From positions 806,475 to 870,474 of the forward strand of contig CAVRLO010000024.1 of NCBI GenBank assembly GCA_963721815.1: 64,000 nt of DNA, read 5' to 3'. A program made the position numbers and the translations under genes. Below are positions 1 to 64,000 of the stretch, piece by piece. This DNA is from an uncultured Candidatus Rokubacteria bacterium. Lineage in GTDB: Bacteria; Methylomirabilota; Methylomirabilia; Rokubacteriales; CSP1-6. Below the pieces are notes generated by a model. The model ran no database searches. It was given only the letters and a program-made list of their open reading frames with translations, and was not told the origin of the DNA. Numbering within the stretch: the first letter of the stretch is position 1; every line of letters starts with the position of its first letter.

Positions 1-611
1 ATGTCGGCGAGGCTCAGGGCCAGGGGATGCCAGGCATCGCCGAGCAGCGCGACGCGCTTGAGCGCCGGCGACGAGATCGTGCCGGGCAGACCGCCGACCC
101 AGATCGGCGGGTGCGGCGTCTGGGAGGGCCGCGGCGCGAAGGTAGCGCCGGAGAAGGTCAGGTACTTGCCGGAGAAGCTCGGCTGGTCCGCGCTCCACGC
201 GGCCTTGATCACGCGCAGATACTCGTCGGTCTGCGCGCCACGCTGGCGAAAGGGCAGCCCGAGGTTGCGAAACTCCTCCTCGTCCCAGCCGACGCCGATG
301 CCGAAGATGAAGCGTCCGCGCGAGGCCTGGTCGACCGTCGCGGCCGCTTTCGCGGTTACCAGCGGATTGCGGTACGGCAGCACGATCACGCTCGCGCCGA
401 CATGGATCCGCTGGGTGCGCCCCGCGATGAACGCCAGGAGCGAGAACGGATCGGGCCAGTTCGGGCCGTAGTGCTGGGTGGTCGCCGGTGGCGCCAGGAT
501 GTGATCGGGCACGAACACGCCGTCCAGACCGAGATCTTCGGCTCTCAGCGCCAGGGTCTCCGCGTCGCGCACCGACAGTTGCCAGATCGGAAGAACCACG
601 CCGTATTTCAT
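1..611 (-). CDS. LLM-class (luciferase-like) flavin/F420-dependent oxidoreductase; C-terminus runs off the window
   Basis: Absent from the ORF track because there is no stop in the window. Manual reverse translation from ATG at 611-609 gives MKYGVVLPIWQLSVRDAETLALRAEDLGLDGVFVPDHILAPP...RFIFGIGVGWDEEEFRNLGLPFRQRGAQTDEYLRVIKAAW...HPPIWVGG. This is a typical luciferase-like monooxygenase N-terminal and central region, with GC-rich third codon positions. Confidence 0.75.
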   Translation of the reverse strand, partial: MKYGVVLPIWQLSVRDAETLALRAEDLGLDGVFVPDHILAPPATTQHYGPNWPDPFSLLAFIAGRTQRIHVGASVIVLPYRNPLVTAKAAATVDQASRGRFIFGIGVGWDEEEFRNLGLPFRQRGAQTDEYLRVIKAAWSADQPSFSGKYLTFSGATFAPRPSQTPHPPIWVGGLPGTISSPALKRVALLGDAWHPLALSLAD

Positions 612-778
612 CGCCGCCTCCAGATCTGCGACGGGCGCCATGCGGGCGTGCCGCCGCGATCGTCACGGTTTTGACCTGATCCGCGCCGCCGGCGTTACTC
701 TCCCACGCGGCCGCGGGGATGGCAATCTCGCCGTCCGGCTGCCGTGCTAGGCTCTCGATTCGTCACGCGGGAGGCGGT

Positions 779-1391
779 TTGACCAAGACACTGGATGAGC
801 TCCTGGCCGAGCTCGAGGAGTTCGGCAAGACCAACGACGGCTCGAACACCGAGCGGCCGCGGCGGATGCTGAACATCACGCGCGACACTGGCGAGCTCCT
901 GGCGGTGCTGGTCCGGGCGACCATGGCGCGGCGCGTGCTGGAGATCGGCACGTCGAACGGCTACTCGACCCTTTGGCTCGCGAGCGCCGCGCGTGCGATC
1001 GGCGGGTCGGTGACCACGGTCGAGCTCTCGGACGTACAAGATCGAGCTCGCCACCGCCAACTTCGCCCAGATCTGGCCTCGCCGCGCCTATCACGCTTCT
1101 CCATGAAGACGCCGGTCGCGTGCTCCAGCGCTCGGGCGACGGCGCGTTCGATCTCGTGTTCCTCGACTCCGAGCGCACGGAATATCCGGGATGGTGGCCG
1201 GCGCTCAAGCGTGTGCTGCGGCCCGGCGGGCTCCTGGTCGTCGACAACGCGACCTCGCACTCGGTCCGAGATGGCGCCGTTCGTGGCGCTGGTCTCGGCC
1301 GACGCCGCATTCGTCACGAGTCTCGTTCCCGTGGGCAACGGAGAGTTTCTCGCCGTGAAGGCCGATCAGGCATGGAGCGACCAGCACATGA
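779..1391 (+). pseudogene. class I SAM-dependent O-methyltransferase (caffeoyl-CoA OMT-like), reading frame broken 3-4 times
   Basis: A TTG start at 779 follows GGGAGG. The protein can be followed through three frames: [12 protein letters not shown]...[32 protein letters not shown] / [12 protein letters not shown] / [19 protein letters not shown]...[38 protein letters not shown] / [32 protein letters not shown]. The shifts lie near 1034, 1070 and 1262, all in the +1 direction. No in-frame stop precedes the next gene. Confidence 0.7.
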
Positions 1392-2369
1392 ACATCACGA
1401 TCCTCGACGACTACCAGGACACGATTCGCACGCTGACCTGCTATCCGAAAGTCGCCGGCCACCGGGTAACGATCTGGAACGATCACACCAAGGACGTCGA
1501 CGACGCTCGCCGGGCGGCTCAAGGACACCGAGGCGCTGGCACTGATCCGCGAACGCACGCCGATCCGCGCGCCCTTGCTCGAGCGTCTGGACAAGCTCCG
1601 GCTGATCAGCCAGGCCGGTGTCTTTCCGCATATCGACGTCGAGGCGTGCACGCGACGCGGCATCCTCGTGTGCTCGGCAGACCGGTCCCGGCCGCCCGTC
1701 GTACGCGACGGCCGAGCTCACGTGGGGACTGGTCATCGCGGCCTTCCGGCGCATCCCGCAGGAGATGAACGCGCTCAGGGCCGGCAAGTGGCAGGCCTAT
1801 CCGATCGGGATCGGCCTACGCGGCAAGACGCTCGGCATCTACGGCTACGGCAAGATCGGCGCGCGTCGTCGCCGGCTACGGCAAGGCCTTCGGCATGAAC
1901 GTGCTCGCGTGGGGCCGCGAGAACTCGGTGAACCAGGCGCGCGCCGACGGTTTCACGGTCGCCGCGAGCAAGGAGGCGCTGTTCGCCGAGTCGGACGTGC
2001 TCTCGCTGCACCTGCGGCTGATCGACGCGACCCGCGGCATCGTCACGGCCTCCGACCTGGCGCGCATGAAGCCGACGGCGCTGATCGTCAATACGAGCCG
2101 CGCCGGGCTCGTCGCGCCCGGGGCGCTCGAGGCGGCGCTCCGTGCCGGGCGGCCGGGCATGGCAGCCGTCGACGTCTATGAGGAAGAACCGGTGCTCGGC
2201 GGGCTCCACCCGCTGCTGTCGATGGACAACGTCATCTGCGCTCCGCACCTCGGCTACGTCGAGCGCGACGGCCTCGAGCACATGCTCGCCGGCATCTTCG
2301 ATCAGATCCTGGCGTTCGCCGGCGGCAAGCCGATCAACGTCGCAGAACCCGGAGGCGCTAAAGCGCTGA
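1388..2369 (+). pseudogene. D-isomer-specific 2-hydroxyacid dehydrogenase (phosphoglycerate dehydrogenase-like), 4 frame breaks
   Basis: The protein is pieced from ORFs 719.., 1575.., 1618.., 1895.. and 2142..: [16 protein letters not shown] / [46 protein letters not shown] / [22 protein letters not shown]...[14 protein letters not shown] (NAD-binding GxGxxG) / [10 protein letters not shown]...[11 protein letters not shown]...[13 protein letters not shown] / NPEALKR*. The shifts lie near 1505, 1685, 1865 and 2340. Confidence 0.75.
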
Positions 2370-3431
2370 CGGGAAGAGCGCGACGCCGAAGCGGGCAGCG
2401 ACAGAACGAAGCTCGTCGACGATCGGGCGGAACAGCGGGATGCCGTCGCGGGTGCGGGTGGCCAGCGTGCGACCGCCGCGCTCGCCGGGCATGAGGATTT
2501 CGATGACTCCCGGGGCCTCAGGCAGGGCCTTCAGCGCCGCGATCACGCGGTCGACCTCGGAGCGAAACGCGTCCGGGTCGCCGAATCGGCGCACATCGAT
2601 CGCGAGTACGAGTCCGTTTTGCCGATGGCGGTGCCCGTCGGCGGCGCCCTCGAGCGCCCCGGCGATGATCGGGTTGGCGACGAGCAGGCTCGTGATCAGC
2701 TCGATCATCAACGAGAGGCCGGAGCCCTTCGGGCCTCCGAGCGGCAGGGGGATCAGGGCGGCCTGAGGGTCAGTGGTCGGGTTGCCGTCGCGGTCGAGCG
2801 CCCAGCCCGCGGGAATCGGCTGCCCCGTCTTCTTCGCCTGCACGAGCTTGCCCCGCGCGACGACGCCCGTCGCCATGTCGAGGACGACGGGCCCGCGCTC
2901 GCCGCCCGGCACCGCGATCGAGATCGGATTCGTGGATACGCCTGCGGCGCGGGTGCCGTGATACGCCATGAATGGCGTGGACGCGGCGAGGGCGACCGCG
3001 GCCATGCCGGCCTCGGCCGCCATCAAGGTGTAGTAGCCGAGCGCCGCGGTGTGGGTCGTTGCCCGCACGAGGCCGAGACCCACGCCGGCGTCGCGGGCCT
3101 TGCGTACGGCCGCGTTCATCGCGGTGGTCATCGCGATAGGGCCGGCGGCGCGATCGGCGTCGACCAGGATCGAGGCGGAGGTCTCCGTGCGGATCTTGAT
3201 CGACGGCGTCAGGTTGAGGTCGCCGTCGTCGATGAGCCGCAGGTACATCGGAATGCGCGACACACCGTGCGTGTCGACGCCGCGCAGATCGGCCCACACC
3301 AGCACATCGGCCACGAGCGTGGCGTCGAGCTCTGCCATCCCGGCGCGCACGAACACCTCCCGCGTGAAGCGGTGGAGCGCGTCGGCCGTGACCGTCACGG
3401 CCGCCGGCGCCGCGCCGGGCCGCTCGCTCAT
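2358..3431 (-). CDS. Ldh family oxidoreductase (malate/L-lactate dehydrogenase family 2)
   Basis: Intact 357-aa ORF. It contains [35 protein letters not shown] and [18 protein letters not shown], which are characteristic of the Ldh_2 family. A 4-nt ATGA overlap links it to the upstream hydrolase gene. Confidence 0.8.
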
Positions 3432-4310
3432 CGCGAGCGGGGTGAGACCGGAAAGTACTTATCGAGCCAGTTGCGCAGGAGCGTGACGACCAGCGTGTTG
3501 CTCTCCGACAGCACGAAATGGTCGACCCCAGCGACCAGATGGAGGTCGGTCGGCTGACCGGCGTGGCGGAAGAGGTCGATCGACTGCTCGGTCGGCGTCA
3601 CCGAGTCGTTCGCGGGATGGAGCAGCAGGAGCGGCCGCGGCGAGATCTTGCCGACCACGTCGTTGGCCCGGAAGGCGTACATGCTTTCGACGACCTCGAA
3701 CGGAAACTCCATGATCGACCCCGGCGCCACGTTGCCGCGCAGGGCGGGCGGGATCGGCACGATGTCGTAGCGCTCCACCATGATCGATTCGCCCGTCTGC
3801 TCTCGGCGCCGGCGGCCCTCGGCTAGCATCGCCGTGAAGCGCGCCCACGCCTCCGGCGACTCGTGCTGCTTGCGAAACTTCTTCTCGCCGTCGCCCCAGC
3901 CGCCGGCCGAGACGCACGCGGCGACCCGCTGATCGACGCCCGCGGTGTAGACGGCGACCGCGGCGCCGAAGCTCGCCCCCATTACCCCGATGCGATCCGC
4001 GTCGATCTCGGGCCGGGTCGCGAGAAAGGCGAGGGCGCTCTGAGTGTCCTCGACCTGCTCGAGACAGATCACGCGCCCGCGCGACGCCCTCGCTCTGGCC
4101 GCAGCCGCGCATGTCGAATCGGAGCGCCGCATAGCCGAGCCCCGCGAACAGCTTCGCGCTGGCGACGCTGCCGCCGCTGTCCTTACTGCTGCCGAACCCG
4201 TGCAGGATCAGGAAGGCGGGCCGCCGCTCGCGCGGGCCGCGGGCGTCGGGCACGTGCAGCACGCCCGCGAGCTTCAGACCGCCGGAGACGAATGTGACCC
4301 GCTCTTCCAT
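3428..4310 (-). CDS. alpha/beta hydrolase, one frame break in this sequence
   Basis: The N-terminus (ORF 3459..4310) reads MEERVTFVSGGLKLAGVLHVP...AFLILHGFGSSKDS...RFDMRGCGQSEG. It continues in ORF 3428..4132 with RVICLEQVEDTQSALAFL...IGVMGASFGAAVAVY (GxSxG elbow)...LLLLHPANDSVTP...GVDHF. The shift lies near 4075-4085. GGGAGG precedes the ATG. Confidence 0.75.
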
Positions 4311-4326
4311 GGGGTCCTCCCGGCTA

Positions 4327-4690
4327 TCAGTTCTTCTTGAGGCGCACGTCTTCGAGCGGCGCCGACCACGGATACGGGTTGATCATCATGAGCGCTGGAT
4401 TCTCCGCGCGCGGCCCGATTCCGCTGGGCCAGATGTACTCGAAGATCGGCGCGATCCGCGTGCGCTCGTTCATGAGCTGCTGGATCTGGTGCAGGAGCGC
4501 CTCGCGCTTCTTCCGGTCCGGCTCGCGGCCCTGCTGCTTGTAGAGCGCGTCGTGTCCGGATAGCCCCGTAGGCAAAGGCGCCTTCGTTCGGATTCGTAGA
4601 GGTCGGCGGGGAGGTCCCGGTAGAACTGGAGAAGCTCGAGGGCGCTGGGCCGCGGACGGAACCCCAGCCCACATCCTCGACAGCGCAGCA
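4327..4690 (-). pseudogene. C-terminal remnant (about 110-120 aa) of a family-5 (peptide/nickel type) ABC substrate-binding protein
   Basis: Only the C-terminal end is present: ...NEGAFAYG / LSGHDALYKQQGREPDRKKREALLHQIQQLMNERTRIAPIFEYIWPSGIGPRAENPALMMINPYPWSAPLEDVRLKKN*. It is read across 2-3 frames. The remaining roughly 400 aa expected for such proteins are missing, and the preceding gene ends at 4792. Confidence 0.55.
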
Positions 4691-4791
4691 CGCGCCCCGG
4701 GGAGATGTCACGCCGCGAAGGACCGAAGGCCGACGGCGGCTCCCTCCTCTTGGCCCCCTCACGCCAGAGAGCGGACAGGGAGCTTCCCAGC

Positions 4792-6310
4792 TCACGAGGC
4801 GGGCGGGCGTGTCCCGGTCACGAGTTTCGCTCGCCGCGCGCGCCACGAGCCCCGTACGAGGCGCACGAGGGTAGAGAGGTAGTCCGGGCCCACGCGAAGG
4901 ACGCGGAACGAGGAACGTCCCATGTCGATTGTCCGGTTGATCCAGGACACAGGCACTTCCTGGATGTCGTGACCGGCCAGCAACGGCTTGAGCCCCGTCT
5001 CGACATTCGCAGCGAAGTGATTCTCCTCGAGGTCGAGATTCTTGAGGATGTCGGCCCGGTAGAGCTTGAGATTGTTGGAGATGTCGCGGACGCGGCTGGG
5101 GAGGAGCAGGTTCACGAGCAGGTGGAAGACACGGTTACAGAGGATTTTGAAGAAGGGATAGTTGATGAGCATCGACTCGTGAGAGAACCGACTGCCGATG
5201 GCGCCCGCATGTCCTTGCGCCACGGCGTCGAAGAGGTCCCGGAACTCGGGCACGATCTGCACGAAATCGCTGTCCGTGGTGAGAATGTAACGGCCGGTGG
5301 CCGCGGCGTACCCATCCCGAAGCGCACGTCCCACGCCGTTGGGCGGCTTGCGATCGACCAGCTTCACGCGGGGCTCCCGCCGGGCCACCTCCCGCGTGAC
5401 GTCCGCCGTCCGATCCGTGCTGTTGTCGTTCACGATGATGATCTCGTGCAGGTACGGCCCGTACATACCCACCAGCGCGTCCACGAGAGGCTCCACGTTC
5501 ATCTCCTCGTTGTGACAGGGGGCCACTACGGAGACGGAGGCACGCAACGCCTCGTGCTCGGCCAGGTTGACGAGGGGCCGGGGTTTTCCTCCCGGCTTCC
5601 GCGCCCATATGTAGAGCGTGCCGCACAGCTCGCGGATGAGGGGGGCGTGCTCCAGCACGAACCCGAGGGTCCGCACGACGGGAAGGAGGAGCCGAGGCGT
5701 GCGGGGATGCACGATGTCGTAAGGGATGACGTCGATGTGCGTGAATCCCTGATGCGAGCTCATCTGCATGAGGCGGTACTTGCGCAGCCCGATCTGGCAG
5801 CGCGCCTGCCCCGCCCACCGTCCGAGAGGCGGAATGGCGTTCTTGAGGAAGACCTGGGGATTCCAGTAGTTGGCCTCGAAGAAGATCAGCTGGCCGCCAG
5901 GTTTCAACACTCGCCAGAGTGCGCGCAAGGTCTGCGGGTACTGGTCGTGGCAAAGGATGGCAGTTCCCACATGCATAGTCGAAGGCGTCGGCGGGAAGAT
6001 CCTCGGTGAGGTCCGTGACCCCGCGGTAGGTCACGTTCGGCAGATGCCTCCCGCTTGCCCTGAGGAGGAGATCCTCGTTGAACACCGCGGCCGTGATGGG
6101 ATTCTCGCCCCGCAGGACGGCTGTGAGGTGCTCGGTCCAGAGCCCGCTGCCGGCACCGAGTTCAACGATGCTCTCCCCGGGCAGCACGTGGAAGCCATGG
6201 CGCACGGTGACGGCACGCCATCGCAGCTTCATGGGCGACGTGTGTGGATAGCGGAGCCAGTATGCCTCACGACTCCGCTCCATCTCGCGCAGGTTGGTCT
6301 CAACTGACAT
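4792..6310 (-). CDS. bifunctional class I SAM methyltransferase / family-2 glycosyltransferase (DPM1-like), one frame break
   Basis: The N-terminus (frame of ORF 5135..6343) reads MSVETNLREM...VELGAGSGLWTEHL...PADAFDYA. It continues in ORF 4792..5976 with VGTAILCHDQYPQTLRALWRVLKPGGQLIFFE, then a GT2 domain: VSVVAPCHNEEMNVEPLV...IIIVNDNSTDRTADV...GVGRALRDGYAAATGRYILTTDSDF. A single extra base lies near 5968-5972. An alternative start exists at 6343. Confidence 0.75.
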
Positions 6311-6367
6311 CGTTCGGCCGAGCGCGCGCGAGGTCGGGCCCATAGACAGGGCCGGCGCCCCCGAGAC

Positions 6368-6505
6368 GGATCATGACGACGCCGCCGCGTGGACGTCGCG
6401 GGCCAGCTCGTCCAGGATCGATGACAGCGATCGGGTGATGCGCCAGCCCGGGTAATCTCGCCGGAAGCGATTGAGGTTGCTGATGTAGCAGATGTAGTCC
6501 CCCAT
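6368..6505 (-). CDS. possible 45-aa hypothetical protein (below ORF-track cutoff)
   Basis: Manual translation gives [45 protein letters not shown]. It has GC-rich third positions and lies directly upstream of the MT-GT2 gene on the same strand. There is no clear RBS and I recognise no family. Confidence 0.2.
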
Positions 6506-6635
6506 CCGGGGCTGCTCTTCGTATCGTCACGATAGCTTCTCTGCTCTAGTTCATCAAGAGATGAGCCGGACGGTCCCGCGGCTGCGGCGAACGAAGCCTG
6601 TCCGACGAATGACTCGGCCGGCTAGCCCGATTGGC

Positions 6636-7125
6636 ATGGACGACGAAAAGAGGCTGAGAGACGAGCTGGACCGCGGGATGTCGCTGCCCGCGTCCTGGTA
6701 TACGTACCCCGCCCTGGCGGCGCGGGAGGACGATCGCATCTTACGCCGGGGCTGGCAGTACGTGAGGCGCGCCGAGCAGGTGCCCGCGTGGGCGACTTCT
6801 TCACCGGGGTCGTCGCGCAGGTGCCCGATCACTATCCTTGATCCTTGGCCCCGGGCCAACCGAACCTGTCGCTCGATGTCTGGATCCCCGCGGGGCCGGA
6901 GCGCACGCGGGGGTTCTCGGAGCACTGGTTCGGGCGGACGTGCCGGAGGCGTCGCGACAGGAGATGATCGCGTTCAATCGCCAGGTGAGCGGGGAGTACG
7001 ATCGCCTCACCGATTCCGTCCAGCGCGGCCTCCGGGCCGGGCTGCCCGCCCGCGGACGCTTCCTGACCCGGAGCGAGCACCTGATCGTCCACTTCCAGCG
7101 GCTCGTGCTGGATGCCCTCGCATGA
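6636..7125 (+). pseudogene. remnant of a Rieske-type aromatic ring-hydroxylating oxygenase alpha subunit (N- and C-terminal ends only; Rieske domain missing)
   Basis: The N-terminus reads MDDEKRLRDELDRGMSLPASWYTYPALAAREDDRILRRGWQYVRRAEQVPA. After frame changes the C-terminal part follows: SLDVWIPAGPERTRGFSEHWF.../ DVPEASRQEMIAFNRQVSGEYDRLTDSVQRGLRAGLPARGRFLTRSEHLIVHFQRLVLDAL. No CxH...CxxH Rieske motif appears in any frame. The total is about 165 aa, against the 350-450 aa typical of the family. Confidence 0.6.
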
Positions 7126-7228
7126 GGGCCCGGGCCGCGTGGACGAGGTCGACGCGTCGTTGAAGAGCTGGGTCCAGATCGGCCCGATGCCGAGATACGT
7201 CTACGCCGGATACTCGCGTGCCGTCCGG

Positions 7229-9128
7229 CTACGGCGCGATCTGACGCCGGCGCAGCTCCTCCAGGATCTGCCCCGCGCACTCGTCCGGCGTCGCGTCCGC
7301 GGTGTGGACCACGATGTCCGGGTGCTCCGGCACTTCGTAGGGAGAGTCGATGCCAGTGAAGTTCTTGATCTTGCCCGCCCGGGCGCGGGCATAGAGGCCC
7401 TTGGGGTCGCGCCGCACGCACTCCTCGATCGGAGTGTCGACGAAGATCTCGATGAAGTCGCCCGGTTCCACCAGGTCGCGCACCACGCGGCGCTCGGCCC
7501 GGAAGGGTGAGATCAGCGAACACAGCACGATCACCCCGGCATCCGCGAAGAGCCTGGCCACTTCGCCCACGCGGCGGACGTTCTCCACCCGATCGGCCTC
7601 GGTGAAGCCGAGGTCGCGATTCAACCCGTGCCGCACGTTGTCGCCGTCGAGGATGTAGGTGTGCACGCCGCACGCATGTAGCTCGCGCTCGACGAGATTC
7701 GCGATCGTGCTCTTGCCCGAGCCGGACAGACCCGTGAACCACAGGATGACCGCCCGGTGCCCGTTGAGGGCGACCCGCGCCGCCTTGTCGATCGATAGGC
7801 GCTGCGGGTGCACGTTCGTCGCCCGGCGCAAGCCGAAAGAGATCATTCCCGCGCCTGCCGTCGCATTCGTGAAGCGGTCGATGAGGATGAACGCGCCGGT
7901 TGCCCGATTGTCGGTGTACGGATCGAAGGCGACCGGGCGGGCGGTGGCCAGGTTGCACAGGCCGATCTCATTGAGGGTGAGCGTGCGCGCGGCGACGTGC
8001 TCGAGGGAGTTGGGGTCGACCTTGTGCTTCAAACGGGTCACCCGGGCGGGCACGTAGCGCGTCCCGATCCGCAGGAGGTAGGAGCGCCCGGGCAGCATCG
8101 CCTCGTCGGTCATCCAGAGCACGTGCGCGGCGAACTGGTCCACGACCTCGGGGCGCGCGCTCGCATGGGCGAGCACGTCGCCGCGGGCCACGTCGATGTC
8201 CTCGCTGAGCTGGATCGTCACCGTATCTCCGGCCCGCGCCTCCGGGCGATCGCCGTCATAGGTGACGAGGCGCGCTACCGTCGATTCCACGCCGGACGAG
8301 GCGACGACCACGCGATCCCCGCGCCGCACGACACCGGACACCACCGAGCCGGAGAGGCCGCGGAAGTCGGGATCGGGCCGATTCACCCACTGGACCGGGA
8401 ACCGAAAGGGCTTCGTCTTCCAGGGCGTGATACACCTCCACGGACTCCAGGTACTCCAGCAGTGGCGGACCGTCGTACCATCGCGTGCGGTCGGAGCGGC
8501 TCGTCACGTTGTCGCCGTGGCGGGCGGAGATCGGAATGGCCGTGATCGAGTCGAAACCCAGGGATCCGGCGAAGGCGAGGTAGTCCCTGACGATGTGATC
8601 GAAGCGCGCGCCCGAGTACTCGACGAGGTCGATCTTGTTGATTGCCACGACGATGTGACGGATACCGAGCAGTGAGCAGATGTAACTGTGGCGGCGCGTC
8701 TGAGTGAGGACGCCCTTCCGGGCGTCGATCAGGATCACGGCGAGGTCGGAGGTGGACGCGCCGGTGGCCATGTTGCGCGTGTACTGTTCGTGCCCAGGAG
8801 TGTCGGCCACGATGAACGCACGCCGGGCGGTCGCGAAGAACCGATACGCCACATCGATCGTGATGGCCTGCTCCCGCTCGGCCTCGAGGCCGTCCACGAG
8901 GAGGGCGAGATCGATTTCATCTCCGGTGGTGCCGTACTTGCGGGAGTCGCGCTCCAGCGCGCTCAGCTGGTCCTCGGGGATGAGCCGGGCGTCGTACAGC
9001 AGCCGTCCGATGAGTGTGGACTTGCCGTCGTCGACCGAGCCACACGTGAGGAACTTGAGCAGGTCCTTCTCGCCCGCGGCTGGCGCCGGTGGCGGGGCGG
9101 GCGGGCGAGGCCCCGGCTCGGCGGTCAT
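7229..9128 (-). CDS. cysNC: bifunctional sulfate adenylyltransferase subunit 1 / adenylylsulfate kinase (CysN-CysC fusion, NodQ-like), one frame break
   Basis: The GTPase motifs are [17 protein letters not shown] and NKIDL (ORF 8256..9287 from M54). The frame then shifts near 8408-8411 at a GGG/CCC run into ORF 7229..8386 ([20 protein letters not shown]...). The APS-kinase P-loop is [15 protein letters not shown], followed by [22 protein letters not shown] overlap links it to cysD. Confidence 0.9.
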
Positions 9129-10054
9129 CAGAAATACCCCTCCCGCTTCTTGCGCTCCATCGAGGCTGGCTGGTCGGTGTCGATGAGCCGACCCGATCGC
9201 TCGGAGGTGCGCGTCGAGAGCATCTCCGCGACGATCTCGTCGAGAGTGGCGGCCGTGCTTTCGATGGCGGCCGACAGGGGATAGCAACCGAGGGATCGAA
9301 AGCGCACCACGCGCACCTGTTCCACTTCCCCCGGGAGCAGCGGTAGACGGTCGTCGTCGCGCACGATCAGTGCTCCGTCTCGGGTGACCACCGGTCGCGG
9401 GGCAGCGAAATACAGCGGCACGACCGGGATGTTCTCGGCGCGCGTGTACCGCCAGATGTCGAGCTCGGTCCAGTTCGACAGCGGAAACACCCGAATGCTC
9501 TCGCCCCGGTTGATCTTCGTGTTGTAGAGGTGCCAGAGCTCGGGGCGCTGATTGCGCGGGTCCCAGACGTGTCCGGCCGATCGGAAGGAGAAGATCCGCT
9601 CCTTGGCCCGGCTCTTCTCCTCATCGCGGCGAGCGCCGCCGAAGGCCGCGTCGAAGCCCCACTTGTCGAGCGCCTGCTTCAGGGCTTCCGTCTTCATGAC
9701 CTGGGTGTGAAGCTCTGAACCGGAGGTGATCGGGTTGATTCCTCGCGCGACGCCCTCCGGGTTCGTATGGACGAGGAGCTTCAGCCCGCAGCGCGATACA
9801 GTCGAATCGCGGTGGCGGATCATGTCGCGGAACTTCCAGCCCGTGTCCACGTGCAGCAGCGGGAACGGCGGCTTGGACGGGTAGAACGCCTTCAGGGCGA
9901 GATGGAGCATCACGCCCGAGTCCTTGCCGGTCGAGTAGAGCATCACCGGGTTGACAAATTCCGCCGCCACCTCGCGGATGATCGAGATCGATTCGGATTC
10001 GAGCCGCTTGAGATGCCTGGACAGTGGCGGGGATTGGGGCTCCGGCGTACTCAT
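9128..10054 (-). CDS. cysD: sulfate adenylyltransferase subunit 2
   Basis: Intact ORF. From M31 of ORF 9128..10144 it reads [56 protein letters not shown] (PAPS-reductase-like SxGKDS loop)...[13 protein letters not shown]...RIFSFRS...[11 protein letters not shown]...[16 protein letters not shown]...[11 protein letters not shown]. Confidence 0.92.
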
Positions 10055-10373
10055 AGTCCGATCAGGCCTCAGGTGGCAGGGGATGGAGGTGTACGTCCGC
10101 CGGCCCCGTCGTTCGACTCTCGCCCCGTCTGCTGGCGCGTCCACTGGTCATTTGTTCTTCCGCGGGCACGACTCCGTCCCGGCCGCTGATCGGCGTGGCC
10201 GGCCACGGTGCGAGCCGACGGCGCGCGTGACACAGGATCCGATCGTGCGGTAGAGACGGCGATCGTGTCAAGGAGGACATGGCGCGGCGTTCGCGTGTCG
10301 TCGAGAAGGGGAGTCCTGGTCGAACGGGCATTGAGGCCCGGGACGCGCGGCCGAGCTCGTGTGGCAGGACTGC

Positions 10374-11999
10374 TCAGGGGCGTCGCACCAGGATCCGGTA
10401 ATCGTCCGTGTCCCGGACTGGGACGAACTCAGAGCGGAGGAAATCGTCCAGCACGAACACGTGGCTGGACACCGCGCTGAGATTCGGCTCCTCGGGCAGC
10501 ACGCCCTTCCAGACCACGATCGTCCGAACATTGTTCCTCCGCAGCTCCGCCACGATGCGTTCCTGTACCGCTTGCGTGGTGGTCAGACCCGGAATGAAGT
10601 CGTGGAAGTACGTTCCGCTGGCGCGGCCGGACAGGAAGTAGAGGATCACCGCGTTGTCGTGCACGCGGTCATGACGCATCGAGGCGACCAGGATGCGCGG
10701 ATCCGAATCCTTCGCGTCGATGTCGGCCACGGCACGCGATAGCCCGGCCAGCTGCTCCGGGACGACAATGCCGGTTGCCCTCGCCAAGCCCAGGGGGGCG
10801 TACCCGGCGACCGCGCTCCGCTGTGCCACGGACATCCCGACGAGCGCCACGCCGATGAGCACGGAGAGGCAGGCGCTGAGCAACCGGGCCTCCCAAGAGC
10901 CCGCACGCCGCTCCAGCACGGATGCCAGGATGAGAGAGGTCGCGCAAACGCACAGGACGTGGAGTGGGTAGACGTGGTAGAAGTCGGACCTTCCCAGCGC
11001 GTACATCGACAACCCGAGCGCCAGCGTCAGCACGAAGAGCAGCACCCGGGCTCGGCCCTCCATCTCGAGCGTTGCCCGACGCACGAGCGGTAGGGCCAGG
11101 CTCAGCACCGCGCCGAGTCCCACAAAGGGCGTGAGGAGGACGCCCGCGCGCACTGCCTGCACGACCGCGGGAGGGCCAATGCTCTCCATCGCTCGCAGGG
11201 ACCAGTACAGCCGTCGCAGTTCGTACGAGTACGGGAGATCCCGGTAGGCGAGCGAGGTCGCCGGGAAGACCACCAGCGCTTCGAGCACGCGCCACACGCC
11301 ACCCGCCGCGAGGAGGCCGTAGACGGGTCCCACGACGAGGGCAATGCCCAGCGCCAGACACCCGAGCGACCGCGCCACTGCAGCCAGCCCGACCCATCTC
11401 TGTCGGCGGCCCGGTCTGGACACAGCGATCCCCACCTGGATGACAACGGCGGCGACCGCGCCATACGCGCCGACGTCCTGGCGGAACAGCGCGGCCAGGC
11501 CCACGAGTAAACCAGCGGCCAGGCACCGGAGGCAGCCTCGGGGGACAAGGCCTCGGGTGGGCGCGGAGGTCCCGGTGAGCACGGCGCCCGCGGCCAGGAC
11601 CAAGGAGAACGCGGGGTCGCACGCATGGAGCAGGTCACCCCGATAGAGAGGTACCAGCAGGGCGACTACGGGCATCAACGACCAGCGCACTGGGAGAGCT
11701 GCACTCCGGCAGAGCGCGAAAAGTGCCGCCGCAGCCACCGCGCCGAAGAAGAGGTTTCCCAGGCGCGCCACCAGGACTTGGGTGCCGAAGAGCCTGAACA
11801 GGAGCGCCGGCCAGTAGAACTGGGCGGGGCCGTAGTAGGTGAAGACGTCACGGTAGGGAAGGTCTCCGGCCAGGATGCGCTGGGCGCCGTAGAGACGTAG
11901 GCCCTCGTCGTAGACATTGAGACCGGTCCCCGCGATCGGTAGCCAGTAGACGACCGCCAGCGCGAACACGCCGAGATAACCGATCGCGCTACGACTCAC
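10374..11999 (-). CDS. polytopic membrane protein, GT-C-fold glycosyltransferase-like (ArnT/PMT-type)
   Basis: Intact 541-aa ORF with a GTG start. It has more than 10 hydrophobic segments. Its first loop, LNVYDEGLRLYGAQRILAGDLPYRDVFTYYGPAQFY, resembles the acidic first loop of GT-C enzymes. A soluble C-terminal domain of about 120 aa follows. The family call is by resemblance only. Confidence 0.5.
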   Translation of the reverse strand: MSRSAIGYLGVFALAVVYWLPIAGTGLNVYDEGLRLYGAQRILAGDLPYRDVFTYYGPAQFYWPALLFRLFGTQVLVARLGNLFFGAVAAAALFALCRSAALPVRWSLMPVVALLVPLYRGDLLHACDPAFSLVLAAGAVLTGTSAPTRGLVPRGCLRCLAAGLLVGLAALFRQDVGAYGAVAAVVIQVGIAVSRPGRRQRWVGLAAVARSLGCLALGIALVVGPVYGLLAAGGVWRVLEALVVFPATSLAYRDLPYSYELRRLYWSLRAMESIGPPAVVQAVRAGVLLTPFVGLGAVLSLALPLVRRATLEMEGRARVLLFVLTLALGLSMYALGRSDFYHVYPLHVLCVCATSLILASVLERRAGSWEARLLSACLSVLIGVALVGMSVAQRSAVAGYAPLGLARATGIVVPEQLAGLSRAVADIDAKDSDPRILVASMRHDRVHDNAVILYFLSGRASGTYFHDFIPGLTTTQAVQERIVAELRRNNVRTIVVWKGVLPEEPNLSAVSSHVFVLDDFLRSEFVPVRDTDDYRILVRRP

Positions 12000-12169
12000 G
12001 TCGGTGATACCCTGCCGGGAGATCCAGCACGTGCACCACTCGCGCTAGATCGAAGCGACAACGTTACACCGGCGTCGCCGGTCGACCGGCCACCAACAGG
12101 ACACGAGAAAAGGGCACGGTGCAGGTACCGCCCGGGTCGGGGGCCGATCGGGACCGAAGGCCAGCCGCG

Positions 12170-12823
12170 ATGGAGTCCAAGCTCGTCGTCGTCATCGGGG
12201 GCGGGCTGTCCGGGCTGGCCGCCAGTTACGACCTGGCGCGAGCCGGTCACCATGTCGTCCTGCTCGAGGCGCTGCGAACTTCGGCGGCCTGGCCCGCTCC
12301 TTTCGCCTCGAGGGCCACCCGATCGAGCGCTTCTACCACTTCATCTGCCGTTCCGATCGCGATCTCCTGACTTTCGTCGACGAGCTCGGCCTCGGCGGGA
12401 AGCTCCATCGAGCAGACCAGCCTGAACCAGAACCTCCAGCGGGCCGGCCTCAACGTGGTCTATGGCCCTTCACCTGTCGACCACCGAGCCGCGCTACCGC
12501 GCCGCCGACCAGGACCTGTTCGCCGAGTACACCGCCATGCTGAAGCTCATGAATCCGGACTTCTCGGAGAGCTGGGTCAAGGAGTATCGCGTCTTTCGCA
12601 CGCCACATGCCCAGCCGGTCTTCACCACCAACTTCGTCGACCTCATGCCCGCGCACCGGACTCCGATCCGGGGTCTCTTCGTCACGGACCCACGCAGTTC
12701 TACCCGGAAGACCGCACGATCAGCCGGGCGATCCGCGAGGGCCGGACAGTGGCGGCCATGATCATGGCCGATTCGACGCCTCCCACTGGCGACGCTTTCC
12801 TGAGCCCAGGCGCGGCCTCGTGA
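12170..12823 (+). pseudogene. remnant of an FAD/NAD(P)-binding amine-oxidase/phytoene-desaturase-like oxidoreductase with an internal deletion
   Basis: The N-terminus MESKLVVVIGGGLSGLAASYDLARAGHHVVLLEA is a dinucleotide-binding fold. A shifted frame continues GGLARSFRLEGHPIERFYHFICRSDRDLLTFVDELGLGGKL. It then jumps directly to a C-terminal part: ALHLSTTEPRYRAADQDLFAEYTAMLKLMNPDFSESWVKEYRVFRTPHAQPVFTTNFVDLMPAHRTPIRGLFVTD / FYPEDRTISRAIREGRTVAAMIMA. About 215 aa remain, against the 430-450 expected. Confidence 0.55.
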
Positions 12824-13738
12824 CCCTGGTGGCGGCGACCTGCGTCGTGTGTGGGGGCGGCACCGTTGACCCCGTATACCACGGCAGCATCTCCCCGGCC
12901 GAGCCGCGCGACCCGGCGATCTACTTCTCGTCGTCCCGGCGGGTGGCCGGCTATCTCCCGATCGTGCGGTGCGCCCGATGCGGGCTCATGATGACGAGCC
13001 CTCGGGACGACGACGCGACCCTCGGCCGCATCTATGCGGACCTGGCGGATCGCACCTACGAGCAGGAAGACGAAGCTCGAAGCCGAAACGCGGGCGACCG
13101 CCTCGCGCTGGTGGCGAGCTACCGGCGGCCCCGGGGAACCTGCTCGATGTGGGCTGCGCAACCGGGCTCTTCGTATGCGCCGCCCAGAACGAAGGATGGG
13201 AGGCCACGGGCATCGACGCCTCGGCCTTGGCGGTGGCGCGGGGTGCGCAGCGGTGCCCCCAGGCCCGCTTCCGTGCGGGCCTGCTCGCGGAGATCGACTT
13301 CCCGGTCGGGAGCTTCGCGTGGTCACGCTGTCGGATGTCCTGGAGCACGTGCCGAGGCCGGTCGAGATTCTGCAAAAAATCCGGAGCTGGCTCGCCGTCG
13401 ACGGCTGGCTCTTCCTGAGCCTGCCGAACGCCGACAGCCGCATGGCCCGGCTGATGGGCAAGCGCTGGGTCCTGCTCCTGCGCGAGCACCTGTGGTACTT
13501 CTCGCCGGTCACGATCACCGCCCTGCTCTCGCGGACCGGCTTCACGCTCGCCGACGTGCGTCCGAAGCTCGACCGATTCTCCGTCGCGAACATCATGGAC
13601 CGTCTCGGCCAGTATCCGGGAGCGGCAGGGATGCTGGCCGGGCGCCTCTCGGGGGTCGGGGTCCTTCGACGTCTCATCGTACGCTTCCCCATCGGGGAGA
13701 TGTACGTGGTAGCTCGAGCGCCCGAAAGCCGATCGTAG
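12820..13738 (+). CDS. class I SAM-dependent methyltransferase with an N-terminal Cys-rich (zinc-ribbon-like) segment, two frame breaks
   Basis: A GTG at 12820 overlaps the preceding stop (GTGA). The protein reads CVVCGG...VRCARCGLMMTSP / LLDVGCATGLFVCAAQNEGWEATGIDAS (SAM motif I) / VVTLSDVLEHVPRPVEILQKIRSWLAVDGWLFLSLPN...MYVVARAP*. The shifts lie near 13125 and 13320. Confidence 0.7.
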
Positions 13739-13783
13739 ACCAGGCCAGCGCCGTCATGGACTGGCGCCTCATCCGACCGCAAC

Positions 13784-14893
13784 CTAGTGGCGCCGAGGCT
13801 CGTAGCCAAACTCTTGCGCCACCTCCTTCGTTTCCTCCGCAATGACCTCCGCGTCTTCCGCCGACAATTTCGGCCGATAGTAGTTCGGGGCCTTGATACC
13901 TTGGCCAAGGTTCGCGAGGAGTTGGTCGTTCTTGGGGAGAGCGCAGTGGGCGAGCACGTCGGCGGTTACCGCGGTCGGATCGGCACACAAATCCTCGTAG
14001 CGCACGACGCGGACAGCCTTCCGCATCGCTTCGTCAGAGGCCAGCAGATCGTGAACATGGCCATAGATTGACGCCCAGTAGCGCGCCCAACCGCGCACCT
14101 CGTCGCCGCCCTGCCACAATGCTTCGACGGAACGCCACGCGTCATTGTCTCCGGTGTTGATCGCGCGCCGGTCAAGTCCGAACTCAAAGTGACCCACCCG
14201 CCGCAAGTGTGCCCGAGCCCTGGGCTCGTCCGCTTCGCCGCGACAGAACAGCTCATGTTGCTTCATGAGGGAGCCGACATGCGCGTGGGGGTGGCGGATT
14301 GCGATGACGAACCGCGCGTCAGGGAAGAGTTTCTGGAGATAGGCCAGGCGGGTGACGTTGTAGTTTGCCTTGGCCACATATCGCGTACCGCCTCTGATGA
14401 ACAGGATCTTGCGGATGTGATCCGTGTAGAACGTCTCGAATGCGGGGTCCTCGACACGGCGGTCCAAGCGATCGACCGGCGGATGCGTCGGACTGAGCGA
14501 GGGGAAAGCCCTCCAGAGCGGCTCTTCCAGCGCTTCCGGACTTTCAGGCGTCACGTAGATGCCGTCCCTGTGAGCACGCTCTTTGGGGACTTGCGGCTTC
14601 GTGCGCGCGTGGTCCAGGAACCAGTTCCAGAGGATGGGCGTGAAGAGGCCGGGATAGTCGCGATATCGGTGCGAGATGACGCCGTCGATGCTGGCCAGCA
14701 CTTCCAGCAGCGTCGTCGTGCCCGCCCGGGCCAGGCCCGTGATGTACACAGGTCGGTCGATGGTGATGCCTTTGAGCTTTCTCCCGAGAAGCTGTGTCTC
14801 GACGCCGCCAAGGGCAAGCCAGAGGGGCGTGAAGCGTTCCACGAACCCGCCTATGAAATGAGTGACAGCGTCGATTTCGAAGATCTTGTCCAC
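13784..14893 (-). CDS. PAPS-dependent sulfotransferase family protein
   Basis: Intact ORF. The 5'-PSB-like loop is YITGLARAGTTTLLEVL and the 3'-PB-like segment is VIAIRHPHAHVGSLMKQH. I place the start at GTG 14893, which is preceded by GGAGG 8 nt upstream and lies after the stop of the upstream gene. The longest ORF extends to TTG 14965. Confidence 0.8.
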   Translation of the reverse strand: MDKIFEIDAVTHFIGGFVERFTPLWLALGGVETQLLGRKLKGITIDRPVYITGLARAGTTTLLEVLASIDGVISHRYRDYPGLFTPILWNWFLDHARTKPQVPKERAHRDGIYVTPESPEALEEPLWRAFPSLSPTHPPVDRLDRRVEDPAFETFYTDHIRKILFIRGGTRYVAKANYNVTRLAYLQKLFPDARFVIAIRHPHAHVGSLMKQHELFCRGEADEPRARAHLRRVGHFEFGLDRRAINTGDNDAWRSVEALWQGGDEVRGWARYWASIYGHVHDLLASDEAMRKAVRVVRYEDLCADPTAVTADVLAHCALPKNDQLLANLGQGIKAPNYYRPKLSAEDAEVIAEETKEVAQEFGYEPRRH

Positions 14894-14921
14894 TACCGTC
14901 GCCTCCGTATCGTACGCTCGC

Positions 14922-15698
14922 CTAACGAATATTGAAGGCACACTTGAGCGCAAGCGAGACGACAAAGGCCGCCACGATGAACAAAGACTCTGGGGACCGA
15001 GCCCAGGAGGGTCCGAGGGCCAGGAACTCCCTGGGCTTCAAATCAAAGGTGATCGACTCGACCCGAGTGGCGTGGGGGAGGTAGCCCGCTGGATTGCCGA
15101 GTAGCCAATTCCACCAGGCGGACTTCTGAATACGTGTGACCGGGTGGTCGCCGGTGAGCCGAACAAGGTTCCTTCCCTCAGTGTCAAGAAGGAGAAGCGG
15201 CCGTCCGGGTGCCGGCCACGCGATCGTCAGCCGCGAGGGGTCCTCAGATCGAAGGCCAGCCGGGACGCTCTGGACGCGAGTCCCTTCCGGCGTGACGGCG
15301 ACGGTCACCGGATCGCCGCCTCGCGGGAGCTCGTAGCCGTAACGGTCCGACACCCAGGTCAGGATCGCGAGGAAAGGCACGGCGGCAACGACCGCCGGCA
15401 AGAGCGTCATCAAGAGCTGCGCCCCCGACCACCGAATCAGCTCACCCGCGGCGGCCAAGCTCTCCGGGAGATCTGTCCGGCTGGTGTCCAGCAGGCGGTG
15501 ACGGCTTTCGCGGGACCGTCGCGCAATCTCGTGGAGCTTGCGTTGAGGCGAGACGAGCCAGTAGAGGGCCATCGAGCTAGCTCCGGCAACGCCCCCCCAC
15601 AACGACACCTGCGTGGTCAGCGAGGCCCATCCGACGCATGATGCGTTTAGCCAGTCGAAGACGGACGCCGGCGAGTTGAGAAGACCGTGTTCATTCAT
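14922..15698 (-). CDS. hypothetical membrane protein (3 predicted TM segments plus a soluble domain)
   Basis: From M72 of ORF 14922..15911 it reads MNEHGLLNSPASVFDWL.... Hydrophobic segments are VSLWGGVAGASSMALYWLV, LLMTLLPAVVAAVPFLAILTWV and LFIVAAFVVSLALKCAF. Codon third positions are coding-like. I recognise no family. Confidence 0.5.
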   Translation of the reverse strand: MNEHGLLNSPASVFDWLNASCVGWASLTTQVSLWGGVAGASSMALYWLVSPQRKLHEIARRSRESRHRLLDTSRTDLPESLAAAGELIRWSGAQLLMTLLPAVVAAVPFLAILTWVSDRYGYELPRGGDPVTVAVTPEGTRVQSVPAGLRSEDPSRLTIAWPAPGRPLLLLDTEGRNLVRLTGDHPVTRIQKSAWWNWLLGNPAGYLPHATRVESITFDLKPREFLALGPSWARSPESLFIVAAFVVSLALKCAFNIR

Positions 15699-15772
15699 CG
15701 ATACGCTAGGGTGCCATGCCGATCGCCTCGAGAGCTGCGCCGAGACCACCCTCCGCTGCCGGCGCGGTGGCG

Positions 15773-16027
15773 TCAGTCGCGTCCAGTGGTGGCGGGCCCG
15801 CGGGAGGGCTTGCGACGATCGCGCATCCTCGCGAGCAGGATCTTGAACGGCAGGTACAGGAGGACGCCGAGCGAGAGCAGGATCGCCCCGATGAGCCCGA
15901 GGAGGGCCCATAGGAAGCTCAAGCCCGCACCCGGACCGACATACGCCGACGCCGGGGCGACCCAGACGTGGAATGTAACGACGAACACCGTGAGAAGAGC
16001 CAGTGCGGCAACCCGCGTCATTGTCAT
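15773..16027 (-). CDS. small membrane protein (signal/anchor, YVGPGAGL motif, second TM, basic tail)
   Basis: The 84-aa ORF reads MTMTRVAALALLTVFVVTFHVWVAPASAYVGPGAGLSFLWALLGLIGAILLSLGVLLYLPFKILLARMRDRRKP.... It sits in the same transcriptional direction between the ASST-like gene and the membrane protein gene. Confidence 0.5.
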   Translation of the reverse strand: MTMTRVAALALLTVFVVTFHVWVAPASAYVGPGAGLSFLWALLGLIGAILLSLGVLLYLPFKILLARMRDRRKPSRGPATTGRD

Positions 16028-16058
16028 CCTCCCAATTGTATCCGCGGTATCCGCGTCC

Positions 16059-17393
16059 TCACCGTGGCACGGACGGCTCGAGGAAGGTCACCCCATCCCT
16101 CGGGATCCGCCCGGCACTGTACACGGCCGGAACCAAGGTGCGACCCTCATGCGTGATCACATCCGGGATGCGGTATTCCCAGACGACTCGCTTGTCTCGA
16201 TTCACCTCGATGATGCGGCCGCCCTCGGTTTCCGTGATCAGAATGTTGCCATTGGAGAGCTGCTGGACCGAGGAAATGTACGGGCTTCTCAGAGGCTCGG
16301 CCGATCGACCGCCGTAGCTCCAGACGATGGCGCTGTTCGTCGGCTTGACCTCGAGAACGCGTGACATGTACTGGCCCACCAACCCGCCCCAGTTGTCGAA
16401 GAGAAGCAGGTTACCGTTCGGAAGAGGGAGCGGGAAATGGGACATGATCCATGGCCCCGCGCTCGCCCACACGATGCGTTCGGCGTCGAAGTCCACGATC
16501 ACGACGGCGAGGAGATTTCGGATGTTGACAAGCACTTGTCCCGGCTTGGTCCATTCGTGATGCGCTGCGAATGCAGACGTGATGAACTTGATCGAGTTGG
16601 TGTGGAAGGGGTCCCACGCGGGTACCGCCGTCAGGCTATCGCGTGTGAACAACCGAGTCCGTTCGTCGAGTAGCCCGGCTTTGAGGAGCAGAGCGAGGAG
16701 AGATAGCTTCTTTTCGAGCACACCGTCATGGGAGAGCTTCACGAGATAGTCGTTCAGAATCCTGTCGGGAGTCCCTGGAACCGACAAGGACGGCGGAGTC
16801 TTCTCGAATCCCTGGGTCAGGGCGGCGATGCCGAAGTCGCGGGACACGTCGAAGTCGTGATGAAAGGCCTCGCCGATCTTCCAGATGACGTGCGAGGACT
16901 TGTTGACTTTGGCAAGGCCGCACCCATATGGAGTGAGACCATAGCAGGTAAACGCGATCAGTAAGCTCCCATCGTCGAAGACATGGATCCGCTGCAAATC
17001 GGCAGTGTGATCGGGTCGACGGACGGGGAGGTGGTCGGCGTCCGGCCACACCTTGGTGAAGGGAACGAACCACTCATGCACGACCTTGCCGTCCATGTCG
17101 AGGAGACGCGCATGGGGGCTGGCACCACGCGCGTAGTAGGTGTACCCGGGAGCATAGGCGGCGGGGTCGGAGCGAATGAGGCCGCCTCGCTCGACCGCGG
17201 GGACGGCCCAGCTGAACTTCTGGAACGGCTCTTGGGCGGCGAGGACGGCCTTGGCGGCCGTCATTCCACGAATGACATGTGGCGCGACCACCTGCACTCG
17301 GTAGGTATCGATCACACCGGCAATGAACGCCAGGACGGCAACGGCCAAGATACAGAGGGCAAGGTACCCCCAACGCACAGGACCTCCAGGCAC
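16059..17393 (-). CDS. arylsulfotransferase (ASST)-family beta-propeller protein with an N-terminal membrane anchor
   Basis: Intact 444-aa ORF. The N-terminal TM segment is WGYLALCILAVAVLAFIAGVI. Further segments are FHHDFDV, WDPFHTNSI, NGNLLLFDNWGG and QQLSNGNILITETEGGRIIEVNRDKRVVWEY. These resemble the PAPS-independent aryl-sulfate sulfotransferase family. The call is from motif memory and no HMM was run. Confidence 0.6.
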   Translation of the reverse strand: MPGGPVRWGYLALCILAVAVLAFIAGVIDTYRVQVVAPHVIRGMTAAKAVLAAQEPFQKFSWAVPAVERGGLIRSDPAAYAPGYTYYARGASPHARLLDMDGKVVHEWFVPFTKVWPDADHLPVRRPDHTADLQRIHVFDDGSLLIAFTCYGLTPYGCGLAKVNKSSHVIWKIGEAFHHDFDVSRDFGIAALTQGFEKTPPSLSVPGTPDRILNDYLVKLSHDGVLEKKLSLLALLLKAGLLDERTRLFTRDSLTAVPAWDPFHTNSIKFITSAFAAHHEWTKPGQVLVNIRNLLAVVIVDFDAERIVWASAGPWIMSHFPLPLPNGNLLLFDNWGGLVGQYMSRVLEVKPTNSAIVWSYGGRSAEPLRSPYISSVQQLSNGNILITETEGGRIIEVNRDKRVVWEYRIPDVITHEGRTLVPAVYSAGRIPRDGVTFLEPSVPR

Positions 17394-17759
17394 GTGTCCC
17401 CCCGCAGCTTCAAGCTCTTCAGCTCTCCCGCGCTCTGCCTTCCCGTGATCCGCAGGACGAGCCGATCATCGGGCAGGCTCGCGCCGGAGACGTGCCCGGC
17501 AACGCGGTCGCGCACGATCCACAGGCGGATACTGCCGGATGCGGCGCAGGGCTAGCGTAGCAGACGATGACGGTGGAAGGAAACTGGGCGCATCGACCCG
17601 AGACTTTGGTTACCGAAAGAGCGGTCTGAGATCAGAAGGGCCGGCTCTATGCGCAGCGCGAGCGGACCCCGAGGCGGCCGAGTACGTCTTCACCCGCCAG
17701 CAGCCGATCGCGAGACGTCGCTTGTCCTTCATGGGCTTTTTGTATCACATCGCCTCGCG

Positions 17760-17765
17760 TATACT
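17760..17765 (+). promoter_or_regulatory. possible -10 box (TATACT) 11 nt upstream of the ATG of the molybdoenzyme gene (near-leaderless transcript)
   Basis: TATACT lies at 17760-17765 and the ATG at 17777. The only -35 candidates are weak: TTGTAT at 14-nt spacing and TTTTGT at 17-nt spacing. No Shine-Dalgarno sequence lies between the box and the ATG. Confidence 0.25.
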
Positions 17766-17776
17766 CCCGCACCATC

Positions 17777-20138
17777 ATGGCCAATCCGGTGACCGTCGAG
17801 AAATTCGGAGTCGGGCAGTCCGTGCGTCGCATCGAAGACCCACGCTTGCTCCAGGGGTTCGGGCGCTACTCGGACGACGTGAACCTGCCCCAGCAGGCCT
17901 ACGCCGTGGTGGTCCGCTCTCCCCACGCGCACGCGGCCATCCGCTCGATCGACTCCTCCGCGGCCCGCAACGCGAGCGGCGTGCTCGCCGTGCTCACCGG
18001 CGCCGACCTGGCGTCCGACCGGCTCGGCGACTTGCCGACGGACAAGAGCCGCAAGCGGCGCGACGGGTCGGCGGCGTTCGCGACGCCTCGGCCGGCGCTG
18101 GTCCGGGATCGCGTCCGCCACGTGGGCGACCCGGTGGCGTTCGTCGTCGCCCAGACTATGGAGCAGGCGGTCGATGCGGCCGAGCGGGTCGCGATCGACT
18201 ACGAGCCGCTGCCGGCCGTCGCCGCGACGGCCGACGCGATCCGCCCGGGCGCGCCGGCGGTGTGGGCGGAGGTGCCGGACAACACCGCGTTCGTGTGGGA
18301 AGCGGGTAAGAAAGACGAGACGGCGCGCGCCATCGCCGGTGCCGCGCACGTCACCAAGCTGGATTTCGTCGTGACGCGCGTGGCCGCCGCGCCGATGGAG
18401 CCGCGCGGCGCGGTTGGCGAGTGGGATCGGCGCACCGGCCGTTACACCCTTCACACGGGCATCCAGGCGCCGCACGGCCTTCGTACCCTGCTCGCGGATC
18501 AGGTGTTCAAGGTGCCGCACAGCCATCTGCGGGTCGTCACCGGCGAAGTCGGCGGCAGCTTCGGCATGAAGAGCGGCGTCTATCCCGAGGTCGTGCTGGT
18601 GCTGTGGGCGGCCAAGCGACTGGGGCGGCCGGTCAAGTGGACCTCGGATCGCCGTGAAGGCTTCGTCACCGACGAGCACGGGCGCGACAACGTCTCCACG
18701 GCCGAGCTGGCGCTCGACGCCGACGGAAAGTTCCTGGCCTTGCGCGTGGCCATCAACCTGAACGTCGGCGCCTATCTCACGCCGCGCAGCGCCGGGCCGG
18801 GCACCAACAACGTCGGCGGCATCGCCGGGATCTACACGACGCCCGCGATCCACGTGCAGACGACCGGTGTGTTCTCGAATACGACGCCGACGGGGCCCTA
18901 TCGCGGCGCCGGCCGCCCCGAGGCGACGTACGCGATCGAGCGCGTCATCGACGTGGCGGCCATGGAGCTCAAGATCGACCCGATCGAGCTACGCCGTCGC
19001 AATCTGATCCCGGCCTCCGCGATGCCGTTCAAGACGGGGCTCGTCTTCACCTACGACTGCGGCGAGTTCGGGCGCGGGATGGACATGGCGTTGAGTCTGG
19101 CCGACCGCGCAGGCTTCGAGAAGCGGCGCGCCGAGGCCCGGCAGCGGGGCAAGCTGCGCGGCCTGGGCATCGCCAATCCGATCGAGGTCGCCGGCGGGCC
19201 GTACACCGCGATGAATCCGGATACCGCCGAGCTCAGGGTCAACGCCGACGGCTCGGTGTCTCTGTTCACCGGCTCGACGTCGATGGGGCAGGGCAACGAA
19301 ACGGCCTTCGCCCAGATCGTCAGCGAGAAGCTCGGCGTGCCGCCCGAGCGCATCCAGGTGTTCTGGGGCGACAGCGACTTGCTCGGCGCGGGCCGTGGCA
19401 ACGGCGGCTCGGGCGCGCTCACGGTGGGCGGCTCGGCCGTGACGCGGGCTACCGAGAAGATCATCGAGCGGGGACGCAAGATCGCAGCGCGGTTGCTCGA
19501 GGCCGCTCCGGAAGACGTGGTCCACCAGGATGGAAAGTTCACGGTGAAGGGCACGGACAAGGGCGTGACGTTCGCCAACGTCGCCCGCGCCGCGTACGTG
19601 CCGCGCCAGCTTCCCCAGGGGATGGAGCCTGGCTTCAGCGAAGAGGCCTCGTTCACGCCGTCGGCGGTGACGTTCCCCAACGGATCGCAGATCTGCGAGG
19701 TCGAGATCGATCAGGAGACCGGTGCGGTGCAAGGTCGTGCGCCACACCGTCGTCGATGACGTCGGGCGCATGGTGAACCCGATGCTCGTGAAGGGACAGA
19801 TCCACGGCGGCGTGGTCCAGGGGCTCGGCCAAGGGCTCTACGAAGAGCTCACGTACGAGCCGACGACCGGTCAGCTGCTCGCCGGCTCCTTCATGGACTA
19901 CGCGATGCCGCGCGCCGACGACATGCCCGCCTTCGACGTCGATTCCCACGAGGTGCCGACCGAGGTCAATCCGCTCGGCGCCAAGGGCGTCGGTGAAGCC
20001 GGAACGGTGGGTGCGCTGCCGGCGCTCCTGAACGCGGTCAACGATGCGCTGGCACCGCTCGGCGTCCGGCACCTCGACATGCCGGTGACGCCCGAGCGCG
20101 TCTGGCGCGCGATCCAGGACGGGAAAGCTCGCCGCTGA
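17777..20138 (+). CDS. xanthine dehydrogenase/CO dehydrogenase-family molybdopterin-binding large subunit (CoxL-like, AYRGAGR type), one frame break
   Basis: ORF 17777..19759 reads GQSVRRIEDPRLLQGFGRYSDD...GGSFGMK...TPTGPYRGAGRPEATYAIERVID...EVEIDQETGAV. It continues in ORF 19722..20138 with VVRHTVVDDVGRMVNPMLVKGQIHGGVVQGLGQGLYEE...NPLGAKGVGEAG. The shift lies near 19715-19730. Confidence 0.85.
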
Positions 20139-20154
20139 GCGGTCGGAGGGGCAT

Positions 20155-21645
20155 GTGGCGACGATCATTCGAGGCGGCCGCGTGCTCGACATTCGTGCCC
20201 ATCGCGCCGATGCCGCTGACATCCTGGTCACCGGCGACACCATCACCGAGATCGGCGCGCCGGGACTGCCGGCACCGCCGGACGCGGCCGTCCTCGACGC
20301 GCGGGGTACGCTCCTCCATCCCGGGCTGATCAACGCCCACACGCACGCCCACGGCAACCTCGCCAAGGGCATGGGCGATCGCTGGAGTCTCGAGCTCCTG
20401 CTGACCGCCGGGCCGTGGATCAGCGGCGGCCGCACGCTCGAGGACAAGCATCTCAGCGCCAAGCTCGGTGCCGCGGAGATGGTGCTGAAGGGCTGCACCG
20501 CTAGCTACGACCTGCCGCTGGAGTTTCCGGCGCCGACGCCCGAAGGGCTGGACGCGGTCGGCAGCGCCTACGCGGCGGTCGGCATGCGCGCGGTCGTGGC
20601 CCCGATGGTCGCCGACCGGAGCTTCTACGAGGCGATTCCCGGCCTGATGGCCGTCTTGCCGCCGGCGCTGCAACACGACGTCGAGAAGCTCCGCCCCGCG
20701 CCGTGGAAGACCAGTGTCGAGAACATGCAGCGAGCGCTCTCCGGGTGGAACCTCGACCGGGATCAGATCCGCCTGGCCGTCGCGCCGACGATCCCGCATC
20801 ACTGCTCGGACGAGTTCATCCGCGCGTGCGTGACGCTCGCCGCCGAGCACGGCGTCGGCTTGCACACCCACGTCGCCGAGTCCAAGGTGCAGGCGATCGT
20901 CGGGCTTCAGCGCTACGGCAAGACGCTCACCGCGCACCTCGACGACCTCGGCGTGGTCGGCGAGCGCTTCACCGTCGCCCACGGCGTGTGGCTCGACCAC
21001 GACGACATGCGGCGGCTGGGCGATCGCGGCGCCTCGGTCGCGCATAACCCCGGCAGCAACATGCGCCTGGGCAACGGTCTGGCAGACATGCGCGCGATGC
21101 TCGAGCGCCGCGTGAACGTCGGCATCGGCACCGACGGCGCCAACTGCTCGGACAACCTGAACATGTACGAGTCGATGCGCCTGGCTTCGTTCGCATCGAA
21201 GGCGCAGGGCCCCGACGTCGAGCGCTGGGTGACCACGGAGGAGGTCGCGCTGGCGGCGACGGAAGGGAGCGCGCGGGCGCTCGGATTCGACGGCGTGATC
21301 GGCCGGCTCGCCCCGGGCTACAAGGCGGACATCGTGTTTCTGGATCTGGGCCACGTCAACTGGATCCCGCTTAACGATCCGACCAATCAGCTCGTCCACA
21401 CCGAGGACGGCGGCGCCGTGACCCACGTGATGATCGGCGGCCGCATGGTCGTGCGCGATCGGCGCCTGACGACGATCGACGTGGGGGCGCTCGCCCGAGA
21501 GGCCGAGGCCGCGCGCGAGCGACTGGCGCGCCTCAACGCGCCGGGCAAGGAGCTCTACGAACGGCTGGCGGCCGTGGTCAGCCGGTTCTGCCCCGGTCTC
21601 GCCCACGTTCCGTATCACGTCACCCGCTACGTCGGCGGCGCCTGA
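20155..21645 (+). CDS. amidohydrolase family protein (aminohydrolase/deaminase/chlorohydrolase-like)
   Basis: Intact 496-aa ORF. The metal-ligand pattern is LINAHTHAHGNL, LHTHVAES, VAHGVWL, VAHNPGSNMRLGNG and GIGTDGANCSD. It starts 17 nt after the molybdoenzyme gene. Confidence 0.8.
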   Translation: MATIIRGGRVLDIRAHRADAADILVTGDTITEIGAPGLPAPPDAAVLDARGTLLHPGLINAHTHAHGNLAKGMGDRWSLELLLTAGPWISGGRTLEDKHLSAKLGAAEMVLKGCTASYDLPLEFPAPTPEGLDAVGSAYAAVGMRAVVAPMVADRSFYEAIPGLMAVLPPALQHDVEKLRPAPWKTSVENMQRALSGWNLDRDQIRLAVAPTIPHHCSDEFIRACVTLAAEHGVGLHTHVAESKVQAIVGLQRYGKTLTAHLDDLGVVGERFTVAHGVWLDHDDMRRLGDRGASVAHNPGSNMRLGNGLADMRAMLERRVNVGIGTDGANCSDNLNMYESMRLASFASKAQGPDVERWVTTEEVALAATEGSARALGFDGVIGRLAPGYKADIVFLDLGHVNWIPLNDPTNQLVHTEDGGAVTHVMIGGRMVVRDRRLTTIDVGALAREAEAARERLARLNAPGKELYERLAAVVSRFCPGLAHVPYHVTRYVGGA

Positions 21646-21650
21646 CCCGC

Positions 21651-21670
21651 GCACGCGAGGGATCGCGTGC
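21651..21670 (+). terminator. GC-rich hairpin directly after the amidohydrolase stop (no U-tract)
   Basis: gcacgcga-ggga-tcgcgtgc forms a perfect 8-bp stem with a 4-nt loop. It begins 6 nt after the stop at 21643-21645. Confidence 0.35.
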
Positions 21671-21772
21671 CGGCGGAGTGCTCAGTCCAGGAAGCGCTCA
21701 CGAATCTTCCGGCGCATCAGTTGCGGGGTGACGGCAGCGACGTCCTGGGGCGTCCGGCAGCACGGGATTCCA

Positions 21773-22030
21773 ATGCCTCAAGATGGTACCCAGGCACGAC
21801 GACGCCGAACGCTCGTTACGCTTGAGGACCGTGAGGCTTACCGAATCGAACTCGTACGGCGTCGGCTGCCGAGGAGAGGAGGCATGGCACTTCTTTACTG
21901 TTGCCCGTGGTGCCGAAAGCGCCGTCGCCACCTCTACCGCCTGACGTGTCCGGCAACAAACTGTCCAAGCGTCACGGCCTATGGTGCCAGCAATGTCCCC
22001 ATGATCGCCGGACACGAGACGGCCAGCGCC
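21773..22030 (+). pseudogene. degenerate zinc-ribbon hypothetical gene (frame-broken)
   Basis: The sequence reads MPQDGTQARRRRTLVTLEDREAYRIELVRRRLPRRGGMALLYCCPWCRKRRRHLYRL, then continues in another frame with ...SGNKLSKRHGLWCQQC.... The CxxC...CxxC arrangement resembles small zinc-ribbon proteins often found near mobile DNA. The end point is uncertain. Confidence 0.3.
21775..21878 (+). repeat. about 104-nt segment paralogous to 31681-31785 (inverted orientation)
   Basis: By hand alignment, gcctcaagatgg...acgcttgaggac...ccgaatcga.ctcgt.cg.cgtc.gctgccgaggagag is shared with the reverse complement of 31681-31785. Identity by eye is about 84% over the last 49 nt and lower in the first part. The encoded peptide VTLEDrEayRIeLVRRrLPRR compares with VTLEDsEvsRIdLVRRpLPRR. 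Confidence 0.6.
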
Positions 22031-22205
22031 GGCGCGGCGGTCTTCTGCGGACGCGAGATCACCGACGTGCGTCCGGCTGGTCGAGACGGTCGTCCGGGTT
22101 GCGCGGGCGACCTCGAAGGTGGGGGGCTACGGGTTTCCGCTGCCGAAGACCGTCCCGGGCTTCTCGCCGGGCGACACGGAGCCACGGTCGGCGTCGGGGC
22201 GCCGC

Positions 22206-23924
22206 TCAGGGGAAACGTCGCTCCAGATGCTCGAGGACGAGCGCGCTGAGCTGGCGCCGATCACGCGTTTGCGAGAACGCGTGATCGGCGCCCTTCACGA
22301 TCTCTACCCGGAATCCGGGCCGGCGGCGCAGCGCGGTCCCGCGTCTCCCCAGCTGGGCCTCCAGCTCCTCGATGCCGTCGTCGCCCTCGCCGAACACGAT
22401 CAGCAGTTCCGCTCCTCGCGCCAGCGGCGCCTCGAGCGCCACGCTCAGGGGGAGCGCGCTCGGGTCGGCCGGCAGCTGACGGAATGCGCTCAGCCAGGCC
22501 ACGCGGGCCGCCCGGCGGAAGAGCCCTGTCGCCACTCCCACGATGTCGATCTCGCCGCGGGCGATACGCTGCCAGGTGTCGCGCCGGCGCAGGGCCTGGC
22601 GGCTATAGCGCATGGTGCCTGCGAGCGCACGCACTTCCCGATCCCGCACTCCCGCCCGACGAACCGGGATCCTCGGGTTGATCAGGACCGCCCCGATCAC
22701 CCGCGCGTCGCACCACGAGGCCTGCACGGCGACGTGCGCGCCCGAGCACAGCCCCATGAGCACGAAGCGCGAGGCCACACCTCTGGACTCGAGGAAGTCC
22801 AGCGCCGCCCGCACGTCCTGCTGGCGAGCGTTCCAGTCGATCTGTTCCCAGGTGCGGTCCCCGAATTTCGCGGAATCACCCACGTCAATGAAGTCGAAGC
22901 GCAGCGCGGGGAATCCCCGGCCCGCCACGGCCCGCGCCAGCGGCACGTACATGCGGTGCGGCCCGACGCGATGGTCGAACGCAGCATTGAGAAAGAGGAC
23001 GGCCGGTCCGGTTGACCTCTCCCGCGCCGGGCGGCTGAGGATCCCGAACAGCGCGCCGTCGGGTCCGAATCGACAGATCTCTTCGTCCACGTCGAGACCG
23101 CCGAGTGTCGTGGTCGCTCGGCACGGGCGGGTGGGTGACGGCGCGACGTCGGTCGCGTGAGTGGTCGACATCCACCGCACGATCTCCTCGATCACGGCAG
23201 TGGGGACGACGGGCCTGATCCCATCGTGGCTCATCGAACCGTAGATGTCGCCGGCGGTCGAGTCGACACGGACGCCGGAGGCCTTCCATCGTCGCCCCAG
23301 CGTCCACATCGACGACTGCTGGTTTCGGTGAAGCAGCAGGATGCGAGGACAGGGGGCCGGAAGCGTGGACAGATCCAGGGTGAGCAGCGATTGCACGGTG
23401 GAGGCAGTGAAGAGAAAGCCGCCCGCCTCTTCGGCTCCCGGCGGCAGGTGATCGCGGTTCGGGTTCAGCGCGTGATATGCGCGCAGCGCCCGGACGTACT
23501 GGCGGCCTTCCAGCGTCGGCGCCCACAGGGCCAGGCTGGCGATGTCACGGCGGGCCGCGGCGGCGTACGCGGCCAGCGTGGCACCGATGCTCAGGCCGAA
23601 GAGGCCGACCTCGCTCACGCGGGATTGCGTGCGCAGCTCCTCGACCGCCGTGTCGATGCTCACCAGCCAGGCCTGCAGCCGGTCGGGATCCTCGTCGGTA
23701 CCGAGCGAGTCTCCGGTGCCATCGTAGTCGAACCGCAAGACGGCAAAGCCTGCTCGACTCAGCGCGTCGGCGAGCGCGCGATACGTACCGTGGGTGACGA
23801 GGCCCTCCCAGCCGAGCGGATTGCACAGTACCACGCCGCAGGAGCGCGGGGCCCCCGCGGGAGCGTGGTAGTGGCCGAACAACCGACGGTCGACCGGACC
23901 GAACGCCAGCGAAACCATCGACAT
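22206..23924 (-). CDS. fusion of two alpha/beta-hydrolase domains resembling exosortase-A-system-associated hydrolase 2 (N-terminal) and hydrolase 1 (C-terminal)
   Basis: Intact from M67 of ORF 22206..24122. The N-terminal half reads LFGHYHAPAG...VVLCNPLGWEG...LRFDYDGTGDSLG...VGLFGLSIGATLAAYAA...LALWAP. The C-terminal half reads LFGILSRPA...AVLFLNAAFDHRVGPHRMYVPLARAVAGRGFPALRFDFIDVGDS...FVLMGLCSGAHVAVQ...VLINPRI. Family names are recalled from TIGRFAMs-type annotation and were not searched. Confidence 0.65.
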   Translation of the reverse strand: MSMVSLAFGPVDRRLFGHYHAPAGAPRSCGVVLCNPLGWEGLVTHGTYRALADALSRAGFAVLRFDYDGTGDSLGTDEDPDRLQAWLVSIDTAVEELRTQSRVSEVGLFGLSIGATLAAYAAAARRDIASLALWAPTLEGRQYVRALRAYHALNPNRDHLPPGAEEAGGFLFTASTVQSLLTLDLSTLPAPCPRILLLHRNQQSSMWTLGRRWKASGVRVDSTAGDIYGSMSHDGIRPVVPTAVIEEIVRWMSTTHATDVAPSPTRPCRATTTLGGLDVDEEICRFGPDGALFGILSRPARERSTGPAVLFLNAAFDHRVGPHRMYVPLARAVAGRGFPALRFDFIDVGDSAKFGDRTWEQIDWNARQQDVRAALDFLESRGVASRFVLMGLCSGAHVAVQASWCDARVIGAVLINPRIPVRRAGVRDREVRALAGTMRYSRQALRRRDTWQRIARGEIDIVGVATGLFRRAARVAWLSAFRQLPADPSALPLSVALEAPLARGAELLIVFGEGDDGIEELEAQLGRRGTALRRRPGFRVEIVKGADHAFSQTRDRRQLSALVLEHLERRFP

Positions 23925-23953
23925 CCCGATCGGCTGGTCGGCCCTCGCAGCGC

Positions 23954-26473
23954 TCACGTTGCCGTCTCGCCCTCGTGCACTAACCCCGTCAGGTCGAGCT
24001 TGACCGGTGTCGTCGAGTTGAGCGCACGGACCTGGCCTCCAAGCCGGTCCGGCCGACCGCGGGCGGCGAGCGGCACCGTGACCTCCATTCCGGGGGCCAG
24101 GTGAAAATAGTTGTCCGCGCACTCGAACCCGGGTATGTCCAGGACGACCGACTGGGCGAAGCGGCGGGCGCGCAGTGTGACACGGGCGCTGGTGGCGGAT
24201 TCTCGCTGGGCGACGGCCTGCAGGCCGACGTCGGGGTCGATCTCGTTGGGCAAGCCGAGCGGAAAGTGGAAGGCGCTGGCCAGGCGGTGCCCGCCGGGGC
24301 GCTCGACGAGCTCGACGACGCTCACCTCATGGCTCGGGGGCCCGAAGCGATAGGCGTACGTCGTGTCCGCGAAGCGGCCGAGCATGCCCTCGACCGAATG
24401 GGCCACGGCCTCGTGTCCCGGGAGGAACAACGGGATCGTGGCGGACAACACCGGGACGTCCCCATCTCGCCAGGCGGTAAACCGGATCTCCGCGTCGAGC
24501 GCGCACTCGCTGTCGTTGACGGCGTGGACGACAAGGCCGTTGAGACCTTCGTCGAGGAGGAACACGGCCACGGGGGCGAGCGCGCGTTTCAGGTAATAGT
24601 AGGCGGCCTTGGGTCTACCGTCCGAATCGATGACACCCCAGCCGGCCCCCGGCCAGAGATCGCGGAAGAACCACACCAGGCCGCCCCGACACGACGAGCC
24701 GACGCGGCGCCATTCGGCAAACGTGCTCGCCATCAGCTCCCCCGTGGCGACGCGGCCGAGTTCCAGGTAGCGAGCCGGATCGCGATGCTGCAGCGTCAAC
24801 GGGTCGACCCGGAACAGCTGCTGGACATAGTGGTCGCGGACGTCCTCGAAATCCCAGCTCGCGCCAGCGTCGCGGGGCACCCGTTCCTTCCAGATGGGTC
24901 GGTGGATCGGCGCTGGAACGGGACCGAGGATCTTGTGGATCATCGTGTCGTCGGGGACGTTGGCGAAGGCGAGGCACTCGGACGCGAACCGCACGTGTGA
25001 GCGACGCGCGTCGTCGGGGCCGCGTCGGTACGCGCCGACGCCGTAGTAGTGACAGATGCCGGTGTCGACGTGGAACGGCAAGACACCACCGCTCGGCGTG
25101 GAGGCCACGTAAGGAATCTCGGGCACCCGAGCCCGACACAGGGCGGGGAGCACGTCCTCGAAGAGCGTGCCGCGCCCACGGCTGGCCGGCAGGCCGAGCA
25201 TCGCCGCCTGTTGCTCGACCTCGCTGTTGCCGCACAGCACCGCGAGAGACGGCCGAGCCGCGAGCCGGTCGAGCAGCTGATTTGCCTCCCGACAGATGTC
25301 CGCGGTGAAGGCGGGGTCGTCGCCGGGGTAGTCCATGCTGGCGAACATGAAGTCTTGCCAGACGAGGATTCCCAGCTCGTCGCAGAGATCGTAGAAGTCG
25401 TCCGCCTCGTAGAACATCGTGCCGCTCACGCGGAGCAGGTTCATTCCGGCCGCGCGGGCCGCCTCCAGCGCTCGTCGGTACGCTTCCCGGCTTCCCGTGA
25501 GCGTCGCCACGTCCGTGGTCGTCCAGCATGCCCCTCGCGCGAAGATGGGCACGTCATTGACCCGCAGCTCGAAGCCGCCGTGGTCGGTCGAGGTGGCCAG
25601 GGTCCGGAACCCGACGGCGCCGGCGCCCAGCACCACCTCCGCGCCGGCCACCTGCGCGGTCACCCGGGTCGGATACAGGCGCGGAAGTCCGTGGGTGTGT
25701 GGCCACCAGCTCTCGACCGAATCGAGCCGCACCGCGCCGCCGAGCTCGAGGCGCCCGCCCGGGACCGGACGGGTCTGGAGCCGCGCCGTCCGGTCCCCGA
25801 CCATGACCATCGCCGTGTCGATGGCCTGCCCCTCGAAGGGAGCAAGACGAGCGAGGACGCTGACCACGCCGGCGCCGCCGGCAACGCGCGCGTCGACGTG
25901 CAGCGCCTCGACCGTGCCGCCCACACGGTCATCGATCCACACCGGCCGCCAGGGTCCGACCGCGACGGCCGGTGGTGACCAGCCTGGCGTGCGGCCCAGC
26001 AGGGAGGTGCGAATCCAGCGCAGCCCCTGATGCCGGACCAGGCGCGTCTTCCAGCGCGGGCGCGAGCGCTTCTCCTGCAGTACCGCGTCGAGGGATGCGA
26101 ATCGGATCAGCAGCTCGTTGTCCCGCTCGAGCTGGCGGCTCACGTCGACCTCGTGCCCCACGAACATGCTGGTCGAGCGCAGCAGATGATGGCCGTTGAG
26201 CCACACGTCGGCCACGGTGGCCAGGCCGGCGAATCCCAGAAAGACGTGGTGACCGGGCGCCGGCGCCGGACCTGAAAACCTGCAGCGATACCACCAGTCC
26301 TCGGCGTCGAAATCCCGCCGACTCGACAGATCCCACTCGCCGGCCGCTCGCAGCGCGGAGGCCACGGTGCCAGGGACGATCGCGGGCCGCCACGACGGTG
26401 CGGGAGGAGCGGCCGTCGAACCGGGAACGGCCGGCGCGCATTCCCAGTGTGCGGTGAGCAGTCGCCGGCTCAC
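23954..26473 (-). CDS. glycoside hydrolase family 2-like protein (beta-mannosidase/exo-glucosaminidase-like), no signal peptide
   Basis: Intact. A GTG start at 26473 overlaps the stop of the upstream gene (GTGA). The sequence includes EDWWYRCRF, VADVWLNGHHL, ESWWPHTHGLPRLY, NLLRVSGTMFYEADDFYDLCDELGILVWQDF, LCGNSEVE (candidate acid/base) and RFASECLAFANVP (candidate nucleophile). Confidence 0.7.
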   Translation of the reverse strand: MSRRLLTAHWECAPAVPGSTAAPPAPSWRPAIVPGTVASALRAAGEWDLSSRRDFDAEDWWYRCRFSGPAPAPGHHVFLGFAGLATVADVWLNGHHLLRSTSMFVGHEVDVSRQLERDNELLIRFASLDAVLQEKRSRPRWKTRLVRHQGLRWIRTSLLGRTPGWSPPAVAVGPWRPVWIDDRVGGTVEALHVDARVAGGAGVVSVLARLAPFEGQAIDTAMVMVGDRTARLQTRPVPGGRLELGGAVRLDSVESWWPHTHGLPRLYPTRVTAQVAGAEVVLGAGAVGFRTLATSTDHGGFELRVNDVPIFARGACWTTTDVATLTGSREAYRRALEAARAAGMNLLRVSGTMFYEADDFYDLCDELGILVWQDFMFASMDYPGDDPAFTADICREANQLLDRLAARPSLAVLCGNSEVEQQAAMLGLPASRGRGTLFEDVLPALCRARVPEIPYVASTPSGGVLPFHVDTGICHYYGVGAYRRGPDDARRSHVRFASECLAFANVPDDTMIHKILGPVPAPIHRPIWKERVPRDAGASWDFEDVRDHYVQQLFRVDPLTLQHRDPARYLELGRVATGELMASTFAEWRRVGSSCRGGLVWFFRDLWPGAGWGVIDSDGRPKAAYYYLKRALAPVAVFLLDEGLNGLVVHAVNDSECALDAEIRFTAWRDGDVPVLSATIPLFLPGHEAVAHSVEGMLGRFADTTYAYRFGPPSHEVSVVELVERPGGHRLASAFHFPLGLPNEIDPDVGLQAVAQRESATSARVTLRARRFAQSVVLDIPGFECADNYFHLAPGMEVTVPLAARGRPDRLGGQVRALNSTTPVKLDLTGLVHEGETAT

Positions 26474-27447
26474 GAACCATACCGGGCGGTCAGCTGTGTG
26501 AGTCCTCGTTCCCAGTTCGCTTGCATGGTCGACAACATCGGCCCGAAGTCCACCGCCCTGTTCGTCGTGACCGCGCGGGCGGTCTTGAGCAGCATGGCCT
26601 TGGCGGTGACCGCGATCGCCTCGAACTCGGCCGCGGCCGCGCCGAGGCCGCTCTCGCCATGACGCTCGAGCCATCGAAGGTGCTGGGCGGCCAGCTCGAA
26701 GGCCCCTCCGAGCTGGCGCAACATAGCGAACGCATACCCATGGTAGGCGCCCGGCTCGAGCCGCAGACACGCTACGTCCTCGTGAACACGCTCGGCGAAT
26801 TTCGCGATGGGATTCGCTCGGGGCACGCGCGAGAGATGACCGGCCAGGAGCGCGAGCGAGGTCTTGACCAGCATGGGATCGGGTAGTCGTCGCCGGCTGC
26901 CCAGCTTGACGATCTCGACATAGGGCGGCAAGCCACTAGCGGACGGGTCGAGGGGCGGGAGGATACCGGTGTACTCCTCGCCGCCGAGCTCGAAGTAGCC
27001 GGCATTGTGGAAGTAGCCGAGCCGACGGGCATCGGGATCGATCGCCACGATGCCAATCGTGGTCTTGGCGTGCCGGGTTCGATAGTCGGTGCCGGCGGTG
27101 TCGGGGAGATGGAAGCTGTCCACCTCCACCAGCACCACCCGACCGTGCTGGATCTGCTCTATCGTGTGCGCCTGCAGGGAGCGCCAGATGGTCAACTCCT
27201 GCACGTCCACGCCATAGAGCTGGTACAGGTCGGCGTGCGAGGGCTTGAAGAACGTCCATTGATCACCCTCGAAATCGACGGCCACCGTGAAACCCAGGCA
27301 CGCCATAGGCTCGAGCTCGAGGGTGTGGAGCAGCTCGATCCACAAATCTGCGTAGCAGTTGGTCTCGGTCCAGGTTCGCTCGCCCTGGTGCAGCCCGTGG
27401 GGCGTCCAGGGGCGAGAATCGAGCGGGGCGACGGCGTGGTACTTCAC
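26470..27447 (-). CDS. DUF1839-like protein of unknown function
   Basis: Intact 325-aa ORF: MKYHAVAPLDSRPWTPHGLHQGERTWTETNCYADLWIELLHTLELEP.... I recall this type of protein being annotated DUF1839 next to amino acid:[carrier protein] ligase genes. An ATGA overlap links it to the ligase gene. Confidence 0.5.
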   Translation of the reverse strand: MKYHAVAPLDSRPWTPHGLHQGERTWTETNCYADLWIELLHTLELEPMACLGFTVAVDFEGDQWTFFKPSHADLYQLYGVDVQELTIWRSLQAHTIEQIQHGRVVLVEVDSFHLPDTAGTDYRTRHAKTTIGIVAIDPDARRLGYFHNAGYFELGGEEYTGILPPLDPSASGLPPYVEIVKLGSRRRLPDPMLVKTSLALLAGHLSRVPRANPIAKFAERVHEDVACLRLEPGAYHGYAFAMLRQLGGAFELAAQHLRWLERHGESGLGAAAAEFEAIAVTAKAMLLKTARAVTTNRAVDFGPMLSTMQANWERGLTQLTARYGS

Positions 27448-28361
27448 GTCCAGAGCCGGTGCCGGACCGGCTCCGGCCAGCGGTCGGGGTCGAAACCGTG
27501 AACCTGGAACAGGGCCAGAACGATGCGCTCCAGGCCGAATCCGAGACAGGCCGTGTGGGCGACGCCGCCCTCGGCGGTGACGATTCCGAACTTCGAGGCG
27601 AAGTGATCCTCATGGTAGTTGAGCGACATCACGGCGGTCGGCCGCTCGGACGACGTGATGGGCACGACGGCCTCGAGCTTGAGCTTCTGGTCTCGTTGAC
27701 TGCCGGCGAGCCATTTCCCCCGACGGCCGAAGAACGGATCGGAGGCGGGGACGACCTCGACCGCCAGTCCCAGCGCGCGCATGATCGAGGCCCCCCGCTC
27801 GATCCAGCGTGCCCGCCAGTCGAGGACTACCTCAGGCGAAGCGAGCCGGACGTGTTCGCGCATCCGGAACGCTTGCAGCCGCGCCGGGTCCGGGGAGGGC
27901 TCGCGGCGAAAGCAATATGAGGTCAGGTCGATCAGGCGTCCGGCGAACGGCAGGCTGCCCCGACAGGTCGGGTATGCGGGATAGCAGGCGGCGGACGACA
28001 GCGCGACGTCAGTCATCTTCAAGAACGTGCTCCAGTCCCCTCCTGCCGCCACCTGCGCCTGCAGCTCGGCGTGATCCGCGTCGTCTCCCTCGAAGCTGAA
28101 CACCGTTCCGGCCAGGTGTGGAAAGGAGCCCAGGAACCCGCTCTGCTCCACCAGCCGACGCGGGATGACGGGCGGAAAGTGCATGGCCTCGGCACCATCG
28201 TCGGCGACGGTGCGTGAGATGTGCTGGTTCACGCCGGCCAGCACCATCTCGAAGGTGTTGTTGCGCCCGACGACACCCGGGACCCCGAGTGGAATGATCA
28301 GCCCCCGGCCTACGAGCTCGTCGTGGAAGGGGGGTTCCTCGTCCCTGGACCTGACGATCAT
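27444..28361 (-). CDS. amino acid--[acyl-carrier-protein] ligase (class II aminoacyl-tRNA-synthetase catalytic-core homolog without a tRNA-binding domain)
   Basis: The C-terminal 305 aa of ORF 27444..28946 start at ATG 28361, which forms an ATGA overlap with the upstream gene. Class II motif 2 is LTSYCFRREPSPDPARLQAFRMREHV and motif 3 is HTACLGFGLERIVLALF. The segment ALSSAACYPAYP resembles the zinc-site region of methanogen-type SerRS. The protein is too short to be a real aaRS. Confidence 0.75.
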   Translation of the reverse strand: MIVRSRDEEPPFHDELVGRGLIIPLGVPGVVGRNNTFEMVLAGVNQHISRTVADDGAEAMHFPPVIPRRLVEQSGFLGSFPHLAGTVFSFEGDDADHAELQAQVAAGGDWSTFLKMTDVALSSAACYPAYPTCRGSLPFAGRLIDLTSYCFRREPSPDPARLQAFRMREHVRLASPEVVLDWRARWIERGASIMRALGLAVEVVPASDPFFGRRGKWLAGSQRDQKLKLEAVVPITSSERPTAVMSLNYHEDHFASKFGIVTAEGGVAHTACLGFGLERIVLALFQVHGFDPDRWPEPVRHRLWT

Positions 28362-29557
28362 GCGTCGGACTTGGACACGAGCAGCAAGGCGGCATTCGTG
28401 GCAAGGATCCGATCGTTGCCGATCATCAGAGGCGCGGAGTGCGCGTCGCGGAGCTGACGGCCGAGGCCGAACTCCGAATCGTTCGCATAGCCGGCCATGC
28501 CGCAGACGAGCAGAGCCTGCTGGACGATCTCGACGAGCTGGCGCGACGCCGTGAGCTTGAGCCCGTTCATCCGCACTGCGAAGCCGAGCCCTGGACCTGC
28601 CTGCTCTCCGTCGGTGGCGTCGAGCAGGTGCCGGTACTCGACGATCACGCCTTGCACCCCCGCGCGCATCGCCTGGAAGGTGGCGCACAGATCGGCGAGA
28701 CGCGCGGCGGTCGCGGGTACCGCTCCCGGCCGCTGGCGGGCCTGGTCGCGCACGAAGCTCCGCGCCCGCTCGACGGCGTCGCTCGCGAGCCCCAGCCACA
28801 CGTTGGCCCACAGGATGTGGGAGAACGGGACCATGGTGGCGCTGGCGATGTCCGCGAACGGTACCGTCAGGATCTGATCTAGCCGGCCGTGCCCGGTTAC
28901 ACGGAAGGCGGGACTGCACGTCCCGCGCATGCCCAGCGTTTGCCACGTACCCCGACGCTCGAGCGAGTAGTGGGGCCGTCGGAGCAGCAGGAGGACCTGA
29001 TCATTGCTGGCCGCGGCCGGCGACCGGCGGGCCGTGACCAGGACATCATCGGCCTCCTCGCCGTACGAGATGGCGGCGGCCACCTTCTCGAGCCGAAATC
29101 CTTCCGCGTCGGCCTGGACGGCGCACTGGCTGGTGCGCAGGTCGCCACCGACGCCGACTTCCGACGTGGCGGACGCGATCAGGAGCTGGCGCTCGGTGAC
29201 CTCGGCGAGGTACGCGCGGATCCAGGACGAACTCATGCCGTGGCGGACCAGGCAGGCCACCTCGATGTAGTGCATCGCCAGGACCATCGCGGTGCTGGCG
29301 CAGTACCGGCCCAGGAGCCGGCAGAGCGCGGCAAGCTCCGCGATGCCACAGCCCAGACCGCCGAGGTCGGTCGGTATCCCGGCGCCGAGCGCCTTCGCCT
29401 TCTTGAGCTCGGCCAGTGCCTCGTGGGGGAACCGCGCGTCGCGGTCGATCTCCGGGGCCAGTGGCCCCGCGACCTCGACGCCGATGCGCCGGACCTGCGC
29501 CTCGAGTCGATCACGACCTCGAGAAGCCTGCGGCGCCGGCGATGGCATCGGGGGCAA
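28358..29557 (-). CDS. acyl-CoA dehydrogenase family protein
   Basis: Intact 399-aa ORF with a TTG start at 29557 or an ATG at 29548. The sequence includes IPTDLGGLGCGIAELAALCRLLGRYCASTAMVLAMH, LIASATSEVGVGGDLRTS, WQTLGMRGTCS and CGMAGYANDSEFGLGRQLRDAHSAPLMIGNDRI, the typical ACAD architecture. Confidence 0.8.
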   Translation of the reverse strand: MPPMPSPAPQASRGRDRLEAQVRRIGVEVAGPLAPEIDRDARFPHEALAELKKAKALGAGIPTDLGGLGCGIAELAALCRLLGRYCASTAMVLAMHYIEVACLVRHGMSSSWIRAYLAEVTERQLLIASATSEVGVGGDLRTSQCAVQADAEGFRLEKVAAAISYGEEADDVLVTARRSPAAASNDQVLLLLRRPHYSLERRGTWQTLGMRGTCSPAFRVTGHGRLDQILTVPFADIASATMVPFSHILWANVWLGLASDAVERARSFVRDQARQRPGAVPATAARLADLCATFQAMRAGVQGVIVEYRHLLDATDGEQAGPGLGFAVRMNGLKLTASRQLVEIVQQALLVCGMAGYANDSEFGLGRQLRDAHSAPLMIGNDRILATNAALLLVSKSDA

Positions 29558-29558
29558 A

Positions 29559-29801
29559 TCAGCGGTGGAGCTGCAACTGTTCGATGGCTGCCCGGATCGC
29601 GTTGACGGATGCGAACGTCGCCCGGTTTAGCATCGAGTCGGGGAACTCCAGATCGAACGCCTCTTCGAGTCCCAGCATGACATTGACGCCAGCGTGCGAC
29701 GTCATCCCGGCCTGGTAGAGATCGGTATCGTCCTCCAGCGCCTCCGGAGGGACGCGCAGCCGACCGTGCTCGACCAGGACGACGCGAATCCGGTCATTCA
29801 A
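29559..29801 (-). CDS. acyl/peptidyl carrier protein (phosphopantetheine attachment site present)
   Basis: The 80-aa ORF has a TTG start that overlaps the PPTase stop (TTGAATGA). The motif DLYQAGMTSHAGVNVMLGLEEAFDLEFPD contains the conserved Ser for 4'-phosphopantetheine. Confidence 0.8.
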   Translation of the reverse strand: MNDRIRVVLVEHGRLRVPPEALEDDTDLYQAGMTSHAGVNVMLGLEEAFDLEFPDSMLNRATFASVNAIRAAIEQLQLHR

Positions 29802-30108
29802 CGCGGCGGCCTTTCCCGCGCTCCTCGGCCACGACCACCGCGGTCGCGTAGGTGCCGTCGTGACTCAGGCTGACTTCGAGCTCGCCCAGGCCCTGGGCGT
29901 CAGCCAGGGCCGCCGCCGCACCGCTGAGTCTCAGCTCGCACCATCCGCGAAACGTGCCGCGAGGCTTACCGGGCGCGACCTTCGCCGTCTCCCGCAGACA
30001 GTCAGCGCGCTCATCCTGGGTGAAGATCCGATCGAGGGAACGGGATCGGAAGCGGGGCAGCGACGTCGAGACCTCTTCTATGCACACGAGGTCGATTCCC
30101 ACTCTCAT
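29794..30108 (-). CDS. short AcpS-type 4'-phosphopantetheinyl transferase (holo-ACP synthase-like)
   Basis: The 104-aa ORF reads MRVGIDLVCIEEV...LDRIFTQDERADC...EVSLSHDGTYATAVVVAE, which matches the GIDxVxI / F...E / SLSH...A.A blocks of AcpS. The central region is shorter than in canonical AcpS. Confidence 0.55.
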   Translation of the reverse strand: MRVGIDLVCIEEVSTSLPRFRSRSLDRIFTQDERADCLRETAKVAPGKPRGTFRGWCELRLSGAAAALADAQGLGELEVSLSHDGTYATAVVVAEERGKGRRVE

Positions 30109-30390
30109 GAGCGCTTGTCCTGGGCCCTCCTGCGTTCACCATCCGCGGGAAGGACTGGTCCATCGGCTGGGCGGCGCCTAGCGTCGATGCCCCCCAGGGT
30201 CGAACCAAGGCGCTGCGGCCCAGTGGGGCGTAAGAGACTAGCACACCCTTGTGCTCATGACAATGCTGCGGGTGACGATGGCGCCGCTCTTGCCAATCGG
30301 CTCGAGGTCCATGGCCATCCCTCTAGCGCGGCCGCAATCGAACGGTGGATGCTGCTCGCGCCGCCCTCTCCAACGGGGGGCTTCAGGGAT

Positions 30391-30580
30391 TCAGGCGACG
30401 GCCACCGTGGCGCGCGGGCGCGCGCCCGTCCCCGGCGGATCGGGCAGCGCGAACGCCTCGAAGGGCCGGTTCACCAGCCGCCCGTTGTCGGCCGTCAGGC
30501 GCTCGCGCACGGTTCCCGCCACCCTGACGGTCTGCTCCACGTCGAAGGCGACCCTCTGGCTGCTGCGCCAGGTCGAGCAT
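30391..30580 (-). CDS. small hypothetical protein (about 50-63 aa), probable frame break near its 5' end
   Basis: The strongly GC3-biased frame gives ...VAFDVEQTVRVAGTVRERLTADNGRLVNRPFEAFALPDPPGTGARPRATVAVA*. The ATG at 30580 (MLDLAQQPEG) is in the neighbouring frame, and an in-frame GTG alternative lies at 30540. Before the IS insertion this ATG lay 3 nt after the TAG of the upstream gene. Confidence 0.3.
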
Positions 30581-30582
30581 GG

Positions 30583-30588
30583 CCTAGA
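30583..30588. repeat. target-site duplication CCTAGA (left copy)
   Basis: This copy is identical to 31617-31622 and directly abuts the IS inverted repeat. It fits the NCTAGN target known for IS481. Confidence 0.85.
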
Positions 30589-31528
30589 TGTGAACGAGCA
30601 TGAGGTTGTTCCCCCGCGGGAACCGACTCATGGGTGGCTGCCGGTTGAGACTCGTATGCGGTCGAGCGCAATTGTAGTGCTCCAGCCAGCCCGGGAGGAC
30701 CCGGCCACGATCCGCCGAGGTGTAGTAGGGCCGCCGGTACGCCCACTCGCGCAGCGCGGTCTGGATGAAGCGCTCCGCTTTGCCGTTCGTGCGGGGCGTG
30801 TAGGGGCGGGTCCGGCGATGGATCACGCGCAGGGCTCGACAGGCGGCCCGAAAGCTCCGGGAGCGATAGGCCGAGCCGTTGTCGGTCAGGATCCGGCGCA
30901 CGCGCACGCCGTGGGCGCGAAACCAGCGCAGCGCGCCCCGCAGAAAGCGACGGGCGGTCAGTTGGCCTTCGTCGGGGAGCAACTCCACGTAGGCGACGCG
31001 CGAGTGATCATCGACGGCGACGTGCAAGTATTCCCAGCCGGCGCCGCTGAACCGGTGGAAGCGCTGCCCGGTCACGCGGTGCCCCAGGCCGCGAATCCGG
31101 CCCAGCTTCTTGGAATCGAGGTGGAGCAGATCGCCGACCGCCGCGTGCTCGTAGCGCTGGGCGACCAGGGGGGCCGTGAGCCGCCCGCGCCGCGAGAGCC
31201 CACACCGCCGCAGCACGCGGGCGACGGTGGCCGCACTCACCTCGAGCGCGACCGCGATCTGCCCGCAGGTCCACTGCTGGCGCCGCAACACCTTGGCGGC
31301 GAGCTGCAGGCGCGCGGCCGTGAGCCGGGGACTGGTGTGGGGCCGGCTCGACCGGTCGGCCAAGCCGGCCCAGCCGTCGGCCTGATAGCGAGCGCGCCAC
31401 TTCCGGGCAGTATGGGCCGATACGGCGAACCCGCGCGCCAGGCGCTTGAGGGGTTCGCCGGCTTCCAGCCGCATCACCAGTTCTTGTCGACGGCGCAGCG
31501 TGAGTCGGGCATTCTTGTGGACGTTCAT
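30584..31528 (-). CDS. IS481-family DDE transposase (rve integrase core)
   Basis: From M84 of ORF 30584..31777 it reads MNVHKNARLTLRRRQELVMRLEAGEPLKRLARGFAVSAHTARKWRARYQ (HTH)...LLHLDSKKLG...ILTDNGSAYRS...YTPRTNGKAERFIQTALREW (D, D, E). The TAG stop at 30584-30586 lies in the flanking CTAG target duplication, outside the inverted repeat. Confidence 0.9.
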   Translation of the reverse strand: MNVHKNARLTLRRRQELVMRLEAGEPLKRLARGFAVSAHTARKWRARYQADGWAGLADRSSRPHTSPRLTAARLQLAAKVLRRQQWTCGQIAVALEVSAATVARVLRRCGLSRRGRLTAPLVAQRYEHAAVGDLLHLDSKKLGRIRGLGHRVTGQRFHRFSGAGWEYLHVAVDDHSRVAYVELLPDEGQLTARRFLRGALRWFRAHGVRVRRILTDNGSAYRSRSFRAACRALRVIHRRTRPYTPRTNGKAERFIQTALREWAYRRPYYTSADRGRVLPGWLEHYNCARPHTSLNRQPPMSRFPRGNNLMLVHI

Positions 31529-31616
31529 CCAGGCCTCCTGTCCCGGGTGAGTAATGACTTGGCAGCCACTACTTTCCCCAGGTCGGCCTGGGTGAACAAC
31601 CTCTTGCTTCGTCACA
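30589..31616 (-). mobile_element. IS481-family insertion sequence, 1028 bp, apparently intact
   Basis: The imperfect terminal inverted repeats are TGTGAACGAGCATGAGGTTGTTCCCCC (30589-30615) and TGTGACGAAGCAAGAGGTTGTTCACCC (reverse complement of 31590-31616), matching at 22 of 27 positions. They are flanked by direct CCTAGA copies. A single DDE transposase ORF fills the element. Confidence 0.9.
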
Positions 31617-31622
31617 CCTAGA
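31617..31622. repeat. target-site duplication CCTAGA (right copy)
   Basis: This copy is identical to 30583-30588 and directly abuts the other inverted repeat. Confidence 0.85.
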
Positions 31623-31952
31623 TCAGGTCGGACCCGAACCGGCGCGGCGCCGCCGCGTACTTCGCCACCACGCCCGGCAACTCTCCTCGGCAGCGGACGG
31701 CGGACGAGGTCGATTCGGGAAACCTCGCTGTCCTCAAGCGTGACCGGCACTGCGGCGCCGTCGTCGCTGAGCGCCATCTTGAGGCGTACTCGAGTTCGCC
31801 ATCATCGTCGGTCCAGAACACGAAGTATGGGCGTCGGCGGGGATCGCCGAAGACCACCGTGCGGGGAAGGTGGGAAGCCGAGGCCCGCTCTCTACGTTGA
31901 CGCGGACACCACAGAAATCCCCGTCGGAAACTCGCACCCCTGTTTTCTCCAT
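31618..31952 (-). pseudogene. hypothetical gene readable only across three frames
   Basis: The pieces are MEKTGVRVSDGDFCGVRVNVESGPRLPTFP / RTVVFGDPRRRPYFVFWTDDDGELEYAS / KMALSDDGAAVPVTLEDSEVSRIDLVRRPLPRR / ELPGVVAKYAAAPRRFGSDLI*. The TAG stop is the CTAG used by the IS as its target. I recognise no family. Confidence 0.3.
31681..31785 (-). repeat. about 105-nt segment paralogous to 21775-21878 (inverted orientation)
   Basis: See the feature at 21775-21878. The alignment was done by hand. Confidence 0.6.
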
Positions 31953-32194
31953 TCATTCCACGTGGTCGGGCTTTCGATAGAATTGCCACTGGGGCGCCGC
32001 GTTATCGAAGAAAGCGTCAAGGTCCTTCCGCCGGAACCTCCACCCTCCACCAATGACACGGCCCTCGAGCTCGCCGCGGCGCACATACTCGCGGACTGTC
32101 CGTGGTGAAGACGAAGCACATCGGCGGCCTCTTTGAGCGTCAGGAGACGCTCCAGATCGGGGACAGGGGAAGCCCCGGTCGTTTGCGATGTCAT
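31953..32194 (-). CDS. excisionase/MerR-superfamily helix-turn-helix DNA-binding protein (HTH_17-like), one frame break
   Basis: The protein reads MTSQTTGASPVPDLERLLTLKEAADVLR (ORF 31892..32194), then SPRTVREYVRRGELEGRVIGGGWRFRRKDLDAFFDN...* (ORF 31953..32204). The shift lies near 32105. This is the typical LT.KEAA..L.VS.RTV...V..G.L....G..WR....DL..F pattern. Confidence 0.6.
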
Positions 32195-32484
32195 AAATCT
32201 TCATGGGGACGTGGTGGTCCCCATCGGGTGTGATCTGGCTGGAACGCGAGTCCCGAGGTCGTGCGTTCCACGATGTTCCAGCGACCTACTGCGTTGTCGG
32301 CGATCTTGCTCGCCAAGTAGAGACCGGCAGCGGGCCCGCAGTCTGTCGGGAGCTGGCGACGCAACTTTCTCTGCGGTCATGGCTCGGCTTCGCTCGCAAC
32401 CGTGGACCGCGCTTTCTTCGCGGCCCGTTCGCGCCGTTTCCGGACGCGGTAGAGCACCGTAGGCCGGAACGATACGGCGCTACG

Positions 32485-33321
32485 TCACCCCTTCAGCCCG
32501 CCCGCCCCCCACCCGGCAATCAAGTACCGCTGCACCGCCACAAAGAACACCAGCGCCGGGATCGTCACCATCACCCCCGCCGCCATGATCAGCCCCCAAT
32601 CGACGACCGCCATGTGAAAGAACTCATTGATCCCGATCGCCAGCGTCTTCAAATCGTCCTTCCCGATCAGCACCAGCGCGAAGAGAAAGTCATTCCACGC
32701 CACGATGAAGGTGAAGATCGCGGTGGCGATGATGCCGGGCAGCGCCAGCGGCATCACCACATAGAGAAGAGCCTGGGCGCGGTTGGCGCCGTCGATCAGG
32801 GCTGCGTGCTCGAGCTCGATGGGGATGGACTGAAAGAACGCTCTCAAGATCCACAGTGCGTAGGGCAGGGCGAACGAGATGTAGGTGAGGGCGAGGCCCA
32901 GGAGCGAGTTGGTGAGGCCGAACTGGCGGGCCACTAGGAACAGCGGCACCAGCATGATGATCGGCGGGAACATGTAGGCCAGCAGTGTCAGGCGCGCCAC
33001 CAGGGTGCGGCCGCGGAAGGCGTAGCGGGTGAGGCTGTAGGCGCCGATCACGCCGCCCAGGATGACGATGATCGTCGTGATCGCCGAGACCAGGATGGTG
33101 TTCTGGAAGTAGACCCAGAAGTTGGTCTCGTAGAAGAGCTTGCGGTAGGCGCGCAGCTCCCATTCGTGGGGCCAGAACGTGGGGGGCGAGGCCAGCAGCT
33201 CGTGGCTCACCTTGAAGGACGACACCACCATCCAGTAGAGCGGGAACGCGCAGAAGACGAAGAGGCCGATGCGCAGGGCCCATGCGGCCGCCTTGGAGAC
33301 CCGCCGCCGTCGGCTACGCAT
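32485..33321 (-). CDS. carbohydrate ABC transporter permease (MalG/UgpE-like)
   Basis: Intact 278-aa ORF with 6 TM segments and the EAA-type loop ELEHAALIDGANRAQALLYVVMPLALPG. Confidence 0.85.
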   Translation of the reverse strand: MRSRRRRVSKAAAWALRIGLFVFCAFPLYWMVVSSFKVSHELLASPPTFWPHEWELRAYRKLFYETNFWVYFQNTILVSAITTIIVILGGVIGAYSLTRYAFRGRTLVARLTLLAYMFPPIIMLVPLFLVARQFGLTNSLLGLALTYISFALPYALWILRAFFQSIPIELEHAALIDGANRAQALLYVVMPLALPGIIATAIFTFIVAWNDFLFALVLIGKDDLKTLAIGINEFFHMAVVDWGLIMAAGVMVTIPALVFFVAVQRYLIAGWGAGGLKG

Positions 33322-34210
33322 CGGTGGCGTCCTCCGATGGCGGGAATGCGACGAAGTAGATCGTCACCGCCATGAGCAGCAGGGCGAGCATCACGTTGGA
33401 GAGCGCCGCTCCCATGCCTGCCTGGTAGTACGTGAACGAGCGCTGGTAGGTGAAGACCGGCAGCGTCCGGATGGCCTCACCGGCGCCACCGCCGAAGCCC
33501 AGCAGCCACGGCACGTCGAACTTGGTGAACATCCAGATGCCGCGCAACAGCAGGACGATCAGAAGCACGTTGCGGAGCTGGGGCAGGGTGACGTGGAAGA
33601 ATTGCCGCACGGCCGAGGCGCCGTCCACCCGCGCGGCGTCGTACAGCTCGGGCGAGATCGTCTGCAGGCGGGCCAGCACGTTGACGAGCACGAACGGACA
33701 GAACGTCCACACCGACAGGATGATGAGCACCCACATGATGGTGGTGTGGGTGAGCCAGGCTTCCGGCATGCCCGGGATACTCAGGGTGTTTAGCACGTAG
33801 GGGATCACGCCGTAGAGGTCGTTCATCAGCCAGCGCCAGACGAACACGGCGATGACTGTCGGGATCATGTACGGGAACAGGGCCACGCCCCGCAAGAAGT
33901 CGCAGCCCGCGAAGCGCTGGTGAAGGATCAGCGCGCCGGAGACGCCGACCACGATCTGGAGGATCGTGCTGCCGACGGCGTAGACGGTGGCGAGCCAGGT
34001 GCTGCGCCAGAAGTCGGGGTCAGCGAGGATCTGCGTGTAGTTGCCCAGGCCCACCCAGGTGCTGGTGAGGCGGAGCGAGTGCTTGGTGAAGAAGCCGAGC
34101 CACAGGTTGTAGCCGACGGGGAAGAGCGTGAACGCGAGGATCAGCACGGCAGAGGGCAGCAGCAGCCCCATGCCGAGCCAGGCCTCGCGCCTGTCTGCGC
34201 GGACGCTCAC
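33314..34210 (-). CDS. carbohydrate ABC transporter permease (MalF/UgpA-like)
   Basis: Intact 298-aa ORF with the EAA loop ELYDAARVDGASAVRQFFHVTLPQL. It overlaps the downstream permease gene by 8 nt and the upstream binding-protein gene by 4 nt. Confidence 0.85.
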   Translation of the reverse strand: MSVRADRREAWLGMGLLLPSAVLILAFTLFPVGYNLWLGFFTKHSLRLTSTWVGLGNYTQILADPDFWRSTWLATVYAVGSTILQIVVGVSGALILHQRFAGCDFLRGVALFPYMIPTVIAVFVWRWLMNDLYGVIPYVLNTLSIPGMPEAWLTHTTIMWVLIILSVWTFCPFVLVNVLARLQTISPELYDAARVDGASAVRQFFHVTLPQLRNVLLIVLLLRGIWMFTKFDVPWLLGFGGGAGEAIRTLPVFTYQRSFTYYQAGMGAALSNVMLALLLMAVTIYFVAFPPSEDATDA

Positions 34211-35619
34211 TTCGACTTGTCGATGATGTCCCGGACGATCTTGTCGCTGGCTTCCTTCGCGGCGGCCTTGGGGTCCTTGCCCTTCTCGACCACGGCCATG
34301 ACCATATCGGCCAGGATGGGTGTGGCCGCGACGTCACCGATCCACGGGATCACCATGTCTTGAGGGTTGCAGACCAGGAGCGGATGCGCGCGCCCGATCT
34401 CCACCCACTTGAGCTGGGCGTCGAGCCAGGGCTTCCACCGCTTGCGCTCGGGGTGGTTCAGGTAGCTCGGATCCTGGAAGTCGGACTTGAAGATCGACAG
34501 GATGTGGACGGGCACCGAGTCGCAGTACTTGCGGTAGTTCTCGGGCTTGAAGAAGAACTTCAGAAATTCCTTGGCCGCGGCCTTCTCCTCCGCGGGCGCG
34601 CCGGCGTAGATCACCCACGGCTCATTGTCGAACTGGGTGAGGGGCGCCTTGCCCAGCGGGCCGGTGGTCTTCGGCCAGACCTGGAAGACGTCCGGGTTCC
34701 GCTTGTCGGGCGGCGCGTACTGATCGATGTACCCGGCCGTCCGGCCCCACATGAAGACCGAGGCGGTCTTGCCCGTGGCCCACGCCGAGAGCGTCTCCAG
34801 GTAGTCGTGCGAGGCCCAGCCCGGGGGCAGGTACGGCTTGAGCTTCTTCCAGAACTCGAGCATCCCGAGCACCTGGGGGCTGTCGAGGGCGGGCTGGCCC
34901 TTGGCGTCGAAGAGGCTGCCTCCGTTGGCGCCGGTGAGCATGTAGACGTCCTCGTTCACGAAGAACGGGATGCCGGCCAGCGCCAGCCCGTAGTGCTGCG
35001 GGGCCTTGTTCAGCTTCGGCAGGTCGCGAAGCCAGTCATCCCACGTCTTCCACTTCTGCGGGTCGACACCTGCGGCGCTCGCGTAGTCGCCGCGGCCGCC
35101 GAAGATCTCCGCACCCCACGCGTGCGTGATGCCCCAGTACTTGCCGTCGGGGTACTTGAGCCACCGGAGCACGGAGGGGAAAATCTTGTCCTCGCCGATC
35201 GCCTTGATGACGTCGTCGACCGGCTCGATGAGGCCCTTGGCCCGGAACGAGGTCACCACGTAGGTCTGCGTGTGCGACGCGGTGGGCGGGCTCTTGGCGG
35301 CCATCGCGGCCTGGAGCTTTCTGTCCATGTCGCCCCAGCCCATGCCCTCGGCGTTGATCTCGATGTCCTTGTGCAGCTTGTGGAAGTCTTCGACGATCGC
35401 CTTCACCGCCGCCCGGGTCGCCGGGTTGGGCTCCGTGTCCCACATGGTGACGACGACCTTCTTCTGCGCGCCGGCCGGCTTCACGCCACCGACGAGCGAG
35501 GCCGCGGTCGCGCCGGCTGCCGTCGCACCGACCCGCGCCAGGAACTCGCGCCGGCCGAGAGCTCCTGTCTTTCGCTCCGCGACCAGCCGTTGGAGATCGG
35601 CGTTGCTGTCCTGGCGCAT
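34207..35619 (-). CDS. ABC transporter substrate-binding protein (family 1, sugar type) with a twin-arginine signal
   Basis: Intact 470-aa ORF. The signal LGRREFLARVGATAAGATAASLVGGVKPAGA is followed by a typical extracellular solute-binding fold. No ATPase gene is adjacent. Confidence 0.8.
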   Translation of the reverse strand: MRQDSNADLQRLVAERKTGALGRREFLARVGATAAGATAASLVGGVKPAGAQKKVVVTMWDTEPNPATRAAVKAIVEDFHKLHKDIEINAEGMGWGDMDRKLQAAMAAKSPPTASHTQTYVVTSFRAKGLIEPVDDVIKAIGEDKIFPSVLRWLKYPDGKYWGITHAWGAEIFGGRGDYASAAGVDPQKWKTWDDWLRDLPKLNKAPQHYGLALAGIPFFVNEDVYMLTGANGGSLFDAKGQPALDSPQVLGMLEFWKKLKPYLPPGWASHDYLETLSAWATGKTASVFMWGRTAGYIDQYAPPDKRNPDVFQVWPKTTGPLGKAPLTQFDNEPWVIYAGAPAEEKAAAKEFLKFFFKPENYRKYCDSVPVHILSIFKSDFQDPSYLNHPERKRWKPWLDAQLKWVEIGRAHPLLVCNPQDMVIPWIGDVAATPILADMVMAVVEKGKDPKAAAKEASDKIVRDIIDKSK

Positions 35620-35665
35620 GGTGTTCCTCCTCGTCGCCCAGCCCGGGGCCGGTCAGTACGGCTCG

Positions 35666-35947
35666 TCATCCGTGACCGCGCGATTGTGCCACATCAGGAG
35701 GGCGCGCGGAGGGCGGCGCGTGCGGCATCCTCCGCCGGTCGTGCTCCCGAGAGCGCACCGGTTGCCCGCGGCTCGCCCAAGCGATGAACGCCTCCATCGT
35801 GAGGACGGAATACCCGCGCTCGAGGAGCACCGACATCTGAGCGTGGAAGCGCTCGCGGCTTCGGACCTGGTGATGGCACAGCACGCGAACCTCAGACGAG
35901 GCGAACGACACGCCCATCTCGCGCAGGGCGCGCAGGGGCCCGGTCAT
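35666..35947 (-). pseudogene. N-terminal remnant of a polysaccharide deacetylase-like gene
   Basis: VRVLCHHQVRSRERFHAQMSVLLERGYSVLTMEAFIAWASRGQP matches the usual start of NodB-type deacetylases. The expected following TFDDG block and the rest of the domain are absent in all frames. Confidence 0.4.
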
Positions 35948-35956
35948 CCGATGCCG

Positions 35957-37032
35957 TCAGTGACTCGCGGGCGGGCGGACCTCACCACGCCGTCGCGATC
36001 GTCGCGGGCGGATCGCCGCCCCGGCAAACAGCTCGAGCGAGCGGCACACCTGCGCGTGCGAGAGGCCGCCGAAGCTGCACACCAGGAGGAGCGTGTCCAC
36101 GCCGATCGCCTCCAGCCCGGCGACCTTCTCGGCGACCTCGTCGGGCGGGCCGATCAGCATGCCGCCCACGGCGGCGAGCTCGTCGTAGGTCCGCCCAAGC
36201 GACCCGTTAGCTCCTTGAGCCGCGCGTCGGAATACTCGCTCGGAAGGGGCGGCGCGGCCAGCGACGACAGGTACCAGAAGCCCTGGAGCGCGAGCGCGCC
36301 TTCTGCGCGCGCCGTCGCTGCCGTGTCCGCGACGTAGGTCTCGCGGCAGAGCAGGAGCCGCGGTCGATACGGTCCCTGGCCGACGGCGTCTCCGCGCGCG
36401 GCGACCGCCGCCCGATACTCCTCCACGCAGCGCGCCACCACCTCGGTCGGCGTGAAGTGCATCGCGACCGGCCAGCCCCGCGCGCCGACGCGCGCGGCCG
36501 AGGCCGGGCGGCTCGCCACCATGTGCAGCGGCGGGTGAGGCCGCTGGAAGGCGCGCGGCCGCAGGCTCAGCTCGGGGAAGCGCCAGAAGCGCCCGTCGTG
36601 CGAGGCGGTGTCTTCGCGCCAGAGCCTGAGAAGAATGTCGATCGCTTCTTCCGTCATCTCGGCCGCCTCGTCGAAGCTCAGGCCGAGCTTGACGAACTCT
36701 CCCGGACGCACTCCCTTGCCGATCCCGAAATCGAACCGCCCGCGCGCGAGATTGTCGAGCGTTGCCGCCTCGGCGGCGAGGCGCAGCGGGTGATGGAAGG
36801 GCAGGACGTTGACGTAGTTGCCGAAGCGCATGCGGGTGGTGCGCTGAAGCGCCGCGGCGATCATCAAGTTGGGGCTCGGCAGCAGCGAGTAGTCGGTGAA
36901 GTGGTGCTCGGCGAACCAGCACTCGCCGAACCCGAGCGTCTCGGCCAAGGTGATCTGGTCCAGCATCTCGGCGTACGCCTGGTCGTGCGGAACGCCGCGC
37001 CCCTGGCAGTAGTAGAAGAGCCCGAAGTCCAT
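35957..37032 (-). CDS. LLM-class flavin-dependent oxidoreductase, one frame break (possibly a second near the C-terminus)
   Basis: From M68 of ORF 36154..37233 it reads MDFGLFYYCQGRGVPHDQAYAEMLDQITLAETLGFGECWFAEHHFTDYSLLPSPNLMIAAAL...FDFGIGKGVRPGEF. It continues in ORF 35957..36922 with GSLGRTYDELAAVGGMLIGPPDEVAEKVAGLEAIGVDTLLLVCSFGGLSHAQVCRSLELFA. The shift lies near 36205-36215. Confidence 0.8.
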
Positions 37033-37940
37033 CAGCGCCGGCTCGCCTCTTTGCGCACTCCCTGCAGAACCGATTTGTCTTCCTTGAATGCGGCGCGGAT
37101 CCAGTCGATCAGGAGTCGCACGCGCGGGACGGTCTTGAGGTCCGGGTGGACGAGCAGCCAGTAGCCGTCGCTGAGCTCGGCGAGGGGCGCTGTGAGCCGG
37201 ACGAGCGCCGGGTCCGGGTCGCCGACGAAGCACGGCAAGATGCCGAGCCCGGCGCCGGCGCGGATCGCTTCGAGCTGCAGCGAGAATCGCGAGGCGCGCA
37301 CGCGCGGCCGCCGATCGCCCAGGTGTCCCATCAAGAACGCCATCGTGCGGAAATATTCGTGGGGCGCGTCATAGGCCACCCACGGGCACGCGCGCCAGCG
37401 CGCCTCGGTCCGCGCCGCGGGCTGCGACTCGACGAGGCTGGTCGCGCCGTAGACCGCCGCCTCGATGGTTCCGAGACCGACGCGAACGAGGTGTCCCGCG
37501 GCCGGGAGCCCGTGCTGGATCAACAGATCGGCCTCGCGTCGATCCAGATCCGGCTTGTTGTGCGTCTCGGCCAGCTCGACCGTGAGCTCTCCGTGCTTTT
37601 CGCTCAAGCCGGCCAGCCGCGGTGCCAGGAAACGCGCTGGCCACTCGCCCGCGGACACGCGCACGACCCCGCCGCCGTCGTCGCCGAAGGCCATGCGCCG
37701 GCGGTCGATGGCGGTCGCCGCGTCCGCCATGCTCTGCGCCATCGGCATGAGGTGCTGGCCTCCCTTCGTCAGCCGGTGACCGTCCGGCGTGCGCTCGAAC
37801 AGCCGCGTGCCCAGGCTCTGCTCGAGCTGACGCAGGTGGCGGATGACGGTGGGCTGGCCGAAGCCGAGCACACGGGCGGCGCGCCGTAGGCTGCCGGCCT
37901 CGGCGATCGCCAGGAAGACACGGAGATCGTCCCACTGCAC
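37032..37940 (-). CDS. LysR-family transcriptional regulator
   Basis: Intact 302-aa ORF. The N-terminal wHTH is MQWDDLRVFLAIAEAGSLRRAARVLGFGQPTVIRHLRQLEQSLGTRLFERT, followed by a LysR substrate-binding domain. Its stop overlaps the start of the downstream LLM gene (TGATG). Confidence 0.88.
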   Translation of the reverse strand: MQWDDLRVFLAIAEAGSLRRAARVLGFGQPTVIRHLRQLEQSLGTRLFERTPDGHRLTKGGQHLMPMAQSMADAATAIDRRRMAFGDDGGGVVRVSAGEWPARFLAPRLAGLSEKHGELTVELAETHNKPDLDRREADLLIQHGLPAAGHLVRVGLGTIEAAVYGATSLVESQPAARTEARWRACPWVAYDAPHEYFRTMAFLMGHLGDRRPRVRASRFSLQLEAIRAGAGLGILPCFVGDPDPALVRLTAPLAELSDGYWLLVHPDLKTVPRVRLLIDWIRAAFKEDKSVLQGVRKEASRR

Positions 37941-38063
37941 GGCGCCAGATTAGCAACTTCAAAGGGCCCAACGCGCTCCGAATGCGGAGCGGGGCGCTCC
38001 GCACCTGGCGTCTTCCGCGCGCGCGGTGGTGATGGTGCACTGGTGCTACAAGGAGGACACGCT

Positions 38064-38294
38064 ATGTGTGACAACGAGTATCTGGCGCATCGGATGGTCC
38101 AGGAGCGAATCCGCGAAGCTGAGGCGCACGGCGCGCTCAACTCGATGCTCCGGGAGGCGTCGCGGCAGCGGCAGGCCCAGGACCCGGACCCGGGCCGCGA
38201 GCGGCCCCGCCCGGCGTGGCTCCAGCTCTGGCGGCAGGCGCCTGCCGCCTGGATCGCGCATCTCGTGCTTCCCAAGATGTGGAATAGGCTCTAG
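38064..38294 (+). CDS. small hypothetical protein (76 aa)
   Basis: The ATG at 38064 is preceded by AAGGAGG (38050-38056) at 7-nt spacing. The protein reads MCDNEYLAHRMVQERIREAEAHGALNSMLREASRQRQ.... I recognise no family. Confidence 0.45.
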   Translation: MCDNEYLAHRMVQERIREAEAHGALNSMLREASRQRQAQDPDPGRERPRPAWLQLWRQAPAAWIAHLVLPKMWNRL

Positions 38295-38303
38295 GCTAGC
38301 GGC

Positions 38304-40098
38304 GTGTACCTGGACCCGAGGCTCTGGGCGCTCACGTCGGGCGTCCGCGGTCGGATCGCCGCCACCGTTCTCGTCGGGCTCGCCGCCGTCGCGGCGGGTA
38401 TCGCGCGGCTCGCGCTGCTCGGCTGGCTTCTGGGCCGCGTGCTTGCCGGCGAGTCCCTCGCCTCGCTGACCCCCGCGATCGCGCTCACGGCGCTGGCCCT
38501 GGCGGCCCGGAGCGCGCTCGACTACGCGCGCACGATGGTGGCTCACCACACGGCCGCCCGGGTGCAGGAGCGCCTGCGCCGAACGCTCTACGCGCAGGTC
38601 GCCGAGCTCGGCCCCGCGCACTTTGTGCGCGCGCGCACCGGCGACGTGATGCTCTCGCTCGTCGAAGGCGTGCAGCAGCTCGAAACGTACTTCGGCCAGT
38701 ACCTCCCGCAGCTCTTCGTCGCCGCCATCACCCCGCTGCTCATCTTCGCGTTCGTCGCGTTCCTGGACCTGCCGGTCGCGCTCGTGCTGCTGGCGGCTGC
38801 GCTGGCTGCGCTGCTGGCGCCCGCCCTCTGGCACAGCCGCGATCGCTCGGCGAGCCTCGCCCGCAACCGCGCCTACGCCGCCTTCGGCGCCGACTTCCTG
38901 GACGCGGTCCAGGGCCTGGCGACCTTGAAAGCCTTCGGCCAGAGTGGCGCGCGCGCCCGCCAGCTCGAGGTGCGCGCCCGCGAGCTCTTCCGCAGCACGA
39001 TGTGGGTGCTCGGCAGCAACACGCTCGCGCGCGGCATCACCGACACGGTCATCGCGGTGGGCGCCGCGGCAGCGCTCGCGCTCGGCGCCTGGCGCGTGAG
39101 CAACGGCTCGATGTCGGTGCCGGCCCTGCTGGTCATCCTGATGCTCGGCGTCGAGGTCTTCCGCCCGCTACGTGAGCTGCGCATCTTGCTCCACCAGGGG
39201 ATGCTCGGCCTCTCCGCGGCCCGGGGCATCTTCGCCTTGCTCGACGCGAAGCCGGCCGTGTCCGACCGACCGGCCGGCCCTGAGCCGCTCGACGCCGGCG
39301 TGGCCTTCGAGGGCATCACGTTCGCCTATCCGGGCGCGCGGCGCCCGGCTCACGCAGAGCTGAGCTTCCAGGTGCGCCCGGGCGAGCGCGTGGCGATCGT
39401 GGGGCCGAGCGGGTCGGGCAAGTCGACGATCGCGCGCCTGCTGCTGCGTTTCCACGACCCGGATCGCGGGCGGGTCACAATCGGTGGCCGCGATCTTCGC
39501 GAGCTGAGCCTCGAGCAGATACGAAGCCGCGTGGCGCTCGTCAGCCAGGACACGTGGCTCTTCCACGGCACCGTCGAGGACAACATCCGCATGGGCAAGC
39601 CCGACGCGAGCGTCGACGAGCTGCAAGGCGGCTACCCGCGCGGCGAACGCGGAGGAGTTCATCCAGCGCCTGCCACAAGGCTACGACACCGTCGTCGGCG
39701 AGCGCGGCGTGCGGCTCTCGGGCGGCCAGCGCCAGCGCATCGCGATCGCTCGCGCGCTCCTGCGCGACGCGCCCATCCTGGTGCTCGACGAGGCGCTCTC
39801 GTCGGTCGACGCGGAGAGCGAGGCGCTGATCCAGTCGGCGCTGGACCGTCTCATGCGCGGCCGCACCACGCTCGTCTTCGCGCACCGCCTCTCGAGCGTC
39901 GTCGGCGCCGACCGGATCCTGGTGCTCGACGAGGGACGCCTGGTGGAGCAGGGCACGCACGCCGAGCTGATCGGTCGCGGCGGCGCCTATACGCGGCTGA
40001 TGGCAGGGCAGGCGAGGGACGGCGCCGGAGCGGTGGCGGTCGCGGCGCGGCCGAGCGCCGTGGCGTCCAATGGCGAATGGCGCGGTGACCGACGGTGA
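38304..40098 (+). CDS. ABC transporter permease/ATP-binding protein (CydD-like exporter half), one frame break
   Basis: It has a 6-TM exporter domain. Walker A is [14 protein letters not shown]. After a shift near 39628 come [51 protein letters not shown] (signature and Walker B) and H-loop FAHRL. Confidence 0.8.
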
Positions 40099-41896
40099 AG
40101 CGCCGGGAGACGAGCCGCAAGCCATCGTCGGCGCCGGAGCAGATCGGCTGGGGCGCGGTGCTGCGCACGCTCGTCGACAAGACCCGCGGCTACCGCGGCC
40201 GGCTGACTGTGACGTTCGTGCTCGGCGTCGCGCGCGTGACGGCTCTCATCGGCGTCGGCGTATTCAGTGCGCTCGCGGTGCGGGCCGTGAAGCGCGGCGA
40301 GCCGGCCGGGATGCTCGCTCGTGGGCTTGCTCGTGGTGGCGCCGCTCGCCGGCGATCTTGCACTGGGCCGAGTCGTGGCTGGCCCACGACGTCGCGTATC
40401 GGCTGCTCGCGGACATGCGTCTGGCGGTCTTCCACAAGCTCGACGCGCTGGCGCCCGCCTATCTCACCCGGCGCCGCTCTGGCGACCTGGTGGGCGCGGC
40501 CACCCACGACGTCGAGCTGATCGAGTACTTCTTCGCGCACACGGTCACCCCGGCGTTCGTCGCGGTGCTCGTGCCCGCCGCGGTGCTGGTCGCGCTCGAG
40601 GAGTTCGGCGCCGCCCTGGTGCTCGTGCTCGTGCCGTTCCTTCTGTACACGGCCCTCGTGCCGGTGCTCGGCCGCTCCCGCATCGATCGGCTGAGCTCGC
40701 GTGCGCGCGAGGCCTCGGGCGATCTGAACGCGCACGTGGTCGACACCGTTCAGGGCCTCGCCGAGATCGTCGCATACCGCCGCGTGGCCGCCTGGGGCGA
40801 GGCGCTCGGCGCCAAGGCTCGGCGCTTCTACGAGCTTCGCCTGCCGTTCCTGCGCGACCTCGCCCGTCAGACCGCGTTCCAGGAAACGGCCACGGGCCTC
40901 GGCGGCCTCGCGGTGATCGCGGCCGGCGCGTGGCTGGCGAATCAGGGGCGGCTCGACGCGGCGAGCCTGCCGCTGCTGACCTTACTGGCGCTGTCCGCCT
41001 TCGTGCCGCTGTGGGAAGTCGCCCAGGTCGGCCGGCAGCTCGCCGATACGCTGGGCGCCGCCCGGCGGCTCAGCGCCGTCGAGGCGGAGCCGATTCCGGT
41101 GACGGACGGACCGGGCGTGCCGGTCGGCAGTCCGCTCGCAACGGGCTCGCGGTCGAGCTCGTCGACGTTCGCTTCACCTATCCGGGTCGCACACGCCCGG
41201 CGCTGGACGGCGTCTCGCTCCGGATCGTGGACGGCAGCACTGTGGCGCTGGTCGGACCCTCCGGGCGCCGGAAAGACGACCGTCGCGAGCCTCCTCTTGC
41301 GCTTCTGGGACCCGCAGTCGGGCGTGATCCGCCTGTTCGGCCACGATCTTCGCGAGTACCAGCTGGACGAGCTTCGCCGCCGGATCGCGCTCGTCGCGCA
41401 GGACACCTATCTCTTCAACGACACGCTTCGCGCGAACGTCATGCTGGCGCGCCCCGACGCGAACGACGCGGCGCTCGGCCTCGCGATCGAGCGCGCAGCG
41501 CTGCACGATCTCGTCGCGGACTTACCCGACGGGCTCGACACGGTGGTGGGCGAGCGGGGAGCGCAGCTCTCGGGCGGCCAGCGTCAGCGCGTCGCCATCG
41601 CCCGCGCGTTTCTCAAGGACGCGCCCGTGCTGATCCTCGACGAAGCGACTTCGCATCTGGACGCCGTCAGCGAGGCCGCCGTGCGCTCGGCGCTCGACCG
41701 CCTGGCCCGCGACCGGACTACGCTCGTGATCGCGCATCGGCTCTCGACGGTGCGCGACGCCGACGCGATCGTCGTGCTCGACGACGGCAAGCTGGTCGAG
41801 GTAGGCCGCCACGCCGAGCTCTTGGCGCGTGGCGATCTCTACGCGCATCTGGTCGCCCGCCAGCTCGGCGGCGGCATTCCGGCCATTGCGGATTGA
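40095..41896 (+). pseudogene. ABC transporter permease/ATP-binding protein (CydC-like exporter half), about 4 frame breaks
   Basis: A GTG at 40095 overlaps the upstream stop (GTGA). The protein is followed through ORFs 40095.., 40321.. and 40070... The Walker A region is split (VALVGPSG / AGKTTVASLLLRFWDP), followed by [32 protein letters not shown] and IAHRLSTV. The shifts lie near 40315, 40350, 41135 and 41265. Confidence 0.75.
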
Positions 41897-41906
41897 GGAG
41901 GACGAC

Positions 41907-42503
41907 ATGGCGTTCATTCGCCCGATCCCGCCCGCGGCCGCGGAGGGGCCCGTTCGCGAGATGTACGAGCGGACTCAGGCGCGATACGGGTTCCTTCCGA
42001 ACTGGGCTCAGGCCTTCAGCTTGAGGCCGGGCGTCCTGGAGGGCTGGATCACACTCTTGAATTCGATCCGGTCCAATCTTTCCGTTCGGGCTTATGAGCT
42101 CTCGACGCTCGCGGCGGCGCGCGCCGTACGAAGCACGTACTGCTCGCTGGCCCACGGCAGCGTGCTGGCCACCAAGGTGTTCGATCCCGCGGCGGTGACG
42201 GCGATCGCGAAGGGCGCGCCGGAGGCTCCACTCGAACCGCGCGAGCGGGCGATGATGCAATTCGCCGAGAAGGTCGCGCTCAATGCCGACCAGATCAGCT
42301 CGGCCGACATCGATGGGCTCAGAGCTCACGGTTACCGGGACGAGGAGATCTTCGACATCGCGGCCTCAGCTGCGGCCCGCTGCTTCTTCAGCAAGCTGGT
42401 CGACGCCATGGGGGTTCAGGCGGACGCGAGCTTCAACGACATCGACCCGGCCATGCGAACGGCTCTGACGGTGGGAAGGCCGGTCGCCGCTCGGCAAGGG
42501 TAA
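41907..42503 (+). CDS. carboxymuconolactone decarboxylase (CMD)/AhpD-like peroxidase-related protein
   Basis: From M27 of ORF 41829..42503, after GAGGAGG. The protein reads MAFIRPIPPAAAEGPVREMYERTQARYGFLPNWAQAFSLRPGVLEGW...STYCSLAHGSVL...EEIFDIAASAAARCFFSK, which is typical of the CMD-domain family. Confidence 0.7.
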   Translation: MAFIRPIPPAAAEGPVREMYERTQARYGFLPNWAQAFSLRPGVLEGWITLLNSIRSNLSVRAYELSTLAAARAVRSTYCSLAHGSVLATKVFDPAAVTAIAKGAPEAPLEPRERAMMQFAEKVALNADQISSADIDGLRAHGYRDEEIFDIAASAAARCFFSKLVDAMGVQADASFNDIDPAMRTALTVGRPVAARQG

Positions 42504-42635
42504 GGACTCCGCCGTTTCGGCGACGACCGGCCCTCCAGCGACTAGACGAACTTCGCGTAGATCGCCTTGATCTTGTCCTCGGCCCACTTCATGGTCTGCG
42601 CCAGGTCCATCTTGTCTTGCGGAACCTGAACGAAA

Positions 42636-44019
42636 CTACAGAATCGGCCAGCGCGAGCGAGGGAACGTGGTGCCGGTCCGCGTCTGCAGCTTCTCGCCGA
42701 TCTCCTGCACCTTCGCGAAGAGCTGCGGCTCGTCCACGAACGTCTGGCGATAGGCGTCCACCACTACGCGGCCGTCGATGATGACGGTGTGCACGCTGCG
42801 GCCGTCGGCGTTGTAGACCAGGTTGTTGATCGGATTGAAGAGCGACTGCCATTCCGGCCGCTGCGTGTCGAAGAGCACCAGGTCGGCCTTCTTGCCGGGC
42901 TCGATCGAGCCGATCTCGCCGTCGACGCCGAGCGCCTGGGCGCCGACGAGCGTCGCCATCTCCAGCGCCGCCTCGGCCGGGATCATCCGCATGTCCTGGC
43001 GGGCGTCCTTGTACTGGATCGCCGCCATGTTCATCGCGCGCACGATGTCCAGATGGTTCGAGTTGTTGGGCGAGTCGCAGCCGAGCGCGACCTTCACGCC
43101 CTTCGCCAGCAGCTCCGGCATCCGCCCGTGCTCGGCGACGCCCGCGGCCGCCCTTCGCGGCGGTCACCGGACACATCGCGACCTTCGTGCCCGTACGCGC
43201 CAGACAATCGATCTCGGCGTCGTCCACGCCGAGCGAGTGCGCCAGGACCACGTTCGGCCCGAGCACGCCGATCGACTCGAGGTACTCGGTCGGGGAGTGC
43301 CGTGACGCGTCTGGGAGTCCTTGCGCGCCTGCGGCCCGCTGCCGTGGTGGAGCGTCAGGAACGTCTGATGCTCGTCGGCGACCTCGCTTGAGCGCGCGCA
43401 GGAGATCGGCGCTGCACGTCTCCGGCGAGAACGGCATGGCCCACGCCTTGATCCGGCCGTCGAGCCGGCCCTGCCACTTGCCGAGGAACGCCGCCGTGCG
43501 GCTGCACGGCCTCGTTCGTCGCGAATAGCGGGGCAGGGGGAAGGGCGCCTCCTGGTCGGTGACGCAGTCGCCGAGGATCACGCGGATGCCGGCGTCGTCG
43601 TAGGCCTGCAGGCACGCGTCCGGGAACTTCGTGCTGCCCGGGTCGACGAAGCAAACCGTGCCGCTCTTCAGGAGCTCCACGAGGCCCAGCGAGGTCGTGG
43701 CGTGCTCCTCTTCCTCGGTCATCGCCATCTGGAGCTTGAACACGTGGGCGAGCGGACTGCCAGATTGTCGGGAAAGATCCCGCGCACCGCGTGGGCGTAG
43801 CTGATGTGCATGTGGCCGTTGACGAACCCGGGGGTCACGAGCATGTGGCGGGCGTCGATCACGCGGTCGGCCGCGGCGCTCGCCAGCGCGGCCGCCTTGC
43901 CCACGCGGCTCACGCTGGCCGTCCTCGACGAGGATCGAGCCGTCCTGGATGATGCGCCGCTCGCGGTCGACGGTGACGACGTAACGGGCGTTGTCGATCT
44001 TCAGGCTCTGAGGCGGCAT
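42636..44019 (-). pseudogene. amidohydrolase family protein, at least 5 frame breaks
   Basis: The pieces are MPPQSLKIDNARYVVTVDRERRIIQDGSILVEDGQ / VIDARHMLVTPGFVNGHMHISYAHAVRGIFPDNL / LAHVFKLQMAMTEEEEHATTSLGLVELLKSGTVCFVDPGS / ...PTEYLESIGVLGPNVVLAHSLGVDDAEIDCLARTGTKVAMCPVTAAK / MPELLAKGVKVALGCDSPNNSNHLD...GSIEPGKKADLVLFD.... Confidence 0.75.
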
Positions 44020-44042
44020 GGCGCGTCCTGTCGCGACTGCGA

Positions 44043-44843
44043 TCACCGGCCCTGGAATTGCGGGCGGCGCTTTTCGGAGAAAGCCTTGACGCCCTCCTGA
44101 TAGTCCTGGCTGTTGAAGCAGTCCGCGATCAGCTTTTCGAGCATGGCCAGGTCGCGCTCGCCGTCCGGGACGCACGAGCTGATCGACGGTCGCCTTGGCC
44201 GAGCGGAACGTGAGCGGGGCGTTGCTTGGCCATCGTCAGCGCGTAGTTGCGCGTGAAGGTCTCCAGCTCCGCCTTCGGCACGACCTGGTTCACCAGACCC
44301 ATGCGGAGCGCGTCCTGGGCGCTGAAGTCGGTCCGGGCGGTGAAGAAGATCTCTTTCGTGTAGGCGGGGCCGACGAGCTTCATGAGCTTTTCCATGCCCT
44401 TGTAGTGGTAGCCCAGGCCCAGCCGCGCCGCCGGGATGCCGAAGCGCGCGTCGTCGGAGGCGATGCGCATGTCGCAGCCGATCGCGATGCCGACGCCGCC
44501 GCCGACGCAGTAGCCGTGGATCATCGCCAGGAGCGGCTTGGTCAAGCGTGCCGAGCGAGCTCTGACCCCGCGCTCCGAGATGCGACGCGTACTCTTCCTG
44601 GTCCGCCATGTTGCGCCGCCGCTCCTTGAACTGGGAGATGTCGGCGCCGGCCACGAACGCCTGGTCGCCGGCGCCGCGCAGGACGACCACACGGATCGCG
44701 TCGTCGCTGGCGAGATCCCGAACGTACTCGGGCATGAGCTGCCACATCTCCAGGCTCACCGCGTTGCGCTTCTCGGGCTGGTTGAAGATGATCCAGCCGA
44801 TCGGCCCGTCTTTTTCCAGCAGCAGCTTCGGCGTCTCGCTCAT
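44043..44843 (-). pseudogene. enoyl-CoA hydratase/isomerase family protein, 3 frame breaks
   Basis: The pieces are MSETPKLLLEKDGPIGWIIFNQPEKRNAVSLEMWQLMPEYVRDLASDDAIRVVVLRGAGDQAFVAGADISQF / KPLLAMIHGYCVGGGVGIAIGCDMRIASDDARFGIPAARLGLGY / NAPLTFRSAKATVDQL / CFNSQDYQEGVKAFSEKRRPQFQGR*. The shifts lie near 44575, 44215 and 44165. Confidence 0.8.
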
Positions 44844-45112
44844 GGCGCTCTCCTGGTCGGGTGACGTTAGAGCTACGTTTATCGCGTCGGGCGTTGGCGT
44901 CAAAGCTACCGGGGTGCCGGGCGCGCCGGGCGGGTGGCGGTGGGGGTCGAGACGACCACGCGGCACGCGTGCGCTGCCCCACTCGCCTGGGCTCCACCGG
45001 GCCACAACTCCGCGCGGTCGGGAACGTCCCATCACACCGCTCCGGCCGACGCCCGTGACCGGCGGAGCCCCAGCGTATCGGCACCGCTGGCCCAACTTCT
45101 TCGGAGGATCGG

Positions 45113-46056
45113 CATGGACCGTGGGATGGGGACCCCTGAGGTATCCGGATCCGGCGGTGCAGGTGCTCGACCCGAGCTTCGCGCAGTATCGGCTGCCGTC
45201 TCGCGGCGGTCGAGCGCCTCGCGACGGGCTTTCGCTGGGCCGAGGGGCCGGTGTGGTTCGGCGACGGGCGCTTTCTCTCTGGAGCGACATCCCGAACAAC
45301 CGCGTCATGAAGTGGGAGGAAGAGACCGGCGCGGTGAGCGTCTTTCGCAAGCCGTCGAACAACACGAACGGCAACACGCGCGACCGCCAGGGGCGGCTGG
45401 TGTCCTGCGAGCACGACGCGCGGCGCGTGACGCGCACCGAGCACGACGGCACGATCACGGTCCTGGCCGACCGCTATCAGGGCAAGCTCCTCAACTCGCC
45501 GAACGACCTCGTCTGCAAGTCGGACGGCTCGATGTGGTTCAGCGATCCGACCCTTCGGGATCCTCGGGAACTACGAGGGCCATGTCGCGACGCCGGAGCT
45601 CCCGACCAGCGTCTATCGGTCGATGGCCGCACGGGTGAGGTGACTGCGGTCACGACCGAGATTCGCGCGACCCAACGGCCTCTGCTTCAGCCCGGACGAG
45701 TCGAAGCTCTACGTCGTCGTGAGCGGCGCGATGCCGCGCGAGATCCGGGTGTTCGACGTCGTACGGCGGGACGACCCTCGCCAACGGCAGGGTGTTCGTG
45801 AATGCCGGCGACGGTGTGCCGGACGGCATGCGCTGCGACGTCGACGGCAATCTCTGGTGCGGCTGGGGCGGGGGCGAGGGGCTGGACGGCGTGTCGATCT
45901 TCGATGCGTCGGCGAAGCTCATCGGCCACATCTCGCTGCCCGAGCGCTGCGCGAACCTCTGCTTCGGCGGGCTTCAGGCGCAACCGGCTCTTCATGGCCG
46001 CCAGCCAGTCGCTCTACGCGCTCTACGTGAACACGCAGGGGGTTCAGGGCGGCTAG
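45113..46056 (+). pseudogene. SMP-30/gluconolactonase/LRE family protein, about 8 frame breaks
   Basis: The ATG at 45113 follows GGAGG. The pieces are TVGWGPLRYPDPAVQVLDPSFAQYRL / AAVERLATGFRWAEGPVWFGDGRFL / WSDIPNNRVMKWEEETGAVSVFRKPSNNTNGNTRDRQGRLVSCEHDARRVTRTE...LNSPNDLVCKSDGSMWFSDP / FGILGNYEGHVATPELPTSVYR / VDGRTGEVTAVTTE / RPNGLCFSPDESKLYVV / LANGRVFVNAGDGVPDGMRCDVDGNLWCGW...ERCANLCFGG / RNRLFMAASQSLYALYVNTQGVQGG*. Confidence 0.8.
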
Positions 46057-46078
46057 TCCGGGTTGAAGGAGGACGCAC

Positions 46079-47662
46079 ATGCGAAGTGGACGGCGCGGGT
46101 CGATCATGATCGCGGCCCTGGCGGCGCTCGTCTTCGTCGCGCCCGCGGCGGCGCAGAACCGCTACAGCTTCGTCGACGCCGAGAATTCGCCGATCAAGTT
46201 CGCGACGGCCACCGTGAGGCCGCAGATCGCCTGCCCTGACGTGCGCGGCCTGGTGGCGGGCGTGTCGATCGTGGCGGTCGAGATCATCGCGGGCGCGGAG
46301 GGCGTGCCGCAGCACTGCCGGGTCTCCGGCTCGATCGCGCCCGAGATCCGCTTCGAGGTGAACTTGCCGGCGGCGTGGAACCGGCGCTTCTACATGAACG
46401 GCAACGGTGGCTTCGCCGGCGAGAGCCCGGACAGCCCGCCGCGCGCCGCGATGCGCGCCGCCGCCTTGCGGCAGGGCTTCGTGACCGCTACGACCAACAC
46501 CGGGCACGACGCCACGAAGGAGCCGCTGGCCAGCTTCGCGGTCGATCCCCAGAAGGTCGCCGACTACGCGTTCCGGGCGGTGCACTTGACGGCGCTCACG
46601 GCCAAGACGATCGCGACGCGGTACTACGACCGTCCTGTCGCCTACTCGTACTGGGACGGCTGCTCCACCGGAGGCCGGCAGGGGTTGATCGCGGCGCAGC
46701 GATTTCCGGGCGACTTCGACGGTATCGTCGCCGGCGCACCCGTGCTGAACTTCGTCGACACGACGATCGCCGGGCTCTGGAACGCGCGCGCCGTGGCCGA
46801 CGGGCCGCTGACCCTCGAGACCATGAAGCTCGTCGCCGACGTCGTCTACGCCAAGTGCGGCCCCGACGGCGTCATCGACGACCCGCGCCGCTGTCCCTTC
46901 GATCCCGCGCGCGACTTGCCGAAATGCGCCGGAGCCGTGGGGTTGGGCTGCGTCACCGAGTCACAGGCCCGCGCGCTCAAGACGATCTACGGGGGCGTGA
47001 TCCGGGACGGCAAGCCCTACTTCCCCGGCCAGCCCATCGGCGCCGAGATCGCCGGCGCCTCGCCGCTCGGAGAGTCGCGGTCCTCGAGCGGCTGGGACCG
47101 CTGGTTGATCGGGCGCGACGGCGGCAAGTCGCTCCAGCTCGCGCTGGGGGAGTCGTTCATGCGGTTCATGGCGTTCGGAAAGCCGGACCCGAGCTACGAC
47201 TGGACGACGTTCGACTTCGCGAAGGACCCGGACCGGATGGCCGACATCCGCAAGCTCCTCAACGCGACCGATCCCGAGCTCGGCGCATTCCGCAGCCGCG
47301 GCGGCAAGCTGCTGATGTACTTCGGCTGGGCCGACGCGGCACTGAGCCCGTTCATGGCGATCGACTACTACGACAAGGCCCTGGCGGCGAACGGCCCCGG
47401 TACGCAGGACTTCTTCCGCCTGTTCATGGTGCCGGGCATGTTTCACTGCCGGGGCGGTGTCGGCACCGATCGGTTCGACGCGATGACCACCCTGATCAAC
47501 TGGGTCGAGGGGGGCGCAGCCCCCGACAGTATTCCCGCGGCACGCGTCGAAGGAAACCAGGTGACGCGCACGCGCCCGCTGTGCCCGTATCCGCGCGTCG
47601 CCCGCTACAAGGGCTCGGGCAAGGTCGCCGACGGCGCCAACTTCGCGTGCGCTGATCCCTGA
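46079..47662 (+). CDS. tannase/feruloyl esterase family alpha/beta hydrolase, secreted
   Basis: Intact 527-aa ORF with the signal peptide IMIAALAALVFVAPAAAQ. The nucleophile motif is YWDGCSTGGRQG. The sequence also includes GAPVLNF, MVPGMFHCRGG and RPLCPYPRVARYKGSG. Confidence 0.8.
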   Translation: MRSGRRGSIMIAALAALVFVAPAAAQNRYSFVDAENSPIKFATATVRPQIACPDVRGLVAGVSIVAVEIIAGAEGVPQHCRVSGSIAPEIRFEVNLPAAWNRRFYMNGNGGFAGESPDSPPRAAMRAAALRQGFVTATTNTGHDATKEPLASFAVDPQKVADYAFRAVHLTALTAKTIATRYYDRPVAYSYWDGCSTGGRQGLIAAQRFPGDFDGIVAGAPVLNFVDTTIAGLWNARAVADGPLTLETMKLVADVVYAKCGPDGVIDDPRRCPFDPARDLPKCAGAVGLGCVTESQARALKTIYGGVIRDGKPYFPGQPIGAEIAGASPLGESRSSSGWDRWLIGRDGGKSLQLALGESFMRFMAFGKPDPSYDWTTFDFAKDPDRMADIRKLLNATDPELGAFRSRGGKLLMYFGWADAALSPFMAIDYYDKALAANGPGTQDFFRLFMVPGMFHCRGGVGTDRFDAMTTLINWVEGGAAPDSIPAARVEGNQVTRTRPLCPYPRVARYKGSGKVADGANFACADP

Positions 47663-47667
47663 GCGGC

Positions 47668-48462
47668 TCAGCCGCGCGTGATCTGCGAGATCCCCGGCAG
47701 ACGCCCGAGGAAATTGCCGGTGATGCCCCCGTCGACGACGAGGTCGTGGCCGTTGACGTAGCGCGAATCGGGGCCGAGCAGGAACGCGATGACGTCGGCC
47801 ATGTCCTCGGGCGTGGCGACGCGGCCCAGCGGGACCAGCGCGTCACGCTCGGCGGCGATCCGCTGATCGGCGTAGACCTGCGCGGTCATGCCCGTGCGCA
47901 CCATGCCGGGGGAGACCGTGTTGACCCGGATGCCGTCGCGTCCGAGCTCCTGGGCGAGCACCCGGGCCAGCATGATGACCGCGGCCTTCGTCGGCCCGTA
48001 CGGGCCCAGGTTCGCGTGCGCGTTGCTGCCGGACATCGAGCCGACCGCGACGATGGCGCCGCGCGAGGCTTTCAGCGCCGGATACGCCGCCTTCGCCAGG
48101 AGCCACGTCGCGCGGGTGTTCACGGCGAACACGCGGTCCCAGTCGTCGACGGCGTAGTCGACCAGCGCACCGGGCCGATTGATCCCCGCGTTGCTCACCA
48201 ATCCGTCGAGCCCGCCGAACCGGCCGACGGCCTCCGCCACGACGCGCCCCGGCGCATCGACGCTTCCCATATCGCCGTGGAGCGCGAGCGGCTCCGCCTC
48301 CTGCTTGCGTAGCTCGTCGAGCAAACCGTCGAGGCCGGGCGAAGGGCCGATGTCAACGGCCGCGATCTGCGCTTTCTTGCCCTGGGCGCGGGCGTCGCGC
48401 GCCAGGCGCAGACACGTCGCCCGCCCGATCCCGCTCGCCGCTCCCGTCACGAGAACTCGCAT
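47668..48462 (-). CDS. SDR family oxidoreductase
   Basis: From M27 of ORF 47668..48540 it reads MRVLVTGAASGIGRATCLRLA (TGxxxGxG)...NAGI...SMSGSNAHANLGPYGPTKAAV (YxxxK)...IRVNTVSPG. Confidence 0.85.
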   Translation of the reverse strand: MRVLVTGAASGIGRATCLRLARDARAQGKKAQIAAVDIGPSPGLDGLLDELRKQEAEPLALHGDMGSVDAPGRVVAEAVGRFGGLDGLVSNAGINRPGALVDYAVDDWDRVFAVNTRATWLLAKAAYPALKASRGAIVAVGSMSGSNAHANLGPYGPTKAAVIMLARVLAQELGRDGIRVNTVSPGMVRTGMTAQVYADQRIAAERDALVPLGRVATPEDMADVIAFLLGPDSRYVNGHDLVVDGGITGNFLGRLPGISQITRG

Positions 48463-48533
48463 ACGCACCTCCCGCGCGAGAGTGTACTGCTGAATCGACG
48501 CGCCCGCCGCGGTCGTCTGAACACCAGACGACC

Positions 48534-49445
48534 ATGTCACCCGCGATGCGTCTCAGCGCTTGCGCCGGCGGAGCCGGCGGAAGCTGGTATGTCCTCATGG
48601 ACGGCCTGGCGCGCCTGGTCGGAGAGGCGCATCCGGACATTCAGATCGACGTCGTCGCGGGCGGCGGGGTTTCCAATCACGAGCGTGTCGGATGCGGTGA
48701 CGTCCCGATGGGCATTCTCAATCCGCCCATGACCGCGGCCGCCCTCGCGGGCCGACGGCCCTACGACCGGATGCATCCCGCGCTGCGTATCGGGGTCGCC
48801 AATCTCACCACGAACTACCTGCACTGCTTTGTGGAGCACGCGCTCCCCGTCGAGTCGGTCGCGGCATGGCTGGAGCAGCGCCGTCCGCTGCGGATGCCGG
48901 TCGACCGCGTGGGCACCGTCGATCGGATGGTCTTTCAGCTGGCTCTCGATCACTTCGGGGTCGCGGAAGCTGATGTCCAGGGGTGGGGTGGGGCGCTGGT
49001 GCCCGCGAACAGCTACGACGAGCAGCTCGCGCTCTACCGCGCCGGGGCGGTGAACGCTCTGTGGCAGTTCATGGCGATTCCGTCGCCCTCGATCGAAGCG
49101 GCCGGTGAGCTGCGCCCGCTCCGGCCGCTTCCGTTCGCGGAGAGTCTCGTCGCGACTCTCGAGCACCTCGGGTGGACGCCCGCGACATTGCCCGAGGGCG
49201 CGTACGGCATCGTCGACAGGCGAATCCCGACCGTCTCGATGGGCACCTCGCTCGGCTTTCACGCCGGTGTCGCGGACGACGTCGTCTATCGAATCGTCCG
49301 CACCATCTGCGAGCTTGGCGAGCGCGTCCGCCGGATCCACCCGGCCGCGTCCGGGTTCGATCCGGCGGCCGCGCATCGTCTGAGCCGTGGGCCGCTGCAC
49401 GCCGGCGCCGCGAGGTACTTCCGCGAAGCCGGGCTTCTGTCCTAG
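48534..49445 (+). CDS. TAXI-family TRAP-type solute-binding protein homolog without a recognisable signal peptide
   Basis: Intact 303-aa ORF: GGAGGSWYVLMDGLARLVGEAHPDIQIDVVAGGGVSNHERVGCGDVPMGI...GPLHAGAARYFREAGLL*. The terminal HxGAxxYFxExG block is typical of TAXI receptors. The N-terminus MSPAMRLSAC runs straight into the mature fold. Confidence 0.6.
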   Translation: MSPAMRLSACAGGAGGSWYVLMDGLARLVGEAHPDIQIDVVAGGGVSNHERVGCGDVPMGILNPPMTAAALAGRRPYDRMHPALRIGVANLTTNYLHCFVEHALPVESVAAWLEQRRPLRMPVDRVGTVDRMVFQLALDHFGVAEADVQGWGGALVPANSYDEQLALYRAGAVNALWQFMAIPSPSIEAAGELRPLRPLPFAESLVATLEHLGWTPATLPEGAYGIVDRRIPTVSMGTSLGFHAGVADDVVYRIVRTICELGERVRRIHPAASGFDPAAAHRLSRGPLHAGAARYFREAGLLS

Positions 49446-49465
49446 CGTCGCTCGGGCTGTCGGGC

Positions 49466-49840
49466 TCACGCGGGACGTGCGGCTTGTCTCACGCCGACGA
49501 ACTGCAGGACGGCGAAGACGAGCACCAGGGCCGCGACGAGCGCTACCAGGCCGGCCCCGATGCTGCTGAGAATTCCCAGCTCGACCACCGCGACGCTGCC
49601 CAGCACCCAGCCCAGGTCCAGCACGATCGCGGCCCACGCGGCCGCGCCGGGTATGGGCTGCCGGCGTGCGGTCCACACGAGGCCCGCGGCGTACAGGACG
49701 AGGCCCGCGCCCACGCCCGCGAGTATGGCGGGCGGCGAGCCGCCGAGAAGCTCCGCCAGCGGAGCGGGCGCCAGCAAGAGCGCCAGACCACAGAGAGCGG
49801 TGGAGATTGCGTTGATCACGAGCGTCGAGCGTAGAAGCAT
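49466..49840 (-). CDS. hypothetical 4-TM membrane protein
   Basis: The 124-aa ORF MLLRSTLVINAISTALCGLALLLAP... has four hydrophobic segments and GC-rich third positions. Confidence 0.5.
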   Translation of the reverse strand: MLLRSTLVINAISTALCGLALLLAPAPLAELLGGSPPAILAGVGAGLVLYAAGLVWTARRQPIPGAAAWAAIVLDLGWVLGSVAVVELGILSSIGAGLVALVAALVLVFAVLQFVGVRQAARPA

Positions 49841-49981
49841 GGTCGCACCTCCTTGGCTTCACGGTGCGACGGCCCATGGCCCGCGGCAATTACGCGCGAG
49901 GTAATGGCCGGTCATAGCGCGCGGAATCCCTCCCATCCATCCCGGCGTCACACGCTCGCCTGGCCGGCCGGCGCCGGTGAC

Positions 49982-50306
49982 ATGGCCGTCGGCCTCGCGG
50001 CGCCGTTCGTCGTGCTGGCGATTGTGCGCCGCAGCCCGACCTGGCGCCGTCAGGTTGCGCTTCTCAACGTCGCCGGGCTCGTCGACTTCGTCGCCGCCAT
50101 CGGGACCGGAGTGCTGACGAGCAACAATGCTGTCGGGGTGCTTTCGGATCGAGCCGCGCGCCTTCCTCGGAAGCCTGCCGGTGAGTCTCATCCGACCTTC
50201 GCGATGCCGCTGTGGACCATTTTCCACATCGTCTCGCTCTTACGGCTCGGTCGCATCACCCAGACCCTTTCGGCGGGGGACGTGCGGCGGCGAGCCCGTC
50301 GGTCTG
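49982..50306 (+). pseudogene. 5'-truncated, frame-broken remnant of a small membrane protein
   Basis: MAVGLAAPFVVLAIVRRSPTWRRQVALLNVAGLVDFVAAIGTGVLTS... / ...LPVSLI / PTFAMPLWTIFHIVSLLRL resembles the C-terminal half of a roughly 190-aa membrane protein family. The space upstream is occupied by the opposite-strand gene. The end point is uncertain. Confidence 0.3.
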
Positions 50307-50315
50307 ACGACGCGC

Positions 50316-50760
50316 TCAGCGCCCGATGCCGCGCGCCATCAGCACCGCCAGCAGCGGCATGAGCGCCAGCAGCGCCGAGCTCGATGTGGAGACGGCGTCG
50401 AGCCCCGGCGATCTCGTCGCGCGGCGGGCGCGCGCCCGCGGCGGCGCCCGCTTCCAGCGCTGAACGTCCGCGTCGGCTTGATCGAGAGAGCCGCGATGAT
50501 CACGTAGAGGGCCATCTTCACCCAGAACACCGGATTGCCCGATATAGAAGTCGACGCCCTTGGAGTAGAAGAACAGGCGCAGCAGGCCGGTGCCGAGCGC
50601 GGCCAGGGCCGAAACGAAGAAGACGACGTCGATCGCCGGCAGGCGCCGTCGCCTGGTCCGCCGTGATCTCCGGGCGGCACAGCACCAGCTCGCCGACCAG
50701 GAATCCGCCGATGAGAATGATGCTGAGGTAGTGGAGATAGGCGACCAGCGGTTCCATCAT
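50316..50760 (-). pseudogene. DUF2214-like membrane protein, at least 3 frame breaks
   Basis: The pieces are MMEPLVAYLHYLSIILIGGFLVGELVLCRPEITADQ / RRLPAIDVVFFVSALAALGTGLLRLFFYSKGVDFY / ISGNPVFWVKMALYVIIAALSIKPTRTFSA / ...ALLALMPLLAVLMARGIGR*. Confidence 0.55.
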
Positions 50761-50887
50761 CGTTCGCCTCCCGTTCGCCGAGGATTCTTCGAGAATCCGA
50801 GCGACGTCCGCCGTCGAGGACACGCCGGATCAATGTTCTGGGAGTAGAATGCGGGCCCGACGGTAACGAGGAGGAGGCTGAGCGTCC

Positions 50888-52060
50888 ATGACGATCAAGG
50901 GCAAGGCGTACATCGCAGGCGTCTACGAGCATCCCACCCGGAAGGCCGACGACAAGTCGCTGGCGCAGCTCCACGCCGAGTCCGGCCAAGGGCGCGCTCG
51001 GCGACGCGGGCCTGACCAAGGACGACGTCGACGGTTACTTCTGCGCCGGCGACGCGCCCGGGCCTGGGGCCGCTCTCCATGGCCGACTACATGGGGCTCA
51101 AGCTCCGGCACATGGACACGACGGAGACGGGCGGATCGTCGTACGTCATCCACGTCGCCCACGCCGCCGAGGCGATCGCGCTCGGCAAGTGCGACGTCGC
51201 GCTGATCACGCTCGCCGGCCGGCCCCGCGCCGAGGGCATGGCCACCGGCACCGTGCCGCGCGCGCCGGTCGCCGCCGCGCCCGACGCGCCGTTCGAGTAC
51301 CCGTTCGGTCCGACCGTCGTGAACCAGTACGCGATGGCCGCGATGCGGCACATGCACCAGTACGGGACGACGAGCGCGCAGCTGGCCTGGATCAAGGTCG
51401 CCGCCTCGCAGCACGCCCAGCACAATCCCCACGCGCTGCTGCGCGAGGTGGTCACGGTCGAGGAGGTCCTCAACTCGCCGATGATCTCCGACCCGCTGCA
51501 CCGGCTCGACTGCTGCGTCATCACCGACGGGGGCGGCGCCATCGTGGTCGTCAAGCCCGAGATCGCCCGGCGCCTGAAGCGTCCGCGCGTGACGGTGCTC
51601 GGCGCCGGCGAGGCGCCGAAGCACCAGATGGGCGGCAAGATCGACCTGACCTACTCCGGCGCCGTCTGGTCCGGGCCCGACGGCGTTCGCCGAGGCCGGC
51701 GTCACGCACGCCGACATCAAGTACGCGTCGATCTACGACAGCTTCACGATCACCGTGCTCATCACGCTCGAGGACCTCGGCTTCTGCGCCAAGGGCCAGG
51801 GCGGCAAGCTCGTCGCCGACGGCAACCTGATCTCGGGCGTGGGCAAGCTGCCGTTCAACACCGACGGCGGCGGGCTCTGCAACAACCATCCGGCCAACCG
51901 CGGCGGCCTCACGAAGGTGGTCGAGGCGGTGCGGCAGCTCCGCGGCGAGGCGCATCCCAAGGTGCAGGTGAAGAACTGCGACGTGGCGCTGGCGCACGGC
52001 ACCGGCGGCTCGCTCGGCACGCGCCACGGCAGCGCCACCGTGATCATGGGCAGGGAGTGA
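50888..52060 (+). pseudogene. thiolase-like (SCP-x/lipid-transfer-type acetyl-CoA acetyltransferase) protein, 3 frame breaks, all +1
   Basis: The pieces are MTIKGKAYIAGVYEHPTRKADDKSLAQLHAE / KGALGDAGLTKDDVDGYFCAGDAPG / LGPLSMADYMGLKLRHMDTTETGGSSYVIHVAHAAEAIALGKCDVALITLAG...DCCVITDGGGAIVV / DIKYASIYDSFTITVLITLEDLGFC...FNTDGGGLCNNHP...ALAHGTGGSLGTRHGSATVIMGRE*. The shifts lie near 50985, 51063 and 51680. Confidence 0.8.
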
Positions 52061-52064
52061 GGCG

Positions 52065-52457
52065 ATGACGACGACAGAGCGGAAGTACCCGGCGCCGGCC
52101 GTCAACCCGGAGATCAAGCCCTTCTTCGACGCGGCCGCGAAGGGCACGCTGATGCTCAAGAAGTGCGCGGCGTGCGGCCAGGCGCATCACTATCCGCGCG
52201 CGATCTGCCCGTTCTGCGCGAGCGACCGGACGGAGTGGATCACCGCGTCGGGCCGGGGCACGATCTACTCCTACAGCGTGATGCGGCGGGTGCCGGTGCC
52301 CTACGCCATCGCCTACGTGACCCTCGAGGAAGGCGTGACGATGATGACCAACATCGTCGACTGCGATCTCGACGCCATCCGCATCGGCCAGCGGGTGAAG
52401 GTGGTCTTCAAGCCGACCGACGGCGGGCCGCCGGTCCCGATGTTCACGCCGGCCTGA
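52065..52457 (+). CDS. Zn-ribbon/OB-fold protein (DUF35), usual partner of the thiolase-like protein
   Basis: Intact 130-aa ORF: LMLKKCAACGQAHHYPRAICPFCAS (rubredoxin-like CxxC...CxxC)...GRGTIYSYSVMRRV...VTLEEGVTMMTNIV. Confidence 0.8.
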   Translation: MTTTERKYPAPAVNPEIKPFFDAAAKGTLMLKKCAACGQAHHYPRAICPFCASDRTEWITASGRGTIYSYSVMRRVPVPYAIAYVTLEEGVTMMTNIVDCDLDAIRIGQRVKVVFKPTDGGPPVPMFTPA

Positions 52458-52475
52458 GCGGCCGGCGCGTCGCGG

Positions 52476-53230
52476 ATGGCGGAGCTGTACGACGAGATCG
52501 GGCCGGCTACCGCGCGCGCCGCCGCCCCGATCCGCGTCTCGCCGCGGCGATCATGCGCGCGCTGAAGGGGACGGAGACGGTCGTGAACGTGGGCGCCGGC
52601 GCCGGCTCCTACGAGCCCGCCGATCGCTGCGTGGTCGCCGTCGAGCCGGCGATGACGATGATCCGCCAGCGGCGCGCCGGCAGCGCCCCGGTCGTGCAGG
52701 CCTCGCCGCCGAGCTGCCGTTTCGGGACGACGGGTTCGCTGGCGCGCTGGCCATCCTCACCGTGCATCACTGGTCCGATCGGGCGCGCGGGCTCGACGAG
52801 CTCGGGCGGGTGGCTCGCGCCGGCGCGATCGTCATCGTCACCTGGGACCCGTCGGCCGCGGGCTTCTGGCTGGCCGACGATTACTTTCCCGACGTCGTCG
52901 ACATCGACCGCCGGCATCTTTCCGACGATCGACGAGTTCCGGCGCGCGCTCGGGCGCGTGTCGAGGTGCGCCCGATGCCGATTCCCCACGACTGCGTCGA
53001 CGGGTTTCTCGGCGCCTACTGGCGCCGGCCCCACGCGTATCTCGATGCGGGCGTGCGCGGCGCGATCTCCGCCTTCGCGAGGCTTCACGCCGTCGGCGGC
53101 GACCTCGAGGGGCTCGCGCGGCTGCGGCGCGATCTCGACGACGGCACCTGGGCGCGCCGTTACGGCGATGTCCTCGACGCGGTCGGAGATCGATCTCGGC
53201 TACCGGATCGTGATCGCCGCGAAACGCTGA
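52476..53230 (+). pseudogene. class I SAM-dependent methyltransferase, about 5 frame breaks
   Basis: The pieces are MAELYDEIG / YRARRRPDPRLAAAIMRALKGTETVVNVGAGAGSYEPADRCVVAVEPAMTMIRQR / LPFRDDGFAGALAILTVHHWSDRARGLDELGRVARAGAIVIVTWDP...FWLADDYFPDVVDIDRR / FPTIDEFRRALG / VEVRPMPIPHDCVDGFLGAYWRRPHAYLDAGVRGAISAF / SEIDLGYRIVIAAKR*. Confidence 0.7.
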
Positions 53231-53250
53231 CGCGAGCCGGGCGCCGCCCG

Positions 53251-54316
53251 CTAGGCGCAGGCGACGGTGTAGACGTCCTTGACCTCCGGCGGCAGCCGCC
53301 ATTCCTTCCAGGTCTTGCCGCCGTCACGCGTGCCGAAGACCTGACCCAGGCGCGCGACGCTGTAGACCTGCTCGGGATCGCGCGGGTGGAGCGAGACGGC
53401 CATCATCGTGCTCTCGGCCTTGATCGCCGTGGTCGATGCGCCGCCAGGTCTGTCCCAGATCGTCGCTGCGATAGAGCGAGCCGTCCGTGCTGCGCGCCGC
53501 CGGGCTGAGCGCGGCGACCAGGGTTCTCGGGTCGTGCGGCGAGACCACCACGTCGCGCGCGTACGTCAGCGGCGAGAAGCGGCCGATCTCCATGTCCTGC
53601 CACGTCTGGCCGCGGTCGGCGCTGCGGAAGAGGCCCATGCGCACGGCGAGGAACACGGTGCCGGGCAGCGCGCTCGACACGGTGAGGGCGTGGGTGTCGA
53701 GCATGCCCTCGTTCTCGGTGTCGCTGGCGATGCGGCTCTTGAGGTGCGGCCGCTCGGCGAGCTTGACGAGATCGTCGCCGATGTCTTCCCAGGTCTCGCC
53801 GCGATCCCGGCTGCGCAGCACGCCGTCGACCTCGAGCCCCGCGTAGATCTCGTCCGGGCTCGACGGATCGATCGCCAGGCGGGTCACGCGGCACGGGAAG
53901 TTCATCTTCACGCGTCCCGGCGAGGTCACGCGCGGCAGCTTGCGCCAGCTGTCGCCGCCGTTGTCGCTCCTGTAGACCGCGACAGGCGAGGTGCCGAGAT
54001 ACATGGTGCGGGGATCACGCGGATGAATCAGGATCGACCACACCTCCAGCCCCGCGTCGGGGAAGGGGAGCTTCTCCCAGCTCGCGCCGCCATCCCGGCT
54101 CCGGTACGGGCCGTCCTGGGACCCGGCGAAGATCAGGCTCGAATCGGTGGGATGAATGGTGATCGCCTGGACGTCCATGCGCTCCGGCAATCCCTTGCCG
54201 AGGCGCTCCCACTGATCGCTGCCCACGGTTTGCCGGAAGATCCCCGAGACGGCCCCAGGGACACGCGCCGCCGTACCGACGTAAACATGCGAGGTTCCTG
54301 ACGCGTTCGCCATCAT
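53251..54316 (-). CDS. BNR/Asp-box repeat (sialidase-like/Ycf48-like beta-propeller) protein, one frame break
   Basis: Repeated SxDxGxTW boxes are present: SRDGGASWEKL, SDNGGDSWRKL, SRDRGETWEDI, SADRGQTWQDM and SDDLGQTWRRI. After a shift near 53425 comes TRDGGKTWKEW, with the end at ...YTVACA*. Confidence 0.75.
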
Positions 54317-54532
54317 CGTCTCCTTGTTGATTCGCGCATCTCGGCCGGCGGAGCCCCGGCTCCGCGACGCACTCGTGGCCGCTGGTCAGAGGGACTCTAG
54401 CACAGCGTGAACTCTTTCCGTTCCCGCGGCTCGCCGACGAAGGCAGTTGACGCGGGCTCCTTTCCAGGCTTAATGAAGGCCCTACCCGCGTTGTGCGGGG
54501 CCGCTAACTCTCACCGGCGAAAGGAGTCGCAC

Positions 54533-55150
54533 GTGATTTACGAGATTCGCACCTACCAGATCGCGCCAGGCAGCCTGGCCGAGGTCGAGAAGCGCTTCGG
54601 CGACGCCTACCAGTACCGCAAGAAGTACTCTGAGCTCACGGCCTTCCTGCACACCGAGGTCGGGCCGCTCAACGAGATCGTCCACATCTGGGGGTACAAG
54701 GATCTTGCCGATCGCGCGCGCGTTCGCGGCGAGGCCTCGAAGGAGACGAACTGGCCGCCGAAGATCCAGGAGTTCATCCGCCAGATGCGCTCCGAGATCG
54801 TCGTGCCGTTCTCGTTCATTCCCGAGCCGCAGCCAGGGAAGCTGGGTCCGGTCTACGAGCTTCGCTACTACACCTTGAAGCCCGGCACCTTGCCGGACAC
54901 GGCGAAGGGCTGGGAGTCGAAGATCGGCGACCGCGCCAAGCTCTCGCCGATCGTGTTCGCCGGCGGCGTGGAGTTCGGCCGCGCGAACGGGTTCGTCCAC
55001 ATCTGGGCGTACTCGAGCATGGACAACCGGATGCAGGTGCGTGAAGAGGCCCGGAAGAAGGGCGTCTGGCCGCCGCCGGGCGGCGCCGACCGGCTCATCA
55101 CGCAGGAAAACAAGATCCTCCTGCCTTCCGCCTTCTCGCCGCTACAGTAG
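54533..55150 (+). CDS. NIPSNAP family protein (tandem dimeric alpha/beta-barrel domains)
   Basis: The GTG at 54533 follows AAGGAG. The first domain begins VIYEIRTYQIAPGSLAEVEKRF...EIVHIWGYKDLADRARVR. The second begins VYELRYYTLKPGTLPDTAKGW...FVHIWAYSSMDNRMQVRE. Confidence 0.75.
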   Translation: MIYEIRTYQIAPGSLAEVEKRFGDAYQYRKKYSELTAFLHTEVGPLNEIVHIWGYKDLADRARVRGEASKETNWPPKIQEFIRQMRSEIVVPFSFIPEPQPGKLGPVYELRYYTLKPGTLPDTAKGWESKIGDRAKLSPIVFAGGVEFGRANGFVHIWAYSSMDNRMQVREEARKKGVWPPPGGADRLITQENKILLPSAFSPLQ

Positions 55151-55171
55151 GGACGACTTCAGCGCGGAGCG

Positions 55172-55205
55172 CTCGCCGCGAGGCGCCGATCGGCCTCGCG
55201 GCGAG
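55172..55205 (+). terminator. strong GC hairpin after the NIPSNAP gene (possible intrinsic terminator without a U-tract)
   Basis: ctcgccgcgaggc (55172-55184) pairs perfectly with gcctcgcggcgag (55193-55205). The 8-nt spacer is itself partly self-complementary. The hairpin begins 22 nt after the stop codon. Confidence 0.4.
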
Positions 55206-55245
55206 CCGCTCGCCGCGTGCCTGTCCGTCCCGATGAGGAGCTGAC

Positions 55246-57319
55246 GTGGCCCTGAGGATCGGCGTCGACATCGGCGGCACGTTCACGGACCTGGTCGCGC
55301 TCGACGAGACCACGGGCACCGTGGTCACCAGCAAGGCCCTCAGCACCCCGCGCGAGCTCCTCGAGGGCGTCCTGCGCTGCGTGGATCAGGCCGGCGTGCG
55401 GCTGGCCGACTGCCGGTTCGTCATCCACGGCACCACCATTGGTATCAACGTGCTCCTCGAGCTGAAGGGGGCGCGCACCGGCCTCATCACCACCGAAGGG
55501 TTCCGGGACGTGCTCGAGATCGGGCGCGGCGACTTTCTGAAGATGTACGACGTGCTCTATCGACGGCCCGAGCCGCTGGTCCCGCGGGGCCGCTCTCGTG
55601 AGGTGCCGGAGCGGCTGACGGCGACGGGCGACGTGCTGGTGCCGCTCGACGAGGCCGCCGTCCGGGCGGCTGCCCGCGCGCTGCGGGCTGACGGCGTCGA
55701 GTCGGTGGCGATCGCATTCTTGTTCTCGTATCGCGATCCGGCGCACGAGCAACGGGCCGCTCAGCTCGTCGCGAGCGAGATGCCCGGCGTGTCGGTCTCG
55801 GCTTCACACCGCATCACGCAGGAATGGCGCGAGTACGAGCGGACGAGCACGACGGTCGTCAACGCGTACGTGCAACCGATCATGGACCGCTACCTGGGCG
55901 CGTTCGGCAAGGGGCTGGCCGGGCGAGGCTTTCAGGGGCAACTCCTCGTGACCCAGTCGAACGGCGGCGCGTTCTCGCTCGATGCCGCGCGCTCGAAGCC
56001 GGTGCACACGATCGAGTCGGGTCCCGCGGCCGGTGTGACGGGCAGCGCGAGCCTCTCGCGGGTTCTCGGCGTCGACCACTTGATCTCGTTCGACATGGGC
56101 GGCACCACCGCCAAGTGCGCGATCGTCGAGCACGGCCTGGTCCAGACCACCGCCGACTATCACGTCGACGGCCGACCATTGCGGATTCCGGTCATCGACA
56201 TCAAGGAGGTGAGCGCCGGGGGCGGGACGATCGCGTGGATCGACGCCGGCGGCGCCCTGGCGCTCGGTCCGCACAGCGCCGGCGCCGATCCCGGGCCCGT
56301 GTCGTACGCGCGCGGCGGTCACGAGCCGACCGTCACCGATGCGAACCTGGTGCTCGGCCGGATCGACGCGGCGCGCTTCCTCGGCGGCACGATGCCGCTC
56401 GATCTCGCCGGCGCGGTGCGCGCGGTCGACCGGAAGATCGGCGCGCCGCTGGGGCTCACGCGCGCCGCGGCGGCGGCCGGCGTCGTCAAGCTGGCCGACG
56501 TGAAGATGGCGCTCGCGGTGCAGAGCATCACCACCGAGCGCGGCCTCGATCCGAGGGACTACACCTTGCTCGCCTACGGCGGCGGCGGACCGCTGCACGC
56601 CGTCGCCATCGCGCGCGAGCTCGGTATCCCACGCGTGGTCGTGCCGTCCTCGCCATCGACCTTCTCCGCTTGGGGAATGCTCGCGACCGACCTCAGACAC
56701 GACCTGGTCCGCACCGTCCTGGTCCCGCTCGAGCAGGCCGACCGTGCGTGGGCGGAAGCGCGATACGAGGAGATGCGGCGCGAGATCGCGTCGATCCTGC
56801 CCGGCGCGGGCACCCCCGTCATGCACCGGGCCGTCGATCTGCGTTATCTCGGCCAGGAGCACACGGTGACGATCACGCTGGACACCCTCGACGACTGGGC
56901 CGAGCTCCGCGCGCGATTCGACGCGGCCCACACGCGCGCTTACGGCTACGCCGCACGCGACGTCGACGTCCAGCTCCTCAACCTCCGCCTCACCGTCGTC
57001 TTCCCCCTCGACCAACCGCGCCTGCCCACTCTGGATCGACGCGCCACCGGCACGCCACCGTTCGAGACGCGCAAGATCTACTCGGCCCTGGCTCGGCCGA
57101 CGACCATCGAGTATCGCGTCTATCAACGCGACAACCCTCAGGGCGGGCGACCAGCTCCAAGGTCCCGCCGCCATCGAAGAGCCCGGAACGACAACGATCA
57201 TCGACGCCGCCGACACACTTTCGATCGAAGACCACGGGTGCCTGGTGATTGACGTGGACGCAGCCGGAGCGATGGGGGGTGTCGGGGGGAGCGATGCTCG
57301 CTCCCCCCGACGTTCATGA
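55246..57319 (+). CDS. hyuA: hydantoinase/oxoprolinase family protein, A subunit type, one frame break near the 3' end
   Basis: The GTG at 55246 follows GAGGAG. The sequence includes RIGVDIGGTFTDLVALDE, ISFDMGGTTAKCAIV and LLAYGGGGPLHAVAIARELGI. After a shift near 57145 comes AGDQLQGPAAIEEPGTTTIIDAADTLSIEDHGCLVIDV. The stop overlaps the next start (ATGA). Confidence 0.85.
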
Positions 57320-59013
57320 CACCCGACGCCATCACGGTCCAGGTCATTCGCGCAGCGCTCAACGCCGCCGCACAGCGCATGCGCATCACCCTGATCAAAA
57401 CCGCGTACAACCACATCATCAGCGAGAGCCTGGACTTCGGCTGCGCGATCTTCGATCCCGACGTCCAGATGATCGCGCAGGGCATCGGCCTGCCGGTGTT
57501 CCAGGGCCACCTGGGGTTCCCCATCCAGGCGACGATCGCCGATCGCGGCATCGAGGCGTTTCGCGAGGGCGACGTCTTCATCCACAACGATCCCTACACC
57601 GGGAACGGCAACCATCTGAACGACGTCGCGATGACCGCCCCGGTGTTCTGGCAGGGGCAGCTCGCGGGCTTCGTGGCGGTGAAGGCTCACTGGACGGATG
57701 TCGGCGGACCCGTGCCGAGCTCGATGCAGGTGGGATCCACCGACTTCCGGCAAGAAGGCCTCCGCTTCCGATCCGTGCGGATCGTGAACCGGGGCGAGCT
57801 GAACGAAGAAGTGATGCGAATCATCGCCGGAAACATCCGCACCGAGAGCGGCACCTTGAAGGACATCCAGGCGATGCTCGCGGTGTGCCGCGCGGGCGAT
57901 CAGTTCTTCCGCGAGGTGCTCGCCAAGTATGGTCGCGAGGCGGTGCTGGAGTCGACGCGCGTCTACATGGCGCAGTCCGAGCGGCGCACGCGCGCGGCGC
58001 TCGCGCGCATCAAGGACGGCGTGTATCGGGCGGTCGGCCACTTCGACAACGACGGGATCGACCTCGACCGCCCGGTTCGCGTCGAGATGGCGATCACCGT
58101 CGGCGACGGGAGCATGATCGTCGACTTCGCGGGCTCCGACGCTCAGGTCAAGGGGCCGTTCAACTGTGGCGACGCGATCACGATCAGCGCCTGCCGGATG
58201 CTCATCAAGTGCCTCACGACACCGCTCGACCCGGTGGACGAGGGATGCTTCCGCCCGCTGCAGGTCGTGATTCCGCCGCGCTCGGTGCTGGCCGCCGAAG
58301 AGCCGGCGCCCACGGCCCGGTACTACGTGCCCGTCAACCTGCTGCTCGATCTGGGGCTCCGGGCCCTCGCGCCCGCGATGCCCGCCGACGTACCGGCGGG
58401 ATCGTACGGGGATCAGATGCCGACGATCGCGTTCGGCGCCCACCCCCAGACGGGCAAGCTCTTCATCCAGGGAGACCTGAACGCGGGCGGCACCGGGGGG
58501 CGGCCGACCTTCGACGGCGAGTCGGCGATGATCATCTTCGCGGGCTCCACGGCCCGGAACAATCCGGTCGAAGTCGTCGAATCGCGGCTGCCGACGATTC
58601 GCATCATGCGCTACGCGTTGCGCTGCGACTCGGGCGGAGCCGGGCGCCACCGGGGCGGGCTCGGCATCGAGCGCGACTATCACTTCCTGCAGCCGGCCTT
58701 CATCACGTTCAGCCTCGAGCGCAAGGCGACGCCGCCCTGGGGGCTCTGGGGCGGAAAGGACGGGGCCGTCAACGGCGTCGAGATCACGTCGCCGGACGGC
58801 TCGCGGCGCCACGTGCGCAAGGCGACCCAGCACCCGATCGCAGCCGGTGAGGTCGTACGCATCATGACCGGCGGGGGCGGAGGCTACGGCCCGCCGTCGG
58901 AGCGCGAGCCCGACGCCATCCGGCGCGACGTGCTCGAGGGCTACGTGTCTCGCGAGGCGGCCCGGCGAGACTATGGCGTGGAGGTCGCCGGACCGTCGGC
59001 CGAGCGGCGATGA
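57316..59013 (+). CDS. hyuB: hydantoinase B/oxoprolinase family protein
   Basis: Intact 565-aa ORF: DAITVQVIRAALNAAAQRMRITLIKTAYNHIISESLDFGCAIFDP...NDPYTGNGNHLNDV...GGGGYGPPSEREPDAIRRDVLEGYVSREAARRDYGV. Confidence 0.88.
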   Translation: MTPDAITVQVIRAALNAAAQRMRITLIKTAYNHIISESLDFGCAIFDPDVQMIAQGIGLPVFQGHLGFPIQATIADRGIEAFREGDVFIHNDPYTGNGNHLNDVAMTAPVFWQGQLAGFVAVKAHWTDVGGPVPSSMQVGSTDFRQEGLRFRSVRIVNRGELNEEVMRIIAGNIRTESGTLKDIQAMLAVCRAGDQFFREVLAKYGREAVLESTRVYMAQSERRTRAALARIKDGVYRAVGHFDNDGIDLDRPVRVEMAITVGDGSMIVDFAGSDAQVKGPFNCGDAITISACRMLIKCLTTPLDPVDEGCFRPLQVVIPPRSVLAAEEPAPTARYYVPVNLLLDLGLRALAPAMPADVPAGSYGDQMPTIAFGAHPQTGKLFIQGDLNAGGTGGRPTFDGESAMIIFAGSTARNNPVEVVESRLPTIRIMRYALRCDSGGAGRHRGGLGIERDYHFLQPAFITFSLERKATPPWGLWGGKDGAVNGVEITSPDGSRRHVRKATQHPIAAGEVVRIMTGGGGGYGPPSEREPDAIRRDVLEGYVSREAARRDYGVEVAGPSAERR

Positions 59014-59423
59014 GCCTCAAGGGAGTGGCGGTCGCGCTCGGAGCCTCGGTTCTGCTGGCGTTCGCTGTCGCCCACGCCCAGGACGCTACCGTCCAGAAGC
59101 TAGTTGGCCGCTGGGAGGGCCAGGTGGATGTTCGCGACGAACCCCAGCGGACCTTGATCATCAAGTCCATCCGCCTCCAGCGCGAACAGTGGTTCGCGAA
59201 TATCGACTACGGTCAGACCGGCACAAGCTTGAGCGCACTGGAGGCGCGGATCGAGCGGCAGGGCGAGAAGACGATCGTATCGTTCGGGTTGTCGACCACG
59301 CGGAAGGTCGAGCTCCAGCTGATCTCCGAGCGCGAGCTGCGGGGCTTGCTCAAGATCAGCGACAACGACGGCAGCTGGGTGGGCCGCAAGATGTCGTTGC
59401 AGAAGACCAGCGACAAGCCCTGA
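59010..59423 (+). CDS. small secreted hypothetical protein
   Basis: The 137-aa ORF has an ATGA overlap with hyuB. The signal peptide is MSLKGVAVALGASVLLAFAVAHAQD. The gene looks somewhat more AT-rich than its neighbours. I recognise no family. Confidence 0.55.
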   Translation: MSLKGVAVALGASVLLAFAVAHAQDATVQKLVGRWEGQVDVRDEPQRTLIIKSIRLQREQWFANIDYGQTGTSLSALEARIERQGEKTIVSFGLSTTRKVELQLISERELRGLLKISDNDGSWVGRKMSLQKTSDKP

Positions 59424-59452
59424 CGGCGGTGACCGGCTTCGGCGAAGCGGTG

Positions 59453-60707
59453 ATGGCCAAGCGTCTTACCGCGGTGCTGCTCGCGGTCATTCTCTCCGCG
59501 TGCGCGCCTCCGGCGCCGCGGTCGGATCCTGCTGGGCCCCGCTTCGCGCAGAGCGGCCCAGACGCGGATGAGCTGGGCGCCCGCGAGGGTTATCCGATCG
59601 GCGATCGTGCGACCTTCTTCCGCGTACCCTTCATCGTCGGTTCCCAGAGTCATCAGGACGAGATATTCCCGAGTCGGCTGGTCCGTGCGGGAACGCCATC
59701 GTCCCTCGCGAGGGCGGGGTCCGAGCCGGCGCTGCGCTACGACTACCAGGGACGGCACCTTCGTCCTCGACGACTATCTGGCACGCAACCCCGCGACCGG
59801 GCTCCTGGTCGCCCGCGACGACACGATCTTCGTCGAGCGCTACCAGTACGCGCGGACCGACCGCGATCGGTTCACCTCGTGGTCGATGGCCAAGACCGTC
59901 ACGTCGATGCTGATCGGCATCGCGATCGACGAAGGGCGCATCCGGTCGGTGGACGACCCCGCCGCGACCTACGTGCCCGCGCTCGCCGGTACCGAGTACG
60001 GGCGGACGTCGCTGCGGCACCTGCTGCAGATGTCGTCGGGCGTGCGCTTCGTCGAGGAATACCGGCCGGGCGACGACGTCTCGAAGCTGGCCAGCGACAC
60101 GTTCCGGCAGCTCGGGCCCGGCGGCGTCACCTCGGTGACCTCCTTCAACGAGCGCGCCGTCGCACCCGGCACCAAGTTCTCGTACGCGTCGGTCGAGACG
60201 GAGGTGCTGGGGCTCGTTCTGGTGTCGGCCGTCGGCGGCTCGATCTCCGAGTACCTGCAGGAGAAGATCTGGAAGCCGATCGGCGCCGAGGCCAACGCCT
60301 CCTGGATCATCGATCGCGCGGGCCAGGAAGTGACGTTCTGCTGCTTCAATGCGGTCCTGCGCGACTACGCACGGCTCGCCCTGCTGCTGGCCCACGACGG
60401 CAACTGGCGCGGGCGGCAGATCATCCCGGCGGCCTGGGTCCTGGAGGCGACCAGCGTTCGCGCCGACCAGCCGCACCTGCGCCCCCGCACCGCGACGCCC
60501 TTCTTCGGTTACGGCTACCAGACCTGGATCTTTCCTGGAGACCGGCGGATGTTCGCGCTTCTCGGCGTCCGCGGTCAGGCGATCTACGTCGATCCGGGGA
60601 GCCGGCTCGTGATGGTGACGACCGCGGCGCGCAAGCTCCCCGTCGACCCGGGCGTCGCGGAGGCCGGCGCCCTCTGGCGCGCCGTCACGCGCGATCTGGG
60701 CCGCTAG
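59453..60707 (+). CDS. serine hydrolase (beta-lactamase/transpeptidase-like) lipoprotein, one frame break
   Basis: The lipobox is MAKRLTAVLLAVILSAC. After a shift near 59750 comes DGTFVLDDYLARNPATGLLVARDDTIFVERY...FTSWSMAKTVTSMLIGIAI (SxxK)...FSYASVETEVLG...GYGYQTWIF...GQAIYVDP. Confidence 0.8.
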
Positions 60708-60711
60708 CGCG

Positions 60712-61809
60712 ATGGCGACGGCCTACCGCGCCGAGGTGATCGGCAGCCTGCTGCGCCCGACCTACCTGAAGGACGCGCGCCAGCGCCACGCCTCGCGATC
60801 GATCAGCGACGCCGAGCTCAAGCGTGCGGAGGACCGCGCCGTCGACGAGGCGGTGCGACTTCAGATCCGCGCGGGCGTGTCGGTGATCACCGACGGCGAG
60901 ATGCGGCGCTACGCGTACTTCGGACACTTCATCGACGCGATCGAGGGCTTCGACAAGTTCGGCGGCTGGGCGATTCCATTCCGGGACGCGCAGGGCAACG
61001 AGCTTCTCTTCCAGCGCCCCGTCGTGGTCTCGCGGCTCCGGCGCCGGCGCCATCTGTGCGCCGAGGAGTTCACCTATCTGCGGGCGCGCACCGAGCGTCC
61101 GACGAAGGCGACGTTGATCAGCGCCCTCAACACGACGTCGTACTACGACCCGGACAAGTCGACGGGCGCCTACCCGACACGGGACGCCTATCTGAGCGAC
61201 GCGGTAGACATCCTGCGCGGCGAAGTGGACGAGCTCGTGCGGCTGGGCTGCACCTACATCCAGATGGACGGGCCGCCCTACACGCTCTTGATGGATCCGG
61301 CCACCCGCGAGGGCTTCCGTCGCCGCGGGACGGACCCCGAGCGCCTCATCGATCTCGGCATCGAGATGGACAACGCCGTGATCGGCAACCATCCAGGGGT
61401 CACCTTCGCGCTCCACCTGTGCCGCGGCAACAACCAGAGCAAGTTCATCGGCAGCGGCGGCTACGATCCCATTGCGGCCAAGTTGTTCCGCGCGAGCCAC
61501 TTCGCGCGCTTCCTGCTGGAGTACGACGACGCCCGCTCCGGGAGCTTCGAGCCGCTGCGGAACGTGCCCGACGATCGCACGGTCGTGCTGGGGCTCATCA
61601 CGACCAAGCACGCCGCGCTGGAAAGCAGGGCAGATCTCGCGGGACGGATCCGCGAGGCGTCCGCCTTCGTGCCGCTCGAGCGGCTGGCACTGAGCCCACA
61701 GTGCGGCTTCGCGTCGACCCAGGAGGGCAACCTTCTGACACCGGCCGATCAGGACGCGAAGCTCGCGCTCGTCGCCGCGACCGCGCGCGAGGTCTGGGGC
61801 GGCTCGTGA
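60712..61809 (+). CDS. cobalamin-independent methionine synthase II (MetE C-terminal domain-like) family protein
   Basis: Intact 365-aa ORF: MATAYRAEVIGSLLRPTYLKDAR...VITDGEMRR...YIQMDGP...ALHLCRGN...ERLALSPQCGFAS. Confidence 0.75.
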   Translation: MATAYRAEVIGSLLRPTYLKDARQRHASRSISDAELKRAEDRAVDEAVRLQIRAGVSVITDGEMRRYAYFGHFIDAIEGFDKFGGWAIPFRDAQGNELLFQRPVVVSRLRRRRHLCAEEFTYLRARTERPTKATLISALNTTSYYDPDKSTGAYPTRDAYLSDAVDILRGEVDELVRLGCTYIQMDGPPYTLLMDPATREGFRRRGTDPERLIDLGIEMDNAVIGNHPGVTFALHLCRGNNQSKFIGSGGYDPIAAKLFRASHFARFLLEYDDARSGSFEPLRNVPDDRTVVLGLITTKHAALESRADLAGRIREASAFVPLERLALSPQCGFASTQEGNLLTPADQDAKLALVAATAREVWGGS

Positions 61810-61849
61810 AGGGCGACCGCGTATACTCGGGGCCCGGAGGCCAGGGCCA

Positions 61850-63043
61850 GTGAGCATCCGCGCGATCCGCTGCGGCACACTCTTCGACGGTGCTGGTGGC
61901 GCCCCGATCCGCGACGCGGTGGTCATCGTCGATGGCAACCGCATCACGGCCGTCGGACCGGCCGATCGCACGCCGCCGCCGCCGGGCGCCGCGACCCTCG
62001 ACCTCAGCAACCGGTTCGTGATGCCCGGGCTGATCGACTGCCACAGCCACGCCTCGATCGTGCCCGGCCTCGGCGATCAGCTGGGTCAGCTCTGTCGCGG
62101 TCCCGTGCCGCAGGCGCTCGCCGCGACGGCGAATCTACGAGCGGACCTCGCCGCCGGGACGACGACGATGCGGATCATGGGCGAGGAACACTTCCTCGAC
62201 ATCGAAGTCCGGGACGCCATCGAGGCCGGTGTGATCGCCGGTCCGCGCCTCCTGGTGGCGGGGCGCGGCCTTGCCGCCAACAACGGCCACGGCCGGGCGC
62301 TCGCCAGCTACGACGGCGTCGACGAGGTGCGCCGCGGCGCGCGCGAGAATCTCCGGCGCGGGGCGAATCACGTGAAGATCTTCGTCACCGGCGGCGTCAG
62401 CTCGCCCGGCGCGATGTCGACCTCGAGCGCGTACACGCGCGAGGAGATCCGGGCCGCCGTCGAAGAGGCGCACCGGGCCGGCACCTACGCAGCTGCCCAT
62501 GCGCACGGCGGCGCAGGCCTGCGGCTCGCGGTCGAAGAGGGAGTGGGCACGATCGAGCACGGCCTGCTGGCCGGCGACGAGGACGTCGCCCTGATGGTCG
62601 AGCGTCGCGTCTGGCTCATCTGTACGTTCTCGATCTTCATGCATCCGACCGGCATCGAGCAGGGCGACGGCCAGCGCCCGGCCATCATGGACAAGGTGCG
62701 CTGGGCCCGTCGCGTGGTCGACGAGACGTTCCCGCGCCATCTGGCCTCGGGCATCCGCTTCGCGTGCGGCACCGACAGCATGCACGGGCTGATGCCGATC
62801 GAGCTCGAGACGCTCGTGAGCTTCGGCGTGTCGCCGCGCGACGCCCTGCTGGCCGGTACGCGCTGGGGGGCCGAGGCTTGCCGGATCGACGACCAGATCG
62901 GGACCCTGGTGCCGGGCAAGCGCGCCGACCTGATCGCGATCGACGGCGATCCGCTGAAGGACATCCAGGCGATGCGGCGCGTAAGTCTGGTCATGAAGGA
63001 TGGAGTGCCCTACGAGGGAGTCTTCGGGAGGAATGGGCGATGA
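61850..63043 (+). CDS. amidohydrolase family protein (imidazolonepropionase/prolidase-like metal hydrolase)
   Basis: Intact 397-aa ORF with a GTG start. The sequence includes MPGLIDCHSHAS, HVKIFVTGG, AAHAHG, IEHG, CGTDS and PGKRADLIAIDGDPL. Confidence 0.8.
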   Translation: MSIRAIRCGTLFDGAGGAPIRDAVVIVDGNRITAVGPADRTPPPPGAATLDLSNRFVMPGLIDCHSHASIVPGLGDQLGQLCRGPVPQALAATANLRADLAAGTTTMRIMGEEHFLDIEVRDAIEAGVIAGPRLLVAGRGLAANNGHGRALASYDGVDEVRRGARENLRRGANHVKIFVTGGVSSPGAMSTSSAYTREEIRAAVEEAHRAGTYAAAHAHGGAGLRLAVEEGVGTIEHGLLAGDEDVALMVERRVWLICTFSIFMHPTGIEQGDGQRPAIMDKVRWARRVVDETFPRHLASGIRFACGTDSMHGLMPIELETLVSFGVSPRDALLAGTRWGAEACRIDDQIGTLVPGKRADLIAIDGDPLKDIQAMRRVSLVMKDGVPYEGVFGRNGR

Positions 63044-64000
63044 GCAGAGCGATCACGAGGCGTGAGTGGCTCCATCGGACGGGCGGGCTGGCGGTCGGCG
63101 CGGGGCTCGGCTCGCTCATCGGCGAGCAGGGCGTCAGGCCGGCGATGGCGCAGGGGCAACCCAAGCGGGGCGGCATGCTCCGCGTGGCCACCGTCGACAA
63201 GCCCGTGAACATGGATCCCGGCTACGCCCAGCTCTATTCGTCGCTCCAGGTTTATCAGAACGTTTACAACAAGCTCGTCTACGTGGACGAGACGGGCCAG
63301 TTCGTCCCCGGTCTGGCGAAATCCTGGAAGCAGGAAGACGACAAGACCTGGCTTTTCGACCTCGTCGACAACGCGGTGTTCCACAACGGCGAGCCGTTCA
63401 CGGCGAAGGACGTCGCTTTCACGTTCGCGCGCATCCTGGACGCGAAGAACAAGCTGCCGATGCGCATCTTCTTCACGCCGGTCGAGGGCGTGGAGGCGGT
63501 CGGACAGCATCAGGCGCGCTTCCACCTGAGCCGGCCCTGCGGCCCGCTCCTGGCCATGCTGTCCCAGGCCACCGAGATCGTGAACGAGAAGGCGCTCAAG
63601 GAGAAGGACCCCAAGCTCTTTCCGATCGGCACCGGGCCTTACCGCTTCGTCGAGTGGGTGAAGGACGATCACATCACGCTCGATCGCTGGGAGAAGTACC
63701 ATCGGCCCGGCCGTCCGTACCTCGATCGGATCATGTTCTACGCGCCCGCCGACGACACCGTGCGGCTCACCGGGCTACAGACCGGACGCTTCAACTGGAT
63801 CCAGACGGTTCCGCCGCAGCGCATCGGCGAGCTGGAGCGCTCGCGCGACATCAAGTCGTCGGCCGGCCGCCCGTACTTTCCGTTCTTCTTCATGCTCAAC
63901 GCGAGCAAGCCGCCGCTCGCCGACAAGCGCCTGCGCCAGGCGATTGCGTGGGCGCTCGACCGGACCGAGATCGTGAAGCTGGTCTACTACGGTAGCCACG
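63040..64000 (+). CDS. ABC transporter substrate-binding protein, family 5 (peptide/nickel type), Tat signal; 3' end beyond the window
   Basis: Absent from the ORF track because there is no stop in the window. The ATG at 63040 overlaps the upstream stop (ATGA). Manual translation gives MSRAITRREWLHRTGGLAVGAGLGSLIG...AQGQPKRGGMLRVATVDKPVNMDPGY...GTGPYRFVEWVKDDHITLDRWEKY..., in frame to position 64000. Confidence 0.8.
   Translation, partial: MSRAITRREWLHRTGGLAVGAGLGSLIGEQGVRPAMAQGQPKRGGMLRVATVDKPVNMDPGYAQLYSSLQVYQNVYNKLVYVDETGQFVPGLAKSWKQEDDKTWLFDLVDNAVFHNGEPFTAKDVAFTFARILDAKNKLPMRIFFTPVEGVEAVGQHQARFHLSRPCGPLLAMLSQATEIVNEKALKEKDPKLFPIGTGPYRFVEWVKDDHITLDRWEKYHRPGRPYLDRIMFYAPADDTVRLTGLQTGRFNWIQTVPPQRIGELERSRDIKSSAGRPYFPFFFMLNASKPPLADKRLRQAIAWALDRTEIVKLVYYGSH

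Follow-up and report, generated by a model that had tools for sequence, protein, structure and literature searches.

Patchy single-base frame breaks in a Rokubacteria soil genome most likely reflect consensus errors in otherwise intact genes

The frame breaks that interrupt conserved genes along this 64,000-nucleotide stretch of DNA (hereafter the window) are very probably errors in the deposited consensus rather than mutations of the organism, a member of the Methylomirabilota (Rokubacteria) represented by a highly contiguous soil metagenome-assembled genome (MAG), and the genes themselves are most likely intact. The breaks are specific to the assembly, occur genome-wide, favor insertions, are blind to sequence context and codon phase, are over-dispersed, and come without signs of decay. 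These properties support the explanation preferred in an earlier reading of the sequence alone (the sequence-only reading), which was that assembly quality varies locally instead of being uniformly noisy.

Four genomes of the same genus, 84–91% identical to the window, were aligned to it, and a site was scored where the length of the window differed by a non-multiple of three while the relatives agreed with one another. In this comparison, which the sequence-only reading had proposed as a check, the congeners agreed against the window at 53 sites (36 of +1, four of +2, ten of −1, and one each of −2, +5 and −7), about 50 of them being changes of 1–2 nt. A JGI metagenome contig (L019) of independent origin, which matches the window at 94.5% identity over 36803–44376, supports the congeners wherever a site falls within its range; it lacks all 17 of the 53 sites that fall in 36.8–44.4 kb, and through it the sites at 40078 and 40137 were added. 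A codon-usage Viterbi model identified about nine further breaks in DNA that the relatives lack. The window contains at least 62 frame-breaking indel sites affecting at least 21 of its approximately 62 coding units, somewhat more than the roughly 50 breaks in at least 20 genes counted initially. Contigs of four other soil metagenomes agree with the congeners at six sites, having no extra base at 44170, 44224, 45550, 45665 and 45976 and an added base at 45276; among the sequencing runs listed, none had more than 0.72 of the words. The sites and the clean stretches between them are collected in Table 1.

Table 1 Frame-break sites, affected genes and clean stretches in the window.
Feature	Coordinates	Strand	Genes and sites	Basis
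Hot patch 1	707..2342	+	O-methyltransferase (782 to ~1290), D-2-hydroxyacid dehydrogenase (~1390-2371); 707-713 (−1); one extra base each at 1033, 1069, 1260, 1385, 1502, 1677, 1863, 2342	Window-specific against 2-4 congeners; Methyltransf_3 and 2-Hacid_dh_C uninterrupted across junctions
Scattered breaks in or beside accessory island 1 (4.6-17.7 kb)	4078..17376	.	4078/4082, alpha/beta hydrolase; 5974, methyltransferase-GT2 fusion; 8420, CysN/CysC; 12273, 12404, 12461, amine-oxidase-like gene; 13122, 13317, methyltransferase; 17376 (candidate only), arylsulfotransferase-like gene	Viterbi frame switches remote from any stop codon; 4082 also +1 against G013
Lone extra base	19731..19734	+	Xanthine-dehydrogenase-family molybdopterin subunit (17777-20136)	+1 against all four congeners
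Clean stretch, 16.5 kb	19735..36190	.		Frame changes all ≤18 nt from a stop codon; full-length ORFs, complete domains
Accessory island 2, inside the clean 16.5-kb stretch	21.65-36.0 kb	.	Double alpha/beta hydrolase, GH2-like protein, DUF1839, class II aaRS-like, acyl-CoA-dehydrogenase-like protein	Missing from the congeners' locus
Island 2, IS481 transposase	30584-31777			
Island 2, ABC sugar uptake system	32485-35619			
Break in luciferase-like monooxygenase gene	36191..36208	-	Gene 36011-37046	7 nt shorter than two congeners; Bac_luciferase crosses junction
Hot patch 2	39623..41266	+	CydD/CydC-like ABC transporter (38301-41890); extra bases at 39626, 40078, 40137, 40316, 40353, 41124, 41131, 41266	Congener alignment and L019
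Hot patch 3, ~20 sites in 2.8 kb	43141..45976	.		Window-specific against 3-4 congeners, and against L019 up to 44376; Pfam domains uninterrupted
Amidohydrolase	42638-44046	-	43141, 43295, 43386, 43505, 43524, 43758, 43914	
Enoyl-CoA hydratase	44047-44856	-	44165, 44224, 44545, 44565, 44587	
SMP-30/gluconolactonase	~45.1-46.05 kb	+	45199, 45276, 45550, 45617, 45665, 45762, 45976	
Clean stretch	45977..50139	.	Tannase/feruloyl esterase (46079-47662) and neighbors	No window-specific non-multiple-of-three indel; Tannase domain 7-490/490
Hot patch 4, ~24 sites in 3.3 kb	50140..53425	.	DUF2214 membrane protein (~7 sites); thiolase-like gene 50888-52057 (3); methyltransferase 52538-53182 (5); spacer 53232-53252 (+5); BNR-repeat protein (53424)	Congener alignment; Pfam domains uninterrupted
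Lone extra base	57132	+	Near 3' end of hydantoinase-A-like gene (55243-57250)	+1 against all four congeners
Lone extra base	59755..59756	+	Beta-lactamase-family gene (59416-60703)	+1 against three congeners
Clean stretch up to window end	59757..64000	.		Viterbi frames and congener alignment

Protein domains read continuously over the junctions, as in Amidohydro_1 (positions 1–345 of 345), ECH_1 (5–249 of 251), Bac_luciferase (1–314 of 314) and 2-Hacid_dh_C (2–178 of 178). Island 1 is missing from the congeners at the same locus, and there Pfam domains bridge the junctions of all the scattered breaks except 17376. With its seven sites corrected, the amidohydrolase becomes a 459-aa protein equal in length to more than 100 intact homologues, the best of which is 96% identical; from the longest-ORF check of corrected genes this result alone was used, other picks having included spurious opposite-strand ORFs in 68%-GC DNA. 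The CydD/CydC-like transporter is a single intact gene of 1194 aa in L019. At 19731–19734 the extra base truncates the molybdopterin subunit, with MoCoBD_2 ending at 219 of 283 at the ORF end, and in the beta-lactamase-family gene the Pfam Beta-lactamase domain (residues 124–418) lies downstream of the 59755 junction. The 7-nt deficit at 36191 does not fit the single-base pattern and may be genuine. An Rfam search with the intergenic repeat at 44.9 kb gave no significant match.

The initial per-gene counts agree with ours for the O-methyltransferase (4 then, 3–4 here), the lactonase (about 8 and 7), the thiolase-like gene (3 and 3), the methyltransferase at 52.5 kb (5 and 5) and the amidohydrolase (at least 5, and 7 here). 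For four other genes the breaks are present as described and the figures change: from 4 to 5 in the 2-hydroxyacid dehydrogenase, from 4 to 8 in the CydDC-like ABC transporter, from 3 to 5 in the enoyl-CoA hydratase, and from 3 to about 7 in the DUF2214 gene.

The frame-corrected genes contain no in-frame stop in 7,557 codons, bearing out the initial remark that stops were lacking apart from those caused by the shifts. Window-lineage substitutions in the broken genes still fall mostly at third positions (16.6, 8.4 and 52.1 per kb at codon positions 1, 2 and 3, compared with 17.4, 10.4 and 65.2 in intact genes); substitutions at positions 1+2 relative to those at position 3 amount to 0.48 in broken and 0.43 in intact genes (P = 0.44, Fisher's test), and absolute rates are no higher. 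On these two grounds, the second being the kind of test that the sequence-only reading had itself proposed, we reject its alternative, in which relaxed selection has recently let certain catabolic genes lose their function and the indels are real, and regard it as very unlikely. The indels are indeed present in the deposited sequence and are concentrated in accessory-type metabolic genes (amidohydrolase, lactonase, thiolase-like, methyltransferases), but one gene can carry up to eight of them and be otherwise undamaged, insertions outnumber deletions 4:1 with no preference for homopolymers, and the indels are missing from five independent references. In both respects, insertion excess and lack of homopolymer preference, naturally occurring bacterial indels behave in the opposite way. 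The mixture of lesions expected of pseudogenes (nonsense codons, larger deletions, a bias toward deletions and runs) was not found among the window's breaks.

Mass pseudogenization is familiar from reductive evolution, as in Mycobacterium leprae and recently host-restricted bacteria, and the window shares with it a large fraction of interrupted genes. It differs in having no nonsense mutations, larger deletions or rise in non-synonymous change, and in its excess of insertions over deletions; moreover, its source is a 7-Mb free-living soil genome whose congeners are intact at every site. The extra bases might instead be real and the product of a very recent, localized process that scattered context-free single-base insertions over 1–3 kb patches of many genes, for example error-prone repair or synthesis tracts of about 1–3 kb that would be too young for other signs of decay to have appeared; we consider this extremely unlikely.

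Nor does the profile of the indels resemble a biological one: in the congener alignment, sites with extra bases outnumber those with missing bases by 40 to 11. Among the 36 single extra bases, 25 are unlike both neighbors, the same as for a randomly chosen base, and the lengths of the runs in which they lie (25 of length 1, seven of 2, four of 3, none of 4 or more) equal the random-base expectation; the earlier observation that inspected breaks avoid homopolymers is therefore confirmed. Insertions are uniform over the three codon slots (11.7/11.9/12.4). A comparison of window-lineage substitutions revealed no raised substitution error in the hot patches, so that the errors are essentially indels alone, and the homopolymer location typical of errors that remain in Nanopore, HiFi or well-covered PacBio data was not seen at the inserted bases. 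Given these random-base run lengths, with none of four or more, the errors resemble stochastic errors of single reads that averaging never removed, and not systematic homopolymer errors. Cellular decoding of the frame changes (programmed ribosomal frameshifting, transcriptional slippage or insertional RNA editing) would be consistent with frames that are otherwise open, and with nothing more. We find it vanishingly improbable, as a gene can have up to eight shifts, the shifts go both ways, the sites share no motif and have no slippery run, and they are not conserved in any relative, where the orthologues are in frame; a single conserved slippery site per gene shared by orthologues, as in programmed frameshifting, was not found among the window's sites.

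The breaks are far from evenly spread. Five patches of 1–3.3 kb carry 5–7 breaks per kb, compared with about 0.18 per kb in the remaining window. The largest break-free gap measures 16,460 nt, while 62 sites placed at random in 64 kb gave a mean largest gap of 4,802 nt and a maximum of 13,949 nt in 100,000 trials (Monte Carlo P < 10−5), and the variance/mean ratio, computed over 2-kb bins, reaches 5.1 (99.9th percentile, 1.93). Both tests agree with the sequence-only reading that the distribution is strongly non-random, and every clean stretch it named holds: there are no breaks between 19735 and 36190 or in 46.0–50.1, 53.4–57.1 and 59.8–64.0 kb, and 13.8–17.3 kb is also clean. Within the largest of these, the congener alignment covering 19.7–21.6 kb has zero window-specific indels. 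We examined two properties that might have set the hot patches apart and rejected both. Congener-conserved segments recruiting foreign reads do not describe them, since identity is 0.897 in hot and cold 500-nt bins alike (rho −0.02), nor does paralogous or repeated DNA, since a paralogue of at least 75% identity exists for only 6.6% of hot and 3.5% of cold bases.

The same defect extends across the source genome (6.98 Mb, 31 contigs, marker completeness 66%), where 3,373 candidates (0.48 per kb) lie on all 31 contigs at 0.06–0.95 per kb per contig, another point against genuine pseudogenes. Extra bases again exceed missing ones (2550:823, about 3:1), and the variance/mean ratio in 10-kb bins is 6.2. 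Candidates are 1.9 times as dense in the final 1 kb of contigs, a modest effect whose P value is inflated by clustering. When the same detector was applied to the fragmented congeners G013, G014 and G006, it returned one candidate in 102 kb (0.01 per kb), whereas G012 (40 contigs, 87% complete) yielded 21 in 48.5 kb (0.43 per kb), at other positions and genes and again mostly extra bases; this recurrence of the defect type at different genes likewise argues against pseudogenes. The defect follows assembly type (contiguous, with low marker completeness) and not phylogeny.

We propose that the consensus errors arose as follows. The assembly almost certainly rests on error-prone long reads, the presumed platform, at modest depth. 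Random single-base read errors, chiefly spurious extra bases, would have been averaged out where consistent reads sufficed and would persist at about 0.5–0.7% where read support was poor. Because read support would vary over about one read length, the surviving errors would gather in patches, 1–3 kb long here and reaching about 10 kb in other parts of the genome, with clean stretches in between and a sparse scatter of isolated errors. A related artefact is possible but doubtful, namely a long-read draft corrected with short reads only where their depth sufficed, in which clean stretches would be polished and hot patches unpolished. The two sharply separate rate classes suit such a mixture of data types, although isolated errors also occur within clean stretches (19731, 57132, 59755). 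Candidate density also climbs threefold (0.27 to 0.86 per kb) as local GC increases, a trend that fits short-read coverage bias in 70%-GC DNA but may in part reflect better detection under stronger codon bias.

Unlikely, too, is a strain mixture, in which the patches would lie where co-occurring strains diverge and a mixed pile-up would have written two alleles side by side, leaving an extra base at naturally variable sites. Ten of 33 single-base insertions lie in an adjacent pair of unlike bases in which one congener matches one member and a second congener the other (for example 1033 CG, 45549 GA and 53424 TC), compared with 14.5% in random simulations (P = 0.015). Indels per 534-nt bin also correlate with depth in four other soil metagenomes, summed over contigs at least 92% alike (rho 0.39–0.59), although these are 30 autocorrelated bins and the depths come from other samples; the longest such contigs are 93–97% identical to the window in hot patch 3 and 99–100% in the cold intervals 36.3–37.7 and 42.0–42.5 kb. 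Against this, extra bases that came from doubled polymorphic sites would be expected to avoid the slot between the first and second codon positions, yet the insertions fall evenly over all three slots, and indel density is unrelated to congener divergence (rho ~0). Side-by-side alleles were therefore rejected as a general source of extra bases and, despite the twofold adjacency enrichment, retained as a minor contributor only, the codon-slot test being flat. The collapsed-haplotype mosaic of Trypanosoma brucei Lister 427 offers a parallel in its long-read consensus of heterogeneous templates, its indel-dominated, gene-truncating errors and its very uneven variant density, but it concerns a diploid eukaryote with phased alleles (PMC8445201), whereas here a strain mixture is a candidate that the codon-slot test does not support as the main source.

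Spurious frameshift pseudogenes are a known product of low coverage and of long reads, and they are commoner in soil long-read assemblies (PMC11017572, PMC12007338, PMC13087279). The source genome resembles the cases reported for MAGs and for assemblies of low coverage or from long reads (Cooley & Wright 2024, PMC11017572; Kastor, PMC12007338; IDEEL-type tests, PMC13087279) in its genome-wide single-base indels fragmenting conserved genes, its low marker completeness despite high contiguity, the absence of the breaks from relatives and the lack of evolutionary decay. The published profiles consulted, however, consist mainly of homopolymer-linked deletions: PacBio errors mostly occupy homopolymers and, where the genome is high in GC, include G/C deletions (PMC8574707), and most indel errors in a Nanopore assembly profiled with Kastor are homopolymer-associated false deletions (PMC12007338). 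The window has mostly insertions and no homopolymer preference, and its marked 1–3 kb patchiness is not described in these papers. Such an insertion-biased, non-homopolymer profile is unlike the residual errors described for well-covered assemblies. Since the profile differs from the published systematic ones, the fit with long-read errors depends on read errors that escaped averaging.

The finding is mainly a warning about data quality, as this genome serves as a species representative in a public taxonomy. Its type of error (insertion-biased, homopolymer-independent and patchy) differs from that in most polishing benchmarks. The per-gene clumping of frame breaks is by itself no argument for biology, and the Poisson argument against noise is unsafe as a discriminator because the errors of such assemblies are themselves over-dispersed (variance/mean ~6 in 10-kb bins). 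At least one-third of the genes in the window would be called fragments or pseudogenes, and the marker completeness of 66% is an underestimate; gene loss, metabolic gaps or selection inferred from the source genome would be wrong.

We decoded the window with a seven-state Viterbi algorithm (non-coding plus six frames), using a codon-usage model trained on 1,472 long ORFs of its own genome (G000). In 36 cases the path changed frame on the same strand at a distance of more than 30 nt from the stop codon that ends the abandoned frame. A comparison with related genomes, proposed in the sequence-only reading, was made by listing gaps against the syntenic regions of four congeners, G013, G014, G012 and G006 (84–91% identity). 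It yielded 53 sites private to the window, at which the relatives are concordant and the window's length departs from theirs by a number not divisible by three (36 of +1, 4 of +2, 10 of −1, and single cases of −2, +5 and −7). The congener-based sites between 36803 and 44376 recur against L019, an independent JGI metagenome contig with 94.5% DNA identity to the window over that range and an amidohydrolase 96% identical to the window's, and this comparison adds two sites, 40078 and 40137. On L019 (2468–6052, corresponding to window 38301–41890), CydD-like and CydC-like halves form a single fused 1194-aa ABC transporter gene, whose two-gene look in the window is due to these two breaks. At 44170, 44224, 45550, 45665 and 45976, short contigs assembled from four other soil metagenomes are without the extra base, and at 45276 they carry one base more than the window. 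About nine more breaks, called from the Viterbi path and from Pfam domains running across the junctions, lie in DNA absent from the relatives; one of these, 17376, is a candidate only. The tally comes to 62 sites or more, affecting at least 21 of roughly 62 coding units, and is somewhat above the roughly 50 breaks in at least 20 genes counted earlier by eye; Pfam confirmed all the gene identities then assigned.

The clumping of these breaks is real. The 62 sites in 64 kb leave a longest break-free gap of 16,460 nt (19735–36190); the simulated largest gap averaged 4,802 nt and never reached this length in 100,000 trials. In 2-kb bins, the variance-to-mean ratio is 5.1, compared with a simulated 99.9th percentile of 1.9. 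Both measures bear out the very non-random distribution described from sequence alone. Outside five dense patches (see table), sites are sparse and isolated, at about 0.18 per kb. Between 19.8 and 36.0 kb, all frame changes on the Viterbi path fall on a stop codon and are therefore ordinary gene boundaries.

Break patches and accessory features of the window
Feature	Position	Remarks
Break patch 1	0.7–2.3 kb	5–7 sites per kb
Break patch 2	12.3–13.3 kb	5–7 sites per kb
Break patch 3	39.6–41.3 kb	5–7 sites per kb
Break patch 4	43.1–46.0 kb	5–7 sites per kb
Break patch 5	50.1–53.4 kb	5–7 sites per kb
Accessory segment	4600–17700	13 kb; absent from syntenic locus of five congeners
Methyltransferase–GT2 fusion	4858–6299	in 13-kb segment
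CysN/CysC fusion	7253–9129	in 13-kb segment
Arylsulfotransferase-like protein	16067–17528	in 13-kb segment
Accessory island	21650–36000	14 kb; no frame break; absent from congeners' locus
Small cluster	26470–30108	DUF1839, class II aaRS-like, acyl-CoA-dehydrogenase-like, PPTase fragment
IS481-family transposase	30584–31777	in 14-kb island

The clean 16.5-kb stretch is largely the transposase-bearing accessory island, which also encodes a 938-aa GH2-like protein and an ABC sugar uptake system. The 13-kb segment contains additional methyltransferases and may serve sulfation or glycosylation. Between genes, at 44918–45002, lies a repeat of about 85 nt with at least 38 other copies in G000 (76–89% identity) and further copies in the congeners; it matched no Rfam family and could belong to the REP- or MITE-like elements.

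The lesions are of a uniform kind. Among the 53 congener-defined sites, 50 are 1–2-nt changes, and extra bases outnumber missing ones by 40:11. Single extra bases differ from both neighbours in 25 of 36 cases, and their run-length distribution is that of a randomly chosen base. All 36 fall in runs of at most three, and the earlier remark that several inspected breaks are not in homopolymers holds. Extra bases hit the three codon slots equally (11.7/11.9/12.4). In nature, bacterial indels tend to be deletions and to fall in homopolymer runs. At 36191–36199, in a luciferase-like monooxygenase gene, the window falls 7 nt short of two congeners; this deficit, the only break not of the 1–2-nt type, may be a real difference or another kind of error.

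We found no in-frame stops in 7,557 codons of the frame-corrected genes. In broken genes, substitutions private to the window lineage reach 16.6, 8.4 and 52.1 per kb at codon positions 1, 2 and 3; intact genes have 17.4, 10.4 and 65.2 per kb, with no difference in pattern (Fisher P = 0.44). Relaxed selection on specific catabolic genes, the alternative offered in the sequence-only reading, would have the breaks be genuine pseudogenization; the absence of stops and the matching substitution patterns lead us to reject it. Once its seven sites are removed, the amidohydrolase becomes a 459-aa protein, a length shared by over 100 intact homologues within the best 120 of 2,660 proteins with E ≤ 1e-100. 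That one gene could take seven or eight real frameshifts without relaxed constraint is not credible.

The window occupies C24:806475–870474 of G000, a 6.98-Mb assembly of 31 contigs with 68% GC and a marker completeness of only 66%, and the breaks extend throughout this assembly. Sources assign close homologues of the window's proteins to Methylomirabilota or Candidatus Rokuibacteriota, and many soil and rhizosphere metagenomes contain window 31-mers, identifying G000 as a soil metagenome-assembled genome (MAG). The detector called 3,373 candidates (0.48 per kb; extra to missing bases 2550:823), present on every contig; since it recovers 36 of the 62 window sites, the actual load is probably close to 0.8 per kb. 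In 10-kb bins, the variance-to-mean ratio is 6.2, with 16.8% of bins empty versus 0.9% expected. Across contigs, candidate density spans a 15-fold range, with 0.06 per kb on C8 and 0.95 per kb on C1; C7, C8 and C11, with low modelled coding fractions (0.68–0.71), may be foreign to the bin. Three fragmented congeners (G013, G014 and G006) yielded one candidate in 102 kb (about 0.01 per kb), and G012, which like G000 is highly contiguous but of low completeness (40 contigs, 87% complete), yielded 21 in 48.5 kb (about 0.43 per kb). The G012 breaks sit elsewhere (e.g., opposite window 17923, 18489, 19711, 47026, 58109 and 58130), and its private indels are again extra bases. G012 is probably another error-laden long-read MAG, and the defect follows assembly type, not ancestry.

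In G000, patches holding at least three candidates measure about 1 kb in the median (90th percentile 2.9 kb, maximum about 11 kb), a size that would suit read-length-scale swings in read support. The errors are essentially all indels, blind to context and phase, and look like stochastic read errors left un-averaged. Read support would have to drop at contig ends, where errors are denser; in the last 1 kb, error density rises 1.9-fold, with a p-value that is optimistic owing to clustering. Better read support would also fit the clean 16.5-kb stretch, a single case, because the island's 31-mers are unusually widespread: 72% of those sampled occur in soil metagenomes of many studies, compared with 31% at 42–46 kb. 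Neither read recruitment from related species nor paralogy found support as the cause of the patches. For an origin of the extra bases in two strain alleles placed next to each other, the evidence is mixed: adjacency is enriched twofold (10/33 versus 14.5%, P = 0.015) and indel counts are correlated with how deeply similar contigs are covered in other soils (rho 0.39–0.59), but the flat codon-slot distribution speaks against polymorphic sites as the principal source. Candidate density climbs steadily as local GC increases, being 0.27 per kb below 66% GC and 0.86 per kb above 71.6%; this would fit short-read polishing of only part of the assembly or an error rate dependent on GC, although detector sensitivity may partly create the trend.

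Low coverage and long reads are well documented to generate spurious frameshift pseudogenes (PMC11017572, PMC12007338), more so in soil than in gut long-read assemblies (PMC13087279). The residual errors described in these papers and in PMC8574707 are homopolymer-linked and often deletions; the window's profile, with its extra-base bias and no homopolymer link, is unlike them. A locally variable assembly artefact, the explanation originally preferred, is supported: the defect is genome-wide, tied to assembly type and free of decay. Four independent lines of evidence, namely the uniform lesion type, the lack of other damage, the genome-wide extent and the link to assembly type, argue that the frame breaks are very probably assembly errors and not a biological feature, and the main value of the result is as a quality flag on G000 and G012.

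Follow-up and report, generated by a model that had tools for sequence, protein, structure and literature searches.

The region described here, about 10 kb within a window of 64,000 nucleotides (the whole stretch of DNA that was analysed), contains an undescribed, widely conserved four-gene operon, module A, which is the feature of real interest. Topology and structure predictions suggest that module A pairs a cytoplasmic PAPS-dependent sulfotransferase (ST) with a periplasmic ASST-like enzyme via two small membrane proteins. With a little better than even confidence, we read the region as four modules, each inherited separately, that have become neighbours in this lineage alone, with module A acting as a sulfation relay. 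The original prediction had proposed a sulfated glycoconjugate locus, and all of the genes that it named were recovered at or near their positions by profile or structure searches:

16059..17393, minus strand: ASST-like beta-propeller, module A gene 1 (Arylsulfotran_2)
15773..16027, minus strand: small Tyr-motif membrane peptide, module A gene 2 (Shine-Dalgarno, conserved alignment)
14922..15698, minus strand: 258-aa 3-TM protein ("mid"), module A gene 3 (AF2, conserved adjacency)
13784..14893, minus strand: PAPS-dependent sulfotransferase (ST), module A gene 4 (Sulfotransfer_3)
~12800..13738, plus strand: SAM methyltransferase pseudogene, module B (Methyltransf_23)
12179..12772, plus strand: FAD-dependent (amine-oxidase/DAO-type) oxidoreductase remnant, module B (tblastn)
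10374..11999, minus strand: GT-C-fold polytopic glycosyltransferase-like protein, module B (AF2 and Foldseek)
9128..10054, minus strand: cysD, sulfate adenylyltransferase small subunit, module C (NF009214)
7229..9128, minus strand: cysN-cysC fusion, sulfate adenylyltransferase large subunit and APS kinase, module C (GTP_EFTU, GTP-eEF1A_C, APS_kinase)
4792..6343, minus strand: methyltransferase-GT2 fusion, module D (Glycos_transf_2)

The sulfotransferase and GT2 assignments were upheld by Sulfotransfer_3 and Glycos_transf_2, respectively, and that of the GT-C protein by its fold. A first correction is that the cysN-cysC fusion, the methyltransferase-GT2 fusion and the methyltransferase near 13 kb are frame-broken in the present assembly. 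Two sulfotransferase types and a complete APS/PAPS-forming pair do lie within 10 kb; the single pathway into which they had been placed did not survive comparison of gene neighbourhoods. These comparisons covered 86 loci centred on sulfotransferase homologs and the 80 closest CysD relatives, for which 10 kb around cysD was checked. An ASST-like gene was found directly upstream of ST in 72 of the 86 loci by tblastn and in 83 by clustering, and the ~250-aa mid membrane protein adjoined ST in 75-79, both genes lying upstream on the same strand as ST. The 86 loci span Alpha- and Gammaproteobacteria, Planctomycetota, Binataceae and Desulfobacteraceae and have variable flanking genes, and no further family recurred in more than 13 of them by clustering. 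The neighbourhood comparison that had been proposed for the ST and ASST-like genes returned only the ASST-like and mid proteins as recurrent partners (83/86 and 79/86). CysD and the GT-C protein were each present in 0/86 ST-centred loci, and methyltransferases and GT2 in only 0-2/86. Around cysD, none of the 80 loci contained ST, the ASST-like gene, the GT-C gene (0/80) or the methyltransferase within 10 kb, and a weak GT2-like match (28-34% identity) occurred in only 2/80.

Module C is an ordinary, translationally coupled cysD-cysNC operon making APS and PAPS. CysD (308 aa) matched NCBIfam NF009214 at 4.5e-153 (509 bits versus a cutoff of 413) and has an identical length in a sibling JGI contig. 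The start of cysN-cysC overlaps the cysD stop codon (TGATG), and its product matched GTP_EFTU (1.5e-41), GTP-eEF1A_C (7.7e-31) and APS_kinase (4.6e-69). In the 80 closest CysD relatives, cysD-cysN(C) is a standalone operon in variable housekeeping contexts, so the presence of CysN-CysC beside ST is not evidence here of the "dedicated" set that had been claimed. The adjacency of cysDNC and the module A cassette is common to sibling strains, which makes local functional coupling, and even a dedicated role, possible. Four Pseudomonadaceae have a fusion of degenerate CysN and APS kinase immediately downstream of ST, indicating that PAPS-supply genes have come to stand beside this ST family independently elsewhere. 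The ORFs scanned over the 64 kb included no cysH, cysI or sulfate transporter gene.

The GT-C gene is part of a separate conserved triad, together with a methyltransferase and an FAD oxidoreductase, and this triad is found elsewhere without cys or ST genes. The GT-C protein (541 aa, ~12 TM segments, C-terminal soluble domain) gave no match in Pfam and NCBIfam profile searches, and PF13231 is carried by its distant homologs. Its AF2 model (pLDDT 89.3, pTM 0.91) best matched ArnT (5f15; Foldseek E 2e-7, TM 0.59) and also PglB, AglB, AftA, DPY19 and Pmt4; a D31-E32 motif in the first loop is conserved. The gene is divergent from the FAD-oxidoreductase/methyltransferase pair, and the same divergent partners recur at loci L087/088, L171 and L172/173. 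In the present lineage the triad is decaying, and on sequence evidence both partner genes are pseudogenes. The FAD remnant aligned by tblastn to residues 3-79 (12179-12408) and 314-435 (12410-12772) of the intact 439-aa L087 enzyme, with matches spread over three frames and ~234 codons deleted. The methyltransferase, convergent with ST, has a Zn-ribbon-like N-terminus, two reading-frame changes and a C-terminal piece that matched Methyltransf_23 (1.4e-15). It shares 63% and 48% identity with the methyltransferase downstream of the FAD gene at L087/L088, and a methyltransferase holds the equivalent position at L171-L173; window positions 13412-13776 and 12967-13317 are missing from sibling strain L174. 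The methyltransferase and FAD gene, previously taken as parts of the sulfation locus, are thus decayed members of the GT-C module. In module D, the fusion matched Glycos_transf_2 at 4.3e-24, and its sibling-contig counterpart carries Ubie_methyltran/Methyltransf and Glycos_transf_2 domains. The best NCBIfam match, dolichyl-phosphate hexose transferase, scored 66 bits against a cutoff of 375, so the earlier "DPM1-like" label for this GT2 is not established.

We consider it quite unlikely that the whole 4.8-17.4 kb is one pathway building a sulfated, methylated envelope glycan or glycolipid, in which dedicated CysD/CysNC would supply PAPS to the sulfotransferases while GT2, GT-C and methyltransferases made the glycan. 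Every enzyme type is indeed present within 12.6 kb, at least two further samples contain sibling strains with the same adjacency, and PAPS-supply genes were recruited beside the ST family in Pseudomonadaceae. However, the absence of CysD and GT-C and the scarcity of methyltransferases and GT2 around ST, and the finding of just two weak GT2-like matches to the window's other genes among the 80 cysD loci, argue against it, as do the mixed gene orientations, the two pseudogenes (the methyltransferase being mostly deleted in a sibling strain) and the far-below-cutoff match of the GT2 to polyprenyl-phosphate sugar synthases. The cysN-cysC frame is interrupted near 8400 by a single extra base, so that NF004035 profile positions 21-244 matched one frame and positions 238-630 a different one; the sequence at the junction, next to CCC/TTT runs, is YHALEDE / PFRFPVQW. 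The gene is 1900 nt here versus 1899 nt (632 aa, intact) in a 99%-identical JGI contig, and the methyltransferase-GT2 gene, broken near 5976, is 1552 nt versus 1551 nt (516 aa, intact) in the sibling contig. As these extra bases are absent from the 99%-identical contig, both breaks are probably assembly errors. It is improbable that they are real and that cysNC (and the methyltransferase-GT2 gene) are pseudogenes in a wholly decaying locus. Such decay would agree with the true pseudogenes next door and with the window's lack of ~1.35 kb and ~0.64 kb found in the sibling contig, but the broken genes exceed their intact orthologs by exactly one base each, CCC/TTT runs adjoin the cysNC break, similar breaks affect unrelated window genes (a hydrolase, a CoxL-like gene and an ABC transporter), and the cassette shows zero indels relative to L174 over 2 kb (2,072 nt).

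Within module A, ST (369 aa; Sulfotransfer_3, 7.6e-19; GGAGG before a GTG start) is 100% identical to P0001 and has more than 2,000 homologs that share about 50-58% identity with it. TPST structures contain two PAPS-binding motifs, with which GLARAGTT and RHPHAHVGS of ST align, and the family profile matched TPST1/2 (1e-7), 2zq5, CurM-ST and StaL through both. A search for TM segments or a signal sequence found neither, which predicts a cytoplasmic location; ST thus appears to be a cytoplasmic PAPS-dependent sulfotransferase with intact PAPS motifs. The ASST-like protein (439-444 aa, depending on the start codon) matched Arylsulfotran_2 (4.5e-17) and Arylsulfotrans (1.3e-4) in Pfam, and its single TM segment (residues 10-28) provides an N-terminal membrane anchor that predicts a periplasmic propeller. 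Residues H178-H179-D180, D261..H264.N266, R292, H319, D333-N334 and R345 are invariant. The family profile matched PDB entries 9kf6/9kf4 ("Sulfotransferase") at 1e-7, and the motifs HHD, DxxHxN, R, QHD, FDN and R are common to the solved 9kf6. ASST-type His/Arg residues are conserved in the family; the alignment of its Q-H-D motif with Q435-H436 of E. coli ASST (3elq) is weak (E 0.46).

The small peptide (82-84 aa, two hydrophobic segments, GGGAGG Shine-Dalgarno before ATG) matched no Pfam or NCBIfam models. A variable, signal-peptide-like N-terminus ending in A-x-A is followed by a near-invariant Y-V-G-P-G-A-G-L, a single TM helix and a tail rich in Arg/Lys. An alignment drawn from 60 loci showed Tyr ahead of [VILM]GPGAG in 56/56 sequences, with Ala at -1 in 56/56 and at -3 in 53/56. 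The mid protein, also unmatched in Pfam and NCBIfam searches, is predicted to have three TM segments, with a basic helical hairpin on the cytoplasmic side between TM1 and TM2 and a beta-sandwich of ~100 aa on the periplasmic side between TM2 and TM3. Its AF2 model (pLDDT 84.7, pTM 0.79) found no match in the PDB (best E 0.1, TM ≤0.23). At 50% identity the family forms 1,478 clusters with E ≤1e-3 (337 with E ≤1e-30). It has an invariant WWNxLLGNPAGYLP motif just C-terminal of the beta-sandwich, and some relatives are fused to an AP-superfamily enzyme of secreted type, in keeping with an N-out topology.

We infer from these features that module A may relay sulfation across the inner membrane in two steps. 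Cytoplasmic ST would use PAPS, which could be supplied here by cysDNC 3.7 kb away and in Pseudomonadaceae by the APS kinase fused into the operon, to sulfate a phenolic or otherwise transferable carrier. The two membrane proteins would present this carrier or pass it across the membrane, and the periplasmic ASST-like enzyme would hand the sulfuryl group, via a sulfo-histidine equivalent to H319, to an extracytoplasmic acceptor located where PAPS is absent. The invariant Tyr is predicted to become the first residue of the mature small peptide and could serve as the carrier or the acceptor. Support comes from the contrasting targeting of ST (no TM or signal sequence) and the anchored ASST-like protein, both PAPS motifs in ST, the motifs common to 9kf6, the Pseudomonadaceae fusions, the predicted basic hairpin and beta-sandwich of mid, and the invariant A-x-A followed by Y-[VI]-G-P-G-A-G. 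Some observations sit less easily with the relay: spending a protein Tyr on a single use as carrier would be wasteful, the alignment to the catalytic His of E. coli ASST is weak, a few loci (L015, L017 and L075) keep small peptide, mid and ST without an adjoining ASST-like gene, and mid was undetected by tblastn in planctomycete loci.

The peptide could instead be the substrate of a TPST-like enzyme rather than a carrier, the cassette making a tyrosine-sulfated, membrane-anchored peptide in the manner of RaxST/RaxX, with the ASST-like and mid proteins helping in maturation, recognition or recycling. We judge this unlikely. The position of the Tyr at the predicted mature N-terminus in 56/56 sequences and the tight linkage of the cassette genes suit it, and among solved structures the ST profile best matches tyrosylprotein sulfotransferases, but that match is generic, since TPSTs and ST fall within one broad sulfotransferase superfamily. 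Moreover, the predicted location of the Tyr once exported is the periplasmic side, while ST is cytoplasmic, and the near-constant presence of a catalytically equipped ASST-like enzyme would be left unexplained. Very unlikely, in our view, is a role in detoxifying or scavenging exogenous phenolic compounds, whereby the ASST-like enzyme would (de)sulfate environmental phenols in the periplasm and ST would regenerate or consume the donor. Characterised ASTs, whose natural roles are unknown, are periplasmic and move sulfate between small phenols (PMC13426309), and the cassette has no conserved biosynthetic neighbours, both in keeping with such a role; yet it gives the invariant small peptide and the 3-TM protein nothing to do, and classical ASST exchange reactions need no PAPS-consuming cytoplasmic partner.

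We found no paper on any cassette member, and among the 86 loci no carrier-synthesis gene (Cpz6 equivalent) recurs near the cassette. The proposed relay has a precedent in the Cpz8/Cpz4 system of caprazamycin biosynthesis, in which a PAPS-dependent sulfotransferase charges aryl sulfates for an ASST (PMC4257720).

The region between 4.8 and 17.4 kb had been read as one locus building a sulfated, possibly methylated, glycoconjugate with its own PAPS-synthesis genes. Every element of that list was found to be present, with corrections; the separate conserved contexts of the sulfotransferase (ST), CysD, and the GT-C protein, however, divide the region into four modules. With high confidence, we distinguish a cassette of an ASST-like gene, two membrane-protein genes, and the ST (module A), a partly decayed group of GT-C, FAD-oxidoreductase, and methyltransferase genes (B), cysD-cysNC (C), and a methyltransferase-GT2 fusion (D). 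Their juxtaposition was seen only in the lineage of the window, where siblings from two or more further samples share it. Given the window's G+C content of 68%, real ORFs were told from spurious ones by third-position GC and by profile searches. The features are as follows.

4792-6343, minus strand: methyltransferase-GT2 fusion (profile search and intact sibling protein)
7229-9128, minus strand: cysN-cysC (GTP_EFTU, GTP-eEF1A_C, and APS_kinase domains)
9128-10054, minus strand: cysD (NF009214, 509 bits versus a cutoff of 413)
10374-11999, minus strand: polytopic GT-C-fold protein, 541 aa (AF2 and Foldseek)
12179-12408 and 12410-12772: FAD-oxidoreductase remnant, matching residues 3-79 and 314-435 of an intact 439-aa relative
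13784-14893, minus strand: ST (Sulfotransfer_3, 7.6e-19)
14922-15698, minus strand: 258-aa "mid" protein
15773-16027, minus strand: small membrane peptide
16059-17393, minus strand: ASST-like protein (Arylsulfotran_2, 4.5e-17)

The ST scored 69 bits against PF13469 (cutoff 27), and across both PAPS-binding motifs its family profile could be aligned with tyrosylprotein sulfotransferases, 2zq5, CurM-ST, and StaL, with GLARAGTT and (V/I)R(D/H)P...S of the ST opposite GVPRSGTT and VRDGRASVHS of TPST1. Residues R56, G58, T60, R200, P202, and S208 were invariant among 28 homologs. The family profile, the 5'-phosphosulfate loop, and the 3'-phosphate motif together indicate a PAPS-dependent sulfotransferase, and topology prediction gave neither a TM segment nor a signal sequence. 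The match to NoeE was marginal (E 0.0056, 15 bits versus a cutoff of 500).

The ASST-like protein reached 62.8 bits against PF14269 (cutoff 27) and 21.5 bits against PF05935, below its cutoff of 24.2, and relatives have precomputed PF05935 matches at E<=1e-5. A single N-terminal membrane anchor preceded by Arg was predicted, which would place the propeller in the periplasm. Invariant across the family are H178-H179-D180, D261-x-x-H264-x-N266, R292, H319, D333-N334, and R345. A PDB search with the single sequence returned nothing, and it took the family profile to reach 9kf6 and 3elq. The closest solved structure is 9kf6/9kf4 (472 aa), matched at E 1e-7 via the invariant His/Arg/FDN motifs; this entry is labelled only "Sulfotransferase", and no paper on it was found in the searchable literature. 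The Q-H-D motif aligned weakly (E 0.46) to Q435-H436 of Escherichia coli ASST 3elq, and F-D-N and S-R motifs follow Q-H in both within this weak alignment. We take His436 of the E. coli enzyme to be its sulfo-histidine nucleophile.

Two membrane proteins are encoded between the ASST-like gene and the ST. The smaller has a variable signal-peptide-like N-terminus, A-x-A, and Y-[VI]-G-P-G-A-G-L, followed by a single TM helix and a tail rich in Arg and Lys; the Tyr and the Ala at position -1 were each present in 56/56 sequences. Neither protein matched Pfam or NCBIfam, and a PEP-CTERM-like sorting-signal reading of the small peptide was dropped for lack of tool support. A confident model of the mid protein (pLDDT 84.7) comprised TM1, a basic helical hairpin, TM2, a beta-sandwich, and TM3, and comparison with PDB folds yielded nothing significant; a YidC/EMC3-like insertase fold was likewise dropped, as no tool supported it. 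The mid family contains 1,478 clusters at 50% identity (E<=1e-3). A few members, such as P0166 (967 aa) and P0227 (542 aa), carry the mid domain as their C-terminal part behind a type I phosphodiesterase/nucleotide pyrophosphatase (PF01663) of the alkaline-phosphatase superfamily with a signal-peptide-like N-terminus, an arrangement that agrees with a periplasmic N-terminus of the mid domain. The phosphodiesterase of P0166 was absent from the window and from the 86 ST loci compared. The PAPS-type sulfotransferase, the ASST-like beta-propeller, and the two membrane proteins named in the original prediction were all borne out by these analyses.

More than 2,000 ST homologs were found at about 50-58% identity. 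In Dongia genomes and metagenome contigs, the ST is the last gene of a four-gene unit, behind an ASST-like gene and genes for proteins of ∼85-100 and ∼240 aa, and the flanks differ between loci (rpoBC at one, a large GDH gene at another). We probed 86 ST loci with the window proteins; 80 of these were the best 80 genome matches among species-representative genomes, and span Alpha- and Gammaproteobacteria, Planctomycetota, Binataceae, and Desulfobacteraceae.

Detection of window proteins by tblastn at 86 ST loci
ASST-like protein: 72/86
mid protein: 75/86
small protein (short, diverged): 39/86
CysD: 0/86
GT-C protein: 0/86
13-kb methyltransferase: 1/86
methyltransferase-GT2 fusion: 2/86

An unbiased clustering of the complete ORF set agreed, the only recurring families being ST (86 loci), ASST-like (83), and mid (79), and no further family occurred in more than 13 of the 86 loci. 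The ST and an ASST-type enzyme are therefore co-encoded in a common operon in 72-83 of the 86 loci, whereas the single locus that had been proposed is not supported by this comparison, in which only the ASST-like and mid genes recur beside the ST. A ∼170-200-aa gene 3' of the ST in Dongia was considered as a cassette member and rejected, since it did not recur in the 86 loci. Variants were also seen. In two alphaproteobacterial MAGs (L015, L017) and in Salinicola salarius (L075), small-mid-ST is retained but an ASST-like gene could not be detected at the locus, and one locus (L014) has its ASST-like gene ∼5 kb upstream. Planctomycete loci have the ASST-like gene directly upstream of the ST and no recognisable mid protein; the loci at which tblastn did not detect mid include L030, L033, and L061.

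The species that carry the cassette number well above 80, with culturable ones in Pseudomonas, Stutzerimonas, Thalassospira, Inquilinus, Salinicola, and Marinobacter. Judged by record titles (L007-L086), and with sampling bias possible, halophilic, marine, and desert isolates are frequent among the hosts (Litchfieldella, Salinicola, Marinobacter, Nitrococcus, Arhodomonas, Salinisphaera, Thiohalorhabdus, Thalassospira, Dongia deserti, and Virgifigura deserti), and these habitats may hint at a link to sulfate-rich environments. We found no relevant description of the cassette in the searchable literature, and as far as that literature shows it is undescribed. A promoter and terminator scan was uninformative (0 promoters; 8 terminator-like sites versus 4.4 ± 2.5 expected). 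At 30584-31801 on the minus strand, ∼13 kb away from the cassette, is a gene for an IS481-family transposase with rve, LZ_Tnp_IS481, and HTH domains.

For module C, the predicted cysD and cysN-cysC genes are present: CysD scored 502 bits against the equivalog TIGR02039 (cutoff 397), and the cysNC ATG overlaps the cysD stop codon (TGATG). All three CysN-CysC domains were detected, but in the window one extra base spreads them over two frames; a 99%-identical JGI contig has an intact 632-aa ORF. In the reverse comparison, metagenomes were searched with the window CysD and its 80 closest relatives (66-85% identity) were examined. The cysN gene was adjacent to cysD in 47/47 loci with sufficient flank, and CysC was fused in 35/45; the ST, ASST-like, mid, GT-C, and 13-kb methyltransferase genes were found within 10 kb of 0/80 relatives, and a weak GT2-like match near only 2/80. 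The neighbours were unrelated housekeeping genes, and cysD-cysNC of this type normally stands alone. The description of the PAPS genes as dedicated to the sulfotransferase thus finds no comparative support in either direction, with cysD at 0/86 ST loci and the ST at 0/80 cysD loci. No cysH, cysI, or sulfate transporter gene was present among the ORFs scanned in the 64-kb window. Four Pseudomonadaceae (Pseudomonas sp. PIC25, P. indica, S. azotifigens, and P. lopnurensis; L044, L045, L064, and L068) encode a ∼500-aa fusion of a truncated CysN with a complete APS kinase directly 3' of the ST, at about 11.1-12.9 kb of each locus and with no cysD nearby; the CysN part covers profile positions 107-205 and 322 onward, and the N-terminal third of the GTPase domain is missing. 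Judged from gene content, a functional link between the ST and PAPS supply does exist.

The 541-aa protein of module B had no direct Pfam or NCBIfam match, and its distant homologs carry PF13231. Its AF2 model (pLDDT 89.3, pTM 0.91) matched ArnT, PglB, AglB, AftA, DPY19, Pmt4, and AftD with Foldseek probability 1.00 (best E 2e-7, TM 0.59), and D31-E32-G33 is conserved after TM1; fold and acidic motif together uphold the GT-C-like assignment. Both pieces of the FAD-oxidoreductase remnant matched the 439-aa relative, with about 234 codons missing, and the gene is a pseudogene in the window's lineage. The SAM methyltransferase gene (∼12800-13738) that had been counted as part of the pathway is present as well, but is a pseudogene in this lineage rather than a working component: the sibling strain L174 is 98.2% identical to the window, ungapped over 2,072 nt covering mid and ST, and lacks window positions 13412-13776 and 12967-13317, so most of the methyltransferase gene has been lost there, making it a genuine pseudogene of the lineage. 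Two JGI contigs from one sample (13,665 and 5,930 bp) end inside or beside the decayed gene (window ∼12870-13030), which agrees with strain heterogeneity interrupting short-read assembly at that point. Elsewhere (L087/088, L171, and L172/173), the GT-C gene has as its conserved neighbours a divergent FAD oxidoreductase and then a Methyltransf_23 methyltransferase, with other GT-C (GT87) genes near and cys and ST genes absent. A prepilin-peptidase-like gene and genes for large unannotated proteins were also noted near this triad, which appears to be a separate uncharacterised envelope-glycan system. In module D, the methyltransferase-GT2 fusion was recovered as predicted, beyond the proposed locus, but not its "DPM1-like" label: the best polyprenyl/dolichyl-phosphate hexose transferase match was NF041391, whose cutoff of 375 bits is far above the 66 bits scored, and the established part is no more than a generic GT2 domain.

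Single-base assembly errors can mimic pseudogenes, and frame breaks affect at least 6 genes, probably 9 or more, across the whole 64 kb. The split genes are a hydrolase (3428-4310), the methyltransferase-GT2 fusion, cysNC, the 13-kb methyltransferase, a CoxL-like gene (17777-20138, break at ∼19735), and an ABC transporter (38295-40098); those at 719-2494, 42636-43163, and 51650-52060 are probably split too. An independent 13.7-kb JGI contig (sample 3300067032) has a 99%-identical GT-C protein and the order GT-C, cysD, cysNC, methyltransferase-GT2, hydrolase, Ldh_2, with intact ORFs for CysNC (632 aa), the methyltransferase-GT2 fusion (516 aa), and the hydrolase (293 aa). These three genes measure 1900, 1552, and 883 nt in the window versus 1899, 1551, and 882 nt in the sibling contig, whereas the unbroken cysD, GT-C, and Ldh_2 genes are equal in length. 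Since the broken genes are longer by exactly 1 nt, the breaks that could be compared in this way are most likely assembly indels; that of cysNC lies beside CCC/TTT runs, and the pattern resembles the homopolymer-type indels of long-read assemblies. In ENA contig L001, rpoB and rpoC are likewise broken up into numerous ORFs. Missing from the window, in addition, are about 1,353 nt between cysNC and methyltransferase-GT2 (6344-7228), where the sibling has an opposite-strand 213-aa ORF, and about 638 nt between methyltransferase-GT2 and hydrolase (4311-4791), where the sibling has a 174-aa methyltransferase; both are strain-level structural differences despite 99% protein identity.

By analogy with caprazamycin biosynthesis and from the predicted topology, we propose with low to moderate confidence that the cassette is a sulfation relay across the inner membrane. 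A carrier would be charged in the cytoplasm in a PAPS-dependent step, the two membrane proteins would present the charged carrier or pass it over the inner membrane, and the periplasmic ASST-like enzyme would transfer the sulfuryl group to an acceptor outside the cytoplasm. No carrier synthase (type III PKS) recurs around the cassette in the 86 loci. The more specific version, a hitherto unrecognised trans-envelope sulfuryl relay of diderms in which a membrane phenolic carrier (possibly the N-terminal Tyr of the small peptide, or a quinol) serves envelope or extracellular acceptors, is a tentative idea that we consider rather unlikely as worded.

Either role, carrier or acceptor, might fall to the invariant Tyr of the small peptide; as an acceptor, this Tyr leads to a rival explanation in which the cassette yields a tyrosine-sulfated membrane peptide. 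RaxST/RaxX with RaxP/RaxQ of Xanthomonas combines a TPST-like enzyme, PAPS-synthesis genes, and a tyrosine-sulfated peptide, and the window resembles it in its TPST-like, PAPS-dependent ST, in its PAPS-synthesis genes, and in a small peptide that carries a conserved Tyr. Unlike RaxST/RaxX, the cassette has no peptidase-containing ABC exporter, its peptide is predicted to be membrane-anchored, and an ASST-like enzyme is present. Alternatively, the cassette may handle exogenous phenols. As for the integrated glycoconjugate locus of the original prediction, sulfation with a nearby PAPS supply stays plausible, whereas its glycoconjugate and methylation parts found no support. Clustering in a single window had suggested that reading and comparative genomics did not support it, which counsels caution with such loci. 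A sulfation relay, if it is confirmed, would define a route for extracytoplasmic sulfation in bacteria. The more specific trans-envelope version would also explain sulfation outside the cytoplasm, where PAPS is absent, and provide the first general physiological role for the ASST superfamily.

According to a 2026 review (PMC13426309), it is still poorly understood what bacterial aryl sulfotransferases do physiologically and which substrates they use in nature. The cassette ties an ASST-type enzyme to a PAPS-dependent ST and two membrane proteins of unknown family in culturable hosts, and this linkage makes the question of physiological role directly testable. Among systems with related parts, NodP/NodQ with NodH in rhizobia and CysDNC with Stf0 in mycobacteria likewise have CysD and a CysN-CysC fusion near a PAPS-dependent ST, but the linkage in the window is not conserved (0/86 and 0/80) and the ST family differs. 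The ArnC/ArnT and GtrB/GtrC pairs resemble the GT-C protein (best structural match ArnT) and the GT2 4 kb away; unlike in those pairs, the GT2 is part of a methyltransferase fusion, lies apart from the GT-C gene, and falls far below polyprenyl-phosphate sugar synthase cutoffs. It is also no conserved partner of this GT-C family, which is instead accompanied by an FAD oxidoreductase and a methyltransferase. AssT of E. coli CFT073 (3elq, with DsbL/DsbI) shares with the ASST-like protein the beta-propeller superfamily, a predicted extracytoplasmic location, and, in a weak alignment, the Q-H, F-D-N, and S-R motifs, but the similarity is marginal, AssT is soluble rather than membrane-anchored, and the cassette has a PAPS-dependent ST in place of a Dsb partner.

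To our knowledge, caprazamycin two-step sulfation is the only described pairing of a PAPS-dependent ST with an ASST. As PMC4257720 describes the work of Tang et al. 2013, Cpz8 is the PAPS-dependent ST, Cpz6 a type III PKS, and Cpz4 the ASST; pyrones made by Cpz6 are sulfated by Cpz8, and Cpz4 hands the sulfate on. The cassette, like the caprazamycin/liposidomycin clusters, co-encodes a PAPS-dependent ST and a PAPS-independent ASST-type enzyme, and the proposed logic is the same, in that PAPS would charge an intermediate sulfate ester that serves as donor for the ASST; its ASST-like protein belongs to PF14269, and the comparison with Cpz4 is one of described role. Unlike those clusters, the cassette has no carrier-synthesis (PKS) or acceptor-biosynthesis genes, topology prediction puts its two enzymes on either side of the inner membrane with a pair of conserved membrane proteins to link them, and it is widespread in diderm bacteria outside antibiotic clusters.

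Follow-up and report, generated by a model that had tools for sequence, protein, structure and literature searches.

Which pathway is encoded by seven closely packed minus-strand genes that combine an aminoacyl-tRNA synthetase (aaRS)-like ligase and a carrier protein (CP) with a glycosidase, and is it intact? The question was raised by an earlier note on the window, the whole stretch of 64,000 nucleotides analyzed here, which had read these genes as an intact, self-contained and undescribed operon. All seven open reading frames were found at their claimed coordinates (Table 1), and HMM searches on all of the proteins upheld every family assignment. The motifs YCFRRE, GFGLERIVLALF and DLYQAGMTSHAGV were verified in the proteins, as were, reading the minus strand, the junctions TTGAATGA at 29794-29801 (where the TTG start codon of the carrier gene overlaps the stop of the phosphopantetheinyl transferase (PPTase) gene), ATGA at 28358-28361 and GTGA at 26470-26473, together with the 1-nt intergenic gap at 29558. 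At 27444-27447 the strand reads GTGA instead of the ATGA claimed, GTG being the start codon of the DUF1839 gene. The reported 29-nt gap exists if the hydrolase starts at ATG 23924, but not with GTG 23957, which overlaps the GH2 stop (GTGA) and was chosen in the gene calls of one Chloroflexota locus and of L001, a contig of a close relative (98% identical) that served as reference for the lesion and substitution comparisons. Since the start/stop overlaps are tight and a convincing terminator is absent within the cluster, a single transcript fits. A hydropathy scan detected neither signal peptides nor membrane segments in any of the seven proteins. The surroundings include an IS481-family element (30571-31634) 463 nt upstream of the first cluster gene and an adjoining molybdoenzyme gene broken over two frames, and the window around the cluster abounds in frame breaks.

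Table 1. Coordinates and assignments of the seven genes
Feature	Coordinates	Strand	Length (aa)	Domains and remarks
AcpS-type 4'-phosphopantetheinyl transferase remnant	29794..30108	-	104	open ORF, damaged
Carrier protein (CP)	29559..29801	-	80	NF005480/PRK07081 and PF00550 matches
ACAD-fold flavoenzyme	28358..29557	-	399	Pfam ACAD N, M and C domains
Amino acid:[carrier protein] ligase	27444..28361	-	305	class II aaRS catalytic core without tRNA-binding domain
DUF1839 protein	26470..27447	-	325	PF08893, 371 bits
GH2 beta-mannosidase-like glycosidase	23954..26473	-	839	Glyco_hydro_2_N2 and Ig_mannosidase
Fused double alpha/beta hydrolase	22206..23957	-	583 (GTG 23957) or 572 (ATG 23924)	

The claim that the locus is intact and without frame breaks held for six genes, all of which matched L001 over their full length with 97-99% amino-acid identity and retained all catalytic residues. 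Four of these contained zero indels relative to L001, and their 30 synonymous and 29 non-synonymous codon changes gave a rough dN/dS of ~0.3, which indicates constraint. The claim failed for the PPTase gene. AcpS models matched only the ends of its ORF (profile positions 1-47 and 76-125), with all scores below cut-off, and DNA alignment with L001 located a +1 insertion within 29960-29973 and an 85-bp deletion with its junction within 29941-29956. Together these lesions cost ~28 codons, the FAAKE... core among them; three-frame translation of L001 yielded the lost segment GSLAARFAAKEGTLKVLRPNGHAVPWTAIEVRRAAGGWCELRLSG, and the L001 copy itself carries two frameshifts. Over the 480 nt of the PPTase and upstream region, identity to L001 was 91.5% with 21 gap positions, compared with 98.8% and 8 gap positions over the remaining 7756 nt. 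A PPTase gene was found in about one third of homologous loci, leaving about two thirds without a dedicated one, so that the description of the pathway as self-contained and priming its own carrier is not supported. As its distribution reads, the dedicated PPTase serves as an accessory that the cluster can do without. It has decayed in this genome, and carrier priming must therefore rely on another PPTase.

To what extent the remaining genes belong together is reflected in their distribution. The order CP-ACAD-ligase-DUF1839-GH2 was present in about 93-100% of evaluable loci (80 genome loci, many phyla), with counts of 77/77 for the ACAD-like gene, 71/77 for CP, 73/74 for DUF1839, 57/61 for GH2 (missing in a few loci, e.g. 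L021 and L061) and 46/53 for the hydrolase. It was kept across Myxococcota, Chloroflexota, Gemmatimonadota, Nitrospirota and Armatimonadota as well as Alpha-, Beta- and Gammaproteobacteria. Dozens of unrelated genomes share this order, which is far from what chance would give, and the neighbourhood comparison that the earlier note had called for placed GH2 and the double hydrolase in the same conserved unit. No further family was shared by more than 12 of the 78 loci, and no acceptor-biosynthesis genes, glycosyltransferases or transporters were conserved around the cluster across ~78 loci; glycosyltransferases were likewise absent from the recurrent families read. An exopolysaccharide chain-length-determinant-like ORF lay at most 10 kb away in 9 of ~78 loci. 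In Phyllobacterium an MDR-type MFS gene immediately precedes the ACP gene, and in Chloroflexota an MFS gene lies downstream of the cluster. The combination had been thought undescribed, but a GH2-DUF1839-ligase-ACAD-ACP synteny is reported in the supplement of a paper on papain-like enzymes (Ozhelvaci & Steczkiewicz 2023, PMC10318531), and all components are routinely annotated by NCBI. That synteny consists of the same five genes in the same order, without the fused double hydrolase and the optional PPTase; its scope is proteobacteria, beyond which the cluster ranges here to the first five phyla listed above. Judged from gene content and order, the locus is another copy of a widespread, known and biochemically uncharacterised cluster.

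The identity of the amino acid:[carrier protein] ligase was borne out by a match to NF005479 above the equivalog cut-off (406.5 bits, cut-off 357; profile positions 16-316 of 318); its carrier gene lies next to it. Its PDB matches included Bll0957 (3mey, 4h2w) with E-values of 5e-76 to 6e-79, aligned over residues 18-301, against only 1e-15 for archaeal-type SerRS; with the NF005479 match and Bll0957 E-values far below that of SerRS, a SerRS fragment was ruled out. The putative Zn ligands Cys126, Glu154 and Cys272 showed no variation across 26 homologues and were conserved in a set of 81. The carrier protein scored 102.6 bits with NF005480 (equivalog cut-off 72), with DltC as the second-best NCBIfam match, and its phosphopantetheine-attachment residue, Ser35 (codon 29697-29699) in the motif DLYQAGMTSHAGV, was kept in at least 97% of 74 orthologues. 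Reviews describe aminoacyl-CPs as having no known role (PMC9437257).

No NCBIfam equivalog came close to its cut-off for the ACAD-like protein. The RedW and PigA models scored 27-29 bits against cut-offs of 500-650, and where medium-chain ACAD has its base, Glu376, the alignment shows Ile/Val, which leaves the proposed PltE/RedW analogy weak. His247, Trp250, Asn381 and Arg383 were invariant. The best PDB sequence matches were tied between the nitrososynthase DnmZ (3.2e-15) and short-chain ACAD (3.5e-15), and Foldseek on an AlphaFold (AF2) model (pLDDT 87.7) did not separate dehydrogenase, desulfinase and monooxygenase relatives. On sequence grounds the protein is not a canonical acyl-CoA dehydrogenase and, as the canonical Glu base is lacking, probably no plain alpha,beta-dehydrogenase either. 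Amine or C-alpha-N oxidation seems more likely, and its substrate could be the acceptor instead of the tethered aminoacyl group.

The DUF1839 protein contains a nucleophile candidate, Cys31, that was invariant in 73/73 sequences, while His126, Lys128, Thr129/130, His147 and Asn148 varied little or not at all; approximately residues 190-323 form a C-terminal helical domain. The best Foldseek matches of its AF2 model (pLDDT 92, pTM 0.90) were AziU2/U3, CtaG and CcbD, including PCP-bound CcbD (TM ~0.6, E 8e-7 to 3e-3, identity 9-15%, probability 1.0), all of which are carrier-protein-linked cysteine-protease-like enzymes. Weak matches to BtrH_N were present in 4 of 37 members. A Cys-based ping-pong from carrier protein to amine is used by CtaG and CcbD, and amino sugars are acylated by CcbD and BtrH (PMC12865890, PMC12945683). 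This fold comparison leads to a prediction of DUF1839 as a papain-like transacylase that depends on a carrier protein, and favours it for the acyl transfer that the earlier note had assigned to the alpha/beta hydrolases while leaving DUF1839 unknown; the role suggested with the published synteny was 'fatty acid/phospholipid protein processing'. A C-(T/S)-H catalytic arrangement has been proposed for DUF1839 (PMC10318531), and since this triad is non-canonical, the protein could be a hydrolase and not a transferase.

The GH2 protein contains the acid/base Glu418 (CGNSE) and the nucleophile Glu499 (FASEC), each kept in at least 97% of 59 orthologues, and both motifs aligned with those of its PDB matches, the beta-mannosidases 5n6u (1.8e-58) and BtMan2A (2je8/2vjx, 1e-50). 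With neither a signal peptide nor anything membrane-like in the hydropathy scan, the enzyme is presumably cytoplasmic. It is probably also catalytically competent. The hydrolase, numbered here in its 572-aa form, was a single fused protein in 45 of 48 loci. Its N-terminal half (residues 15-147) best matched hydr2_PEP (TIGR03101, 110 bits, cut-off 203) and its C-terminal half (residues 291-568) hydr1_PEP (TIGR03100, 141 bits, cut-off 168), so that the exosortase-A families stand as best NCBIfam matches, but below cut-off for both halves. The nucleophile elbow of the N-terminal half holds Ser112 in the window alone, with Arg in 32/43 and Gly in 8/43 orthologues, and a nucleophile was absent in 42/43. 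A conserved triad (Cys-Asp-His) was kept only in the C-terminal half, with invariant Cys393 (G-x-C-S-G; Cys in 48/48), Asp515 and Asp547-His548. This confinement of the triad, the retention of both catalytic glutamates in GH2, the missing canonical glutamate base of the ACAD-like protein and the link of DUF1839 to the AziU2/U3, CtaG and CcbD transacylases are new here.

The best explanation for these observations, and on balance a probable one, is a thiotemplated pathway in which Gly or Ala is loaded and oxidised and then handed by DUF1839 to an amine, perhaps an amino sugar. Homology argues strongly that the Zn-dependent ligase would adenylate a small amino acid, Gly or Ala being used by its characterised homologues, and thioesterify the phosphopantetheine arm on Ser35. 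The ACAD-fold flavoenzyme may then oxidise or oxygenate the CP-tethered aminoacyl group, after which DUF1839, as suggested by fold and context, would take the acyl group onto Cys31 and pass it to an amine acceptor by a ping-pong of the CtaG/AsbE/BtrH/CcbD kind. GH2 might supply a glycosidic or amino-sugar acceptor or trim the product, and the C-terminal hydrolase half could act as thioesterase/proofreader or deprotecting hydrolase, its N-terminal half being presumably mostly non-catalytic. The acceptor is a guess, because no acceptor-biosynthesis, glycosyltransferase or transporter genes are conserved with the cluster. A carrier pathway leading to a sugar-related acceptor, as proposed earlier, remains a reasonable reading, with the transfer role moved to DUF1839.

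Alternatively, a free small molecule (a modified amino acid or short product) might be released hydrolytically by DUF1839 and/or the Cys-hydrolase, which we consider doubtful; the accompanying suggestion that GH2 serves a chemically separate step, such as unmasking of a sugar-masked precursor or self-resistance, is likewise improbable. Such a release would suit the non-canonical triad of DUF1839 within a superfamily of proteases (PMC10318531), the MFS or ABC exporters that adjoin the cluster in some genomes (e.g. MFS in Phyllobacterium and Chloroflexota) and the lack of conserved acceptor-supply genes. However, the nearest structural relatives of known function are transferases and not hydrolases, hydrolytic release would need no pair of papain-like enzyme and Cys alpha/beta hydrolase, transporters are not conserved across loci, and the co-occurrence of GH2 in 57/61 loci points to a direct link in chemistry.

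The reading of the locus as a self-priming pathway with a PltE/RedW-like ACAD, in which the hydrolases, by analogy to exosortase-A loci, serve as the acyltransferases in decorating or remodelling an (exo)polysaccharide, is quite unlikely. The best family matches of the hydrolase halves, the chain-length-determinant-like ORF near nine loci, DltC as second-best match of the carrier and the conservation of GH2 in the cluster speak for it. Against these stand the sub-threshold scores of both halves, the N-terminal half without nucleophile in nearly all orthologues, the better transferase candidate in DUF1839, the RedW/PigA scores far below cut-off and a PPTase that is broken here and missing from most loci. 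In addition, non-core families reach 12 loci at most, without a glycosyltransferase among the recurrent families read, and none of the seven proteins has a signal peptide or a membrane segment. That the locus is a decaying, non-functional remnant in this genome is highly improbable. The two PPTase lesions, the frameshifts in the relative's copy, the IS481-family element, the split molybdoenzyme gene and the frame-break-rich window would agree with decay, but six genes are full length with complete catalytic residues, four are free of indels at a dN/dS of ~0.3, and most homologous loci lack a dedicated PPTase anyway.

Compared with known systems, the hydrolase halves have their nearest named families in the exosortase-A (PEP-CTERM) hydrolase 1/2 pair. 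According to their TIGRFAM descriptions, TIGR03100 and TIGR03101 hydrolases occur as pairs, accompanied by a carrier protein and by an adenylating ligase; in the cluster, the halves are fused, with hydrolase 2 preceding hydrolase 1, and fall below both cut-offs, and no exosortase or EPS genes were conserved near it in ~78 loci. Dlt (DltA/DltC) and AlmEFG are aminoacyl-carrier systems for cell-envelope D-alanylation or glycylation that employ ANL-type ligases and membrane transferases (DltB/DltD, AlmG). They resemble the cluster in an amino acid thioesterified on a small dedicated carrier, apparently for decoration and not peptide synthesis, but the cluster proteins are all predicted to be soluble and the ligase is aaRS-derived.

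The same ligase family, with NF005479 passed, includes Bradyrhizobium Bll0957 (3MEY, 3MF1, 4H2W) and Agrobacterium Atu2573, whose ligase-carrier pairs have been described (Mocibob et al. 2010 and 2013). The Bll0957 system shares the Zn-ligand positions, a PRK07081-family CP adjoining the ligase and an adjoining ACAD gene (bll0958 beside bll0957), and differs by moderate sequence identity and the decayed PPTase of the present locus. CtaG (closthioamide), AsbE (petrobactin), BtrH (butirosin) and CcbD/LmbD (lincosamides) have in common with DUF1839 the bipartite fold (papain-like N-terminal, helical C-terminal), the N-terminal nucleophilic Cys and a stand-alone carrier protein as acyl donor. Identity is only 9-15%, the DUF1839 triad is rearranged, and donors are loaded by ANL or ATP-grasp enzymes there and by an aaRS-type ligase here. 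Assembly of the butirosin AHBA side chain reportedly involves the ACP BtrI, the ligase BtrJ, BtrK, the flavin monooxygenase BtrO/BtrV, the transferase BtrH and deprotection by BtrG. Small-ACP loading, tethered flavin-dependent oxidation, papain-like transfer to an amino sugar and a hydrolytic finish would all have counterparts in the cluster, while the enzymes other than the transferase come from other families and aminoglycoside genes are absent here. By analogy, the resemblance is one of mechanism, not membership.

The seven-gene locus in the window is real and represents a further member of a widespread, already annotated gene cluster with published core synteny, the only exceptional trait of the window copy being its decayed PPTase. 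When 185,579 species genomes were scanned by pattern, at least 592 loci with a relative of the ligase were identified, of which the best 80 were kept with flanks of up to 10 kb and searched with the window proteins. Presence was counted among loci with enough flanking sequence (see table); the 80 loci are those most closely related to the query, and the percentages accordingly apply to this subfamily. Hosts of the cluster were found among the Myxococcota, Chloroflexota, Gemmatimonadota, Nitrospirota, Armatimonadota and the Alpha-, Beta- and Gammaproteobacteria and include Rhizobium, Azospirillum, Methylobacterium, Bosea and Undibacterium as well as Agrobacterium and Bradyrhizobium, while one Chloroflexota locus exhibited the identical seven-gene layout. 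The neighbourhood comparison called for by the earlier note revealed that the GH2 and double hydrolase genes recur beside ligase homologues, and a chance juxtaposition of these two genes was rejected on the basis of this recurrence across loci. The two hydrolase halves were fused in one protein in 45 of 48 loci. Clustering of every ORF of 120 aa or longer at approximately 78 loci gave no family beyond the seven that was present in more than 12 of them. The earlier note was aware of no description of the combination, but one exists: a five-gene core has been published in passing, with GH2 (-1), aa-ACP ligase (+1), ACAD (+2) and ACP (+3) as neighbours of proteobacterial DUF1839 (PMC10318531, supplement), and RefSeq annotates every component.

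Features of the window locus and presence of the operon families at the loci of ligase relatives
Feature	Position	Strand	Loci with family/evaluable loci	Remarks
AcpS-type PPTase remnant	29794-30108	minus	17/75 (tblastn)	open ORF, 104 aa; lesions within 29941-29973; a further AcpS-like family, clustered apart, in 10 loci, some of which are not among these 17
CP			71/77	
ACAD-like protein			77/77	
DUF1839 protein			73/74	
GH2 enzyme			57/61	always on the same strand as the ligase
Double hydrolase			46/53	directly downstream of GH2 in 34
IS481-family element	30571-31634	same orientation as operon		463 nt upstream of the first gene

Other neighbours were less regular. ABC transporter, methyltransferase and esterase genes were lineage-specific, as were the MFS transporters encountered at single loci. 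Inspection by eye revealed ORFs resembling EF-P, a PoxA/EpmA-type ligase and lysine 2,3-aminomutase ahead of the CP gene in some ten of the collected loci, mostly from Rhizobiaceae (L035, L044, L051, L058, L062, L063, L068, L077, L078 and L081), where a second aaRS-derived amino-acid-transfer system would thus adjoin the cluster; these efp/epmA/epmB-like neighbours probably reflect lineage synteny. ORFs similar to exopolysaccharide chain-length determinants/tyrosine autokinases were present within 10 kb in nine loci (L015, L031, L036, L047, L051, L064, L070, L076 and L081) from Methylobacterium, Bosea, Methylovirgula and others, the sole polysaccharide hint found. An MFS-type transporter was located directly beside the cluster on a Phyllobacterium plasmid (L083, 8863-10362), with LuxR and LysR regulators upstream, as well as in a Chloroflexota MAG (L082, 17313-18770). 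Such adjoining MFS transporters would fit small-molecule export, though they are not conserved across loci.

The observation of the earlier note is largely correct. All seven minus-strand ORFs that it describes were recovered at the coordinates given, and profile (HMM) searches upheld every one of their family assignments. The junctions TTGAATGA (29794-29801), ATGA (28358-28361) and GTGA (26470-26473) each match the minus-strand reading, while the junction at 27444-27447, read as ATGA before, is GTGA on that strand. A single nucleotide indeed separates the CP gene from the ACAD gene. The spacing of 29 nt reported before the hydrolase gene exists if translation starts at ATG 23924, but not if it starts at GTG 23957, which overlaps the GH2 stop (GTGA) and was the start chosen in the gene calls of two related contigs. 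Promoter and terminator scans of the operon, uninformative for a high-GC organism, detected nothing promoter-like and a single terminator-like site, against 3.1 expected by chance. No internal terminator was convincing, which would fit, without proving, a single transcript. Neither signal peptides nor membrane segments were predicted for any of the seven proteins.

The description of the window as rich in frame breaks agrees with the gene for a molybdopterin oxidoreductase large subunit (xanthine/CO-dehydrogenase type, 17777-20138), which is split across two overlapping frames; its 660-aa ORF stops at position 219 of 283 of the MoCoBD_2 profile and the rest is encoded by ORF 19722-20138. Freedom from such breaks had been claimed for the entire operon and applies to six of its genes, but not to the PPTase gene, which bears a +1 insertion together with an 85-bp deletion. 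Matches to AcpS models are confined to both ends of the PPTase ORF, the central FAAKE(A) helix is missing, and the scores are below cut-off for both Pfam ACPS (23.5 vs 25) and TIGR00556 (36.7 vs 45.35). Alignment to L001, a metagenomic contig with 98% identity in the other operon genes, placed the extra base within 29960-29973 and the deletion junction within 29941-29956. The ORF is still open because +1 and -85 bp sum to -84 nt, with six codons out of frame and about 28 codons lost, including the FAAKE core. L001 itself has two frameshifts in this gene that differ from the window lesions, and the PPTase together with the upstream region exhibited 91.5% identity with 21 gap positions in 480 nt, compared to 98.8% identity with 8 gap positions for the remaining 7.7 kb. 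Based on these frameshifts as well as the lower identity and more frequent gaps, the PPTase appears to be decaying in the window lineage, and the two independent sets of lesions suggest true pseudogenisation rather than one assembly error. L001 also contains an extra C in a C-run of its CP gene (around 1190-1200), causing a frameshift after residue 54, and differs in other homopolymer lengths; its assembly thus looks indel-prone, which tempers pseudogene calls from single-base indels. The PPTase is a dispensable accessory of the cluster and defunct in the window; self-priming of the carrier, which the earlier note had inferred, was not supported.

In the ACAD, ligase, DUF1839 and GH2 genes, the comparison with L001 was free of indels and gave 30 synonymous versus 29 non-synonymous codon changes, corresponding to a rough dN/dS of about 0.3, while the hydrolase gene differed by one in-frame codon indel. 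Homology between L001 and the window stops at 30410. The IS481-family element upstream of the operon encodes rve, LZ_Tnp_IS481 and HTH domains and is bounded by 45-nt imperfect inverted repeats (73% complementary); no second copy was found within the 64-kb window.

In 2010, ligases of the aa:CP type were reportedly presented as connecting ribosomal with non-ribosomal peptide synthesis. The identification of the window enzyme as such a ligase was well founded, as it passed the equivalog cut-off of NF005479 (406.5 bits, cut-off 357; residues 6-304 corresponding to profile positions 16-316 of 318) and aligned over residues 18-301 to the crystal structures of Bll0957 from Bradyrhizobium (E about 1e-76 to 1e-79). 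The CP, whose dedicated gene is one gene away across the ACAD gene, is of the PRK07081 type (NF005480, 102.6 bits, cut-off 72). Only the catalytic part of archaeal-type (type-2) SerRS was matched by the ligase (residues 118-303 vs 311-509 of 527), and the sequence comparisons point to a class II aaRS catalytic core without tRNA-binding domain that is kin to atypical (methanogen-type) SerRS. A fragment of a genuine SerRS was rejected, since the equivalog cut-off was passed and the 305-aa protein is full length for its family, in which homologues span 283-339 aa and more than 4,000 are of the same size. Residues C126 (AACYP), E154 (FRRE) and C272 (TAC) are invariant in 26 homologues and identical in the aligned Bll0957. 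These three residues are the putative zinc ligands, a Cys/Glu/Cys site being reported for such ligases by Mocibob 2010. According to reviews of 2017 and 2022, aa:CP ligases load Gly or Ala onto a CP from the same operon, and the fate or biological role of the aminoacyl-CP is stated as unknown in reviews up to 2022. In a phaR mutant of B. diazoefficiens, bll0957 and the adjoining ACAD gene bll0958 were both listed as about 3-fold up (PMC10888616).

The ACAD-like protein contains the Pfam ACAD N, M and C domains and approached no named equivalog. In 75 of 75 sequences Ile or Val379 occupies the position of the Glu base of canonical ACADs (Glu376 of MCAD, with the Y-E/T-G-T motif aligned), and the protein is therefore probably not a canonical alpha,beta-dehydrogenating ACAD. 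Hand alignment would place the alternative (helix-G) base position at Ser246-His247. The structural model gave Foldseek TM-scores of 0.74-0.79 to ACAD-fold structures, mostly short-chain ACADs, and with the AF2 model short-chain ACADs, 3-sulfinopropionyl-CoA desulfinase and TdsC monooxygenase were all retrieved at about 1e-17 to 1e-18. In a sequence search of the PDB, the nitrososynthase DnmZ (an amino-sugar N-oxygenase) tied with a short-chain ACAD. Fold searches with the predicted structure did not separate dehydrogenase, desulfinase and monooxygenase relatives.

The DUF1839 protein scored 371 bits against its Pfam family. Its AlphaFold2 model (pLDDT 92, pTM 0.90, alignment of 37 homologues) is bipartite, with an N-terminal alpha/beta part that reaches to about residue 181 and is made of strands and short helices, and a C-terminal part of long helices (190-323). 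A Foldseek search of the PDB with this model returned 17 matches with E <0.004, full-length and nearly all with TM-scores of about 0.55-0.6, which derived from only three systems: AziU2/U3 (azinomycin), CtaG (closthioamide) and CcbD (celesticetin), including CcbD with the PCP of CcbZ. The corresponding PDB sequence search gave no match (best E = 1.1). BtrH_N was the sole second Pfam family to recur in DUF1839 proteins, if weakly (hits in 4 of 37 homologues with E of 0.0022 at best, and E = 0.067 for the protein of the window), and the kinship to papain-like carrier-protein-dependent transacylases is seen in the fold and not in the sequence. Cys31, His126, Lys128, His147 and Asn148 show little or no variation among 73 orthologues, and position 158 is almost always acidic. 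The family has been assigned to the papain-like proteins, its site being proposed to be rearranged to C-(T/S)-H (PMC10318531, supplement). CtaG follows a ping-pong mechanism via a Cys intermediate (PMC12865890), and CcbD/LmbD load CP-tethered proline on the catalytic Cys for transfer to the amine of an amino-octose (PMC12945683). Based on predicted fold and on its place within the CP-ligase cluster, DUF1839 is most likely the off-loading transacylase of the pathway, a role that rests on crystal structures released only in 2022-2025.

The 839-aa protein comprises GH2 N-terminal and Ig_mannosidase domains. Its residues E418 (CGNSE) and E499 (FASEC), each retained by no fewer than 97% of 59 orthologues, line up with CGNNE and MSEFG of BtMan2A, the motifs that hold E462 and E555 of that enzyme, while the sugar-binding region partly differs (GICHYYGVGAY vs GDSHNWGVWYG in BtMan2A). 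Sequence thus suggests a beta-mannosidase-like member of glycoside hydrolase family 2 with its catalytic Glu pair kept. Rare variants lacked the GH2 gene but retained the double hydrolase (L021 and L061, with the hydrolase directly after DUF1839 in L061), which may mean that the core chemistry depends less on the glycosidase than on the hydrolase.

The 572-aa protein consists of two alpha/beta-hydrolase halves, of which the C half was best matched by exosortase-A-associated hydrolase 1 (TIGR03100, 141.2 bits, cut-off 168.45) and the N half by exosortase-A-associated hydrolase 2 (TIGR03101, 110.4 bits, cut-off 202.75). In the C half Cys393 (G-x-C-S-G), Asp515 and Asp547-His548 are invariant and constitute a dienelactone-hydrolase-like Cys triad. 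At the nucleophile elbow of the N half, 32 of 43 orthologues have Arg, eight Gly and one His, and Ser is found in the window protein only, within a canonical G-x-S-x-G motif (GLSIG, residues 110-114, codons 23587-23601); this half is usually, as judged from these residues, non-catalytic. PDB sequence searches retrieved generic esterases and MHETase-like enzymes only, no exosortase-like family was among the recurrent extra families read from the approximately 78 loci, and a literature search on exosortase-associated hydrolase, ACP and ligase found no paper.

From these assignments we lean, by a little over even chances, towards a pathway of five steps, with loading by far the most secure of them. 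Supported by strong homology, the ligase would attach a small amino acid to the CP at Ser35. The ACAD-like flavoenzyme may then oxidise the CP-tethered residue by non-canonical chemistry, and the acyl group would be passed via Cys31 of DUF1839 to an amine acceptor. The GH2 enzyme could supply or trim a glycosidic acceptor or product, and the Cys half of the hydrolase might serve as thioesterase or in deprotection. A more specific version, which we put forward tentatively and regard as rather doubtful in its entirety, considers the cluster the downstream pathway of the aaRS-derived aa:CP ligases: loaded Gly or Ala would be oxidised on the carrier by the atypical ACAD-fold flavoenzyme, giving perhaps an imino, glyoxylyl, pyruvoyl or N-oxygenated unit, which DUF1839, as a new papain-like branch of thiotemplated ligases, would condense with an amino sugar or glycoside supplied or trimmed by GH2. 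If true, soil and plant-associated bacteria would widely produce an N-acyl amino-sugar metabolite that has yet to be described.

Other readings were considered less probable. Release of a small molecule, for which DUF1839 would serve as a hydrolase, is in line with the odd triad of this protein and with the exporters that occasionally adjoin the cluster, yet we consider it unlikely. The version of the earlier note, in which the hydrolases are transferases and a self-priming pathway decorates a polysaccharide, is more improbable still; it is weakened by hydrolase halves that score below the family cut-offs, by the predicted solubility of all seven proteins, by the missing N-half nucleophile in the orthologues and by the broken PPTase of the window. 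With six genes intact and under constraint, it is very improbable that the window locus is merely a decaying remnant.

The fate of the aminoacyl-CP is a genuine question dating from 2010, which the link between DUF1839 and transacylases makes directly testable. The comparison points to the Cys-dependent hydrolase half and the catalytically intact GH2 as putatively obligatory partners. As tractable bacteria such as Agrobacterium, Rhizobium, Bradyrhizobium, Methylobacterium and Azospirillum possess the cluster, genetics and metabolomics could identify the product; the window itself contributes just a further copy, and it is the comparison across loci that yields a concrete, cheap experiment.

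With regard to known systems, the description of the cluster by Ozhelvaci & Steczkiewicz 2023 (PMC10318531) makes no mention of the fused hydrolase and the optional PPTase. Unlike exosortase-A hydrolases 1 and 2, the window halves remain below both cut-offs, and the recurrent neighbouring families that were read gave no conserved exosortase/PEP-CTERM EPS setting. DUF1839 resembles CtaG/AsbE/BtrH and CcbD/LmbD in combining a papain-like N domain with a helical C domain in its model, but differs in falling short of sequence-level membership in BtrH_N. The butirosin side chain is built on an ACP by a ligase and flavin oxidation, transferred to an amino sugar by BtrH and subsequently deprotected. 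In its logic, this pathway is the closest analogue of the proposed model.
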